DNA of 64,000 nucleotides, from assembly GCF_023055435.1 (NCBI RefSeq), contig NW_025963779.1, positions 30,938,001 to 31,002,000 of the forward strand, read 5' to 3'. The notes beneath the pieces were generated by a model. The model was not told where the DNA came from. It searched no databases and saw nothing but the letters and a program-made list of their open reading frames with translations. Of this stretch, positions 1 to 64,000 are shown piece by piece (positions within the stretch are counted from its first letter, which is position 1; each line of letters begins with the position of its first letter). Source of the stretch: Haliotis rufescens. Lineage: Eukaryota. Both the position numbers and the translations under genes were made by a program.

Positions 1-719
1 AAGTTATATGCACACTAGTTGTGGAAACATTACCTTCATTGTGTACCATATATAACCTATTGGATATTAGGATATTAGCAATGTAATGTCTTTGTTTGTT
101 GTTTAAAGCCACAGTCAGCAATGTCCAGTATTTTTGGTACATGTAAGGGACCGGTCATTTATCACAGGGGTGGGTCAGACTGTCATATATTTAGGTGACC
201 CTCCTCTGTTCTTTTATATATGACCCTTATAATAAATGGCTGGTCCTTTAACATTATTGGACCTTTGAAGATCAGGGTAAGAATTCTTCAACAACCCATT
301 CTTGTCGTAAGGGATCGGGTGGCCAGCTTCTTGACTTTGATGATGCATGAAATCGTATCCAAATTGTGTAGATTAAATCAAAGATGGTGATGTCAATAAC
401 TGGATTGTCTGGTATAGACTTGATTGTTTACAGACCACCTTCATATAGCTGTTATATTGCTGAGTGCGACATTAAACAACAAACAAATAGTTCTACCGTA
501 CAAGCCCAAAGGATCCATAACAAAGAAAAAGTTGACTGCCTTGTGCCAGGAGGGGAGTGACTAACATGTCCATCTGGGTATCATAAATTTAATGTAGAGT
601 TTCTTGATGGAAACTGCAAATAATATTGATAGAAACAAATAACTCCATTGAAATTGAAATGGAGCCCCAGTGAGATGGGAGATTCTTGACTTGCTTCATT
701 TCGGCCTTTTGCATTAAAG

Positions 720-1039
720 CAGTGTTCGAAATACCTGCCTGCCCGACCGTCCGAGACGGGTTGATTTCAACTCGGGCTGCCAGATTTTCAAATCCCCCTG
801 CCCGACAGTCCGGTTATATTTCATATGTAAAAATATTCTAAATATTTCCCGATGATAAGCATTATTTACATGATGTATTCTAGGATATTAAATACAAATC
901 TGACCTAAAAAGTGTTTGTTTAAATTATCCTGAGAAACATATGATTATAGTGGGCAGGCAGGTTTTGGTCAGGGCTGGCAAGTATTTCAGCTAGCCAGTC
1001 CTGTGGTCTGGCTGAAAATTTTGGGAGTATCATACCCTG
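720..1039. mobile_element. MITE with CAG...CTG termini and 7-bp TSD (P-superfamily-like), copy 1
   Basis: Inverted near-identical copy at 11629-11942. Imperfect TIR CAGTGTTCGAAA/CAGGGTATGA; TSD ATTAAAG. Confidence 0.75.
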
Positions 1040-1191
1040 ATTAAAGAAGGGCTGGGCGAAAGGGAAAATAGTATGGTTCTGGGACTCTGAGACAGAAGGA
1101 TAATACACATTATGCTTTGACTGGGTAGTGAGGCATACCCTTCCCTTGGAGCTGGATATAGGAACTTGACTAGAGTCTTAAAGGCACTTAG

Positions 1192-1362
1192 AGTGAGTGA
1201 GTTTGGTTTTACGCTGCTTTTAGCAATATTCCAGCAATATCACGGCGGGGGACACCAGAAATGGGCTTCACACATTGAAGTTTGAACCCATGTTGGAATT
1301 CGAACCTGGGTATTCGGCGTGACGAGCGAACGCTTTGACCAGTAGGCTACCTGACCGCCCCC
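1192..1362 (-). mobile_element. tRNA-derived SINE family 1
   Basis: Reverse copy of 8858-9029; TSD CTTAAAGGCACTTAG. Confidence 0.85.
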
Positions 1363-2771
1363 TTAAACTTAAAGGCACTTAGAAATGGGATATAGTATGA
1401 CAAGGCATGTATGAATAACAGTTTCCTTGTTACACATACACATCCCCTGGATCACAAATTTAATGTTTAGTTTCTTGATGGAAATTGAATGGCAATTGAA
1501 TCTAACCAATCAATGACAGCAGAATTGAACATGTGCATATACTAGGGCTGGGACAAGTTCAAATTAACTACCCAGGTACCTGACCCTACCCCGGCACCTG
1601 CTGTAAGTCTCAAGAGTTGGATACCAAATGTCTGATTGGGAATTGTTTTACCAGAGCCCTGGCCAAAACTATTCAGCTACATGTATAAACGCATGATAAA
1701 ACGAAATGATAATGCACAGATAAAGTTGACCGAAGCCTTATCTTTACTCAAACATGTAAAAGTCAGAAGGAATGGGTGAACAGAAAGAAATGTTAATACT
1801 AGTAACTTATATTGTAACCATGAAGTTTCATTGTAATAATGTTATTATGATGAAAAAGATAGGCTATGTGGCTAACCAGTCGTGTGGGTACCCAGGTCTG
1901 GCCAGCCCAGGAGCTATCTATCCTGAGTACCAAAGTTACCCAGCCCAGCCCATGCAAGTATGTAAAATAAAGAAATTGTTATCAATAATACTCATTGTTC
2001 TTATCGATAATGATATAGAAAAATGTAAAATGAAAAGTTATTAAATTCATGAAAACATATGCAGTCATGTTTGTTTGTTGTTTACACCACACTCAGCAAT
2101 AAATCCAGCTGTATGACGGCGGTCTGTACTTAATTGAGTCTGGACCAGTCAATCCAGAGATTGATATCATGAACATCGATATACGCAATTGGGATACGAT
2201 GTCATCCAACAAACAGGTCAGAGAGCCTCACCTCTTACGACAAGAATAGTTGCCGTGTACGCAAAGCATGGGTTGCTAACTTGAAGACCTTTTCTAATCA
2301 AGAACTTGACAGGTCCAATGCAGTCATGACGTATTTAGACGACCATATAAACTGTGATTCAGTGAGTCATACTGTGGTGTCATTTGTGGGCATTTTAAAG
2401 AGACAACTCTGAAATCACATTTACAAATTATATAACGAAAACGGAAACATCCGATGAATTACTGCGACTTACGGTATATGGGCGCGGGCCTGATGATAAA
2501 AAACAGGTATCAACCTGCTGTTACTACACTCGTCGGTTCAAATATCAATTTTTTCTTATATTACTCATAAATAGGCGACTTAACAGTGACAGTCACAGGA
2601 TATAGTGCGTCTATTTTTATACCTTACCTTACACAACACAAACCTGACCCTACTAGGCGAGTAGCTGTTCGTTGCAAAACAAGCATAGTGACTTTCGCTA
2701 CATGATTATTGTCATATAAAAACAACCTAATAAACTTAATCCAAAAGACGTTGCAGTTTCTTTCCACTCAC

Positions 2772-2835
2772 AGACAGCTTTTCCTCAAAGTAAACGCTCC
2801 CTGCTAACACTTCGTGCCTGCCGCCATATTGTTTT
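2772..2835 (-). promoter_or_regulatory. Probable TSS region / non-coding first exon of a minus-strand gene running off the left edge
   Basis: YY1-type AATATGGCGGC on the minus strand (~2820-2830) followed by donor-like GTGAGT (~2771), with an alternative AG|GTAAGG at ~2627. A possible micro-exon at 56-34 reads ATG GTA CAC AAT GAA G|gtaatg. Confidence 0.3.
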
Positions 2836-3574
2836 TGTCACATGACTGTCACGAGGATATCAAATGTCAGTTGATTTGAACACTGAGCGTGCTCAGCGCA
2901 GTTGCACGAGTTCAAATCTCAGCTGTCTTGGGGACAATCATTTAATGATCTATTTTGTCTTTGTCAGTTATTTCCTCTTACTTCGTAATAATAAACCATT
3001 CCAGTGTCTTGTTGTCTTTTGAATATGCGAGGATTTATTTATCTTCGCTGATGATAAATGAAGCCCCTCCGCCTATCTGGTCTAATTTAATTTTGGGGGG
3101 TTATAGCATGCCTTAACCCACAACATTGAAGGGGCACTAATCTAAAGCAATTCCCCGGGACTGGTTGTTGCCTTTGTTATTGTTTCCCAGTTAAAATAAG
3201 CTCACTAATTAATTTTCGCCATGCTGGTCACACCTAATTAATGGATGGACAGGTGTGAGGTGAAATGTGTGTTATGTAATATGCACGGTGCAGCCAATCA
3301 AGAGATGAATGATCAGTTGATTTACTTTTTTGTGAATCAACGGAACGTTCCTTGTCATCAACGGATTAACAGAAAATACGTTGATTGATTAATCACAGTT
3401 ATCTTGCACAATTGATATGTCAAAAGTGAGTGTTTACATGTCAAGGTTTACTAAAGCAGACGGAATACACTCATATCATGGCGTGAAGTGCCGATGTAAA
3501 AACAACATGCTTTGTTCAAAGGGTTAACCGATAATACGTTGATTAATTGCTCAAAAAAAAATAAAAAAAAATAC

Positions 3575-4198
3575 TAAATGATGTCGGACTGTCAGAAATA
3601 TTCATAAACCCGTCTATTTGCTCTACTTCATGGCTGGTTTCAAAGGTCGAGAGAACTCTTAAAGACCAATTTATTCAACAGTGGCGAGAATCTATTTTAT
3701 CAAGTTCAAAAGGTTTATACTACCAACATTTAAAAGAATTACCAAAATTCGAAAAATGTCTATTACTTCCCAAAACTATCTACTTGCCAATTTTACAATT
3801 TCGCACATCTAATAATCATTTGCCCATTGAAACCGGCCGATGGAGAGGGTTACTGAGAGAAGACCGTGTCTGTACACTATGCAATTCATCTGCTGTTGGA
3901 GACGAATTTCACTATCTTTTTAGGTGTGAAGTACTTCTCCAACAACGACTTCTCTACATCCCACAGAATTGTTATATCTGGCCAAATATGTGTAAATTGC
4001 GTAAAACGATATCACCTAAAAATATATCCACTTTGAAACATCTGTCCAGATTCATCATAAATTTGAACTCATTATTGCGTTAAGGTGTCTAATTTTATTT
4101 CTTTTGATGATGATGATGATGATTATTTTTATTACTTTATTTGCTTAATTTTTATTTATTTTAGGCTTGTTACCATCTTGATCTGCATTGTATATTAT

Positions 4199-4273
<75 letters not shown>

Positions 4274-4330
4274 TCTTGTACTACCGTTGGTGTTTTTTCA
4301 GAGAAATAAACTGAAACTGAAACTGAAACT
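3575..4330 (+). mobile_element. 5'-truncated LINE 3' end (C-terminal zinc-finger region of ORF2 plus 3'UTR)
   Basis: FRTSNNHLPIETGRW....REDRVCTLCN...VGDEFHYLFRC motif; AATAAA followed by a (CTGAAA)n tail. Confidence 0.8.
4205..4272. repeat. (TA)n microsatellite
   Basis: Seen directly in the sequence. Confidence 0.95.
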
Positions 4331-7300
4331 GTTATCTAACGCAATGGGTTTTTTTAGGAACCGTGGACGTTATGAAAATAGTTGTCACGTGGGCTTTCTC
4401 AGCCGACCTTTGAGACTTGACACCAATGTGAAACACCTGAAACAATCTAAGTGATCAGTTGAGAAACGAACACGGGTTATAATATCCCGAAACGATATAT
4501 ATATTTTAAAATACTTGATTGTTACAGAGCCACGTGACATGGAATAAGTTTCTTTGTACAGCTGCAGACGTGTGGGATATTGTTCCTTTGTGTGGATATT
4601 CACGGATACATTCCTCGAAGAAGGAAACTGCCTAAAATTATGCACATAAATTTGTTAGGTTATTATTATGATATTTGCTTTTTGTTTTCCTTCATTTGCT
4701 GTAGCATTGAACAGATTCATTCTTGTTCCTCTTGGTTGGGAAATTCTTCGATGCGCGATAGACGTTGTTTTCACAAGTCTTTTTTTTTTGTAAGCGTGTA
4801 TAATATTACAGTCAATTTGTAAAATGTTATTCTCTCAGGCAATTTGAAAAATGTGTAAATCTGTCCATTTCTTTAACAGATTGACTAAAATTGATTAGGA
4901 CGATCAAAAGGGCCTAAAAACAACTCAATAGATTATTATGTAGATTGGATTAGAAGCCAAACAATATAGAAATGTACTTTTCATCGTAACATTTACAGTC
5001 TCTTGGTGATGATATTAAACATAAAAATCTTTGGAATTCGTTTTATATAAATAATACAGATGGACATATTTTTCAGTCACTTTGTAAAATAACTGAATAT
5101 TTAGGCGTTTAATAAATTTCCTTAGTGACAATTTTTCACATTTTGACTGTAAAAATATATACACGATAAAATAAGCAATACTCAAGAGAAATATTTACTT
5201 GGTGTTGCAAGTCAAAATAGTGTAAACGAAAATCGCACAATTACCAAGCAAGTGACTTATCAAAACTTCGTCATCATTATCGATGCTACCCACAAAGATA
5301 CCTACATTTCCTTATCATTTCCAAAACTGTATTTCATTTTATTGATCAATGTGACCATACGCCGTTATACTATCAATAAAAGTGGCAAATGCGCTTACGA
5401 ATTGCGCAGCACAGGTCGCGAACTAGTCTAGATTTCTACTGTATCGTCCGGGTACTCACGGGAAAAAACAATAACAAAGGCAACAACCAGTCCCGGGGAA
5501 TTGCTTTAGATCAGTGCCCCTTTAGTACCAGCGATCATTAAAGAAATATTATAATTTCGCATTTCAATCCATCTTTTGATGCCTTGCTCAAATTTTATAA
5601 CAGTGGCGAACTTCTAATTAGCCTGATAGTTAGTCAACACCGTGTGGATTCCGGGAAGGCATATCTAAAGGTCCCCAGCAACCCATGCTTGACGAAAAAG
5701 GCGACTAAATAGATCGGGTTGTCAGACTCGGTGACTTGATATATCATATCCCAAATGCGTGGATCGATGCTCATATGATGCCAATCACTAGATCCAAAGA
5801 CGTATATACAATCAAAATACGTCTTGTTCGATCTAACAAATGCTATATTTGGGATAACCCTTCCTTAGTAAAGTACAAGTTCTAGTACTTCTTAAATTGT
5901 GGATGAGTCCCGTCCGGGATTCGGACCCACACACTCAGAGTGAGGCACCTAATCGCCAGCACACAGTCAGCAATCTAACCCACTCAGCCGCCGAGGCTTC
6001 CACAAAAATGAACGTTCGACACCTGTAGTTTACATGTAGATGACGTACCTCGTGTACCCCTCTGAGAAGTGTAAATTGGCACGTGTTCACACGACTTCCA
6101 TGGCCGAAAGCTATGAATACAAATTGCCATTTAGAAAGTGGTCAAATTGAACAAATGTTATATTTGGGATAACACTTCCTTTCTAAGTGGCATTATGTAT
6201 TCAATCAACGGATTGTCTGGTCCAGACTCGATTATTCATAGACCACCTCCATATATATGCGAATATTGCTATGCGCATTAAACAACAAACAAATAAAAGA
6301 AAACTAATAATCAGCCAAGATGACGCCTTGCATTGGAGAAACAAGGAATATATAAAGAATGACATATACTTACATTTCCACCGTGTCCTACCGCACTGCA
6401 CGTCAGGGAAGATGTGACCGCACACGCTTCTCGTTCTGTCAACTAGTTATGTTATCTAGCCAATCGGTAATCAAGGAACCGCTATTTCTAAATCAATAAA
6501 ACATAATTACGTTTCAGAGTCACAATCGATCCGTTACGACTCATGTCCTGCTTGCACTTGACTTCTGATACCAAACATGTCGTACTCGGTTGCAATATAG
6601 GGCTCCATTTCGTTCAAATCTCCCGCACCCATACATGCCGTAAAAGACGACTAAGCTTTAAAATTCGTAGTAAAAGGGGCGACTAACGGGATCTGGTGGT
6701 CAGGCTCGCTGACTTGGTTGATGCATGTCATATCGTATCCCTATCATGTAGATCGATGCTCAAGATGTCAATCACTAGATTGTCTGGCTCAGACTCGATT
6801 ATTTACAGACCGCCGTCATAAAGGTGGAATATTGCTGAGTGCGGCGTTAAACAAAATCAAATCTCTCAGTTTGTATGTCTAATCTGACAAATAAATCGAC
6901 CAACGTGTGAAAACATTTCACATTAATCTCTTTTTGAGTGAGCGACTGCAGGCCTACCAAAGAAAACCACCAGAGCTGGAATATGTACAGTTGTTTTAAA
7001 CTTAACTTGCTGTGCGTGGTAACATTGGAAGTGTGGCTATTTCAATTTTAAGTGTGTACATATTCCATAGTTTGGTAGTTCTCTATTGGTGTTCTTTGGT
7101 AGGCCTGGATTGTTTCCGGTTCCATGCCGCTTTGAACATCGGGGCGATAGCTAAAGTTGGAAGGTTCAATTAAGGGATCAACGTCAGGGTCTTGGGGTCG
7201 AACCATCAACCTTTGGTCGTTGAACCCAACTCCACGATACGGAAACATATACAGATATCATCACAGAACATGCCAGGAACGTATGCTCGCAGGTTCGAAT

Positions 7301-7384
7301 CCCAGATTCGTCCTGACAATGTATTCAACACCATACCCTCTTTGGTTTCACCATTAATTCTCAGATCCGTTACTCATTGCTGGT

Positions 7385-7628
7385 TGGTTTGGTTGGTTTG
7401 TTGTTTTACGCCGCACTCAGCAATATTCCAGCTATATGACGGCGGTCTGTAAATAATCGAGTCTGGACCAGACAATCCAGTGATTGATATCATGAGCATC
7501 GATTGACTCAATTGGGATGGATGACATGTATCAACCAAGTCAGCGAGCCTGACCACCCGATCCCGTTACGACAAGCATAGTCGCCATGGGTTACTGAAGA
7601 CCTATTCTATCCCGGATCTTCACGGGTC
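7385..7628 (-). mobile_element. SINE family 2
   Basis: Reverse copy abutting a family 3 copy (7627-7883). Confidence 0.8.
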
Positions 7629-7918
7629 CCAGTCGTCTAAGGCGCCGCAAGTCGCGTCCCTTGGACACGACAGAAACCTATGATTGTGGGTTCGAATCCC
7701 GGTCCGCCCCGATTATGTTTCTAGGTTTGTCAGCACAATCCCCGTGCTCGTGGGTTTCACCGAAGGGGTAAACGGCTAAGACCTGCATCACTTCGGGTTT
7801 TCCTCCCACATTAAGCTGACACGCCACGATATAACTTGAATAATGTAAAAAGCGGCGTTAAACCGAACTCACTCACTCACTCATTGTTTGCGAGACTCGA
7901 CATTTCGAAATCAGGATT

Positions 7919-10900
7919 TTATTGAATGCAAGAAGCTACGTATCCCGTGAGTCCGACAATGGCTTCAAACAGAAGAAAGGACACTAGTAACAGCAGACTG
8001 TACAGGTATATTGAGACATGATGTAGACTCCGGAACTGGAATACTGCAACCGGTTGCCGTAACTTGTTTGCGTTTTCAAAAACCGTTAGGTTAAAGCCAG
8101 ATCTTTGAGACGGGGAGTTATAATCCAGATCCGGAATATGTGACTCTTCCCATGGGAACAGGTAGAACTGGTACCGGTGTATTCCTCTAGGTGGCGCTGG
8201 GGGATGATAATCTGAAAGCGGATCAGTGTATAGATTACAGTATATTCACTAACAACGTCTCGCCTTCAGCGTGACTCCTATATTCGCCGAGAGTCTTTCC
8301 GTATCGTACAAGGTCTATATGAGGAAAATGTGGTATCATGTAAATTTTAATTGGCAAGTATAATAATATTTTCTATTCGTGATATGCAACAATTACGATG
8401 CGGAAACACGGGTAGTAATCTCTTTATGACTTAAATAATCGACGTTGAAGCTAACCCGTGAAGATCCGGGGTAGAATAGGTCTTCAGCAACCCATGCTTG
8501 CCGTAAAAGGCGACTATGCTTGTCGTAAGAGGCGATTAAGGGGATCGGATGGTTGGGCTCGCCCACTTGGTTGATGAATGTCATCGTATCCCATTTGCGT
8601 AGATCGATGCTTATGATATCAATCACTGCATGGATTGTCTGGACCAGACTCGATTATTTATAGACCGCCGTCATACAGCTGGAATATTGCTGAGTACGGC
8701 GTTAAACAACAAACAAACAAACAAACAAACCATAATGTCACTCAGACTTTGTAAATCCAATACAGCAAACAGCCCGATGTAGTGTACATGATTCGAAGCC
8801 ATGGTTGTGTACAGAAACTCACACACATTTAGAACCACCTTCCTTACATAATGGGAAGGGCGGTCGGGTAGCCTAGTGGTTAAAGCGTTCGCTCGTCACG
8901 CCGAAGACCCGGGTTCGATTCCCGACATGGGTACAATGTGTGAAGCCCATTTCTGGTGTCCCCCGCCGTGATATTGCTGGGATATTGCTAAAAGCGGCGT
9001 AAAACCATACTCACTCACTCACTCACTCACATAATGGGAAACGTCAGACAAACGTTTCTTAATCTAAGGAGAGGGGCGGTGGGTCAGCCTTGTGGTTAAA
9101 GCGTTCATGCCGAAGATCCGGGTTCGATTTCCCACATGGGAACAATGTGTGAAGCCCATTTATGGTGTACCCCCACTGATATTGTTGGAATATTGCTAAA
9201 AGCAGCGTAAAACTATACCCACTCACTTCTGCAAGGAGACATTTCATCGATGTATTGAGTTTATTAAAAGTGGTTCCTGCAAGCTAACCTCATCTACATA
9301 TTCATTTGTACGTTTATCTGATTGGTTTATGGCACTAATAACACTATAACTTAATAACAAGTGTCATCTGAAGATGACAAATCCTCCTGGTTCATCTTAA
9401 GCCCCTGGTTTATACAAGTAACAAGTTTGGGTGTAAAATCGTTCACGGTTTTACGGGGGGGGGGGGGGGGGAGGGGGGTAAAAATGTCCATGAACAAATT
9501 ACATTGTTAGCATTTTATATATTGTCGTATTATAAATTATAATCACAGGCGTATGTGTCATTTATCTATATATAATTACAGGGAAACCTCAACTCATAGA
9601 CAAGGGGTTTTGTACATATGTCGAGTAACCTAAAGTTTCAGAAAGGCATATTGCCTATACGTGACCATAGTGTCGATATGATATCTGCCGGGACGATACA
9701 GTTGCATAGTCTTAAACGATATATCGAGACAATGGCGTTCGAGTGAGCGAGTGAGTATGGTTTTACGCCGCTTCACACAATGTTCCTATGTCGGGAATCG
9801 AACCCGGGTCTTCGGCGTGACGAGCGAACGCTTTAACCACTAGTCTACCCGACCGCCCCCAATGGCGTTCGAGTTAACAAGTTTTCACTGTAAGTAAGGA
9901 AGCAAAACTGGACTTACATAAACACATGTTAGTAAATTAAAATAGTGTGTACAAGTCAAACGTTTAGTTGGGTTTTGTGTGGCGGAAGAGTCATTTATGT
10001 TTGGAACGAGGTTTCACTTGAATGAAATCACCACCAGAAGAAAACATTAACCGTTATTTCACGAGCCAGGCAACCGACTTACTGAGCATATTTCTTTCCG
10101 GAACCAATACACCTTTGATCTGCAAAATATGCAAACAACATTTTAAATTATTGATGTTTTACGTGATGAACTATCAAGATATCTACACGAATCGACGGAT
10201 ATTACAGTCGTCATATGTACACCCCATGCTTGCCATAAAAGGCATCTAAGCTTGTCGTAAGAGATCGGGTGGTCAGGCTCGCTGACTTGGTAGATGCATG
10301 TCATCGTATACCAATTGCGTGGATCGATGCTCATGATGTCAGTCACTGAATTGTCTGGTCCAGATTCGATTATTTACAAACTGCACTCATATAGCTGGAA
10401 TATTACTGAGTGCGGCGTTAAACAACACACAAACAAAAAAATGTAAAAAGCGCGAGTTGATTTTCGAGTAAAGGAAGCGGACCTAAATGCCCTTAACATG
10501 GCTTTTCAGAGATCTGATTTTAATGATGAATGCCGCCATAAAATATCTTATTTTCACGCGGAGCGGGAGAGATAAATATCCACTTCATGTCCGACATCAG
10601 GTTTTTGTGTGTGTAAATTCAAATATTCGGTTGTTTTCTGAAGACGTAAGACATATAAGATATAGTGTATAAACTAGGTTGTAATTAGTTAAAAAAAACT
10701 GTCCACCTGAACGTAAGTTTAGGTTAATGGAATAAACAGTCGCTATAAAATGAGATCTTTATTTTGCCCCGATACCTCTCTCGGCCAAATCTCCTTAAAT
10801 ATCAGATTTAAATGTTATTGATCAAATACTTTAAAAAAACATAAAAATAAATAAATTAAAAAAAATAATGATAGTTTAAAAGGAAGATTATGTGAGTGTG

Positions 10901-12604
10901 TAAAGAGCCACCCAAACTGTATATACATGTAGTTGAGTAGAAACCACGTGAATTGCATGATTTGCGACCCCCAGTGGAATAAAAGTTTGCACAGGGCAAT
11001 CAAGCTCCATTCCAGAATAAACCACAGGCCCTTGTTTCGTTGCTGATATATTTCCAGATAAATTAATATCAGAAAAAGATAATTACTAGAGGATCGTGAT
11101 TTTCTGACACAATGACCTGTGAATAAATTGGTCAGCTTAATCCTAAGCAATGCGGTCTGGCGACAGTTTACAATTTGCACATCATTGGCACAAGTCTTAG
11201 GAAACTTACGCCAGTCACAATGACAACGTAATGTAGAATATGCTCCATTGTTACGTCGGGCGGTGCGCAGGGGAAAGGTGCATCAGGGTCAATCATGATC
11301 AACAGGTAAGGCTGGCTCTACAAGGGAAAACCAACAAAGAAAAATGAATGATCGTCTTCTATATGTACAGCTGATTCTAACATTGTTTTAGGCACCGTTT
11401 CAACATTTTTACCAGCAACTTACAAACCTTGTTTTCTGTTTCAGACAGCAATAGGCCATAAACTTAATTTTTGTTTGGTTGTTTTTTCTTTAAAAAAAGT
11501 AAAGTTTTTAAAAGCATTTTTTTCTGAAAGCAGGGACAAATTATATCTGAGATTTGGATACCTGCATGTAATTAAGTATGATGCCAACAAGCTAGCAAGA
11601 AATCCGTGACGATCCGGGTAAGAATAGGCAGGGTATGAAACTCCCAAAAATTTCAGCCAGACTACAGGACTGGCTAGCTGAAATACTTGCCAGCCCTGAC
11701 CAAAACCTGCCTGCCCACTATAATCATATGTTTCTCAGGATAAGCTAACGGGATTTCTTTTTGGTTACCTTTTTATCATTCATCTTTACATGTGAGTTAA
11801 TGATTATCATCGGGAAATATTTAGAATATTGTCACATATGAAATATAACCCGACCGTCGGGCAGGGGGATTTGAAAATCTGGCAGCCCGAGTTGAAATCA
11901 ACCCGTCTCGGACGGTCGGGCAGGCAGGTATTTCGAACACTGGAATAGGCCTTCATGCTTGTCGTAAAAGGTGACTATGCTTGAGGCTCGCTTACTTGAC
12001 TGATGCATGTCATCGTATCCCAGTTGTGTTAATCGATGCTCGTGATGTCAATCACTGGAATTTTGGATATAATATTCCTAACTTGTGATTTGATAATATT
12101 TTCAATAAAAATAAAAAATAAAATGGACTGAGGAGTATAGTTTCTGCTGCTCCTCAGTATATATCTGTTTCATTAAAATGACAATTCTTAGCTTCAATAA
12201 ATTGAATTCTTGGTGAATATCGACGTGCATTAGGATTGAGTCCAAGTTTTAAATACAGACTAAAATGAAAAATGGGCAAAGTGTAAAGCCTAGTATATCT
12301 ACCACGAACACGATAATAATACCTCTTTTGCATCCACGTAGCACACTTCGGGGACGTCCATGGCGTCATCACGAGAAACAACTTCATTACATTGTAGTCT
12401 TCGACCCCCGAACGATACGACCAGTTTTGTAGGGGCGGGAAGATCACATAGCTCGTTATCTTGGAAGCACTGATCCCGGGGGTGAGGCGACACGCTGACA
12501 TTCTGCAGGCACCCTCGGGGTAGGAATAGCGTCAGTATTAGAACACGGAGGAAGCGACACCGAATAGACAGTATCAAGTCCCCAACAGCCAGTCGCGCTA
12601 ACAT
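7919..12604 (-). CDS. PEBP-A: PEBP/RKIP-family protein (~239 aa) with an N-terminal signal-like segment and a C-terminal hydrophobic (TM/GPI-like) tail. Exons 12604-12323, 11317-11210, 10119-10083, 8211-7919
   Basis: Four GT-AG exons with consistent phases (0,0,1) give an open frame: MLARLAVGDLILSIRCRFLRVLILTLFLPRGC...DNELCDLPAPTKLVVSFGGRRLQCN...PEVCYVDAKE / SQPYLLIMIDPDAPFPCAPPDVTMEHILHYVVIVTG / IKGVLVPERNML / NYHPPAPPRGIHRYQFYLFPW...PVAVFQFRSLHHVSIYLYSLLLLVSFLLFEAIVGLTGYVASCIQ*. Contains the PEBP signatures DPDxP and P-x-PP-x-GxHRY. The 37-nt exon 3 is the same size as in paralogs C and D. Confidence 0.88.
8454..8730 (+). mobile_element. SINE family 2, full length (duplicated-hairpin subfamily)
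   Basis: ACCCGTGAAGATCCGGGGTAGAATAGGTCTTCAGCAACCC(ATGCTTGYCGTAARAGGCGAYT)x2 ... (CAAA)n. Confidence 0.88.
8858..9029 (+). mobile_element. tRNA-derived SINE family 1 (~170 bp), full length. Other copies at ~9073, 9745, 14580, 26715, 27535, 53893, 55438, 57214, 62380, 62974
   Basis: A box TAGCCTAGTGG, B box GGTTCGATTCC, GTC anticodon-like loop; tail GATATTGCTGG..AGCGGCGTAAAA(CACT)n; TSD CATAATGGGAA. Confidence 0.9.
11629..11942. mobile_element. Same P-like MITE, copy 2, inserted into a structured-head SINE in PEBP-A intron 1
   Basis: TSD GAATAGG; the insertion splits the SINE head (..gatccgggtaagaatagg | gaataggccttcatgcttgtcg..). Confidence 0.75.
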
Positions 12605-13245
12605 TTGGTAGTGACATGCTAATTGTAAGTGACAAATAAAAGCAAACGCTTTAGTCAAAATTAGTGTCGTTCACGATCAGCCGATTCCTTCCCTGTTCAG
12701 TTACCTCCCTTTGATTATTCACCATTGACTGGTTAAGGGCAGGGGCCAATTGATCTGTGTTATAGGTCTTCCTTTCTGTGCGAGTATGTGGTGACTTTAC
12801 AGGAAGTATGTTCAATGGTCAGGCCCACTATAAAAAAAACCCTGTGTTTACGGAAGCTGACCCCCCGGCGCAAAAACCCTGCGGTGACCCCACGTGGTGA
12901 AACTGACCAAGGGGCTTTGATGAATAGACCAAATAGTCATGTTTGTTACAACTATGACTGTTAAAGACATGTTTGTGGTTTTCAAGGTGGTCCTTTGGTA
13001 TCAGCATTAAGCAGAGCATGAATAATTATTTTTGTCGATGCGTGTTATAGTACGGTAGCAAAAATTAATACGTCGGGGTACACCGAATATTGGCTTCACA
13101 CAGTACCAATGTGGGGGGTCGAACCCCCGACCTTTGCATGACCAGCGAGCGTTTTACCAATGGGTTTAGTGTGGTAGACGTTAATTAGATTTATATGTTC
13201 TATAGCGACGTCTAGACATATATTTTACACGCGAAGGAATACATA

Positions 13246-13417
13246 CAGTAAACTAAGTTTATAACGAACACGCTTATAACGAACTGACGGATATAACGAA
13301 CTTACTTTTTTGTCCCGACTATTTGCTGTAGTTATGCTGTATATAAGCTTATAACTACGGTTATAACGAACTAAAATTAGTGGTCCCTTTGAGTTCGTTA
13401 TAACCGTAGTTTACTGT
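13246..13417. mobile_element. Tc1/mariner (pogo/Tigger-like) MITE; copies at 14892-15057, 15201-15376, 43928-44104
   Basis: TIR CAGTAAACTACGGTTATAACGAAC with TA target duplication; four ~175-bp copies. Confidence 0.8.
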
Positions 13418-16068
13418 ACACAGAAAACACAACTGAATCAATTTGTACATAACTAGGTTCACTATGAATGAGCAAATTAATGTATGTAATTTTGTTTGTT
13501 TGATTGTTGAACCCCGCAATCGGCAATATTCAATTGCACGAAATATGACGGCAACTGTAAATAATGGTGTCTGGACAAAACAAACCACTAAGTGATATTA
13601 GGATCCATGTCGAAGCCCGTTTCACAAAGCGACCGTCACGATTCGACTGTCGTGAGTCTATGTTAAAGTTAGGTGTTAGCCGTAGCGCTACGATCGCTTT
13701 GTAAACGGGGGTCATCTCTTTCGACTGGCATGTGTGGCTGGGAATCTGCTTTTGATAGGGATATGTTTTTTTCCATGCTACACAAAACTGATTCTCATAT
13801 GTCAAGTGTATATTAAAATATATAGAGATTATTATACAAGCATATGTGTTACACTGATTTTACGAAACGAGTGTCAGAATTTGTGTATTTCCCGAGCGAG
13901 AGCGCGGTTAATGCAAGCATTCTTTCACAAAACCAGTGTAACACACATGCGAGTATAATAATTTCTTTATTTGCCATTAATTCTTCATTATTTTTTAGCC
14001 CCCTTTAGAAAAATGCACCGATCACGACTGCCATCTTAGAAAAACCACACTTGTCGAAAAACATCAACAATCTTCAGCTATGACGTCATTCCGACCTTAC
14101 GTCACAATAAGATTCGAAGGACGCCAACAATGCCGTCCACAAGACGTAAACAATACACTGGTGCGCGTGAAGTGTTATTTGCAGGAGTGCACATGCGATT
14201 TTTATGATCTCGGTTATTTCTAACCTTATAAATGACATATCTGATTATCCCTATCAAAATGTGAGTAGTATAGGTAAACGCAATGGTAGATGGATTGGTA
14301 ATGGTTCCGAAGATTTTGTTGGATGTGTTTACTATAAACTGAAAGACATAATTATATTTCAACACAGGCCCATGCTCAAAGCGCTACACCATTATTACGT
14401 CGGTCAATGTATCAACGTCCACTCAATAAACATTCTCAGCTCCCTGGGCAGTATACAACCCATGCTGCCTCTGAGGCGCTTAAAGGTTATCAACCACATT
14501 GTCATCTCATCCTACCGGGTACCCATTCACTAATGGGTAAACAGAGGCACATTTCGAACAAAGTCACCTGCCCAAACTGGTGAGTGAGTTTTGTTTTACA
14601 GAGCTTTTAGCAATATACCGGCAATATCACGGTGGGGTCACACCAGAAATGTGCTTTACACATTGTACTTATGTGAGAATCGAACGTGACGAGCGAACGT
14701 CTTAACCACTAGGCTATCCCACCTCCCCCCTGCCCAAAGAGACACCGGATATGTTGCATGTGCTTCAGTGTGCGACAGGACCCTAGAAACTCTCAGGAGC
14801 TGCTGAAGAGGCACCCATTCAACTACTCTCCGCGATCATAACTTGACCTGATTTGTGACGTGTGAGCTTTGCACCAAAGGACATACAGATACAGTAAACT
14901 ACGAACTCAAAGGGACCACTAATTTTAGTTCGTTGTAGCCGTGGTTCGTTATATGCATACATACAGCATAACTACAGCAAATAGTCGGGACAAAAAAGTA
15001 AGTTCGTTATATCCGTCAGTTCGTTATAAGAGTGTTCGTTATAACCGTAGTTTACTTTAAATGTAAACATATACCAATGTGAGTGAACATGAGAAGATCA
15101 ATATTCTAGTTGAAGGGTACCTTACATTCATTAGCTACCTAGCTATAGCTAAGGCCTTTCATAATTAACGAAAAGAGTAATTGAATAATCGGTTAGATAT
15201 ACAGCAAACTATGGTTATAACGAACTCAAAGGGACCACTAAATTTAGTTCGTCATAACCGTAGTTCGCTATAAGCACATTTACAGCATATATATAGCAAA
15301 TAGACGGGACCAAAAAACAGTTAGTTATATCCGTCAGTTCCTTATAAGCGTTTTCGTTGTAAACGTAGTTTACTGTATAAACATATGTATGTACAGTATA
15401 TTATGTTTTGCGTATTCACATGTAGCCAAATAGATGAGGATATATATATATATCGTCTAATAAAGACATATATTTATAAAGTAATAAGTGATGAAATACT
15501 AAATATATTAATGAAATATAAAATCCATATTTTACTCAAGTGAAAAAAACATTATTCTGGAACTACTTTCAGTCTGTGTCAATATCACAATGGTTGTAAT
15601 AGTGACATACTGAAGATCTGTAAGAAAATAAATAGTAATACATACTTACGTCATTAGGCAAGGTGAACGTTGATACGAGAAGCAAATCGATAGAACAAAT
15701 CCACGTTAATAACAACCAACTGATGTTGTCAAATCCTATTATCTGGCCATTTATGCTTCAAAGTATACGCACAAGCTCACAGAAGAATGCCATACATGCA
15801 TATGGTAGAATGCTGGGGTATTAGCCTTCAGCTTCGCAACCAACTTGAGACTAAATGAAAGTCCAGATAATCCGCACAGGATTATTGGCAGGGTATTAGT
15901 GATTAACTCACTACGCAGGGTATTGCTCAGAAAAAGTCACAGGAACTCGATTAGATGGTAACCTGTCGTGAAATGGAAAATTGTACAGCCAGCAGAGTTA
16001 ATGAAAACCGTTATGTGAAGGAATAGATAACTGGAACCTAGACAATTGTACTAGGAGTAGATCTTGAC

Positions 16069-19000
16069 ATGGATTGTCTGCGGGTGACTATTTTCCTTTC
16101 AACGGGTAAGTCTTCATAGATAGCCAGAACAAGTTCTTAAATCATAATGTAAGACTATTTCTATGTAAAAAACAGGCCTATGTCACCTGGAGCCCGCCAA
16201 AAGTTGAAGATTTCTGCCAGGTGACAAGACGACGAACATATAAGTGTTTTATATATTCCTATTCCGAAAACCATTATGTCTTTGAGGAAGACTGAATGTA
16301 GTTCCAACGTAATGTGCTATTTCACTCGAGTGAAAAAATAATTTAATATTGTATTTCATCAATGAATACATATTATATGTTCTTTTGTAATGTCGTATGA
16401 TATATCGAATGAAAATGAAGTCATTCTGTTCATACATGTTCATACATGTTATACATTTAGTGTTCACTTTGGTTTATATCAGGGAGCACGGGAAGCCAAG
16501 TCGTGTAAGGCGCCGCAATTGGCTGTGCAGAGTTGCGTCCCTTGGAGACGCCAGAAACCTATGGTAATGGGTTCGAATCCCGGTTCGCCCCGATTATGTT
16601 CCTAGGTTTGTCAGCACCATACCTGTGCTCATGGGTTTCACCAAAGTGGTGGACGTCTGAGACCTGCATCACTTTGGGCTTTCCACTCCCATTAAGCTGA
16701 CATACGCCGTGATGTAACTGGAATACTGTTCAAAGCGGCGTTATACCCAACTCACTTACTCACTCGTTTGTATCACTCTAACTTAGCTACTAGTATCTTA
16801 AACAAATCACACATAAGCTTAAACACTAATTTTTCATGTCACACGTTGTTTATATGAGTATGCTAGATAATATTTATGTAATGTTATGATAAACGCATTT
16901 CTTACAAAAATGTCATTTTGTAGTTTGGTACTTTTCTTAATGTTTCTGCGTCAAACGAATCATAATGTATCCTTATATATACAGCATGACATGTTATTGA
17001 TATTGATTGCATATATCATATACCCTCATCTTCACAGCATGACATGTTATTGATGTCAATTATATATATCATATATCTTCATATATACAGCATGACATGT
17101 TATTGATATAATTTTTTAATTTATCGTTTACACGATATGCGGCTTTTCCATTGGACGAGAGATCGGTCACATGACCGCGAAACTGACGTTCATAGGTGTA
17201 TGAACGACACAATTTGACGTTCATACTTTTTTCACGAGGTCGCAAGCTCCGACGTTCATACAGTTTGGCCCTCACTCTATGAAGGTTCATACTCCAATGA
17301 ACTCACACAAAGTGAAGGTCAATTCTTAAATGAATTGCATGTATCATATATCTTCATATGTACAGCATGACGTGTTATTGATGTCAACTGCACATATCAT
17401 ATACCTTCATATGTACAGCATGACGTGTTATTGATGTCAACTGCACATATCATATACCTTCATATGTACAGCATGACGTTACATTAATGTCAACTGCACA
17501 TATCATATACCTTCATATGTACAGCATGACGTTACATTGATGTCAACTGCACATATCTTATACCTTCATATGTACAGCATGACGTTACATTGATGTCAAC
17601 TGCACATATCATATACCTTCATATGTACAGCATGACGTGTTATTAATGTCAATTGCACATCAGTATTCCAGGTATGCAAGGGGGGCAGTACGTCTCTGAC
17701 AGTGAGCAGAACGCCTCAGTACTTCACCTCACCTGCGTACCCCAGCAACTATGGAAGGTAAAAACATTCAACAGTGATTTTTACAAAACTCTAAGCATAG
17801 TTCCAATACTACTCGGTGTGCCTACGTGACGCAGTTGTCTCAGGGCACCACATAGTTGCGTCCCTTATGTGTGTCAGGATCCTAAGACCGTTGTTTCGAA
17901 TCCTAGATTCCTGTTGATTATGATCCTTGGTAACTATATCTGTGTTCTCTGAAAGGGAAACGTCTACCATCTGCACACGATCGGCCTGCACCTCACATTT
18001 CTTTCACTTTCCCAAGACTGTTATGCAAGATGACACAATAGATGATACATGTACGGGTTTTTTACAAATAAGTTTGAAAGGGGGCAATAGCTATTAGATT
18101 AGGCCATATGAAAAAAGACACGCATTATACTACTTATGATATATTATTAAATGTTATATTTCTGTAAGCACTAAAGATATATGTTTCTTATAATTGCAAT
18201 AGATGTTTCGACTTTGCATAAAGATGATATTTACCCCTTGAAGCTTTCAATAGCAATCTCATTATAATGAAATCTAAGTTCTCGAACTTAGATCTGATTT
18301 TAATGAGATTGCTTTCAATAAATGGCTGTGCGCTTTTAATACTTGATATATGAATATGTTTCTTGGCTAACTGTAATACATGATAATGTATTTTCATATT
18401 TTCTTTCAAAAACAAACAGAATTGATAATGCTGTAACATGAAACATATCTTGAAGGTAGTGGTCCAATTGTTGTTCTTGTTCTCTTCAGAAACCATTATT
18501 AACATCACGTTCAATATAAACGTGGAATATACTTTCATTTGAGCTTTCCCATCACGTTATTCAGACACATCGTGATTTGAGTGAAATACTCATTAAAGCG
18601 GTGTTAAACTGTAAATATTTCCATGAAGGTAAACACTTCCCGAATCCGTTTTACGGCGTTCCAGTGAGTGAGTGAGTGAGTTACGTTAAACGTCGCTTTG
18701 AACAGTATTTCTGTTATGATGACGGTGTGACAGCTTGATGTGGGAGGAAAGCCCAATGTGATGCAGGTATTAGGCATTTGCCACTTTGGTGAAACCCACG
18801 AGGACGGGAGTGCTGACAAACATAGAAAACTCAAAAAGGCAATTCAATTGGTCAAGTGAGTGGCAGCAGCAACGAGAAACAGGCCTTAATTTTAGTGCAC
18901 TCTAGAATATTCAGAATATTGTCATGGTTGAATGTTCTGAAAGACCCCTCTCAATTCTTGAATCCAGAAATCGGAAGTCCAGTGTTGGAAGCGGGCAGGG

Positions 19001-22000
19001 TGTGGTTGTTTATAGGCTGGTATCAAAATTGCACTTGGCAAGTAATTTAGAAGCAAATCATGTCGAAAAGCCTACGAATCGCCCCTCTGTCGCTTTTATA
19101 CAGCCAGCCTGCTATTAACTGTCCCATCCAGAAACTTCTAGAAAGTCTGCCGTCTTCATGTTTACAACAAGGGCAGATAACTCTGGAACATTCCACCAGC
19201 TGATGTTGACTGCTGTGACCCATTGATGACCACAGTCATGCAATGTGCCGTGTATTGTTTTCTTCAGTTAAACACTTGACTTGCCTCTGCTTGTGTTTGT
19301 GACAGGCAACACTGCTGGGGCAGGATACGCTTACCTTATCGCGAATACCTGGTATCATCACTATTAGATAGTTGTTTATAAACACATGCTGATAATATAG
19401 TCGTTCAAAGGATTTTGTCGCGTTTATTTAGATATGAAGACGAAAGCTGGTATTTGACGGCGAACGATTCAAGTGACGTCATCACACTTGAGGTCGAGGA
19501 CGCCGACTTAGAGTACTCCAGTACATGTGCGTACGACTACGTCATCCTATTCGACGGTAGGTGACGTCATCTCTGGAATGACCCATGTGCGGTCATTGGG
19601 CTGACTGGGGCCCCAGTGTACCACGCCTGCCGTAAGTGAGTGAATGTTGTTTGACGACGCAATATATGATGGTGGTCTGCCATAAGAGTCGGTTACAATG
19701 TGGATCGGATGGTTTTATGTTTGACCTGCTGGTTGTGTATCGACGTACGTACGCACACAAAGTCGTGTACAGTAGCTCGTTGTCAACTATTGATTTGTCT
19801 CGCATAAACACATTCAAACAGTTTTGTGGTTGAGAAATTTCCAAATCTGACGCATCAGCGAAAAAATTGATACAATATCCTATTTTGACTTGCCTTCAGG
19901 TGCTAATGTTATAGTCAAGATCATACAATGGACTTTACTTTAAGCAGAGATTTCTTCTGGTTATGGAAAAGGTTATTTACGGGTCCAGTGATATAACTGT
20001 AACATATCTGTCGTAAGGTCACATTCAACATTCACTTCTCAATTGTGTTACCCGTGAAGATCCGAGGTAGAACAGATCTTCAGCAACCCTTGCTTGTAGT
20101 AAAGGGCGACTAACGGAATCGGGTGGTCAGGCTCGCTGACTTGCTTGATGCATGTCATCGATCCCAATTGCGTGGACCGATGCTCATGATGTCAATCACT
20201 GGATTGTCTGGTCCAGACTCGATTATTTACAGACCGCCGTCATATTGCTGAGTGCGGCGTTAAACAACAAACAAACCAAACCAAACCTCATTTGTGTTTA
20301 ATGCACAATACAGCCATCAGCGAGTGGAGGTAAGTAGATGTCGCCTTAATAAGACGCACTGTGTGATATTCTAGGGGATGGGCCTGGAAGACGCATTTTG
20401 GGGGGAATCTAACAAAACACATTTCACAACATATTTTTTGTAGGACCAAGCATGTTCTGCGAAAATATAATTTCTACTGATTTTACTAGTTACTTCTGGT
20501 ACACATTACTTTGTAAATAAATCTGGACTGTTAACTCCGACAGTGTCTGTCTTCGCACAACGAAGATGTTACGACGCATGGCTTTTGCGATTATCTGAAA
20601 TGCATCGGGTCTGTTAATTGTTAATTTGGTTGTCAAATTTACATGTGTATATGAATAATCTTGATTTGTTATAACCAAGCTCCTTTTCATTGCTAGACAT
20701 GTACATGAATACTATTACTTTTAGTCGCACTCAAGCGTTGTAAGAAGAAAGGATTGGATATCAATGTCTTTCATTCTTTCAAAGAGGCATCTTTTCAGAA
20801 ACGTGTACATTTATCAAGCGACATCCTAGTGTAGGTGCTGGAACGTCGCACTGAAAGAAGAAAAGTCATTCATGGCTGTATATTATAATGATGGGAATTA
20901 TCATTCTACTGGTGTTTCTTTTCTGCAGGTCCCAGCTCTCTAAGTCCAGTACTCAAGAGGTTTTGCGGCACCAGCGAGCCCACGGTTACCAGTAGTTCCC
21001 AGCACGTGCACGTCAAATTCAACACTGACGGCACCGTGAATAGACGTGGATTCAACATCAGATACTGGAGTGCGTGGTCAAGGTCATTTAGAATCGAATA
21101 AGTGATAGCAAGATTAGCTAGGGGCCTTTTGACAGAATATTTTCAAAAGATACCATTTATTTCTCATAAACGAGGAGCAGATACTTTTCTAGAACCATTT
21201 ACTTACTTTATGAAATTCCCAACTCGTGTTTGAAGAACATCAACAACTTCCAACATTACGTTCGCCATGGATCCTGGGTCTTTCTCACAGACTAAGATGG
21301 TAAACCGAAAAGTGTAAAAATCCAACTCGCTCACCTCACTTGTCCGAAATAACGTTTTGAATGAATTTTAATACATATCCACGTGACTGTCTTTATAAAA
21401 CAAACGGTAACGTAAGCAATTCTAATCATTTACTTAGTTTATTTCTGTCAATGTAAACTATCGATATGCAGCTTATTAACAGGCAATTGTCATCCAGATA
21501 TAATGGTCGTGTTTTTGTGTTTAACGCTGCACTGTGCAATATACCAGCTACAAGACAGCGGCTTTATTAACAGTTGAAACACATGGGTTGTTCGATTACA
21601 CGTTACACCCATGCAAGCAAGCTTTCTTAAGATTCAGCGGAAACCCATGCTTAACAAATTTGCATCTATGTTGTCATTAAGCGACTGCAGATGAGCTTTC
21701 GAATAATTTGAATGTTTCTTGTTTTTTCGCAAGCGTATTTAGAGTAAGCTTTGTTAAAACCATGCTAAGACTACACGATCATGATAATTATGAATAGATA
21801 CAAAAGATAACTGTTTGTTCTCTTTATCAGGCAGTGTCAAACTGACTTCTCCGAGTCCATTCAGTTCTCTTCCGATTCTTATAACCGCCGGAGTCGTAGT
21901 TGGGGCTGTAGTCGTCTTCGGCTTCGTACTCATTTGGTACCACTGTTGCTCCAAGAAACACGGGACGAACAGACAAGTGCGGCCTGCGACTCATGTTTCC

Positions 22001-22195
22001 TGGGACAATACCACGAGGGGGAGGCATCACCCTATGCACTTCCCTTACAACGCACCACGAGGTCAAACGTCCGCTGGCGATTCCATATTTTATAGTAACC
22101 CGAATGAAGCTCTTCCGGGTTATGGCTCACTCTATCCAACGTCTCCACCGCCCCCATACTCAGAGATTGAATTACGGGCGAGTCCAATAAATTGA
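16069..22195 (+). CDS. Single CUB-domain type I transmembrane protein (~253 aa) with a cytoplasmic PPxY motif. Exons 16069-16105, 17664-17757, 19432-19556, 20929-21069, 21831-22195
   Basis: Phase-consistent GT-AG exons encode a signal peptide MDCLRVTIFLSTVFQVCKG; CUB motifs FTSPAYPSNY, W..., DLEYSSTCAYDYVILFDG, RFCG, VHVKFNTDGTVNRRGFNIRY; a TM segment ILITAGVVVGAVVVFGFVLIWY followed by CC and KK; and a tail with LPGY and PPPPY. AATAAA at ~22288. Exon 1 is the least certain. Confidence 0.85.
16481..16764 (+). mobile_element. SINE family 3
   Basis: Full-length copy in CUB gene intron 1. Confidence 0.85.
16975..17660. repeat. 53-bp minisatellite; main array 17340-17660, older units from 16975
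   Basis: Unit GTACAGCATGACGTGTTATTGATGTCAACTGCACATATCATATACCTTCATAT. Confidence 0.9.
20050..20286 (+). mobile_element. SINE family 2, full length (single-hairpin subfamily)
   Basis: TSD CTCA(A/T)TTGTGTT; single hairpin module. Confidence 0.88.
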
Positions 22196-23129
22196 AAAGT
22201 TGAACAAAGTTTACTCATTCCAGAAATTGATGACATTTGGTCAACCATTTGCATTGTGCAATAGTACCAGATGTATGTACTTGTTTTAAATAAATAAAGT
22301 GCTCTAAAATTGTTTCGTGCATAATTAGTTGATGACACTTGAGATCATCGTATTCATTCTTCCCCGTGAGGATTCCTGGTTAGAACTGGTGCCCGCAGAC
22401 CTTAGCTGGTCGTGAGAAGCAACGTTAAGCGTCGTGTGGACAGGGTGGTGACTTTGTCTGTTGCCTGCAGTCGTGGAGCGTTGCTCAAGTAAGAGGCGAC
22501 TAACGGGATCGGGTGGTCAGACTCGCTGACTTGGTTGATGCATGTCATCGTATTCCAATTCGCCGCACTCAGTTATATTCCAGCTATATGACGGCGGTCT
22601 GTAAATATTCGAGTCTGTACCAGACAATCCAGTGGTTGACATCATGAGCATCGATCCACGCAATGGGGATACGATGACATGCATCAACCCTATCCCGTTG
22701 GTTACCTCTTACGACAAGCATGGGTTTCTGAAGACCTATTCTACCCCGGATCTTCACGGGTTTCATTCCCATGACATTTCGATCGTTTCACAAAGCGATC
22801 GTCGTCTTACACATTGCTCCAATGTGTCTGTCAGTGCTCCTATTTCTAAATAGACTTATGATATCCGCTTTTTGAAAAAGACCTAAATCCTTGGTTCAAC
22901 AGACAGACATATGCTGTCATGATATAGCTGGGACATGGAAATATGCCGACCGTGGTGTAAAACAACATTCACATATATTATAGCAAATGTTTAGTATATA
23001 AATATTGACATTGCTAGACTGGTTATAGGCTGTCCTGATATAGCTGTAATATTACTGACTTTCGGAAAACAGCATTGACTTCACCTTCACAAGAGCCCAT
23101 GTTTTAAAATAAAGTTATGTATAATCCTA

Positions 23130-23831
23130 GAGCACCGCCAAGTGTAAATTTATGTTTCTTGCATTTCGCAACACACTATTTAAAACAATTGGACATACCA
23201 CGCCATGCACCTTATAATGTACTTTTACAGATATTTGATCTCAAAATACTACCTGTTCTTCTCTACTGCTCAGAGATATGGGGCTTTCACCCGTCTCAAG
23301 ATGGCATCAATGTACATGATAGATTCTGTAAGAATATTTTACAATATGGGAGATTCGTCCCCAGTGTAGTTGCTCATGGTGAGCTTGGACGTTATTCACT
23401 TAAAGTCAATCAACATGTTCATATTGTCAAATATTGGCTCCGACTTGTTTCTCAAAAAACTAATATAATCCTTAGCCATGCTTATTCATATCAATACAAT
23501 CTGGCAGAAAAAGGAATAAATTGCTTGGCACTAAGAGACTTTGTCCATTTTGTCCAAGACCTGAAGTGGAATCTGAATATCATTTTTGTTTACAATGTCC
23601 ATACTATGACAGTTTGAGACGTAAGGTTCTACCTTATTATTTTTACACAAATGTAACTTTTGATAAATTTGTAACACTCTGTACATCTAAAACCCCATGC
23701 ATAATTAATACTTTAGCTAAATTTATATTTCTTGCTTTTAAAAAGCGTAATAACTTTCTCATTGGCGCTGAAATTGTCTAACTCTGATATCATGTATTGT
23801 ATAATGGGCCGGTGGCCCCTTTACTGAAATA

Positions 23832-23909
<78 letters not shown>
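23130..23909 (+). mobile_element. Degenerate LINE ORF2 3' fragment with (CT)n tail
   Basis: LQIFDLKILPVLLYCSEIWG...GELGRYSL...KYWLRL and RLCPFC..EVESEYHFCLQCPYY lie in different frames; AATAAA then (CT)n at 23835-23909. Confidence 0.78.
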
Positions 23910-23913
<4 letters not shown>

Positions 23914-24190
23914 TCCTTCACCGGAATACATGGATACATGATTGAATGAAGAACGGTTACCTAATTGCCATTCTTTCCCACGTTCGCATCTGTCAGAAAA
24001 TACGAGAGTTGGGCAAAATAGTTCTGAGCCTAACTGCGGTCGATTTGTCAACATAATTTCCACACACTTCAGCCAACGATGCTGGTGTGACTGGCTTCCT
24101 CTTGGTGGTGTAAAAAGTCTCCAACAGCAGACATGACTTCATCATCATTTGCATAATGCTTGCCAGACACCTCTTTCTTCAAGTTTGGGA

Positions 24191-24636
24191 CATCTTCCCG
24201 ATGCAAGGGAGTTAACTGACTATAGAAGTCGAGTTTCCACCCATGCTGAACTAGGTTGGAATTATGGAGTTATATATTGGCTGGACTAACGTGTTTATGC
24301 ATAGTCCAATCAAAAACATAGCATGAAAAGATACTTTAAATATCTTTTCATGTTTTAAATCAAGGTGCTCACGTAATTTGAAGCACTTCATGAAGTAAGA
24401 CCCGGTTTTTTTTCAATATAAATATTGATTAACGATCAGATCGTCTTCACTGGCGCCACCATTTTGTTTGAAGCAAATGCAAGTGATATCAGAGGTGGAA
24501 TCTGATTGGTCAATAGGAGGGACATAGGAGGGACATAACTCGTAATAGCCACCAGAACCCAGAAACTCAGAACTAGTTCGGCAAGGGTGGAAACTGGACT
24601 TTTACAGACAGGTAACACCCTTGCCTCGGGAAGATG
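24191..24636. mobile_element. MITE with ~65-bp TIRs; second copy at ~39980-40471 (PEBP-C intron 3)
   Basis: CATCTTCCCGA(G/T)GCAAGGG..TTTCCACCC..GAACTAG and its reverse complement at both loci. Confidence 0.7.
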
Positions 24637-24639
24637 AGT

Positions 24640-24785
24640 TTGGGAAGAAGTGGAAATTTGACGGTGACAAGTTTGGTGAATACGAAGGATGATCAATGAG
24701 TTTAAAGGCACATTCGTGCATTGCAACCATGGCAAAAACAGACTTGTGAACATGTGCATTGTCCTGTTGGAATAATTTCCTTATA
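24640..24785 (-). mobile_element. Mariner transposase relic
   Basis: LFQQDNAHVHKS...IDHPSYSPNLSPSNFHFFPN matches the mariner HDNARPH...HPPYSPDLAPSDFHLF motif. Confidence 0.75.
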
Positions 24786-25532
24786 AAGTAGATAGTATTG
24801 CACAGATCACAACAAATGATACTTTCTAAAAAAGAACATCTGTGCCAAAGGACCACGAATTTAATAATATAGTTTAATATATTGTAATGATTTCTGTTAG
24901 CCCCTGACCGCATGATTGTCTGGAAGTAATTTATCAAGACTGTATGGGTATAAACCAGACTGTATATATTATAAATAATATAAGAAATATTAGCCTCAAT
25001 ATATAACAGTATTGCTATGAGCCGCTTTTAGAACAATTGTACCCATATGGGGAATAACACCTGATGCTTTGACCACTGGGCTACTCTACCGGCCCATATA
25101 TACTTATTAGTTGAGGTGCAAAATGATCTGAAACGTTGCATAGTGGCAGCCACCTCTATAACGTACCCAAGCCTCACTACCCCCGACCCCAACCCCCTCC
25201 GGCACGGAGTATGGACACATTTCATATTTGAAACTAAAACATATTACTTTCTTAATTACTATGATTGCAGTCTGATATTGGAGATTCGGATCAATTGGGT
25301 CATATGTGTTAAACATGAGCCAGCCGCTTCTCTTTCATGCGGGCAACATGTTGAATCGACTTTCCATAAAAAAACATATACGGCAGTTATCTACCTTTTC
25401 ATAGAAATTTGCACAAAGTCAATATTACCGACTTGCACTTATTCAGGCTGTGGATTGGGCGACGTGGTGTCATTTGAAGAAATAACTAAGGCACCGTGTT
25501 TAGTCCTAAAACCGAGGTTCATCTGTTCAACT

Positions 25533-28500
25533 ATGTCATCGAACATGCACCACAGTACGGCATGGTGCATGTGCGTCCTCCTGATGCTAGTGACGTCAGT
25601 GATTCACGTGTCACTGCCATGCAGAGTAGACGGAGATATCTGCCAGAGGTAGGCCATGTTCAGCTGCAATACATATATGAATTCATAATACGTTGATCAG
25701 TGTGTGTGTTATGAAAGCAGTGTATGTGCGTTCGAACATAGGAGAGATGGTGCGCTTGAGATGGCATGCGCTTACTATCGTCCCCTCATCTTCTGTAAGA
25801 GATAACACCCGACACGAGTTCATGGTTCTACCATCAGAGCATGGGTTATGATTATACGGGATGCTGCTTGGGGTGTTTAAAAGGTCGATCTGCGGGTGTT
25901 TCAAGGGTCGATCTGCGGGTGTTTCAAGGGTCGATCTGTGGGTGTTTCAAGGGTCGATCTGTGGGTGTTTCAAGGGTCGATCTGCGGGTGTTTCAAGGGT
26001 CGATCTGCGGGTGTTTCAAGGGTCGATCTGTAGGTGATAACGATACAATTACCACGTGGTGCGTAAATAAATTAAAGTGCCAATCCCCTGTTCCCCAGAA
26101 TCCCGAATACCAGCTAATATTTCACTCTTTCATTGCTCACCACAGAAGCCCCAATACTAACATTGAGAAAAGGGTGGGATTTGAAGTTAAATTACTGAAA
26201 CAGATATCGAATACTTACACCGTATTATTTAAATGTTGAATCTGCGTACCAAATACCATTATATTTGCGTCCCGCGTACAACACTGGCGAGTCCCAAATA
26301 CCATCTAAATAGACCCCCGAATCCCGCCTACCAAAAGGAGGTTGGCAGCCTCAGAAATGTCTTTGACATTTATGCATAATTGTCCTGCGAAAGCAGCACA
26401 CTGTACTCAGTGAATTTTAATGTTTCTACTGCCTGAAAAAAAGTACATGTCAAGCTAATGAATTGAAAACTGAATTTTTGTTGACTTGATCTGTTATAGA
26501 GATGGAATTTGAAATTGGGAGCGATAATTAATATAACAATGTTTAAAGGCATCCTTTAGTTTTGAGTGGAGTCCCCACATCTGACTCCTTGCATATATCT
26601 TCTAATCAGTGCACATACAATCTGCATGATGAATGCTGCAACAGTTATTTAAGCAGCTTGTCGAACATTATAGTAATCAAGCTAACCTTACTAAATGTCA
26701 GTCAGTATCAGCGGAGTGGGTGAATAGAGTTTAACGCCGCTTTGAGCAATATTCCCATGTTCCAGCAACAATACGGCAGGAATGGGCCCCAACACATTTA
26801 CCCATGTGGGGATCGAACTTGGGGCGTCAGCGTAACCAACACACGTTCTTATTAACCAGGATACTCAACTGCCCCAAGTTCAATGGAAATGAAAAAAAAA
26901 ATCAATTGTGTTAAAGTATGTGTTCAGCACAGAATAATATCAATTAACAACATCTAGAATTTATTATCCATTGCACGAGTTTCGCCGCCTTTTCTGTCGC
27001 AACATAATGTCAGGAGAACTTCCGCGTGTCGATTCCCTCTGATGGTGACAGTGGTCTTCCATACCCTAAGTCGTTATAATGTCAGGAGAACTTCCGCGTG
27101 TCGAGACCCTCTGATGGTGACAGTGGTCTTCCATACCCTAAGTCGTTATATACTGTATAAGACGGCTTACAGACCAGTCAACCATAAACAATATGGTATG
27201 TGGGAAAGTATTATATCATACTTCCAGTATAAAGCGTTTTCTTTATTAACACGAGTCTGATAGATATATCTACGACCCAGAAAAGAGTTACAAGGGTCGA
27301 AGGACAAGGTACTTAAAATGATGTCAGGCAAATATCATGTATATGCATTTGTCCCATGCATCAAACTACAGCTAAACAGGCCTCTACTGGCTGATGCATC
27401 AACCACCCTACCGCGAGGCCTTCATACTTGCATTATTATGCAAACCGGGTACCATTAAAAATAGGCTTCCAAGTTCCGGAACAGGTTGCTCTAGTTGCCA
27501 GGTCTATGATGAAGATTATTCGTCTCATCCTACTGACGATGTGTGAAGCCCATTTGTGGTGTCCCCCGCCATGATATTGCTGGAATAGTGCTAAAAGCGG
27601 CGTAAAACCATACTCACTCACTCACTCATCCTACTGACCATACGTTTTAACAACTTTAAGTTTCACGGATCGTATTTTTATTATCATTTCGACAACCGAA
27701 CGAAGGCTTTGAAAATAAGTAGTCACTGTCAGTAGACCATCTTATCAAAAGAGAGGCATAAAGAGGTTGGTTTGTTGTTTAACGCCGCACTCAGCAATAT
27801 CCCAGCTTTGTAGATAATCGAGTCTGGACCAGACAATCCAGTGATTAATATCATGAGCATCGGTCCACGCAATTGGGATCGATGACATGCATCAACCAAG
27901 TCAGCGAGCCTGACCACCCGATCCCGTTAGTCGCCTCTTGCGACAAGCATAGTCGCCTTTTACGGCAAGCATGGGTTGCTGAAGACCTGTTCTACCCCGG
28001 ATCTTCACGGGTCGCATAAAGAGGAGTATAATACTGTAATATTTTATATATAAAGCTTTTTCTTACAGAAACTCCCTATTGAAGATCTCATTTCCTTCGA
28101 GTTCAACCGTGCGATGTAACGAATTACTGGTTCGTCACCAGACAGAGGCCATGCCAACTGTTGAGTTTGCAGAGGCAGAAAGGGTAAGTTGACGGGTAGA
28201 ATAACCGAGGGTGTTGTCACATTTGGTAATTATGTCCTGAACCGCTGATGTAAGTGGATTTGTTTGCGGCATATGAAGTTGTAATTTTTCAAATAATATA
28301 TGTACACTGAATTTGATTGACACTTAATGATACATGTTGACAACATATAATGTAACACTTCAACCACGGTATGGGGTCACGGGTGGCCCAGTCGTCTTAG
28401 GTGCCGCGATTCGTTGTGCAGAGTTGCGTCCCTTGGGCACGCCAGAAACCTATGATTTATGGGTTTGAATCCCGGTTCGCCCCGGTTATGTTTCGAGGTT

Positions 28501-29024
28501 TGTCAGCACCATATCCGTGCTGGTAGGTTTCGCCGAAGTGGTAAACGTCTGAGACCTGCTTTCCTTCCACATTAAGCTGACACGCCGCGATATAACTGGA
28601 ATACTGTTAAAAGCGGCGTTAAACCCAACTCACTCACTCACTCAACCACGGTACAGGTTAATGCTTGATCAAGATCTTAAAATCCACATTTAGATTGGAT
28701 CAATATCAATGAAAACATGATGAAATGTTGCATTTCGAATTTGTTGCAATTACTTGCGTGTAAAATTTTAAGAAAGCTCATGGAAAGCATATTAAACAGC
28801 AGTGCACACTAAATCGCAAGAGCTTCTTCGCCTAGCTTTAAAAGAGAGAGCCGAAATCCCCCGCCCCCGAATATCAACTGGTCTGTCCCTAAGTATATAT
28901 TCATCTTACAGGGACAGAACTACCTATTTGTAATGCTGGATCCGGATGTGCCTTCTGGCTGCTCATATCTCCACGCCATTGCGATTGTCGACTTCCAGGT
29001 ACATTTAGGGGGCACTATATATAT

Positions 29025-29102
<78 letters not shown>

Positions 29103-30564
29103 TCGACCCTCGCCCTAAAAAGGACTCAGTCACACCTTCAGGATTTTTACAGTCGTCCTTGATACACCGTTCACGGGTAAAATTAATCAAAAGGGATTCG
29201 TGGCGGGTAATTCACAAACAATCAGATATTGTTCAGGAATCGTCCCGATTGAGCTGTTTCCAGGCGAATTCGTCCCGATTCACCCGTTCTCAATCCGAAT
29301 CTGATCCGATTTCTATCTTCCGCATGGTAAAAAAACGACCGAATCTGTCCCGACAGCTTCCCGATTCTCCCGAATGCAACGGCAAGATCTGGACGTAATC
29401 TGGACTCAATCGACAAGAAACGGTAATGAACCAATTCATGCCCGTTCATCACGACAGCGTCCCGACACCGTCCAGACAACACAGGACATTGTTACGATTT
29501 TGATCCGATACAGCAGAATCTGCCACGACATAGTCACGGTTGTAATCCGACTAGACAAAATCGGCTGAGTTTCCCGAATGTTACGGGACGCACCATACTG
29601 TCGGGAGTGCTTAGCCGAACTCTCTGGACCTCTCCCGATCCGCAGGACTCTGTAACGAACGTATACGACTACGTTCAGACAATGATAGGACATTCCAGAC
29701 CATTCCGCAGATAGTAATCCCACTTTTTCAAATTTCGTGTCGTAGCGTTGTCTGATCTCAAACGGGAGCCATAATCTGCACTGTGTGAACCTGGCCTTAA
29801 CGCCGCACTCAGAATATTCCAGCTATATGACGGCGGTTAGAAAATATCCACATCTGTACATATGGGTAATATAGATCTGCGCATCTGCGATACGATGACA
29901 CATGCATCAACCAAGTCAGCGAGCCTGCAGCTGACCACCCGATGCCGTTAGTCGCCTTTTACGTCAAGCATAGTCGCCTCTCACCACGTGCATGGTTTGC
30001 TGATCATGAAGATTAATTCTAACCCAGATATTCGCGGGATTTAGGTGTCAATAATTATGTCTGGAACGTATACACATTATAAACACGCAGCCACTAAACT
30101 TCAAGTTAAGTTATATAAATGATGAGCTTTTCAGGATTTATATCCGCGTTTAAAAGTGGCATCATGGAAAACGTTCTCTTCGAAATAAACACCATTTAAG
30201 ATTTGAAATACTACAGTTTATTAGTATGAAAAATAGTGCGTAAACAATTTTCCCATGGCAATATATGTCTTGTTAAATGTTCAATTAATAGTCCTGCATG
30301 GTAACATGGAATGCATTATATCCGGGTAATATTATGGAATTCTTGCAGAATGGTCAACTGGCGTTCCAGAAACGCCTGGTGGATTATATACAGCCATCGC
30401 CACCAAGCGGCACACACCGATACCAGATGTACTTGTACACGTGGCCGAGTGTTGACGACAGCGTCGTGTACGAGCGCCTACCCTTCGACGTTGCTAAATT
30501 AGAGGAAGACAACAACCTCAACGAACCGGTAGCCCTGTTCCAGTTTCGTGTTTCCAGTAACTGA
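25533..30564 (+). CDS. PEBP-B: secreted acidic PEBP-family protein (~177 aa). Exons 25533-25648, 28069-28183, 28912-28998, 30349-30564
   Basis: Signal peptide (..AWCMCVLLMLVTSVIHVSLP) followed by CRVDGDICQR / NSLLKISFPSSSTVRCNELLVRHQTEAMPTVEFAEAER / GQNYLFVMLDPDVPSGCSYLHAIAIVDFQ / NGQLAFQKRLVDYIQPSPPSGTHRYQMYLYTW...NLNEPVALFQFRVSSN*. Canonical splice sites; AATAAA at ~30606. The start could be ATG 25533 or a nearby downstream ATG. Confidence 0.87.
25870..26030. repeat. 23-bp minisatellite (~7 units)
   Basis: GGGTGTTTCAAGGGTCGATCTG(C/T). Confidence 0.9.
27005..27149. repeat. 72-bp tandem duplication
   Basis: ATAATGTCAGGAGAACTTCCGCGTGTCGA...CCCTAAGTCGTT occurs twice. Confidence 0.85.
27767..28013 (-). 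mobile_element. SINE family 2, full length
   Basis: TSD GCATAAAGAGG; 5' end GACCCGTG on the minus strand. Confidence 0.88.
28374..28643 (+). mobile_element. SINE family 3
   Basis: TSD CAACCACGGTA. Confidence 0.85.
29029..29098. repeat. (GA)n microsatellite
   Basis: Seen directly in the sequence. Confidence 0.95.
29121..29797. mobile_element. Non-autonomous DNA transposon (PIF/Harbinger-like TIR) in PEBP-B intron 3
   Basis: GGACTCAGTCACACC..GATT at the left end and AATCTGCACTGTGTGAACCTGGCC at the right end form imperfect TIRs; GC-richer interior. Confidence 0.5.
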
Positions 30565-32125
30565 AACAATTCGAGACAATTCCCTTTTCAATTTTTCATC
30601 ATTTGAATAAATTATTCAGATCCTGTTGAATTATCATAATGTTTTTTTGTTTGTTGTTTAACGCCACACTCAGCAATATTCCAGCTATATGACGGCAATC
30701 TGTAAATAATCAAGTCTGGACCAGGCAATCCAGTGTTTGATATCATGAGCATCGATCCACGCAATTGGGATATATATGATGATATGCATCGAGCCTCACC
30801 ACCCGATCCCGTTATAGTCGCATCTTACGGATTGCTGAAGATCTACTCTAACCCGGATCTTCACGGGAGGAAAATTCTATCATAATAAAATGAGTGAGTG
30901 TTTGAATAAGCCAGTTGTGCTTTACGCGGTTTTTAACAGTATCACGGTTATATCGAGGTGTGTTGGAGGAAATCCAAACATCACGCAAGTTGTTGACCTT
31001 TGTTTTTGTTGTTTGGTATGTTAAAGTCACCGTCAGCAAAGTTCCAAGCATAATTATCCAGGCGGGGTGTTAAAATAAATTATTCAGATCGTGTTGACTT
31101 ATCATAATGACATTGTTTGTTTATTTGTTGTTTAACCCCGCACTCAGCAATATTCCATCTATATGGCGGCAGTCTGTAGATAATCGAGTACGGACCAGAC
31201 AATCCAGTGATTGACATCTTGAGCATCGATCCAGGCAGTTGAGATACGATGACATGCATCAACCAAGTCAGCGAGCCTGACCACCCGGACAGTGCATGTT
31301 AATATCGTGTAAACGCCAGAGTTCATAGTCCAGTAAACCAACGCAATATGAAATTCATTTCTTATAAATTGGTATTTTGAAGTTTAAAAGGATCCAAATT
31401 TTACATACAATTTGCGTTCAGGCGCTTTATGTTGCCGTTTACATTGTAATGCAGTGACCCAATGGATGGCACACTCAGGCGCAATGGTGACTTTGCAAAA
31501 CACCACTGCTACTTTGCGGACTTTTCTGTTTTGAAAACAAACGCGCTTATTCATACATCAGAACAGATTGGCCTAATGCAAGCCTTTTGGGGCGCTTTAC
31601 ATATTCTTTTGCATGATTATATAGATATGCTACTACAGCTCCGACAGTGAGGTGCAATGAGATTTTATACATCAAAGTGACCGTATCGCTAGCTCTCCGT
31701 GGAAGTCAAGGACGTCTGTTGAAAATAAAAAATAACAATGTCTTGCTTTCATCAAAAAACTTCCACGGGATCCAAACACTGTACCCATCCTACCACACAT
31801 AGGTCTTCGATGACAGCACGTGGAGCTGTACAACCAATGTAAACAAAGGTTAACTACGCAAATGGAAATATGTTTCACGTTTTAGGATATTTACTCAATA
31901 TGTGTCGAAAACAAAACACACGAATAACATGAAGTATCTCGAATGGACTGTGTAAGATGTGACGAAGGGGCTGGGACTATGATGGCCGCGTGGAACTCTG
32001 AGTAGCAGAGTGAATGAGTAGAATCAGTAGACGAGTATGTCCCATTTTCAATCAAACAGGCAGATTGAGATTCTTGGTCATTGCCAAGTCATCTATCTAA
32101 TCATCTCTTTCTACCTTGAAAAATG

Positions 32126-32421
32126 AGACCGCCGGAGAGCGGAAGGTCCGAGGTTCGATCCCCAAAAGATGGTACTTGTTGTACCCTGTCTGGCGCTCGG
32201 TGTAAAGGGGCTAAAACAAGGACTGGTCGGCTCGGAGTCAGTATACCGTGTCTGAGAGGGGTATTCATGTTAAACTGCGGCATGGTATCTCAGTGAGCTA
32301 GGACTATAAATCGGCATCAGTCCGGACAAGTACAAGCAGCCACACACACACGTGCATGCAGGTCGCTATAATCTTGGACGCGACGATAAACCCAATTTCA
32401 ATTTCACCTCACCTCACCTCA
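32126..32421 (+). mobile_element. tRNA-derived SINE family 4; fragments at ~42165, ~47790, ~61508(-)
   Basis: B box GGTTCGATCCC, conserved body ATGGTACTTGTTGTACCCTG..GGACTGGTCGGCTC..CAGTGAGCTAG, (TCACC)n tail, TSD CCTTGAAAAATGA. Confidence 0.7.
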
Positions 32422-32609
32422 CCTTGAAAAATGATACTGTTCTGAATGAAAACATTCGTGATGATCATCCCATACCTGATGAGCTCCCCAACTAGATATT
32501 AAGATACGGGACAGTACATTTGAGAAAAAAATCTCATTGCAGTTTATTCAAAAGAGAACTTTGAATGTCATGGATCCCGTGTCCCATTTATGGGGAAATC
32601 TTGACATAG

Positions 32610-32990
32610 TCAGATGCAGGGATGCCATATTGAGCTTTTGCAGGATAGCACATTACTACAGCAACTGGGCAAAGATTACTCTAGACCATTGAAATCTTCA
32701 CGCCGTTCAGGGCTTTCAAATAGGATTCCTACCCAGAGTCAACCATCTCCACCGTTGACTCTTTCTCGGGTGAACCAGGCTGTACTGGACAAGGATATTG
32801 GGAACATGATGATAAAAGGTACGATGGAAGAGGTTCTTCCAGGTGTGAATCTGGAGGATTCTCAATCTCAGTTTTTGATGCTGGTCGGAGACCACTACTC
32901 AATGCGAAAAAAATATGATTGTATTCATTTCATACAATAATTTCAAGATAGAAAGCCTTTCACTACTGAAGGATGTAGTTTTGTTTGTGA
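32610..32990 (+). mobile_element. Degenerate DIRS-like retrotransposon RT N-terminal fragment
   Basis: QGCHIELL...LDKDIGNMMIKGTMEEV...SQFLMLV...FI..NNFKIESLSLLKD resembles the DIRS RT pattern GY.IEF..LL.KGAIEEV..FYS.LFLV..HFKMETL; frameshifted. Confidence 0.5.
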
Positions 32991-33819
32991 CGCAGTCTAG
33001 TGACCTCTGTCGTTGGACAGCTTATGTTCAGGGCCTTATTTGGATAGATAGTATGGATATAGTAGTTAGATGGTATTCGTGTTTTCCCCATGGTTAGAAA
33101 CACATCAGATCTCGCTATTTGGGTGGTCACGTTCGAAACTCATAGACAAGCAAAGTCGCCTTTTACGGCAAGTATAGGTTGCTGAAGACCTATTCTACCC
33201 AGGATCTTCACGGGTCTCTTATTAAGAAAAGCCCAACTTTATTTCGCTAAATATTCCGTCGCATTTAAGAGTCCCCGAAATAAGGGAGATCACTCTGGTT
33301 TCACTGTATCTACAGTGCGCCATATTACCTGACGGGTAGGTTTGTACATGTATCATTGTTCGTATTGCAATAATTGTCCGTCCGCCGCCGGTTCGTGTTT
33401 AATACATTCATTGTATGGGATATAAAGTTACACGTACAGAAACATGTACAGTGAAATGTTATGACCAGTCGTCAAGTATCTACGTTTTCGAGGAGCCATA
33501 TTGATCGTGATTTGTCGCGTTATAGAGAGGGGTGGGATATGTCGTGCACACATCCGAGGCTCGGAGCTGTCAACAATGGGTTCGTGTGAAGTATCAAAAC
33601 ATCCGTCGTCATTCAGAATTGTTCAGGTTTGGTGCCCGTGTCATGGTGAAAAGGAATAATGAAATAATGTGAACCACAAGAGCATGTAACTATTTATAAT
33701 AATAAACAAACTCGCAAAAACCTCGTAGATATGGCCTCGTACGTGCAAGGATGCCAACTCCCACCCCACCCCTCTTTCGTTGAAGCATAGTGCTTGTGTG
33801 AAATACTGGTGATTGTTTA

Positions 33820-36800
33820 CCCCCTGGATGCCAGAGGGACATATATATGTACCTCCTCTTCAACCCTCACTTTGAAGTCTAATAACATTCAAAATACATC
33901 ACGTACACAGATACACTTCACATTTTTTAAAGATGTTGGAAATTTCCTTTTTTGTGATATCGTCGACTGGCATTTTAGGCTAAGCAATATCTGAAAATGA
34001 CCTCTGAACATTAGGTACATCGTAAATGTCGCCATTTTTTACACATTACTGAATCACCAATCACGGCGTTATTTACAGCATGTTTTGAAATCTAAATTTC
34101 GGATATTTACTCGGAGAAATGATTTTCAAAAATAGCATATTAGTGATCACGGGTATCTGTCTTTTATGAAATCACCAATGATCATTCCAAAACGTAGCCG
34201 ATAACCCTAGAATCGTTTAGAATGTTTTGGAAAATACGCAAACAGGAACGCCGAAGTGAACTTTCCGCTATATTGGATAGTGTTTACAAAATCACGTTTC
34301 CGCACACCGGTTATGAAACGCCTGTAACATCACGTAGATATCTATCTATATATCAAACTCAGCTGCGATACATACATCCGTGAATTCCTCATACGTTTTA
34401 GAATCAAATGACAAATGGTCTTTGTCACCAATACAAAGTGTTTAGATGAAATCAAGCAAAATTTATGAGGTTTGAAAACGAACGCTGTTCTCGGAAACTG
34501 CACTTGTTTGAAATGTAAACGATGCAAAATTCAGATTTTACACAGTGTAGCATTTTTTCCTATTTTGAGCTAGATCTATCCATTTGTCTATTTGTTGCAT
34601 ACATTGGCTCAACATTTTCAGAATATGCATAGGCAGAGAATCGTAGGAAGAACTAAGGCATTAAAAAATAGAAACATTGCAATGACTTGACAAATTGAAC
34701 AGAAATAGACAAAGTTTTCGTACTGCGTGACGCCATGACTGACGCAAAATCACGCACAACGACAACGGTATTTATCGGAATTTCTGACTATTTCTCTTGG
34801 TTTCCGTGAACAATATAACAACAAATAACAGTACACACATTGTCGGAATGTTTTTGATTACTTACATGTCACATTTATGTAAATAAGATCCCTCAATCAA
34901 CGAAAGTCCCCTCGCAAATTCCCGCGAACTGTTGTCAGTGAACACGCCATTTTGTAAAAGTCGGTAGTGATGTCATGCGTCAACATTGTTGTACATATTT
35001 GTACCTTTGAGGTAAAGGTCCTTGAATGAAAGTACACACGATCATTGTATCCTGCTGTGGACAGTTTCAATCATGATGTTGATTTTGCATAAAATTTTTA
35101 TCCACTTTTTCACACCATTAACTTCACTATGGATATTTATCAGTGCTCAATGTGATATCATACGTAGATTTTGACCACAAAATGTATGAACCTCTGAGAT
35201 AATCACCTGTTTGTTTGAACATTGTTAACATAAGAAATTGATAAGTTGATAGTGTCGTATACGATATTGTTTCCTTTAGACGAGTGTTAGAAGTTGAAAT
35301 GTAAATGTAACTGCAGCATGTACCTATTCTTTTGGAGTGTAATAGTCAATACGGTATTGTAATTTCATAAAAAGAACAAAACAGGTTCATGAACGGCCGT
35401 TTCATTTTATTTTATAACTACAACTGAATATATTACTTTAACAAAATGGATAATATATTTTGTTAAAATATGTCCACAATGTTAGAAGAATTGTCTTGGT
35501 CTTGGAATTGTTTTTTATTGCGTTATTCATATAGAGAAAGGTGATACCTATAACGACACGTACGCCAGGTGCGCGTTATAGTCACAAACAAATTTCGAAT
35601 AATTCCTCTCGTTTGGTATTATATAATCAGTGGGTGAACCTTTTATTCAAATATTGTGATCCCAGGATTTTGAACTGTTTACTTCATTTTTCCAAGAATT
35701 TTGAAAATTTAAAAAAATATAAACCGTGTCATTACCCCGTTGGTCGAGCCACATACGATGCTCCTGATAAAACTATACCAAAGGAACAGTCTTCGCATCT
35801 TTTATTGTGTGATTCTCAGACGAGATGAAGAGAATAAATTACATAATCATGAACAAATACATTTCCAACATTGAATATAATTTTGGTTGTTTTTAAATAT
35901 TCTGTTTGGTATTTGATTGCGTAAAATTGATACAAAACAGGTGCGTGTCTTGTCCAATTAAGGTACACGGTAAACTGTCTAATTGTTTATATATTCAAGA
36001 ATTATTTTACATTGTATAGCAGTCATTTTATGGTGTCCAAAAAGCGTCAAATTCCGTTTTATACATTGAGATTTTCCATACCATGAACGAAAAGTAGGGG
36101 AGATTATTAATCAAAATACCATTGTCATCCTTCTCCGACGTGGTCAATGCCATAATGTCAAATAGAATGGTGCAACATTAGTCAAATTACACTTGCACAA
36201 TCAGGAGAATGTTGGAATTAGGGTTAGAGTTGAGGTTTAGATAGGGCCATCCGTTTTGCTTTTACTTCCTCTTTTATGAAGAACGATTTCATCATTTCTG
36301 ATGGGTTTGTTTATACCTAAACGTATGTAGTTTCAATATAGATATTTGTATTGGAATAGTTTGCTTCCTCGTGAACAAATCACCACGAAAGTATATTGTC
36401 CTTATCCACGGCTAATTCTTACCAAGTGACCTGAGTTACAATAAACTAGTGCTAAGTATAGCGGAGTTATGCCCCCTTGTCTTTGTACGTGTGTAACCTC
36501 TCTGACATTGAATGTATTACGTTATACATAAGCATATGAATCCTTTGGATATATATTTATGGCATTCAGATATAAGGCAGTATTTTTTCGCTCAGTTTCT
36601 GTAAAACAGCTAATTTAAAAAAAAATCGTCGCACAGTATTTCAGTGTACAATAAAAAGCGGCGAACTGAATAAATTCTCGGACAACACTTAGCAATGTCT
36701 TTTTTTCGAACCGATTTAAAATTTGAAGTTAAATTTCCACCATCAGATAGGAAATTTAATATTTTACATCTCTGCGTAATGTTATAACCGGCGGTAGATC

Positions 36801-36867
36801 CAGTGCCGCGTGAGTGCAATTCTCGCACAACCCTAACTTTTCAGTTAAAAACTCGGCATCCAGAGAG
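33820..36867. mobile_element. ~3-kb non-coding piggyBac-like element
   Basis: TTTA-CCCCCTGGATGCC ... GGCATCCAGAGAG-TTAA: 13-bp TIR with TTAA-type target; no long ORF and no SINE insertions inside. Confidence 0.55.
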
Positions 36868-37326
36868 TTAAGGAATGTACGTATCGTCGGATCATGGGTT
36901 TTCGGACGTCATTATTACTCGCGCTATAACGGGGGATGTAGCATCACACAGATTTTGTAAATACTCAGACGATGGCTTGTTTTTTTAAGAGAAAATTGTC
37001 TTTTATAAGTGGTTGAGATGTTTAACAGTTGTTAACGTGATTAAAGAGCAAACTACGAATGTTTCTTAAGCGTCCGAAAGCCCATAACACGGGGATACTC
37101 TATATCAGTAAATAAAAGTTATCTTGAAGCTAATAGACAATCATATATTATACAAATTGGTGAAAGCGACAGCTGACTAGAAAAATTACAGTAACTATAT
37201 ATAAATCATATTTATGAATAGTACGTTCACGTACAGTGGCATTTACCACTGCGTCTTTGTCTGGTACTGATGACATTTTCGTCAACAGATCATGTCCACG
37301 TGAGGTCATTGGCCCGGACTTCTGAG

Positions 37327-37701
37327 ATGTACGCAACAGGACTTCTTGTCGTCTGCTTCCTGCAGCTAGTTGGCGGGTCGGACGCCCATCGTAAAGTTGA
37401 CAATACCCTCTGCACCAAACGATCCCCTCCCAAGTTGGGCATTTACTACTCCGGGCACAAGCTTGCTTGTAACGCTCGTCTACATATCGGAGACGTTTCC
37501 AAGGTGCCACGTATAAAGTTCAAGCAGGGAAGGAAAGTGAGTATTTATCTAATGAACTACCATACAAAAATATGCCATGGACACGTGTGGGTGAATGAAT
37601 TTTGTTTTTTAACGCTGTAGTGGTTGTATTTCAATATTGCTCCCGTTTCGTTTTGATCGATTTCACTTGGCAACCATTATTTCTGTGAGAATGTTTCTTA
37701 T

Positions 37702-37745
<44 letters not shown>

Positions 37746-40712
37746 AAGCCTCATTCAAGATTTGATCCTAACCAAACCACATGAAGCGTCCTAAAATCTC
37801 CTTCTAGACCCAGTCTAGACTTGACACTGAGATATTCCCATTATCATTTAGTCTGTGTTTGTTTGTTGGTTGGTCAACCCCGCAAATTTCTTTTAAAATA
37901 ATTAAAAATCAATGCTTCAGACATTTACAAAAAGGAAATTGCCTACCACAAAAATCGCATAAAAAATATCTGCTTTTGTAGCTGTAGAGAATATCAAATG
38001 GCCATTGTCGGTTCCAAACGACGATGTAAAACCCTACTCACTCCGTTTTCCTCTACATGGCATAGTTATTTTCCTTTTGGGTAAGATCATGTCCCTGTGC
38101 TAAACATACCTAGGGGTCATAATTTGAATGAATTTAAGGAGTGAACACTGAACTCGGATGATCATGTTACGGGTAGGGGAACATAGACTCGCGCACAGCC
38201 ATGACGTCACACCTAATACCCCTCGAGGCACGTCGACAACTAAAAATCCTGAAAACGTAAATCCATTAGCAACATGTTGGTCAAATAGTTTGGTTACAAT
38301 ACGTGAACGTCACACACTCATGGCAGCGGTAGTGTAAGTAATGGTGTTGGTTAACTGTGTTCATATTGTCTTGTATTCTAACTAAACGCACCATATGAGA
38401 GAATTGACACTTTCATGAATATGTTTGTTGTCAGGGGAGACGTTACGTCCTTGTGTTCGTTGACCCAGATGCTCCCCACCCGGGCGCCAAATCCCACGAT
38501 AGCAACTACCTCCACTACGCCGCTGTGGTTAAAAAGGTAAGTAGAAGTTTGTTTTTAGACATCTCGTTAAAATTTGGCACAGTGAAATAAAAAAAAAATG
38601 AATTCAAGGACCTGTATACCGTTTTTTCGTTATTGAAATAGGTAACCGTGTTGAAAAAAATCAATTTGTGAAGAAACTCCACTGCAACAAGTGACTTTGA
38701 CTCATAGCTGCCTTGGGCTTCATGGTGTATGTTAAGTACAATTTCCAATAAAGGGTGTGCTTTTACTTCTGATTAGGAATTTTTTAAACGTTCGTCCTTA
38801 ACCAAGGCGTGACGATTCTCTCCTCTCCTCCATGGCAATCTAGATCTGTTGCTGCAGCATCCGAGTGTCATACTACGTCTGTGTAATGTTATGTATGACC
38901 ATGAATGCAGACTAACAGACGATAGTAACTAGTAGTTGAGATTTTATCCACGCTTCACTTAATTGTTTTCAGAGGAATGGCGAATTGAAGCCTTCGAAAG
39001 TACTAGTTCGTAAGTATTAATGAGATATATACTAGTATACATATTGCTTTAATATCGCCCATGAATGGATCTGCTCAGCGTGCGCTCGAATTTAATTCTC
39101 AACCTCATGGGGAAAATACAACCAATGGGGGCACGGGTGGCCCTGTCTTCAAAGGCACCGCAATTCGCTGTGCAGAGTTGCGTCGCTTGGGCACGCCAGA
39201 AACCTGAAATTGTTTGTTCCCGTTTCGACCCGATTATGTTTCTAGGTTTGTCGGCACCGTACCTGTGCTCGCGGGTTTCGGTAGCGTGGTAAATGTCTGA
39301 GACCTGCATCACTTAGGGCTTTCTTCCTACATTAAGCAGTAGCCCTGTGGACCCGTGAAGATTCCGGGGTAGAATAGGTCTTCAGCAACCCATGCTTGCC
39401 GTAAAATGCGACTTTGCTTGTTGTAAAAGGCGACTAACGGGATCGGGTGGTCAGGCTCGCTGACTTGGTTGATGCATGTCATCGATCCCAAATGCGTGGA
39501 TCGATGCTCGTAATGTCAATCACTGGATTGTCTGGTCCAGACTCGATTATTTACAGACCGCCGTCATATAGCTGGAATATTGCTGAGTGCGGCGTTAAAC
39601 AACAAACAAACCAAACCAAACAAACAGTAGCCCTGTGACATGACGGGGCCGGATTACTGTTAAAAGCGGCGTTAAATCCAACTCACTCGCTCAACACCAA
39701 ATCTGCCTTATGAGGCGCTAGATGGTTAACAGTCACCATTTCAGCATGAACAGAGGCATATTTCGTGCAAAGATGCGCATTTAACTATCAACAGTGATAA
39801 TTGCATTTTATCCTACTTAAAAGAAGTGAAGGACCACCCGATATTTTCATGACGGATTAATCACAGTAATATGAAATAATCGGGTGGCCTTAACTTCTTT
39901 TGACTGGTATATATAATAATGAACATAAGCGTGTGTATCGCGCACTTGTTGTCAAATGTTATAAAGACGTGTTGTTATTATCTTCCCGAGGCAAGGGCGT
40001 TAACTGTCTATAAAAGACCAGTTTCCACCCTTTCCGAACTAGGCTGGAATTTCCTGGCTCGATCGTAGCACTACAAGTGGCTCTTACGAGTGATGTCCCT
40101 TCCATGTCGATCATATTGACCAATCAGATTTCAAATTGCTTCAAACAAAAAGGCAGCGCCCTGTCAAGACCATCAGATCTAGAGTCAAGATCTATCTAGA
40201 AATAAAACGGGTCTTACCTCGCGGAGTGCATCAGATAACTTGAGCACCTTGATTTGCCAAATATCTGTCGACACCCAGTTGGCGGTTCACATGCTTTGCA
40301 AATCCTTCAACCGACAGAAATCTATGTTGTTTACGAACCGGATGTCTAGTTCTTTTACGCGGTTTTGATTGGACTATACATAGTCAAGTTAAAGTGTAAC
40401 TCCGGAACTCCAGCCTAGTTCGGCAAGGGTGGACTTGTATAGTCAGTTAAAGCCCTTGCCTCGGGAAGATGGTTGATATGCTTGTAACTGAAATACAATA
40501 TTTGTGTCGCACATCTAGATTACCGTGGCCCACATCCACCAAAAGGCACACACCGGTACCAGTTTTATGTATTTCGCTGGAAATCCTGCAAGAAACCAGT
40601 GCTCCACAATTCGGACAAGTCGAGAGGCCACTTCAATTTGAAGCGGTTCAAGAAGGAAAACCATTTGAAAAAACCGGTTGCGGTGTTTCAGCTGAAGGTC
40701 CCGCACACTTAA
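37327..40712 (+). CDS. PEBP-C: secreted, highly cationic PEBP-family protein (~180 aa). Exons 37327-37536, 38435-38536, 38973-39009, 40519-40712
   Basis: MYATGLLVVCFLQLVGGSDA-HRKVDNTLCTKRSPPKL... / GRRYVLVFVDPDAPHPGAKSHDSNYLHYAAVVKK / RNGELKPSKVLV / HYRGPHPPKGTHRYQFYVFRW...PVAVFQLKVPHT*. GT-AG introns; AATAAA at ~40759. An in-frame upstream ATG exists at 37270. Confidence 0.9.
39350..39624 (+). mobile_element. SINE family 2 (~250-280 bp, non-tRNA structured 5' head), full length, nested in a family 3 SINE. About 25 copies or fragments in the window
   Basis: 13-bp TSD CAGTAGCCCTGTG; begins GACCCGTGAAGAT and ends GCGGCGTTAAA(CAAA)n; no A/B boxes. Confidence 0.9.
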
Positions 40713-41910
40713 CACCATGTTGGGCTATTTCCATGTTGTATTGATTATGGAAAGCACAAATAAAAAGCTCCCTTACGAACATACATAATATTATTGTTTT
40801 TGTAGATACTGTTTGGGGACATTTCTGTTTGCTGGATTAGGCAAATGTACATAGCTCTCAGGGTGATCCCCTCTCTGTTATTTAACGCCCCACACAACAA
40901 TATTTCAGCTATATGAAGGCGATCTGTAAATAATCGAGTCTGGTCCAGACAGTCCAGTGATTAACATCATGAGCATCGATCTACTCAATTTCGGTACGAT
41001 GACATGCGTCAACCAAGTCAGCCTGACCATCTACCCGTTAGCTGCCAAGCATGGGTTGATGAAGACCATTTATAACCCGGAGCTTCAGGATAATAAAATG
41101 GCTAACGGTGGATAAGAAATAGCTACTATACCCATTGACTGGGAAGAATATAGTAGCAGTATTGCAGCAGTCAAGCAGTAAAACAATTCTCAGTCAGCTA
41201 ATGGCTACTATACCAACTGATTTGGACGAATTAAGATGTATTGTACTAAAATAAGTAGCACAAGCAGTTGGATATTGTAGTGGGTGAGTTAAGTTTAACG
41301 CAGCTTTTAACAGTATTCCAGTCATTTCACGGCGTGTCAGCTTAATGTGGGAGGAAAGCCCAAAGTGTTGCAGGTCTCAGACGTTTACCACTTCGGTGAA
41401 ACCCACGAGCACGGGTATGGTGCCGACAAACCTAGAAACATAATCAGGGCGATCATAGGTTTCTGGCATGCACAAGGGGCGCAACTCTGCACAGTTGGCT
41501 ATTGTAAACTTCAAAGTTATGTAATCGTAATTCTTAATAAAGTTTGGGATCTGTGCACAATTAATCCTGTCTTATGTATCCTGTCACACAAATCTTAAAT
41601 ATCGGTCTATGTGTTTTAGCAATACATGAATAAACAGATGAAACATTTAGTTTTTGTATTCGAATAACCACAGATCAAGATCCGTGAAGATCAGGTTAGA
41701 ATAGGTCTCCAGCCACCCATGCTTGCCGTAAGAGTCGACTAACGGGATCGGGTGGTCAGGCTCGCTGATTTGGTTGATTCATGTCATCATATCGATGCAC
41801 ATGATTTACAGACCGCCGTCATACAGTTGGACTATTGTTGAGTGCGGCGTTAAACAACAAAGAAACAAACCACATATCAACAACTATATAGAACTGGCCG
41901 AAGTCCTACG

Positions 41911-42166
41911 TTTGTTGTTTTACGCCGCACTCAGCAATATTCCAGCTTTATGACGGCGGTCTGTAAATAATCGAGCCTGGACCAGTCAATCCAGTGGTTG
42001 ATATCATGAGCATCGATCCACGCAATTGTGATCGATGATATGCATCAACCAAGTCAGCGGGCCTGACCACCCGATCCCGTTAGTCGCCTTTTACGACAAG
42101 CACAGTCGCACTTTACCGCAAGAATGGGTTGCTGAAGACCTATTCTACCCCCGATCTTCACGGGTC
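41911..42166 (-). mobile_element. SINE family 2. Further copies at ~260, 2068, 5640, 6675, 10220, 22363, 22560, 29798, 30645, 31112, 40875, 41680, 42446, 43025, 44130, 44955, 45540, 46730, 48425, 56400, 59038
   Basis: Same consensus as 39350-39624. Confidence 0.85.
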
Positions 42167-42277
42167 GGTTTAGTTGGGAGAGCGGAAGGTCGGTGGTTCG
42201 ATTCCCTGTCCGCGTCATACAAAAAGACGTTACCCTGCCTGGCTCTCGGCATTGAGGAGATAAAAGAAGTACAGGTT

Positions 42278-42416
42278 TGTAAAATGGACAATACCCTCTG
42301 CACCAACCGATCCCCTCCCAAGTTGGGCATTCACTACTCCGGTCACAAGATCAACGCTACACTCGTCTCCGTATCGGAGATGTGCCACGTATAAAGTTCA
42401 AGCAAGGGAGGAAAGG
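42278..42416 (+). pseudogene. Degenerate orphan copy of PEBP-C/D exon 1
   Basis: CKMDNTLCTNRSPPKLGIHYSGHK is nearly identical to PEBP-C exon 1. It is followed by deletions and a frameshift (..tcggagatgtgccacgtataaagttcaagcaagggagg), lacks the signal peptide and has an altered donor site. Confidence 0.8.
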
Positions 42417-43513
42417 AAGTATTTTTAACCCCATGAACCCCATGTTTTGTTTGTTTGTTTGTTTGTTTGTTGTTTAACGCCGCACCCAGCAATATTCCAA
42501 TGTAGACGGCGGTCTGTAAATGATCGAGTCTGGACCAGAAATTCCAGTGATTGGTATCATGAGCATCGATCCAGGCAAATGGGATACGATGACATGCATC
42601 AACCTTGTCAGCGAGCCTGACCAACCGGTCCCGTTAGCCGCTTCTAACGGAAAACATGGATTGGTGATGACCTATTCTAAGGAGGAGTTTAGTTACCAAG
42701 TTAAACTTAATGATGTATTACGGAAAATGCCTCAGGTGAAAGAAACCGCAATCTTTTTAACACGTCGTGCACAATCATCACGTGCAGCACGTGGACCTAT
42801 TACGTCATAACTTCGCCAACACCCGGTGAAGACCCTGGCAGTTTGATCTTGAGAACGAAAAATTGAGGCAAGTTGTCACATTTGATAATTGTGAAAAAAA
42901 TCAGAAAATGTTCTGACATAAAATAGGAATATCGTATATTTGTTATTCATATGTGTGTCCTCATTACTTCAGGCACTGCGCTGATCCAGAAGGGGGTGTA
43001 CGCACCCCACACGTTGAAGCATAGTTTGTTTGTTTGTTGTTTAACGCGGCACTCGGCTATTCGACGGATGTCTGGCCCAGACAATCCAGTGATTGATATC
43101 ATGAGCATCGATCCCCACTACTGGGATACGATAGCATGCAAGTGCTAAGTCAGCGAGACGGAGCACCCAATCTCATTACTCGTCTCTTACGACAAGCGTA
43201 GTCGCCATTTACGGCAAGCATGGCTTGCTGAAAGAGTATTGTAACCCGGATCTTCACGGATTCCTTGAAGCATAGTCATTGTATGAAAAATCGGTGATTG
43301 TTTAACGAATGTACGTACAATACATAAGTGAATAAGAAAATTATCCGATTTTGAAGCTAATACAAATTGGTGAAAACGACAGCTGACGTGAATAATTACT
43401 TAATATAAGTTATATTTATGAATACGTCCGAAGTCGCTCCTTTTCCTGATACTGATAAGAAATCTACCTCAACAGATAAAGTCCACGTGGGAACATTGTC
43501 CTGGGCTTCCAAT

Positions 43514-46103
43514 ATGTACGCGACAGGACTTCTTGTCGTCTGCTTCCTGCAGCTGCTTGACGGGTCGGAAGGCCTCATCGCGGACTGTAACGTTGACAAT
43601 ATCCTCTGCACAAACCCATCACCCCCCAAGTTGGATGTTTACTACTCCGGGCAGCAGATCGCATGTAACACTCTTCTGCATATCGGAGACGTTACCAGTG
43701 TGCCACGTATAGAGTTCAAACAAGGGAGGGAAGTGAGTATTGACCTTTTGATCTACCATGTGAATCACTGTTGGATTTGTATGCTGTTGTCGGTTATATT
43801 TTAATATGGCTCCCAGATTAAAGGGTATCTGACACATGAGGCAATAACGATTACAACGGTGCACGTGTAGTGATTTGACTTGGCAATTAATATTTCTTTG
43901 TGAAAATTTTGTGGTATTTAACACATACAGTAAAGTACGGTTATAACGAACTCAAAGGGACTACTTATTTTAGTTCGTTATAACCGTAGTTCGTTATAAG
44001 CATATATACAGTATAATAACAGCTAATAGTCGGGACCCAAAAAGTAAGTTCGTTATATCCGTCAGTTCGTTATAAGCGTGTTCGTTATAACCGTAGTTTA
44101 CTGTACTTGATGTGATCCTAACCATACCGCATTCCACACAATTGGGATACAAAGAAATGCTGTCAAACAAGTCACCGAGCCTGACCACCTGATCCATTCA
44201 GTCGGCTCTTACGATAAGCATGGGTTGCTACAGTTCTATTCTAACCGGGATCTTCAAGGCCAGACAAGCATAGGTTGCTGGGGACCTATATTGTCACCCG
44301 GGATCCTCACGGGGTTGGTCAGCACCTTATCGGAACCAAACCACATTTATTCGGCCCCCACCCCACCTTTATGTATTTACGTGCTTTATGTATCCGTTTG
44401 TTGTCAGGGTGAAAGTTACGTCCTTGTGTTCGCGGACCCAGATGCTCCCTACCCGTGCGCCAGCTCCGACGGCAGCAACTACCTCCACTACGCCGCTGTC
44501 GTTAAACAGGTAAGTGAAAGTTTCTTCTTTGATAGGCATTTAGAAGTTGGACTACTAAGTAAGGATAAGATTTATGGATGAACAACTTCTTTATTACAAT
44601 TAAGAGCAACGTTTCGGTGTAGGTTACTAAGTGGAAGTTTGTTTTACACCTCACATGTCAGTTACGCAATAATATAAGGTTTATGAATTCGTAGTCCGTA
44701 ATATCTTTACTGAAATCAAATAGATAAACCTCACTCCGACAGATGAATATGGCTCCTATTTGCTTTGGTTACAAACTTTACTACAAAATTGAAGAATTTA
44801 AGTTAGGCGATTTTATACACGTTCGTTCTTGACCATGCACAGTGTTTCTCGTATATTATCTCCTCCATGGACGTCTATGCCTGTAGTATCTGGATGTGAA
44901 AATGCGTCTGTGTAATATTTACAAAGACTTTGAATGCAGCCCAGCAGTATCTGATTTGTTTGTTTATTTGTTGTTTAACGCCGCATTAAGCAATATTCCA
45001 GCTATATGACGGCGGTCTGTAAATAATCGACAATCCTGTGATTGACCTCATGAGCATACGATGACATGCATCAACCAAGTCAGCTAGCCTGACCACCCGA
45101 TCCCTTTAGTCGCTTCTTATGACAAGCATAGTCGCCTTTTATAGCAAGCAGTTGAGTTGCTGAAGATCTATTCTACCCCGGATCTTCACGGGTCAAGTAT
45201 CTGGTAACCAGAAGTTGAAAAATTAATCCACATTTCACTTATTATGTTTCGCAGACGAATGGCGTTTTGAAGCCGTCGCAAGAACTCGTTCGTAAGTATT
45301 TTTGAAACCTATATACGTATCGCTCTACTAATAACAGTAATAATAATAATGATTGTTTTTAATGCCAGATCCGCCCTTTAAAACGTGCACAAAACTCTAC
45401 ATTATCGCACGGGTCTATGGATCACCGCGCGTTTTAATTTAATTCTCAGCCTCCTTGAGAATATACAACCAAACCTGCCGTATGAGGCGCCAGAATGTTA
45501 ATAGTCACGTTACCATAAATATCATCATGAACAAAGGCAGAGGTTTGTTTGACACCGCACTCGACAATATTCCTATATAGACGGTAAATAATCGAGTCTG
45601 GACCAGAGATCCCAGCGATTGATACCATGAGCTTGGGATACGATGACATGCATCAACCAAGTCAGCGAGCCTGACCAACCGATCCTGTTAGTCGCCTCTT
45701 ACGACAAGCATAGTCGCCTCTTACGGCATGCATGGGTTGCTGAAGAACTGTTCTACTCCGGATATTCAGGAGTCGAACAGAAATTTGAAGTAGGAAGGTT
45801 ATATATATACACATGTGATTAATTGATGTTTATACAAGGTAATGTTCACACAAGACATAAAGTATAATAGCCTGATTGATGTACAGAAATATTTTTGTTG
45901 CACATCCAGATTACCGTGGCCCACATCCACCAAGAGGCACACACCGGTACCAGTTTTATGTCTTTCGCTGGACATCCAATCAGAGACCGGTGCTCCACAA
46001 CTCGGACCGATCGAGAGGCCACTTCCAACTAAACCGGTTCAAGACGGACAACCATTTGAATGAACCGGTTGCGGTGTTTCAGGTGAAGGTCCCGCATACT
46101 TAA
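43514..46103 (+). CDS. PEBP-D: secreted PEBP-family protein (~183 aa), recent paralog of PEBP-C. Exons 43514-43732, 44408-44509, 45255-45291, 45910-46103
   Basis: MYATGLLVVCFLQLLDGSEG-LIADCNVDNILCTNPSPPKL... / GESYVLVFADPDAPYPCASSDGSNYLHYAAVVKQ / TNGVLKPSQELV / HYRGPHPPRGTHRYQFYVFRW...VFQVKVPHT*. Exons 2-4 are the same sizes as in PEBP-C (102/37/194 nt). Confidence 0.9.
43928..44104. mobile_element. Same Tigger-like MITE, in PEBP-D intron 1
   Basis: TA-CAGTAAAGTACGGTTATAACG ... CGTTATAACCGTAGTTTACTG-TA. Confidence 0.8.
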
Positions 46104-46182
46104 TCTCTTTTTGAGATATAAGAATAATACCATGTTGTATTGATTTTGGAAATAACAAATTTGTTAAATAAAAGGAGCTCTT

Positions 46183-46603
46183 CAGAGCTACAGATAAGCT
46201 GCGTATTTGCGTAAAATACCCCCAGAACATATTCAAAACCCAATTGTTTTCAATTAACTTGCGTACAGAAACGCATGCGTTCAATGCAAAACTCAAATTA
46301 TATAAACACGTCGAGTAAATTACCAATGAAGCTTTTTCAGCATACGTACAAAGGAGTTAATTTCCGAAACACAATAACAAGCTTATTTACTTTCCGGGTC
46401 AAGCCTATTTATTTATACATCTAAAATAATATTTCATTTTTTTTTAAATCTTAAAATGTTCACTAATTTTGGGGAAAAAACAATAGATTGATGAATAGAT
46501 GAGTGAAAAAATATTGGTTACCCAATGAAAAATGTTATAACCCAATAAAAATAGAAACCCTAGAGTAAAAACTCAATTGCTCAAAATTTTATCTGGAGCT
46601 GTG
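46183..46603. mobile_element. ~420-bp MITE (CAGAGCT.CAGATAA TIR, P-like); inverted copy at 50674-51100
   Basis: Two near-identical inverted copies; ~7-bp TSD (A/G)GCTCTT; absent from the paralogous PEBP-C 3' flank. Confidence 0.8.
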
Positions 46604-46982
46604 GGCTCTTATGAACAAACATTATAGTATTGTTTATGTAGATACTACTTGATACAGCTTGGGGACATTCTTGTTTGCTGGATTAGACAAATATAACATA
46701 ATTCTCAGGGTTATCCCCCTCTCTTTTTTTAACCGCAACACTCAGGAACATTCCATCTATATGTCGGCGATCTGTAAATACTCGAGTATGAGCCAGTGAT
46801 TGCCATCATGAACATCATCCACGCATTTGGAATACGCTGACATGCATCAACCGCGTCAGTCTGAATACCCGATCCTGTAAGTCACCTCTTTCGACAAGCA
46901 TGGGTTGCATGAAGACCAATTCTAACCTGGGGCTTCACGGGTCCAACGGACGGTCGATAAGAAATGGCTACTATACCAATTG

Positions 46983-47260
46983 TGGGCACGGTTGCCCAGT
47001 TGTCTAAGGCGCCGCGATTAGCTGTGCAGAGTTGCGTCCCTTGGGCACGCCAGAAACCTATGATTGTGGGTTCGAATCCCGGTTCGCACCGATTATTTTT
47101 CTAGGTTTGTCAGCACTATACCCGTACTCGTGGGTTTCACTGAAGTGGTAAACGACTACCACCTGCTCACGTCGGGCTTTACTCCCACATTAAGCTGATA
47201 CGCCGCGATATAACTGGAATACTGTTAAAAGCGGCGTTAAACGAAACTCACTAACTCACT
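46983..47260 (+). mobile_element. SINE family 3
   Basis: TSD CTACTATACCAATTG; absent from the paralogous flank at ~41125. Confidence 0.85.
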
Positions 47261-48112
47261 ACTATACCAATTGATTAGGAAGAACTAAGATATTTTGTGT
47301 TTCAATTACATAGAACAAGCAGGGGGCTGTTAGATACATACATGTTATAAAATATTCGAATTCTTAACAAAACAAGTCCTCGGCGAGTTTTGGATGTGGG
47401 GATGATCAATTCTTTATGGCCGAATTAAATCCTCGCTTATGGATCCTGACACACAAATCTAAAATATCTGACAGTTGTAACATACGTTATTGACATGTTA
47501 AGCTACATGATACAACTGGGCGTAGAGATTATTAATAACGTTTCGGTATATTTGTTTAAACTGCATAAATAGTTAAAAACTTTGTTTTTTTCGTTTCCAG
47601 GTTGTAAGGTTAGAAGCTGTTTTTATTTTCCTTCTTGTGCAACTATGATAACATATACGAACATCCACAGATGAATAACTCCCATTGGAACCAATACTGT
47701 GATAGATGTAGACCATGCTTACCAACCATAATTCGACCTGGGTCTGGCTTGCAGCGAGACCGCCTCCTTGGTCTTGTGGGTTTAGAGTGGCCCGGAGAAT
47801 GAAGGTCGGTGGTTTGCGTCAAACCAAAAGTCGTTGAAAATAATACTTGTTACCCTGCCGGCGCTAGGGAATTAAGAGGTTGGGACAAGGACTGTGTCGA
47901 AGTGGAGTGTCCATGGTCAACTGTGGCATGGTATCTCATAGCACGTCGCTATATCAGTGCAATAATCTAGAGCGCAACATTGAACCCCATTGCACCCAGT
48001 CTCATTATGATCAGATGTTAGTTCTCGCTCCCGCTAATCAAGGATCTGAGGACATCCCCTTACGGGTCTGGTCAGAACGACCTTTCATCCGACCAATCAG
48101 CGCCGATTACCA

Positions 48113-48221
48113 GGGGCCTGTTACACAAAGCGATCTTAGTGCTACGACTGTCGTAAGCCTGTGTTAAAGTACGGGAGTTACGATCATCCTAGCGCTAAGA
48201 TCGCTTTGTGGAACGGGCCCC
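48113..48221. mobile_element. Short palindromic MITE; related copy at ~13615-13712
   Basis: GGGGCCTGTTACACAAAGCGATCTTAG...CTAAGATCGCTTTGTGGAACGGGCCCC. Confidence 0.6.
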
Positions 48222-49511
48222 AGATCAGTCGGAATGTGTTTTTCTTATCATGCGACCTCGAAAAGTTTAACACGGGTTTTTCCGAATGACAGCTTCGGGC
48301 TGTACGACAAATCAAAATAATTTTCTATATCTCGCTTCAATGGGATAACCATTTGGAACGGTAGAGACTATCCATACCCCGTGGGAAATAATGCCATACA
48401 ATCTAGGCCATCTTAAATAAATTCCAGTGTTGAATAGGTGTTTAGCAACTCGCGCTTGCCGTAAAAGGCGACTATGCTTGTCGTAAGAGGCGACTAAAGG
48501 GTTTGGGTGGTCAGGCTCGCTGACTTGGTTGATTCATGTCATCGTGTCCCAATGGCGTGGATCGATGCTCATGATCTCAATAACTGGATTGTCTAATCCA
48601 GACTCGATTATTTACAGACCGCCCTCATATAGCTGGAATATTGCTGAGTGCGGCATTAAACAACAAACAAACAAACAAATAACCTTAATAAGAGCAGCCC
48701 ATGTTAAGGTCACCTACTCGTTTCTCAACACTTAAAGTACATGGGTAGGTAGGTCTGGTGTGTATTACACTACCACACTTGACAATTGTATTAATTGACA
48801 GTAATGAAGAAGGGAGGCCTTCGTTGGTATTAGTGGTCAGGGCGGGTTTCATCAAAAGTGCAACTTCGGAAAGGAAAATAACGACGAATTTGTAACCGGA
48901 ACCGACTTCAGCACCCAGAACATATGTAAAACTTCAGGTTGGGGGCGTTGTTCAAGGTTGGTCGGTGATGAGAAACACGAATTATATTATGTGGACTTCG
49001 CCACAGATGGATGAACAATGTCTTGCCACACAGTCCCACATTTTCACCCAGTGTGAACACGTTTTCATCTTAACTTAGGAGTCGTTCGAAGTCAATAGTT
49101 TATTTCTATGAAAGTAAAGTTCCTACCCCCATTTTACTTAACGAAGCCAGGGTAATCATCAACCTCGTTGGACTGTGACTCGTTTTATATCGGTGAGCGG
49201 GAACATGCGCTTTATGTGGACCCCCTACCATCTATTCAAAATCGTCCATAGTTCTCATTATTATCAAACGCCGAAAGTTTTTCTTCCCGTCTACGCATTC
49301 ATACGATATAAAAGAAGAGATACATAAAAGTCACCCGACAGTATGCCTTCTGTCCAGTAAGGCTATTGAAAAAAAGCGATAAAGTACACTGATTCGTCAT
49401 AACGCGACAGGTTGCGTTGACATATCGTGGTAGGCGCGGTATACCGAGGAGGGAAGGTAGGCAAGGCAGCGACCTGGGAAAACACGTTTAGTTTTAGCCG
49501 AACATAAGGGC

Positions 49512-52500
49512 ATGGCGGGATGCCAGAGGATGGCCTACAGGTGTATGGCGAGATACTCTCGCTTCTTCAAGAGCAGGTAAGTCATTCTATGAGTTTGATC
49601 TGTACAACTCGTCATGGAACGCCTTAGTAACGCGACACGGATCCTGTCGTTATTACATAAGACGTGTATTTGTGGACGATTCTTTTGTTGGGGTGTCTTC
49701 TCTACAATCGATAACTCAGTCTGATGCTAAGCAGCTTGCTTATCATCAATCAATATTTGATTATGCAAACACAAAACCTTTAAACCACATGGTGATTCTA
49801 ATTCAAATATCGCTCATATTCAAACGCAAACGATATGACAGAATTATGGACATAGTAGCTAACGCGGATCTAAAGACGGATTGGATTTATTTCTTTGAGA
49901 AAAAGTATAGTCCTGTATCTTTTATGTAATGTGGTCCAACCACTTCACAATTCCCACCCCTCTCGCTCCATCTCATACACACTCTGTCACAGCTTCCGTG
50001 TATGCTTGCCACGCCCATAACGAGCTTGTTACGTTGCGTCCCAAATTTAGATATAATGCTGTGTACAAGAATCTATTTTTTAAGATTGAAATTCTCGCCT
50101 CGCTGTGAACAGGAGCCTCCTTAGGTAGCGCAGTGCTATGCTGAATGATAATACAAATTCTGTCCCTGCAGACAGAAGACACTCGAACCGAGCACCCTAA
50201 CCATAAGACTATCTATACGCGAGAGCATTATCATTTTATAACATCTCACACGTGCCTCATGCATGATGTATTCTACGTCGTGATAATGTTTGGAGCGTGT
50301 ATACAATTGCCAAGTTTGCATTACATATTTGACAATGCGTACGTCGTAAGTAAGGAAAAGATATATGGATGAACAACTTTGAGCAACAGTGGGAGCCACG
50401 TTTCGGTGTAGGTTTCAACACCATTATCAAGCGTGATGTGATGTACGGGATATTGTTGACAGGCATATATATGAGGCAATGGTATACAGTTGATTAGATT
50501 GGGATGTAGTTACACGGAAGTGGAAAAACCTGTTTTGTACAAAAAACAGGCTAAAAGAAGTTAATACGTACGTTGGTCGGTATTATACGTCGTGTTCACT
50601 CCATAAAAGAGCCGTCTCGGCATTCGTATGGAATTCCCGTCGCTTAAAGAGAAAAATTAGCGTAGGATGTGTACAGAGCTCCAGATAACATTTTGAGCAA
50701 TTGAGTTTTTACCCCCTAGGGTTTCAATTTTTATTGGGTTATTACATTTTTCTTTGGGTAACCAATATTTTTTCACTCATCTATTCATCAATCTATTGTG
50801 TTTTTCCTAGAATTAGTGAACAGTTTAAGATTTAAAAAAAGAAATGAAATAATGTTGTAGATGTATAAATAGATAGGCTTGACCCGGAAAGTGAATTAGC
50901 TCGTAATTGTGTTTCGGAAATTAGCTCCTTTGTACGTATGCTGAAAAAGCTTCATTGGTAATTTACGCGAGGTGTCTTTTATACATTTGAGTTTAGCATT
51001 CAATGCATGCGTTTCTGTACGCAAGTTGATTGAAAGAAATTGGGTTTTGAATATGTTCTGGGGGTATTTTACGCAAATGCGCAACTTATCTGAAGCTCTG
51101 ACCTCGTATGTTATTTGGAGCCTGAACTCTGAATATATAATATAAGGGTTGTTTCCTTATTCGCTGCTGCGATAATAGATATAATATCATCAATACTTAT
51201 ATTTACATATATTGTATGGTGATATACGCCAATATATACCAGTAGATTTGAAACACCCACAACTCAGCTATATTCATTTGGTTAAAATCACTGCAAGCTT
51301 TCAAAACAGAGTCAATCTTCCTAGCTTCATTTTAACCGGTAATTAAATTACAGACAGAATTTACACACTATTTACTAAAGGTGTTTCAAGATCAGGTAAC
51401 GTCTGAGACCTGTATCACTTCGTTCTTTCCTCCACATTAAGCTGACTTGCTGTGATATAACTGGAATATATATCAAGATCACTAGAGATCACGTGTTCTA
51501 GATCGATATGCAAATGGGAATGATTTACTGTAATAACATTTAATAATCGATTTTTTGTAATCTCAAACTTGACGGAGGCAATCCGGACTTATAATAACGT
51601 AATTTCAAGATATTCCAGATAAACATAAATTTACATTCCCTATTACCGACCGTCACCGAGTAAATATAAATAATTATATATATTTACTGCATAAACTTCA
51701 ACACGTAATTGTTAAAGGATTTTATTGGACCATAGAAAATATGTACGAGAATGCATTATATTCCAATACAATGACATATCTGTCTGTAAGATTAGAATAG
51801 TTTGCATACAAATTGAATTACAGTTGGGGTATTAAGTATACATGTACAAGAGTTACATCAAGAGTACATTTGGATATATATTTAAATGTCAAAAAAGGCT
51901 TTTCCGAGCTATATTTTTGCTTATCGTTATGAAATATAATTTACGAATTATGCAATCATAAACCTAAATGAAATCAGCGTCCTCGTATTTTGTAACAATA
52001 AGCGCACAAAAACACGTCCAGTCACATATCTCTCATTCATACATACACAGCAGCGATATATGTAGTAGTTGTTAATCAACACCCTCTGCGTAAACACCCT
52101 GGATAATAACAGGGGGCGGTACGTCGAACACATTTCCATCGCCCAATGTTTTCATTAAATGTCATTGCAGTGTCATAGCAGTAAGTCGAGTCTTCGTTTC
52201 AAACTACTGAGCGTGTCGTTTCAAATCTGTGAATTGCGCCTGCCCGTCGCTTGGTGTTCAGAAAAGGGTGTGGGGTATGTTTGCATTACTCTGGTCGGCC
52301 CCGAATGATTGTATTACTAGGATAGCCCTTGTATAGCGCAATGTGATACACGCCACAATAGGCACCTTTAAAAAGCGGCGGAGATGGAATATTTTTCAAA
52401 ACTGCATATTGAGAAACAATAACCGAACATCGATATAAACAAATGATTGTATTATACTCGTTACATGACATAAAAAAATATAGGTCAATTTGCTGAATAT

Positions 52501-55500
52501 GTGTCAACGTTGTTGAATATGTATACTTGTTCGGTGCTGACCTAGTTCGTCAATTTATTGTAAACCCATATAGCCCCGTGGTTATTCGAAGTATCCCTAT
52601 ATGTAATATGTAGAATTAAATATAAATAGCCAACGCCTGAGAATAACCAGTCTCGATTATCCACCGAAGCAGACTCCATTCGGCGCAAAAGGCAAAACAG
52701 CGGTGAAACTTATATGAATGGATACCTGAAAATCAATGAAGACACCGAGTGTTCGCGAAAAGAGCAAGTATGGCATGCCCTACCGGTAGCACCCCGACTC
52801 ACAATTTGCATTAAAAAAGTGTTTGTCGCCTGACATGTAAGGAAAACTAAAAGACAAAACTGGCGTTAAATTGGGAATCTACATTATTTTTAGTACCATA
52901 TCCTGATTAAAGTCTTAGCTCGTCAAGCCGAAGACCTTCGGATTTCGATATATATATATATATAAATAAAATAAATCAAATCCGGATCTTATGTTCTTAT
53001 AAACGTAATCGCTTAACGTTGTTCAAGATCGAGGTAGCCCAGTGATTAAAACGTTGGCTCATCATGCCCCAAACCAGTTCGATGCTTCGATGCGGGGGCA
53101 CGGGTGGCCAAGTCGTTCAAGGCGCCGCGATTCGCCGTGCAGAGTTGCGTCCCTTGGGCACGCCAGAAACCAATGATTGTGACATGTGTTCGAATCCCGG
53201 TTCGCCCCGATTATGTTTCTAGGTTTGTCAGCACCATACCCGTGCTCGTGGGTTTCACCGAAGTGGTAAACGTCTGAGACCTGCATCACTTCGTGCTTTC
53301 CTCCAAAATTAAGCTGACACGCCGCGATATAACTGAATTACTGTTAAAAGCGGCGTTAAAACAAACTCACTCACTCACTCACCAATGCTTCGATGCTCAT
53401 GCTGCATAGACACATATAGATCGGCGTTGTGAAAAACAGCTGCCTCCCATTAGTTGTGTTTGGCTGGTCCATGCAGCAACAAAGCAATCCGTTTATTTAT
53501 ATCAATACTTGAAGCTACATCCAATTCCGTAACTGACATTATTGTAATTATTCCATTCATGTTTACATCGACAACAAAATCTGGTGTCACAACAAACTGG
53601 CTTGAACATTGTGAACATCCAATTCAAGCGCCTTTCCCTGTAGAACATGATCGTCAGAGTGCGGCACATTCACCGACATAAAGTAAATACAACTTTGCTA
53701 CGAACGTGACGCGAACAAAGGATTTCGGCAACAGTTTCTGATAAACTTTCAAATGGTTTGACGTGTTAGCTTATACTATCTGACCTTAATATGCGGTTAA
53801 TGGCACTATTTGATATGTATTCCGCTTGGAGTTATCTTATTACTAGTATGAAGTACGGTTGTTGAGCTGGAGTATGGTGTTTCTCTTGAAATCGGGGCGG
53901 TGGGGTAGCTTCGTGGTTGAGGCGTTCGCTCGTCACACCAAAGACCCGGGTTTGATTCTCCACATGGGTACATTGTGTGCAGCCTATTTCTGGCGTCCCC
54001 AGCTGTGATATGGCTGTAATATTGCTAAATGCCGCGTCAAACCATGCCAACTCACCCACTCACTGTTCTTGAAATCAGCTGTTTAATTGATTACATGAAA
54101 TGGCAGAGGGAGTGAGTGTAATTTTACGCCGCTTTTAGTAATATGCCTGCAATATCACGTCGAGGGACACCAGACAGGGTCTTTACACAGTGTAGCCATG
54201 TGAAGAATGATTAAACCCGTGCCTTCATTAGACGGTCTAAAAATTATCTTCATAGAAAACAAAACAACTCCGCCATCCCACCGCCACCCTACGCCCACAT
54301 GTGAATGTCGGTCCCTAGACATCAAAATTCCTATTCCGTGGGATTTCAATGGTTCCGTTTTATAAAACCAGATCGTGCACCCGTGTGTGAACTTGTATCT
54401 CGAGTTTATTGTCAGCGTCAGAATTCCGCCCCTCATGGCTGAGTAGATTTTAAAAGCATCACTCACCTCCTCGTTCAACCGTTGCGTGCATATTCTTCAC
54501 CATAAAACGCAGCTATCTGGAGTTCACAATGAAATCGTCCACGTGGAACTAAGTGTCCTTTAAATAAGGTCGGGACCAGTACCGACCGGACAAGTCAGAC
54601 TCATCAGCAGTCTGCTCAATCGTCCTACGCTGGTATGTACTGAGAATAAACAGCATAGCACTGACTTCACTGTAAGACGACATTCGTCACCACTCGCCCC
54701 TTTCCGTAACCTGCAAGAAGACTCGCCCCCTATCGATGAAGGTTATGTGCGAAAATACGACAAACCAATCAGAATGCGCGTTTGATTTCAAGTTGTTCAT
54801 CAAAGAATCCCTCAGAAATATTTTTTTGATTTTACATATGTCTTGCATCTAAAATATACCCAAGACACAGTTAAATGTGTTCAATCATACTATATAATTC
54901 CGCATGTCCAGATGTGCTTTAAATTGCATCTGAAATATATATGATATATGGGGAAATATATATGTGAACCATTACGCAACGAGTTGACAACTGTTTTAGG
55001 TATGCCCGTTTGCGCTAAGACGGGACCCGGTTGCAAAAATGGATATGAGAGGGGCACGAGTCGCTATTCGGCTTGTCCCGGATTAACACGAGTTGGTCAC
55101 GAATGTGTGAGACGAGTGAGAGATGACACCAGTGGCCAGGAATGCAATCCCGCTGGAGTCACCAACATTCACCGGTTGACTGGTTAGCAAGCGTCCCTTG
55201 CAGGGTTGGCTTCACTGGAGTCGGTCAATACTTTGTGGAGAGGCCCCTAGACTAACATCTTGTCTCTAAAATAAACATATCGTACAGTAAAAACAGTAGT
55301 TAAATTATCTTAATAAAAATATGATAAAAAGTAGCCCAGAGACTCTCTTCATGTTCAGATATTGCAGTAATCTAGACTTGCCAAACATTATAGACTTGCA
55401 TGGGCTGTATTTGATATATTTGTATCAGGGTCTGTAAGAGTGAGTGAGTGAGTGAGTATGGTTTTACGCCGCTTTTAGCAATATTCCAGCAATATTACGG

Positions 55501-58500
55501 CGGGGGACACCAGAAATGGGCTTCACACATTGTACCCATGTCGGGAATCGAACCCGGGTCTTCGGCGTAACGAGCGAACGCTTTAACCACTAGAGTACCC
55601 GACCGCCCCTTGGGGTCTGTAAGACAGACTATGAGGTCCCCAGCACCCTATTGCTTTTTGGAGACTTGTTTTAAATTGGATCGGGAGGTACGGACCGCGT
55701 CACACGACTGATGGCGTGTCATCGTGTCTGGTTTGCCCGGCCCCGATTCTATGAGGAAGCCCGTGATACTAATTGGGGAAATAGGGGTCGACGAGTGAAC
55801 ATATCTCGGAGTGAACAATAGCTCCGTCACAGTGTTATGTTTACTGCAGTGAAATATCAAGTGTTATGTTCACATAAGGAAAATAATTTATGGATGTTAC
55901 CGTCTTTGTTATCAGGAACACAACGTTTCAGAGTATATGGTAACTCCTTCATCTTAATTCATCTGATGGAGTTAGCATATACTTTTCCTTATGTGTATCA
56001 CTTCTAAATGCCTTTCAAAGACTTGTTATGTTCACTGCAATGAAGGGGGCACGGGTGGCCCAGTCGTCTAAGGCACCGCAATTCGCTGTGCAGAGTTGCG
56101 TCCCTTGGGCACGCCCAAAACCTATGATTGTGGGTTCGAATCCCGGTTCGCCCGGATTATGTTTCTAGGTTTGTCAGCACCACACCCGTGCTCGTGGATT
56201 TCACCGAAGGGGTAAACGCCTGAGACCTGCATCACTTGGGGCTTTCCTCCCACATTTAACTGACACGCCGTGATATAACTGGAATACTGTTAAATGCGGC
56301 GTTAAACCCAACTCACTCACTGCAATGAAAATATCACTTTGCTCAACTTTCTCAGTCTTTCACACTGTTTCAGTGTCGTGAGTGAAAATACACCTTGACA
56401 GACGGCGGTGTGTCAATTATCGAATCTGAACAAGATAATACAATGACTGACATCATTAACATCGATCTACGCAAATGAGATGCATATAGATTGTATGATA
56501 TCGCTATCAACCTGCACGGCACCGAGCGCGACCATCCGGGCTATTTTGTTCGCCTCTTACGACAAGCTTAGGTCTGCTGGGGACCTTTACTCTAGCCCGA
56601 AATACCCCCGGGTCGCCTCTTTAGTGCATCCTTTAGTTTTGGTATATCAGGAGAAGTTGCACAACCAGCTGTAGGTGATTAAGCTGCACTTGAACATCTG
56701 TGTCTATAAAGAGCCGCTATGGTCAGTCATGCGCAACATGACATAGGCTTTTAAATCACAAAAGCACAGCAGTGTGGTGTATTTTATGACAAGTCATTTG
56801 TGTGTGACCGCTGAAGCTGAAAGTGTCACATACAGACATGAGAGTCACACGAGCCTTTATCAACATTGCGTTACTTGACTTGCGTTTGGGGGGGAGGGGG
56901 CGCTCTGGCGTCTATAGGTGATAGCAGACCCAAACAACAGCCTGCCTATCCGAACACACAGTTGATGACATGTTGTTCCGACGCCTTATCGGGCCTGAAT
57001 TAGTATTGCTTATAGAAGGTTGTCAACTTGACATTGATACGCTCTTGTGGAATTGANNNNNNNNNNNNNNNNNNNNNNNNNNNNNNNNNNNNNNNNNNNN
57101 NNNNNNNNNNNNNNNNNNNNNNNNNNNNNNNNNNNNNNNNNNNNNNNNNNNNNNNNNNNNNNNNNNNNNNNNNNNNNNNNNNNNNNNNNNNNNNNNNNAT
57201 CTACTCCCCAACACGGGGCGGTCGAGTAGTCTAGTGGTTAAAGCGTTCGCTCGTCACACCGAAGACCCTGGTTCGATTCCCGACATGGGTACAATGTGTG
57301 AAGCCAATTTATGGTGTCCCCCGCCGTGATATTGCTGGAATATGGCTAAAAGCGGCGTTAAACCAAACTCACTCACTCACTCTGGTGTCCCCCGTGTGAT
57401 ATTGCTGGAATATTGGTAAGAGCGGCGTATACCATACTCACTCACTCCTCCTCAACACCATAACACACCCATCAATAACAAAATAAAATAAAAATATGTC
57501 AAAAACTATTCTGTCATGAATTTGGAAATAGTCTACTTTGAATGAATCGCCGCGAATAGCTGCAAAATTGCTGATGCGGCGTTAAGCAATATTCACTCAC
57601 TCACTCACTCACTTTGAATGAAACGGCCGCATCACCGTGAAGTTTATTATCATACAATAGGACTTTCTCAGTCGTTGAAGGGGGCACGGGTGGCCCAGTC
57701 GTCTAAGGCGCCGCGATTCGCTGTGCAGAGTTGCGTCTCTTGGGCACGCCAGAAACCTATGATTGTGGGTTCGAATCCTGTTTCGCCCCAATTATGTTTC
57801 TAGGTTTGTCAGCACCATACCCGTGCTCGTGGGTTTCACCGAAGTGTTAAACGTCTGAAACCTGCAATTTTAGAAATTTGAACATATTTGTTAGAAATAT
57901 TTAGAAATATTCTTTATCATAATCATTATTTACAGACCATTTCGTAATGTTCCAAATGTTGAGCTATTAAAAATCAAATTCATTTTAAATATGCTCTTAA
58001 TTATTTATTTAATGTAGTAATATTTATTAAGCAGTTGTCTTATTTCTTATTCAAATGAACAGACAAACAAATTGTGAAATCTATCTCCTGCTTTGTCACC
58101 TTTTTTTTCAGAGTGGTCATTTTTTTCAAAAAATGATATTTGTTATCCTTCTGTCTGTTTCAATCGGTGAATTTTGATTGGAGGTTCTAACTTAAGCACA
58201 ATTCTGGGATCGGAACCAAACTCATTAAAGCTTTGAAACGCATTAGTATGACGTTATTATGTATACAGAGTCCAAAATCTATATATGGTAATAAATCATG
58301 TTGTGTCTTAACGTCAACTGTCAATATTCAATATTCAGCGAAATATTTGGACATTAACTAATAATATTAGTGCACAGGCCGCAATAAGGTATTAACGGTA
58401 GTATATGGTGATTTAAGTGCGAACGGGCAATACGCTATAGGTATTAGAAAAGTATTCGTACGTCACAACTGAACGACAGGTCATCTTCTTTGTCCTCTTT

Positions 58501-61500
58501 TTCAGGTTGTTCCTCTGCCTTGTAGGGCTCGCTATCATGTGCGTCACTGTATGGAGCTTCAGAGAGGATAACAGGACTTTTCATTCGGGTGAGAATTGCC
58601 ATTGGTGCATCATGAAGTGTGTCATTTATGGCCAAGACAAAATTACTCGTGTTATATTTTCTATGTTTTTAAAGCTATGTATATCTAGGCTACCCCCTGA
58701 AGGACGATAATTTTATACCAGGGGGTCAGGGGCTGGTATTTTAAAAACGGAAAAAGTCTAACCCCGAACATGCTTGAAAAATATATTCAGGCTTTTCACA
58801 AAACAGTAACTCGTTCACTGGACATGCTCGCAGTTCCATAATATTGTTTTATGGGTCGGAACATATTGTTTAGCTCATCTTCCAGGGAAAAGGAGTGTAT
58901 GTTTTGAAGCACTAACTGTTCAAAGACAAGACAGATCCCAGCTTTGCACATGGAATCATGACCAATTCTAATGGCGATCCAAATGTGGATCCCTCAAAGA
59001 GGTGGTTCCGAGGTAACCCATGATTGGCGCGAGAGCCGCCCTTGTGATAAACCGGGACAGAATTGGTCTTCAGCAAGCCATGCTCGTCGTAAGACAAAAC
59101 GGGATCGGGTGGTCAGGCTCGCTGACTTGGTTGATGCGTGTCATCGTATCCCCATTGCGGGGATCGATGCTCATGATGTCAATCACTGGATTGTCTGTTC
59201 CAGACTCGATTAGTCACAGGCCGACGTCACATAGTTGGACTAGCGGGGTGTTACACAACAAACAGACAAAACGTACGGTGACCAGTCGCATAAGGCGCCA
59301 TAATTCGCTGTGTAGAGTTGCGTTCTAAAGGCGTGCCGAACCATTTACATCATGTGTTCGAATCCCGGTTCGCCCTGATTATGTTTCTAGGTTTGTCAGC
59401 ACCATACCTGTGCTTGTGGGTTTCATCGAAGTGGTACATTATGATCATGGGTTCGAATCCCGACTATATACATTCCGTCGTGCGGAAGGGGGGGGGGGGG
59501 GGGGCATGGGAACAACATTTATTCAACAAACAAACAAACAAACAAACAAAACGTTCGGTGCCCAGTCGCATGAGGCGCAATAAGTCGTTTCGCAGAGTCG
59601 CGTTTTTAAGGCGTGCCGAAACATTATGATCATGGGTTCGAATCCCGGTACCAAACCAAACAACATTAATTAACTTAAATATAATGGGTTTATGTTTCAG
59701 CTCTGTTATCTCTAAAACAGCATGGGGAAAGACAAAGCGGCCTGCTAAAATACAAGTTCCTGAGCTGGAAACAAGGTACGTGTAGATATGGTACTCTAAA
59801 AAAGTCCATGTGTAATAGTGTTATTCCTAGTGGGAGTAAGTGCAGCCAGTACGACGAGTGACTGTCCCTACGTATTGGCGCATCTTCTCATAAACGGGGT
59901 ACCGGTTAGCCCAGTTGTCTAAGGCGCCGCAACGCTTTTTAAGAGTTACGTCCCTTGGGGACGCCGTGGGTTCGAATCCCGGCTCACCCTGATTATGTTT
60001 CAAGGTTTGTCAGCACCATACCCGTGCTCGTGAGTTTCACCAAAGTGGTACCCGTTTGAGACCTGCATCACTTCGGGCTCACCTCCCAAATTAAGCTGAC
60101 ACGCCGTGATATAACTCGATTACTGTTCGAAGCGGCGTTAAGACCAACTCACTCACTCTTCTCATAAACTGTCGTAGCAGTTCACAGGCTTACTTGGATG
60201 TCCGTTTAGGCGATGTCATGAACACTTTGAACCGATTGTTCGTTGATGCTTCGAAGAAGATGCACAACAATCTATCAATTCTATGCGACAACTGACAACA
60301 GATGACACTAATGGCAAAATGGCAAAGCATGAACTATCTTTACAGTCACCAGTCCCACTGTCTTTCTAGATTCATCTTGGAGATTACCTAGGAAGCATAA
60401 ACGCCCTGACCAAGACCACATGGACGAGGCACTCCAACCTGTCCTGCCTCAGATGAATAACTTTGAACAACAGGGGCAGAATTTTAATCCTGGTCAACCT
60501 CAAGCCATTGCCGATCAAGGCCAGCGAAATTGGGCACCTGAACCTGCCTTGCCTCAAATGAGCCAATTGGAACTAAAGACAGGACCCAAACAAGATCAGA
60601 TAAACGGGGCTCCTCAGCCTGCTCTGGCACAGGAGCAGAATGTTAATCCTGGTCAGGCTCAAGCAGGACACGACCTAGGCCAGCTGAAGGCGGCACCTCA
60701 ACCTGCTCTGCCACAGAATGTTAATCCTGGTCAACTTAATGCAGCTGCTAATATAGGCCAGATGAACGCGGCACCTCAACCTTTCCGGCCACAGAATGTT
60801 AATCCTGGTCAACCTAATGCAGCTGCTAATATAGTTCAGATGAACGCGGCACCTCAACCTGCCCTGCCACAGAATGTTAATCCTGGTCAACCTAATGCAG
60901 CTGCTAATATAGTTCAGATGAACGCGGCACCTCAACCTGCCCTGCCACAGAATGTTAATCCTGGTCAACCAAATGCAGCTGCTAATATAGGCCAGCTGAA
61001 CGCAGCACCTCAACCTGCCCTGCTACAGAATGTTAATCCTGGTCAACCTAATGCCGTGCCAGACATAGGCCAGCTGAACGCTGCGCCTCAACCAGCTCTG
61101 CCTCAAATGAACCAAGTTGAACAACATGGGCAGAATCTTAATCCTGTTCAGCCTAAAGCAGTTCCCGGTCTTGGCCAAGTAAACGAGGAAAAACAGCCCG
61201 TTTTGCCACAAGTGATCATGAACCAAATAATACCGCGGCTTGAGGAATCTAATCCTGGTCTGCGTCAAGGTGAATCTCAGCCTGCCCAACCTCTGGTGAA
61301 GCAAGGTGTGCCGTCTTTTGTCGATGAGGTGCCAGTGATACTTTCGTGGCATCCTCTAGGAGGAGTCCAAGATGTCAGTATTATATGCGGGCTTCGCAAA
61401 TGTTTGATGGTAAAAGATCACGAAGAGTGGAAAAAACACGACTATATGGTAATTTCATTTGTAATTCATATAACAGGACTATTATTCTCTGATTTATAAC

Positions 61501-63668
61501 AAAACCATAGTACTAGCCCACTCAGATACCATGCCACAGTTTAACACGATTACCCACTCAGAAACATTATACTGACTCGCAGCCGGCAGGTCCTTGTTTT
61601 ATCCTCTAAATGACGAGTGCAGGCAGGGTAACAACAAATATCAACGTTTAACGTCTTTTGCTGTGACGCGCTCTATCGACTAGACCGCGGTCGGCATCTC
61701 AACAATTAAAGTAGTGCTATCTATATAAGTATTGTTATATTCTTTAAGGCATTCGAAAGTTGAAAATCAAGTTCCATATAAATAACACATCTTCGAAATG
61801 GAACTCGCCTGAATAGAAAGGAATAAAAAAAAATTAGACTGAAATGAAATTTCAAGACGATTGTTAGGGTCGTGATTAGGTGAAATAACACGAATGAGAT
61901 TTTATATAAGGTCACATCATGAATCTCCTTTTCCCAGGGCATCCTTTTTTATGGAACTGACTTTGGCTCCGAAGGTCTACCCGTACCCCGAAAGCCGGGG
62001 CATCTATGGTCTGTTCTACACGAAGAATCCCCAAAGAATAATGATTGGTTGTTTTCCGCTAAATCCGCCATGTCTATTTTTAATCTGACGGCAACCTTCA
62101 AGCGACAGTCACATTACTCCTTCCCTACCATGTGGCTCCCCGTAAGTATACAAGAGAACCAAACTGTTTCTGGATAAAATATTGACACTAGAACAATTAT
62201 TCATCTTTGTTGCCGAATAGCACAGCTGGCATCAACGTTCCCTTCAAACACAACGTGGGGATTCCGGTTTGGAATAGGCTCCCAGCAATGGTTATCTTAA
62301 CAGGCGACTAAATGGATCGATGACTTGCATTTGGTTGACTACTTGAACCCTGCCGGTGTTGGACGTTACTCTTAATATCCGGGGCGGTCGGGTAGCCTAG
62401 TGGTTAAAGCGTTCGCTCGTCACGCCGATGACCCGGGTTCGATTCCCGACATGGGTACAATGTGTGAAGCTCATTTCTGGTGTCCTCCGCCGTGATATTG
62501 CTGGAATATTGCTCAAAGCGGCGTAAAACCATACTCACTCACTCACTAATCTTAATATCCGTAACTGGATTATCTGGTCCAGACTCCATCACATACAGAT
62601 CGCCCCCATATAGCTGGAATATGGCTGATTGCAGCTTTAAGAACAAACCAACAAACAGCCCTTGAACCAAAGCACAGATTCATATAAAGGCTTGGCTATG
62701 CCAGTTTACCTATGAAGTCAATTTACTCTGCCGCCTGTGGATACGTTCAATTTCAAGTACCTAAGTGATTGGTCCGACTTTACACTCAAATTGTCCGATT
62801 CATCAACACTGGAAATGGGCGATAGCCCCGGTCTCCTATAGAAAAAGTCAAACCCGGGTAAAGCTGCGAAAATCGTGTTACTTCTAGATAATTTTTTACC
62901 ACAGGCCTGTTGTTATTCTGACGAACCTAACTGATACTTTTGTCAACCGAGACCATTTAAGTTTGGTGAATAAGAGTGAGTGAGTGAGTGAGTGAGTGAG
63001 TATGGTTTTACGCCGCTTTTAGCAATATTCCAGCAATATCACGGCGGGGGCCACCAGAAATGGGCTTCACACATTTTACCCATGTCTGGAATCGAACCCG
63101 GGTCTTCGGCGTGAGGAGCTAACGCTTTAACCACTAGGCTACCCGACCGCCCCTGGTGAAAAAGAGGGCAATCAGAAAAACACACCATAATATGTAATTC
63201 GAAAATAACCATGATACACTTTATTAAAATTATACTCACTGAAGTCTTGTTCGTGATTACAAAAATCAGGGACAACGGCGCAGATCACTGTATTTGCTAC
63301 AAAGCACTGGTTTGTCTGGCCTAACATATTGGGTATTTTCGGAATTATAGGAGTCTTAAATGAGGACAGGAAGCATCCTGGAAACGTTATGACCAACAAT
63401 AAAGTTGCTATCAGTAAAGTGTTCAATCTCTTTTCATGTTCAATAATCATCGTAACTTGCAGGATGAGCGGGCTTTGACCGACACCCAGTACATGGTGTC
63501 CATCGCAGAGAAGAACCGCCTGAGAAGGGAAGGTCTGGCTCCTGTGGTGTTCGTCCACATGGACTGCCACACAGCCTCCGACCGCAGCCACTACATGAGA
63601 CTGCTGAATCAGTTCATAAAAATAGACTCCTACAGTGACTGTGAGCATAACAAGGATTTCCCTTCAAA
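49512..63668 (+). CDS. FUT10/11: FUT10/FUT11-like GT10 fucosyltransferase (type II membrane), 5' part; continues past the window. Exons 49512-49576, 58506-58588, 59701-59775, 60370-61448, 61938-62141, 63463-63668
   Basis: Short basic tail MAGCQRMAYRCMARYSRFFKSR, then TM LFLCLVGLAIMCVTVW, a long repeat stem, and FUT10/11-type motifs PVILSW, GILFYGTDF..GLPVPRKPGHLWSVLHEESPKNN, IFNLTATFKRQSH, LAPVVFVHMDC..SDR..Y...IKIDSYSDCEHNKDFP. All junctions are GT-AG and phase-consistent. Exons 1 and 3 are inferred from frame and splice fit. Confidence 0.85.
50674..51100. mobile_element. Same MITE, inverted, in fucosyltransferase intron 1
   Basis: Reverse complement of 46183-46603. Confidence 0.8.
53095..53381 (+). 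mobile_element. SINE family 3
   Basis: TSD ATGCTTCGATGC. Confidence 0.85.
55438..55609 (-). mobile_element. tRNA-derived SINE family 1
   Basis: Near-identical reverse copy; TSD GGGTCTGTAAGA. Confidence 0.85.
56045..56317 (+). mobile_element. tRNA-derived SINE family 3 (~280 bp). Copies at ~7627, 16481, 18665(-), 28374, 39126, 41280(-), 46983, 53095, 57679, 59270-59650, 59895
   Basis: A box TGGCCCAGTCGTCTAAGG, B box GGTTCGAATCC, 3' TTTCCTCCCACATT..GATATAACTGGAATACTGTT..GCGGCGTTAAACCCA(ACTC)n; TSD CACTGCAATGAA. Confidence 0.9.
57057..57198. other. Assembly gap (142 N)
   Basis: Run of N. Confidence 1.
60630..61110 (+). repeat. Coding 78-nt (26-aa) tandem repeat in the fucosyltransferase stem
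   Basis: CAGAATGTTAATCCTGGTCA recurs at 60714, 60792, 60870, 60948, 61026; unit QNVNPGQPNAAANIVQMNAAPQPALP. Confidence 0.95.
62380..62547 (+). mobile_element. tRNA-derived SINE family 1, nested in an old family 2 copy
   Basis: TSD TCTTAATATCC. Confidence 0.85.
62974..63153 (-). mobile_element. tRNA-derived SINE family 1
   Basis: Near-identical reverse copy with (GAGT)n end. Confidence 0.85.
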
Positions 63669-63731
63669 GTAGGTATTCAACGTCAACTAATTGTCACATC
63701 CAACGTCCTTTCAGATTTTGCACTCCATCCT

Positions 63732-64000
63732 GTCATAGTGTTCAACGTCCATTCAGTCATCGTGCTCAACGTCCTTGTGGTCATAGTGTATAACGTCCTT
63801 GTAGTCATAGTGTTTAATGTCCTCGTAGTCATAGTGTTTAACGTGAATTCAGTCATAGTGTTTAACGTCCTTTTGGTCATAGTGTTTAACGTCCTTGTGG
63901 TCATAGTGTTTACGTCCTTGTAGTCATAGTGTGCAACGCCAATTCAGTCATAGTGTTTACGTACTTGTAGTCATAGTGTTTAACGTCCATTCAGTCATAG
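63732..64000. repeat. 24-bp intronic minisatellite
   Basis: GTCATAGTGTTTAACGTCCTTGTA-type units; explains the repetitive ORFs there. Confidence 0.9.

Follow-up and report, generated by a model that had tools for sequence, protein, structure and literature searches.

Four tandem PEBP4-type genes of the abalone Haliotis rufescens differ in charge and predicted membrane attachment

Four intact PEBP genes (A, B, C and D), a dead exon copy and a gene for a CUB-TM-PPxY protein lie in a row in the window we analyzed, a stretch of 64,000 nucleotides of the Haliotis rufescens genome. We are confident that the four are PEBP4-type genes of a gastropod subclade, with the duplication history described below. 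For their products we tentatively favor a role as extracellular binders of anions or lipid headgroups, sorted by charge and anchoring. Unless a link to a receptor or a role in defence or in gametes is shown, the cluster is an ordinary tandem expansion.

Gene content of the cluster

The PEBP reading frames are open, with all introns GT-AG, and encode proteins of 239 (A, on the minus strand), 177 (B), 180 (C) and 183 residues (D). The CUB-TM protein has 253 residues and its gene sits between A and B. All five models are identical to named H. rufescens RefSeq proteins (P0011, P0020, P0006, P0007, P0135), B and C being already named 'PEBP4-like' there. The gene content given in the original prediction, four intact PEBP genes with a pseudo-exon and a CUB-TM-PPxY gene between A and B, is borne out. 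The features are:

12323..12604, minus strand: PEBP A exon 1, leader and N-terminal cysteines (equals P0011 1-94)
11210..11317, minus strand: PEBP A exon 2, DPDxP and pocket His
10083..10119, minus strand: PEBP A exon 3, 37 nt
7919..8211, minus strand: PEBP A exon 4, GxHRY, last strand, predicted transmembrane helix 210-238, stop
16069..16105, plus strand: CUB gene exon 1, leader start (equals P0135 1-12)
17664..17757, plus strand: CUB gene exon 2
19432..19556, plus strand: CUB gene exon 3, calcium-site Glu71 and Asp79 (joined to exon 4 in a contig of run X2)
20929..21069, plus strand: CUB gene exon 4, Asp119
21831..22195, plus strand: CUB gene exon 5, transmembrane segment, Cys-Cys, LPGY and PPPY motifs, stop
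25533..25648, plus strand: PEBP B exon 1, leader
28069..28183, plus strand: PEBP B exon 2
28912..28998, plus strand: PEBP B exon 3, DPDxP, shortened loop, His
30349..30564, plus strand: PEBP B exon 4, GxHRY, stop
37327..37536, plus strand: PEBP C exon 1, cationic paralog
38435..38536, plus strand: PEBP C exon 2
38973..39009, plus strand: PEBP C exon 3, 37 nt
40519..40712, plus strand: PEBP C exon 4, GxHRY, stop
42279..42424, plus strand: partial, dead copy of exon 1 from the C lineage
43514..43732, plus strand: PEBP D exon 1, near-neutral member of the C/D pair, of ancestral type
44408..44509, plus strand: PEBP D exon 2
45255..45291, plus strand: PEBP D exon 3, 37 nt
45910..46103, plus strand: PEBP D exon 4, GxHRY, stop

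The GT donor of CUB exon 1 was taken from the sequence and lies one base off an alternative boundary, leaving the protein unchanged. Two further frames, one PEBP-like (about 27380-27510) and one hydrophobic (about 15600-15790), were dropped as exons, having in-frame stops and no tblastn match, and a sensitive tblastn search of the window returned no further PEBP remnants at E < 0.1. Searches of the literature on abalone and mollusc PEBPs found no paper on these genes; abalone proteome tables may carry them under names such as 'protein D2-like'.

Family assignment, fold and pocket

All four proteins score above the cut-off of 24 bits for the Pfam family PBP (PF01161; 38.9, 37.6, 50.2 and 49.2 bits). 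Fold comparisons were made with AF2 models of two of the four, and both match human PEBP1 (D: Z 17.4, rmsd 2.6, 152 aligned residues; A: Z 17.8, rmsd 2.8, 156 aligned residues). All 11 Haliotis rows retain the five near-invariant polar pocket residues that PMC10848944 names for PEBPs (DPDxP..H and GxHR), despite a paralog identity of only 33-39%; DPDxP, the histidine and GxHRY are present in A, B, C and D, as had been predicted.

The window genes group with vertebrate PEBP4 and secreted invertebrate forms in both our 59-row tree (support 99/94) and our 25-row tree (99/97), and a topology placing the gastropod genes with PEBP1-type rows was rejected (p-AU 0.035), the PEBP1 type being represented by arthropod and unnamed helix-bearing domains. 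The phylogeny called for in the original prediction placed the genes within PEBP4, on rows that exclude vertebrate PEBP1, A5 and OV-16. Within the PEBP4 group the backbone is poorly resolved, and the composition of C was flagged as atypical. The best Atlas match of A was likewise PEBP4 (0.92). All 10 full-length Haliotis rows, and all 19 hand-picked rows from outside the abalones, have an N-terminal cysteine pair; as a criterion for PEBP4 it derives from the alignment used here and not from a paper.

The leaders of B, C and D comprise 12-17 uncharged residues with (-3,-1) cleavage sites by rule of thumb, and cleavable signal peptides are predicted for all three. The leader of A has only 8 uncharged hydrophobic residues with no such cleavage site after them by the same rule, and could be an uncleaved anchor. 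Leaders had been claimed for all four genes; those of B, C and D held, while that of A is weak. The claim of extra cysteines holds for the N-terminal pair, with the mature chain of C being down to three cysteines. In D, the putative disulfides would join residues 25-90 and 32-51.

PEBP1/RKIP is cytosolic and shares the fold and the pocket with the window proteins, but gates its pocket with a C-terminal helix, whose W/Y-D-D-Y-V motif is absent from all four; they also group apart from the helix-bearing rows. As previously noted from the sequence, B, C and D end right after the last β-strand: in the D model this strand spans residues 174-181 of 183, and the alignment has B and C stopping level with D. 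Such an early end is found elsewhere in the family, with 13 of 20 named vertebrate PEBP4 proteins stopping at most 10 residues past the last strand in a simple motif count. Leader, cysteine pair, pocket residues and tree position are shared with vertebrate PEBP4 and the PEBP4-like proteins of Mytilus, Ostrea, Octopus, Capitella, Penaeus and Amphiura; human PEBP4 carries a signal peptide and occurs in body fluids, according to PMC9369291. Judging from the alignment, PEBP4 proteins in general have the leader, the cysteine pair and the helix-less end; in the window genes these traits are inherited and nothing special.

The window genes differ from other PEBP4 in forming four tandem copies, in having a plain hairpin in place of a longer loop past the pocket histidine, and in carrying a cysteine in the loop after DPDxP. 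In contrast to human PEBP4, which is glycosylated, B, C and D have no N-glycosylation sequon. Two members are set further apart, A by its predicted transmembrane helix and C by its net charge of +28.

Relatives in other gastropods

Within PEBP4, the window genes nest in a gastropod PEBP4-like subclade (92/91 in the 59-row tree, 99/97 in the 25-row tree) together with seven relatives, three from Gigantopelta and one each from Pomacea, Littorina, Batillaria and Lymnaea. The gastropod forms share the shortened hairpin and often the extra loop cysteine. In Gigantopelta, three paralogs lie on one chromosome-length record and one of them is basic (K+R 22, D+E 9); elsewhere in the PEBP4 family, too, some members are acidic and others basic. 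Yet the hydrophobic C-terminal tail of A is absent from all seven relatives, and the charge of C is unmatched among the five of them that were counted. Lineages A, B and D may or may not be older than the abalones, the p-AU of the test being 0.38. Among the features of the cluster, only the C/D split appears, from the sequences compared, to be restricted to a few abalones.

The genes had been described as a lineage-specific extracellular toolkit. Of this, the diversification in charge and anchoring stands as a prediction, whereas lineage specificity holds only in part, given the general PEBP4 traits and the gastropod-wide subclade. What goes beyond the family is the predicted transmembrane helix of A without a GPI signature, the gastropod hairpin and extra cysteine, and the charge gain and cysteine loss of C.

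A putative membrane-tethered form

The hydrophobic C-terminal tail reported for A is present, and in the AF2 model it forms a helix (residues 210-238). Residues 47-210 of this model align to residues 9-179 of PEBP1, and the D model ends at PEBP1 residue 174. The tail of A is predicted to be a transmembrane helix, and its start coincides with the place of the pocket-gating helix in PEBP1. It is conserved in the H. rubra ortholog, with 29 of 36 residues identical in a gene model that lacks exon 1. A word-index search, which also missed A itself, returned no ortholog in H. cracherodii or H. asinina.

Leader, PEBP domain and hydrophobic C-terminus also occur together in an Asterias OV-16-like protein (P0052), an Ornithodoros D1-like protein (P0106) and two further proteins (P0166, P0241). 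A GPI omega-type site is present, by rule of thumb, in three of the four, and a long stalk in three. A differs from them in having neither, its helix following directly on the last strand. We rejected a GPI anchor for A because neither A nor its H. rubra ortholog has a small omega/omega+2 site, again by rule of thumb. In the 59-row tree these four sit elsewhere than the window genes, which makes several separate origins of anchoring likely.

Charge gain in PEBP C

Lysine and arginine versus aspartate and glutamate in the mature chains number 12/19 in B, 37/8 in C and 16/14 in D, exactly as counted by hand in the original prediction, and 14/22 in A. The net charge of C, +28, is the highest of the 98 compared. 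C and D are 74% identical and differ mainly in charge and in one cysteine pair. C arose recently by duplication of D and underwent a directional gain in charge. On the C stem 14 of 19 changes raise the charge and none lowers it, and on the H. rufescens C tip 7 of 13 raise it and 1 lowers it; the tip of the H. cracherodii C relative shows the opposite, with none up and 4 down of 6 changes (5 ambiguous sites excluded). The gain has p-values from 1e-7 to 1e-3 under four nulls, all simple and crude. As a source of the lysines, an A/T mutation bias was tried and found weak (11 versus 7 at synonymous sites).

C might instead be a redundant duplicate under relaxed selection and heading for loss, its charge a product of drift. 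Its branches are longer than those of D, and its mature chain has only three cysteines because it is without a pair that is kept in D, in A and in the H. cracherodii C relative, a loss that, as seen in the alignment, would also fit relaxed constraint. A sister copy is already dead: the sequence at 42279-42424 is 81% identical to C exon 1 and has frameshifts, a lost donor and no leader, while retaining the first cysteine codon, which C has lost. But a stem with 14 changes up and none down is hard to reach by drift, the frame, splice sites and pocket residues of C are intact, and its dN/dS against D of 0.49, below 1, indicates constraint. We consider drift highly improbable.

The H. rufescens and H. 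cracherodii versions of C differ at 25 of 180 positions, those of D at 5 of 183 and those of the CUB protein at 9 of 253; the C versus D contrast is significant (Fisher p 9e-5). The existence of a third, dead C-type copy means, however, that strict orthology of the C sequences is uncertain, and non-orthology would inflate the distance. No C was found in H. asinina. The proteins of the cluster could act in reproduction, in seminal fluid or on the sperm or egg surface, with the fast, charge-directed change of C reflecting gamete-recognition selection, a reading that shares our family assignment. Abalone sperm lysin is likewise cationic and fast-evolving. PEBP4 has been reported in sperm plasma (PMC9369291). 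With the distance open to inflation as described, we regard a reproductive role as unlikely, if the best of the alternatives.

Possible functions

Our favored reading, binding of extracellular anions or lipid headgroups, would work as follows. The PEBP4-type products are predicted to enter the secretory pathway, where the conserved pocket would bind anionic headgroups, such as phosphate, on surfaces outside the cell, and anchor or charge would send each paralog to a site of its own. The C-terminal helix would keep A in the membrane, and since this helix starts at the position of the PEBP1 gating helix, the pocket would adjoin the outer leaflet. The acidic B and the near-neutral D would be soluble, and the charge of C would draw it to surfaces rich in polyanions, for example microbial envelopes or mucus. 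Counting against this reading are the opposite charge trend at the H. cracherodii C tip, a dN/dS between C and D that is not above 1, the cysteine pair lost from C and the weak leader of A. According to PMC10848944, functional relevance of PE binding has been shown for no PEBP, and PMC9369291 calls the role of PEBP4 secretion undefined.

The paralogs might alternatively be extracellular enzymes or carriers for small anionic metabolites, with the pocket as active site. The paralogs, though very divergent, all have the five polar pocket residues unchanged, and a metabolic role of PEBPs was proposed by Tsoy and Mushegian 2022 (cited in PMC10848944). Against this, no such PEBP activity was found in the passages covered, and the reading by itself leaves the directional charge gain of C unexplained; it seems improbable to us. 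No better are the prospects of secreted inhibitors of serine proteases or carboxypeptidases (MEROPS I51), each matched by its charge to another target protease. Some PEBPs inhibit thrombin, chymotrypsin and neuropsin (PMC5361777), and the yeast carboxypeptidase Y inhibitor is among the structural matches (Z 16.5). It is no closer than other PEBPs, however, and no inhibition by a PEBP4-type protein was found in the passages covered.

No PEBP4-type chain is among the solved-structure matches. The cluster offers, in one genome, the same pocket on four scaffolds, one predicted to be tethered, one acidic, one neutral and one with a charge of +28, a comparison series for a ligand search in which C and D can serve as a matched pair.

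The CUB gene between A and B

The protein encoded between A and B has a single CUB domain (Pfam 78.8 bits) without the first disulfide, followed by a transmembrane segment, Cys-Cys, and LPGY and PPxY motifs. Tyr38, Glu71, Asp79 and Asp119, kept in three species, align with the calcium-site residues of the cubilin and neuropilin CUB domains. One tyrosine and three acidic residues define the CUB calcium site, and such sites hold ligand lysines (PMC6372009). These residues make ligand capture by the protein plausible. Behind the transmembrane segment, all 3 orthologs retain LPxY and PPxY, and the protein would be turned over by Nedd4-type ligases.

It has been suggested that the cluster is built around this protein as a receptor. 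The gene is real and is linked to the PEBPs across Haliotis: A and the CUB gene lie head to head, 3.5 kb apart, and the H. asinina accessions of CUB, B and D are consecutive. Beyond this neighborhood and what is likely one shared RNA sample, nothing connects them. That sample, run X2, holds spliced CUB contigs (exons 3-4) and 0.68 of the sampled words of the last exon of C, none of the runs matching this exon being recorded as RNA. In runs X1, X5 and X8, of four over 17661-23800, CUB exons 4 and 5 are uncovered, which contigs cannot turn into evidence of absence. A complex prediction for one of the four pairs, D (21-183) with CUB (20-135) and calcium, run without alignments or controls, scored 0.00, a value that speaks neither for nor against binding.

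On these calcium-site residues, motifs, gene order and run X2 one could build a calcium-dependent endocytic receptor of one or more PEBPs, which would take a ligand lysine into its calcium site and send the complex via Nedd4-type ubiquitination to lysosomes. Conserved gene order is to be expected within a single genus, however, even among functionally unlinked genes, and single-CUB membrane proteins are common in molluscs. Moreover, the CUB protein is 96% identical between H. rufescens and H. cracherodii where C is only 86% identical, and it is present in H. asinina, where C was not found, so that it does not track C. We therefore think such a receptor very improbable, and more doubtful still a ligand-receptor cassette in which it would internalize lysine-rich PEBP4s loaded with microbial or dietary anionic lipids, with A as co-receptor; if true, this would be the first receptor of a secreted PEBP4 known to us. 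Most likely, the CUB gene encodes an unrelated surface protein and simply lies inside the cluster.

A word-index search that also missed A itself found no CUB ortholog in H. rubra, and a weak search found no orthologs of the tail beyond Haliotis. With its tyrosine and three acidic residues, the protein resembles the calcium-binding CUB domains of cubilin, neuropilin and PCPE-1, and with its transmembrane segment, Cys-Cys and PY motifs it resembles PY-motif membrane adaptors of the WBP1 and LDLRAD4/PMEPA1 type, the match to WBP-1 being weak (E 0.036, below the cut-off). RefSeq names it after neuropilin and BMP1, but it is neither of the two.

A tandem cluster of PEBP4-type genes

Gene models built from a reading of both strands recovered everything that the original prediction had listed, namely four PEBP genes (A to D), a PEBP pseudo-exon and a gene with CUB domain, transmembrane segment and PPxY motif (the CUB gene):

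12604-7919, minus strand: PEBP A, 239 aa
16069-22195, plus strand: CUB gene, 253 aa
25533-30564, plus strand: PEBP B, 177 aa
37327-40712, plus strand: PEBP C, 180 aa
42279-42424, plus strand: pseudo-exon, a leaderless, frameshifted copy nearer to C than to D
43514-46103, plus strand: PEBP D, 183 aa

All five models have GT-AG introns and open frames, and each is identical to an independently found Haliotis rufescens RefSeq protein. All five genes thus have existing annotations: 'PEBP4-like' for both B and C, 'neuropilin-2-like' for the CUB gene, and names of plant proteins for A and D. On recount, the predicted numbers of basic and acidic residues (K+R/D+E) in the mature chains were exact (B 12/19, C 37/8, D 16/14). 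The intron pattern of B is unlike that of A, C and D: its first exon is split by an additional phase-2 intron, and no intron precedes the GxHRY segment. One H. rubra isoform of B (P0014) leaves out the exon that encodes DPDxP.

All four PEBPs pass Pfam PBP, and each retains all five pocket residues that PMC10848944 names as near-invariant. AF2 models of two of them have the PEBP fold (mean pLDDT 88.7 for D, 83.0 for A). The extra cysteines and the helix-less C-terminus noted in the original prediction are real but shared across the PEBP4 subfamily. Among the 120 of 234 profile matches listed, many are secreted PEBP4-type proteins. In 19 non-abalone animal sequences, hand-picked after inspection, both N-terminal cysteines are always present, and the chain ends at most 10 residues from the last-strand Gln in 15, as it does in 13 of 20 named vertebrate PEBP4; these traits are therefore the subfamily's own.

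Of the suggested phylogenetic comparison with PEBP1, PEBP4, A5 and OV-16, the PEBP4 part was borne out: the window genes group with vertebrate PEBP4 at 99/94 in a tree of 59 rows, hand-chosen out of about 270 fetched proteins, and at 99/97 in a 25-row tree. The PEBP1 type was represented in the rows by arthropod and unnamed helix-bearing domains, with vertebrate PEBP1, A5 and OV-16 outside the set, and the backbone within the PEBP4 group is tentative. Grouping with helix-bearing PEBP1-type rows was rejected (p-AU 0.035, 25-row tree). Within PEBP4, the window genes fall in a subclade of gastropod sequences (support 92/91 in the 59-row and 99/97 in the 25-row tree) with Gigantopelta, Pomacea, Littorina, Batillaria and Lymnaea, characterized by a hairpin in place of the loop after the pocket His and often by an added cysteine after DPDxP. 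Gigantopelta has three paralogs, all on one record. The abalone genes formed one clade (98/91) in an earlier tree without most non-abalone gastropod rows; with these added, the data no longer separate a single abalone clade from the alternative (p-AU 0.38). Counterparts of B and D were found in H. cracherodii, H. rubra and H. asinina, of A in H. rubra, and of C only in H. cracherodii; C is nested inside D in the 59-row tree, as a young duplicate.

A literature search, which most subscription journals and supplements lay outside, turned up no publication about PEBP4 genes of abalone or other gastropods. The cluster is a real tandem expansion of PEBP4-type genes, annotated yet apparently unstudied, with two curiosities: a member predicted to be membrane-tethered and a supercharged young duplicate.

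Paralog A and the proposed function

The AF2 model of A has a 29-residue helix (210-238) directly after the last strand. According to PMC10848944, PEBP1 carries a C-terminal pocket-gating helix; as the alignment to human PEBP1 reaches residue 179 for A and 174 for D, the helix of A starts at that position. Between A and its H. rubra counterpart, 29 of 36 tail and 92 of 102 core residues are identical. The H. rubra tail has basic residues at its end, and a rule of thumb found no GPI omega site in A. From the model, the tail would be a transmembrane anchor keeping the pocket near the membrane. Anchored PEBPs elsewhere (Asterias, Ornithodoros, two unnamed) are mostly GPI-like. A has a weak leader, which may remain uncleaved. 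Glu225, encoded in the exon at 7919-8211 (minus strand), lies in the middle of the hydrophobic tail; it is also present in H. rubra and may mark a membrane-partner or oligomer contact. At 12617 (minus strand), 13 nt upstream of the A start codon, an out-of-frame ATG begins a second reading frame, about 54 codons long, which runs into exon 1 and could dampen translation of A.

RKIP is cytosolic. For the window PEBPs we tentatively favor disulfide-bonded extracellular binders, whose ungated pocket would accept anions or lipid headgroups outside the cell; anchor and charge would sort the paralogs among extracellular sites, with C directed to polyanionic surfaces. That they are reproductive proteins we regard as unlikely. 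That they instead act as enzymes or carriers for small anions seems improbable to us, and we give as little credence to a role as protease inhibitors.

Charge gain in paralog C

Among 98 single-domain matches with at least two N-terminal cysteines, the net charge of C, +28, is the highest (next +17), and basic members also occur outside abalone (Amia 27/15, Gigantopelta 22/9). Polarised against four D sequences, with 5 ambiguous sites excluded, 14 of the 19 changes on the C stem raised charge and none lowered it (p 1e-7 to 1e-3 under simple nulls). Of the 13 changes on the H. rufescens tip, 7 raised charge and 1 lowered it; of the 6 on the H. cracherodii tip, none raised it and 4 lowered it. 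Judged from these sequences, directional selection likely drove the increase. C and D have a dN/dS of 0.49, and that C is in decay is highly improbable. H. rufescens and H. cracherodii differ at 25 of 180 sites in C and 5 of 183 in D.

Cys25 and Cys90 (D numbering) are both absent from C, and their joint loss suggests that they are disulfide partners. The first is still present in the dead copy at 42279-42424. C gained a new Cys140 (exon 40519-40712), probably unpaired, and its H. cracherodii relative gained a different cysteine; each of the two could mediate dimerization or a covalent link with proteins of the mucus.

The CUB gene

The CUB protein has a single CUB domain (Pfam), followed by a transmembrane segment, Cys-Cys, LPGY and PPxY, which are kept in three species; PY motifs recruit Nedd4. 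In the domain, the Tyr and the three acidic residues that mark CUBs with a calcium site are present; in PCPE-1, sites of this kind hold ligand lysines (PMC6372009). In sequencing run X2, one contig spans the exon 3-exon 4 junction with zero mismatches and another starts exon 5 exactly at the acceptor; the gene is thus spliced. The run also contains 0.68 of sampled words from the last exon of C, which has 0/242 31-mers common to D, and CUB and C are likely expressed in this shared sample. Accession numbers for CUB, B and D run consecutively in H. asinina, and the H. cracherodii CUB and PEBP counterparts are on a single record. The CUB-PPxY gene, which the original prediction took for a receptor at the center of the cluster, is real, spliced and linked to the PEBPs within Haliotis. 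However, such linkage is the default expectation within a genus, comparable proteins are common in molluscs, and divergence of the CUB protein does not follow that of C, so that a PEBP receptor module is very improbable. A and the CUB gene lie head to head, with start codons about 3.5 kb apart (12604-16069); shared regulation of the two is possible.

Other features of the window

At 58506-64000 (plus strand) lies the first part of a fucosyltransferase-like gene for a type II membrane protein of glycosyltransferase family 10, with a Pfam match below cut-off (E 0.005). Its stem exon (about 60369-61448) contains a 78-nt repeat in 5.6 copies encoding a Gln/Pro/Asn/Ala-rich region. Short interspersed repeats are dense throughout the window, several terminating in TGAG or AAAC runs, and have very deep read cover in all four runs compared. 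A 142-N assembly gap lies near 57057-57198.

What the first reader, a model, noticed from the sequence alone, without database searches (positions are those of the whole stretch)
39350..39445. Abundant SINE with a non-tRNA, covarying pseudoknot head: candidate self-cleaving ribozyme or structured 5' module
SEEN: Family 2 (~25 copies) has no A/B boxes. Full-length copies bounded by TSDs (39350, 28013(-), 20050, ~45194(-)) all start at (G)ACCCGTG. The head folds into four elements: an outer stem CCCGT/ACGGG; an inner stem TGAAGATC/GGTCTTCA; a pseudoknot between loop GGGT and downstream ACCC; and a hairpin GTCG-TAAGAGG-CGAC followed by (C)TAA just before the closing strand. Older copies show compensatory changes in the inner stem: GAAG/CTTC becomes GAGG/CCCC (44264-44314, minus), GGGG/CCCC (56546-56614, minus) and GGGG/TCCC (~62255); a G-U pair becomes A-U at 20050. 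KNOWN: several non-LTR retroelements (R2, RTE, L1Tc/ingi) define their 5' ends with HDV-like ribozymes, in which P4 is followed by a J4/2 strand such as CTAA carrying the catalytic C. INFERENCE: this topology resembles HDV P2/P3/pseudoknot/P4/J4-2, but I cannot find a canonical P1. It may therefore be a variant or new ribozyme, or an internal promoter structure, that lets a Pol III-independent SINE release itself from host read-through transcripts.
Basis: partly seen in the sequence, partly recalled or inferred. Interest (0 to 1): 0.85.

Follow-up and report, generated by a model that had tools for sequence, protein, structure and literature searches.

The report
Known abalone SINE with LINE-derived head
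This is the 5' head of a very abundant abalone SINE of the already published "LP-SINE" type, whose head was copied from the first ~70 bases of a LINE rather than from a tRNA. One hairpin in it is clearly conserved as RNA structure, but nothing I could test supports a self-cleaving ribozyme.

Summary
The repeat family is real. The element spans 39350-39624 (275 bp) and has a 13-bp target-site duplication and a CAAA/CCAA-type tail. It starts at (G)ACCCGTG and has no A/B boxes and no Rfam match. A random 200 kb of the same genome holds about one fragment per 5 kb.

It is not a new kind of element. Matetovici et al. 2016 (PMC4758252) described "LP-SINEs" in Haliotis and other molluscs, with a ~70-bp head homologous to the 5' end of Nimb/I/RTE LINE 5' UTRs. 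I confirmed the LINE link independently. An abalone I/Nimb-like LINE copy (L047) and a metagenomic LINE (L051: ORF1, endonuclease, RT) carry the same module at their 5' edge.

Only part of the proposed structure holds:
- **Inner stem:** it covaries across lineages (14 double-change cells against 5.2 in shuffles).
- **Pseudoknot and the two small hairpins:** none shows covariation.
- **Outer stem:** it is strong only in the young abalone clade.

About 80% of copies carry a 22-nt tandem duplication inside the head. Heads also occur as tandem arrays.

HDV-like membership fails: there is no P1 and no covariance-model hit. The most likely role is a portable LINE 5'-terminal start or promoter module with a conserved RNA hairpin. 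A ribozyme remains a low-probability reading.

Other first-stage readers flagged the same family at least seven times elsewhere in this genome.

The parts
39337..39349 (+). 5' copy of the 13-bp target-site duplication
   Evidence: The same 13-mer lies at 39625-39637.
39350..39445 (+). Head of the SINE: the LINE-derived 5' module with an internal 22-nt duplication, as in most abalone copies
   Evidence: Covariance model R1 scores 81.7 bits at 39348-39451. Homologous to the 5' module of the LINE copies L047 and L051.
39357..39383 (+). Arm 1 hairpin: 5' strand 39357-39364, conserved 12-nt loop 39365-39376, 3' strand 39377-39383. This is the only helix with covariation.
   Evidence: Pair types across lineages: (10,31) AU/GC/CG, (9,32) AU/GC, (13,28) UG/UA/CG/GC. 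Double-change cells 14 against 5.2 +/- 1.9 in shuffles, 0 of 2000 reaching the observed value.
39384..39396 (+).
   Evidence: Predicted in the MFE and RNAalifold structures. Conserved in sequence, no covariation.
39392..39413 (+). First copy of the 22-nt duplicated unit (3' strand of arm 2 plus the arm 3 hairpin); decayed in this copy
   Evidence: 87 of 109 abalone heads carry two units. The LINE versions and 22 SINE copies carry one.
39414..39435 (+). Second copy of the 22-nt unit. Its arm 3 hairpin is 39420-39423 / 39431-39434, with 7-nt loop TAAAAGG.
   Evidence: Sequence conserved in all lineages, no covariation.
39352..39356 (+). 5' strand of the outer stem (CCCGT)
   Evidence: Pairs with ACGGG at 39437-39441 in the young clade. 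Older SINE copies and the LINEs have AAATGG-type sequence there, which allows at best a shifted 4-bp helix.
39437..39441 (+). 3' strand of the outer stem (ACGGG), preceded by the conserved GACTAA
39446..39557 (+). SINE body; not shared with the LINE copies
   Evidence: BLAST of the element against window and loci. No similarity to L047 or L051 beyond the module.
39558..39600 (+). 3' stem-loop domain shared with two other SINE families of this genome
   Evidence: Tail-only hits to query positions 209-251 belong to a tRNA-derived family and a third family.
39601..39624 (+). Terminal CAAA/CCAA-type repeats
39625..39637 (+). 3' copy of the target-site duplication

Best explanation
The stretch is the head of one copy of an LP-SINE, a short non-autonomous retrotransposon. 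Its first ~70 nt were captured from the extreme 5' end of the 5' UTR of an I/Nimb-type LINE instead of from a tRNA. Its 3' end is a stem-loop plus short tandem repeats, which a LINE reverse transcriptase uses for target-primed insertion.

Shown here: the family's anatomy and abundance, the homology of the head to LINE 5' ends, and selective maintenance of one hairpin (arm 1) with conserved loops.

Inferred: the module works as a portable 5'-terminal 'start' unit. Most likely it is an internal, LINE-type promoter that makes each new copy transcribable from its own first base (G1/A2). The conserved hairpin would then act on the RNA, for example in stability, in protein binding, or in completing the 5' end.

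It is not an HDV-like ribozyme. In abalone the main lineage duplicated a 22-nt piece of the head. It also gained two substitutions that close the head into a cloverleaf-like four-way junction.
For: - **Published description.** LP-SINEs are described in Haliotis, Littorina, Ostrea, Saccostrea and scallops. Their ~70-bp head is homologous to the 5' ends of Nimb-17_LMi, I-3_DR and RTE-9_CPB (PMC4758252).
- **LINE contig L051.** The module sits at the contig start, 83.6% identical over 55 nt to the abalone LINE version. It is followed by ORF1 with CCHC knuckles at 809-2041 and by ORF2 with Exo_endo_phos, Exo_endo_phos_2 and RVT_1.
- **Abalone LINE copy L047.** It has RT and RNase H, and its RT region is 54-57% identical to L051. 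The module lies at its 5' boundary.
- **SINE hallmarks.** TSDs in 39 of 57 copies, a fixed start, 5'-truncated copies and a tandem-repeat tail.
- **No small-RNA origin detectable**.
- **Arm 1 covaries**. RNAalifold on 12 lineage representatives gives three hairpins plus a short closing stem, at -18.3 against -8.5 +/- 2.6 kcal/mol for column shuffles, z = -3.8.
- **Tandem heads.** Four heads in L028:2283-2600 and 74-nt arrays in L052 resemble promoter monomers.
Against: - Promoter activity is not shown by anyone. The 2016 paper proposes it from position alone.
- A covarying stem with conserved loops is what an RNA-level function predicts, not a DNA promoter. Part of the function is therefore unexplained.
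- I could not align the window family to the published Hdi/Hmi_LP consensus, because figures and supplements are not held. The polyA-like hexamer quoted for Haliotis (AATATA) is not found literally in this family's tail.
- L051 is cut within the module, so its 5'-terminal position is inferred.
- No RNA data could be obtained.
Confidence: 0.6

Rival explanations
1. The module is a self-cleaving ribozyme, either a divergent HDV-like fold or a new class. It cuts at its own 5' edge and releases LINE and SINE RNA from host read-through transcripts.
For: - The 5' end is precise.
- The module is portable between LINE clades whose proteins differ, which suits a protein-independent activity.
- A structured hairpin covaries and its loops are conserved.
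- There is precedent in R2, RTE and L1Tc, where a 77-nt module is both promoter and ribozyme.
Against:
- The alternative P1 is confined to the young clade and leaves J4/2 without a C and P1.1 without a partner (by-hand threading of the sequences).
- No ribozyme covariance model hits at E<=10.
- The pseudoknot does not covary and is absent in L052.
- Most copies tolerate a 22-nt internal duplication.
- Tandem head arrays exist in which the upstream heads were not removed.
- Position 1 is heterogeneous: G in 75% of copies.
Confidence: 0.08
2. The module is an RNA handle for the retrotransposition machinery. It would be bound by LINE-encoded protein or needed to finish reverse transcription and join the 5' end, as the R2 5' RNA is.
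For: RNA-level conservation of arm 1 with invariant loops. The position at the extreme 5' end of LINE RNAs.
Against: - The module is shared by LINEs of different clades (Nimb, I, RTE).
- In abalone it is combined with a 3' tail that does not match the 3' end of the module-bearing LINE copy L047.
- A clade-specific protein partner is therefore unlikely.
Confidence: 0.14
3. In the young clade the head mimics a tRNA cloverleaf. Host RNase P would then trim the 5' leader exactly at G1.
For: The single-unit head is 72 nt and its MFE fold is a four-way junction with a 5-7 bp closing stem and a 7-nt loop in the third arm. The closing stem was gained by two substitutions in the clade that later expanded.
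Against: - The tRNA model gives no hit at E<=10.
- Arm lengths are wrong: an 8-bp first arm, and 2-4 nt between the third arm and the closing strand.
- The closing stem is weak or missing in the older SINE copies, L047 and L052.
- RNase Z would then be expected to cut the head off the body.
Confidence: 0.05
4. The head is an unrecognised Pol III promoter derived from a small RNA that is not in Rfam.
For: The 275-nt consensus has no run of four T. All classical SINEs are Pol III units.
Against: No A or B box in the head and no Rfam family. The same module heads 4-6 kb LINEs, which Pol III could not transcribe through. Absence of TTTT in 275 nt is expected by chance about 40% of the time (my estimate).
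Confidence: 0.06

Closest known systems
LP-SINEs (LINE-promoter SINEs) of gastropods and bivalves, including Haliotis Hdi_LP/Hmi_LP (Matetovici et al. 2016, PMC4758252)
   Same: Same genus. A short TSD-flanked element with a tandem-repeat tail and a non-tRNA head of ~70 bp homologous to the 5' end of Nimb/I-type LINE 5' UTRs. The tail is shared with tRNA-derived SINEs.
   Different: I could not align to the published consensus. This report adds the 22-nt internal duplication in most copies, the covarying arm 1 hairpin, the lineage-specific closing stem and the tandem head arrays. None of these is mentioned in the paper's text.
Pr77 hallmark / L1TcRz of trypanosomatid L1Tc, ingi, NARTc and SIDER elements
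   Same: A ~77-nt module confined to the extreme 5' end. It is shared by otherwise unrelated LINEs and by their short non-autonomous derivatives.
   Different: Pr77 has demonstrated promoter activity and a demonstrated HDV-like fold. This module has neither demonstrated, it fails the HDV-like features, and there is no sequence similarity.
HDV-like ribozymes at the 5' ends of R2, RTE and Baggins LINEs, and R2 SIDEs (PMC3414825)
   Same: A structured 5'-terminal RNA in non-LTR elements, kept by internally deleted non-autonomous derivatives.
   Different: There is no nested double pseudoknot, no P1 starting at +1, and no match to any HDV-like covariance model.
SINEU / Tx1 LINEs sharing U1 or U2 snRNA-derived 5' ends (Kojima 2015, cited in PMC4758252)
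   Same: The same 5' module is shared by a LINE family and a SINE family, probably through template switching.
   Different: There the module is a recognisable snRNA with a Pol II/III snRNA-type origin. Here no cellular RNA source is detectable.

Membership tests
LP-SINE (Matetovici et al. 2016) | Short non-autonomous retroelement with variable TSDs and 3' terminal tandem repeats | tested here: met
   275 bp. TSDs of 7-14 bp in 39 of 57 copies. CAAA/CCAA-type tails. 5'-truncated copies.
LP-SINE (Matetovici et al. 2016) | Head not derived from tRNA, 5S, 7SL or snRNA | tested here: met
   No Rfam hit at E<=10, no ARAGORN tRNA, no A/B boxes in the head.
LP-SINE (Matetovici et al. 2016) | First ~70 bp homologous to the 5' end of a LINE 5' UTR (Nimb/I/RTE) | tested here: met
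   The module lies at the 5' edge of LINE contig L051 (ORF1, EN, RT) and of the abalone RT/RNase H LINE copy L047. R1 scores are 54.5 and 67.4 bits.
LP-SINE (Matetovici et al. 2016) | Sequence identity with the published Hdi_LP/Hmi_LP consensus and with Nimb-17_LMi, I-3_DR and RTE-9_CPB | not testable with these tools
   Figures and supplements are not held. Repbase is not available.
HDV-like self-cleaving ribozyme | P1 helix of about 7 bp starting at the cleavage site (+1), with its 3' strand directly after P3 | tested here: not met
The only complement of nt 1-7 near the head is the outer-stem strand at 65-71. It is present in the young clade only and lies 2-3 nt away from the preceding hairpin.
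HDV-like self-cleaving ribozyme | Catalytic C in J4/2, and P1.1 between L3 and J1/4, in the same fold as P1 | tested here: not met
   With P1 taken as the outer stem, the strand after the next hairpin (TTGGTTGAT) has no C, and L3 (TAARAGG) has no C to pair with J1/4. This is by-hand threading of the sequences.
HDV-like self-cleaving ribozyme | Match to a family covariance model (HDV, CPEB3, drz families) | tested here: not met
   No hit at E<=10 in 39250-39700, in L027:1850-2150 or in L052.
HDV-like self-cleaving ribozyme | Mg-dependent self-cleavage giving a 5'-OH at +1 | not testable with these tools
   Needs an in vitro assay.
Other small self-cleaving ribozymes (hammerhead, hatchet, twister, twister-sister, pistol, hairpin, VS, hovlinc) | Match to the Rfam model of the class | tested here: not met
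tRNA-derived SINE (SINE2) | tRNA-like head with A and B boxes | tested here: not met
   The best B-box match in the head has 4 mismatches, and the tRNA model gives no hit. The window's two tRNA hits (8862, 62386) belong to a different SINE family.

The most novel reading that the evidence does not exclude
The ~70-nt 5'-terminal module shared by I/Nimb/RTE LINEs and LP-SINEs across phyla is a new class of 5'-end-defining RNA. It would be either a self-cleaving ribozyme unrelated to HDV or a structure that recruits a host nuclease. The covarying arm 1 and the invariant loops would form its core.
Probability: 0.1. Interest if true: 0.85.

Novelty: already known. Interest (0 to 1): 0.33.

Why it matters
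LP-SINEs are the only reported SINEs whose head comes from a LINE, so they may be SINEs that do not depend on Pol III. In red abalone this family makes up roughly 4-5% of the genome by my sample, so whatever the head does works very well.

The module is conserved at the 5' tip of LINEs from molluscs, insects, fish and a turtle, according to the 2016 paper. Its function has never been tested.

This report shows that one hairpin is kept by compensatory changes while its loops stay fixed. That points to an RNA-level role and gives a concrete target for mutagenesis. It also removes the HDV-like label, which would otherwise be repeated each time this very common repeat is met in the scan.

Tried and rejected
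- **RNA evidence.** No runs could be named, so read laying was not possible.
- **LINE DNA from protein hits.** The full-length LINE proteins found by the search of protein representatives could not be traced to DNA.
- **More genome sequence.** The abundant intact 1230-aa LINE ORFs listed could not be read.
- **LINE partner for the 3' tail.** I checked tail-only hits and their upstream regions and found none. The 3' end of L047 does not match the SINE tail.
- **Module as endonuclease-coding sequence.** I briefly read the module in L047 this way and rejected it. L051 places the matching endonuclease segment about 2.4 kb downstream of the module, and L047 is internally deleted twice.
- **Looser pattern scans.** Scans of genome contigs and viral contigs gave 18 loci. 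All were chance matches without the flanking parts of the module.
- **HDV descriptor script.** My own loose descriptor returned many spurious solutions in every sequence. It is evidence neither way.
- **Covariance-model alignment A2.** It mis-registers arm 1 in copies with the extra T. I recounted arm 1 from anchored strands instead.
- **Literature.** A first abalone SINE search returned only unrelated papers. No paper links Nimb LINEs to a ribozyme, and no paper follows up LP-SINEs.
Full report
**What is at the coordinates**

The stretch 39350-39445 is the first 96 nt of a 275-bp repeat at 39350-39624 on the + strand.
- A 13-bp direct repeat flanks it, at 39337-39349 and 39625-39637. It ends in CAAA/CCAA-type repeats.
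- It was inserted into a copy of another SINE family, whose two halves lie on either side.
- BLAST of the element against the window gives 58 hits, about 35 of them family fragments. A covariance model of the head finds 29 head instances in the window.
- The same genome holds copies 94-97% identical on many contigs.
- In 200 kb taken at fixed round-number coordinates on other contigs, not chosen for content, I found 42 family fragments, 15 of them with a head. That is about one per 5 kb, or on the order of 10^5 copies in 1.33 Gb.
I did not verify the species.

**Retroelement hallmarks**

- All full-length copies begin at ACCCGTG. A G precedes it in 38 of 51 copies. Where the base is not G, the TSD often runs up to the A.
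- The RNA 5' end is therefore fixed to within one base, but position 1 is heterogeneous.
- Many copies are 5'-truncated, as expected for target-primed reverse transcription.
- The last ~45 nt before the terminal repeats form a stem-loop domain. It is shared with a tRNA-derived family and a third family, which end in ACTC repeats instead.

**The head is not a small-RNA derivative**

- Rfam at gathering thresholds finds only two tRNA hits in the window, both in the other SINE family.
- With permissive thresholds (E<=10), the head and its flanks match no family: no tRNA, 5S, snRNA, HDV-like, hatchet, twister, pistol or hammerhead.
- ARAGORN finds nothing.
- In a consensus of 31 young copies, the head has no A-box match with 3 or fewer mismatches, and its best B-box match has 4. 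The consensus has no run of four T.

**It is a published kind of element**

Matetovici et al. 2016 (PMC4758252) describe "LP-SINEs" in Littorina, Haliotis diversicolor and H. midae, Ostrea, Saccostrea and scallops. These are TSD-flanked short elements with tandem-repeat tails.
- The authors propose a promoter role from position alone and say it is untested.
- They point to the trypanosomatid Pr77 module, which is both promoter and HDV-like ribozyme, as an analogy.
- I found no follow-up paper on LP-SINEs and no paper linking Nimb LINEs to a ribozyme.
- The paper's figures and supplements are not held, so I could not align to its consensus.

**Independent confirmation of the LINE link**

Two earlier first-stage notes suggested that a LINE 5' UTR carries the motif, and I tested this.
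- **Abalone copy L047.** On the minus strand of locus L047, a LINE copy with RT and RNase H domains has the module directly at its 5' boundary, at 8802-8883 (R1 67.4 bits).
- **Metagenomic contig L051.** A strict pattern scan of metagenome contigs gave two loci. L051 starts inside the module. It continues through ~750 nt of UTR into an ORF1 with three CCHC knuckles (809-2041), then an ORF2 with Exo_endo_phos, Exo_endo_phos_2 and RVT_1 that runs off the contig.
- **Relationship of the two.** The RT region of L051 is 54-57% identical to L047, and the two modules are 83.6% identical over 55 nt.
- **L047 is a deletion derivative.** The comparison shows that L047 lost the region between the module and the endonuclease C-terminus, and a second region before the RT.
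- **Second locus, L052.** It carries the module as 74-nt tandem repeats, 3.5 units in one place and 1.5 in another.
- **Controls.** A looser pattern scan of prokaryotic genomes and viral contigs returned only chance matches.

**Structure: what holds and what does not**

Most abalone copies (87 of 109) carry a tandem duplication of a 22-nt unit inside the head. The LINE versions and 22 SINE copies have one unit, which gives a 72-nt head.

*Single-sequence folding.* The 72-nt form folds as a four-way junction: a closing stem, arm 1 (7-8 bp, 12-nt loop), arm 2 (4 bp) and arm 3 (4 bp, 7-nt loop). The stability is unremarkable: z = -1.76 for that form, -1.12 for the two-unit form, and -0.33 for the window copy.

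*Lineages compared.* Four were available:
- the young abalone clade
- an older abalone clade with CC at positions 31-32
- the LINE copies
- L052

*Arm 1.* It keeps pairing through changes on both sides.
- Pair (10,31) is A-U, G-C or C-G.
- Pair (9,32) is A-U or G-C.
- Pair (13,28) is U-G, U-A, C-G or G-C.
- On 32 distinct haplotypes there are 14 double-change cells, against 5.2 +/- 1.9 in shuffles (0 of 2000 reach 14). Pairing is 81%, against 76% in shuffles. Relatedness inflates such numbers, but the changes occur in several separate lineages.
- RNAalifold on 12 lineage representatives predicts three hairpins and a short closing stem, at -18.3 against -8.5 +/- 2.6 kcal/mol for column shuffles.

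*The other proposed elements.* The closing stem, the loop-loop pseudoknot, arm 2 and arm 3 together show less covariation than shuffles.
- **Closing stem.** It is paired in 55% of cells in the fixed register. Older SINE copies and the LINEs have an AAATGG-type strand there, which allows at best a shifted 4-bp helix. L052 has none.
- **Pseudoknot.** It rests on GGG/CCC and cannot form in L052.
- **Overall.** The head has one well-supported hairpin with invariant loops. Its two small hairpins are sequence-conserved, and the closing stem is specific to one lineage.

**Ribozyme test**

- In an HDV-like fold, P1 starts at the cleavage site and its 3' strand follows P3.
- If the closing stem is taken as P1, the next hairpin can serve as P4. 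The following strand then has no C for catalysis, and L3 has no C for P1.1. That P1 also exists only in the young clade (sequences).
- No ribozyme model matches.
- Most copies tolerate the 22-nt duplication.
- One abalone SINE copy has four heads in tandem (L028:2283-2600), and L052 has arrays. A ribozyme that efficiently cuts at its own 5' edge would remove upstream units from any transcript, so such arrays could not be passed on by retrotransposition. They could still arise at the DNA level.
- My loose descriptor script was uninformative.
- None of this excludes a new ribozyme class. I put that at about 8-10%.

**Most likely mechanism**

*Shown.* The SINE joins a LINE 5'-terminal module to a body and to a LINE-type 3' stem-loop with terminal repeats. 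It spreads by target-primed reverse transcription.

*Inferred.*
- The module is shared by LINEs of clades with different proteins.
- In abalone it sits on a SINE whose tail does not match the module-bearing LINE copy.
- Its function therefore probably depends on host machinery. The two candidates are an internal promoter that starts transcription at G1/A2, which is the published proposal, and self-processing.
- The promoter reading fits the tandem-monomer behaviour and the one-base heterogeneity at the start.
- The covarying hairpin with fixed loops says that the RNA form also matters. The promoter reading does not explain this.

**Limits**

- The scan had noted this same head at least seven times on other pieces of this genome.

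Noticed in passing
window 39230-39336 and 39638-39700: The LP-SINE copy is inserted into a copy of a third SINE family. That family's 3' part (GCGGCGTTAAA followed by ACTC-type repeats) resumes right after the TSD.
   Followed up: partly
window 8862-9040, 62386-62560 and many loci: Three SINE families share a ~45-nt 3' stem-loop domain: a tRNA-derived family, a second family starting CACCATACCCGTGC, and the LP-SINE. Their terminal repeats differ (ACTC in the first two, CAAA/CCAA in the LP-SINE). No LINE with this tail was found in 359 kb.
   Followed up: partly
L028:2283-2765: One SINE copy has four heads in tandem before a single body and tail. Each upstream head ends at GGCGACTAT, the same breakpoint as the common 22-nt duplication. 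Heads 1 and 2 share a derived G-to-C change. This could reflect template jumping onto head RNAs that end there, or DNA-level slippage.
   Followed up: partly
L052 (FXBE01019355.1), minus strand 1023-780 and 423-340: A metagenome contig from an unknown host carries the LINE 5' module as 74-nt tandem repeats (3.5 and 1.5 units). They sit inside a larger repeated unit that also contains a short ACCTGTGCATCCCGGAGT-type satellite.
   Followed up: partly
L007:130-330, minus strand: The SINE 3' stem-loop domain alone forms a tandem array of three to four units.
   Followed up: no
L047:7583-8110, minus strand: The LINE copy is interrupted by a 176-aa ORF. By eye it resembles the C-terminal part of a Tc1/mariner-type transposase.
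   Followed up: no
G000:C445:31.15-32.2 Mb: LINE endonuclease hits form a dense cluster, many within intact ORFs of 1227-1238 aa. It is concentrated in about 1 Mb of one contig, with smaller clusters on C101 and C46.
   Followed up: no
L045:1934-10000, L040:2750-6940, L032:1945-7830: Several kilobases of tandem repeats read as open frames of 300-1100 aa in several phases. They are satellite-like arrays, not genes.
   Followed up: no
position 1 of the element (39350 and equivalents): The base before ACCCGTG is G in 38 of 51 copies and varies in the rest, far more than the ~5% divergence of young copies would give. Possible causes are two start sites, a 1-nt truncation, or an untemplated G of the kind seen on capped templates.
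   Followed up: partly
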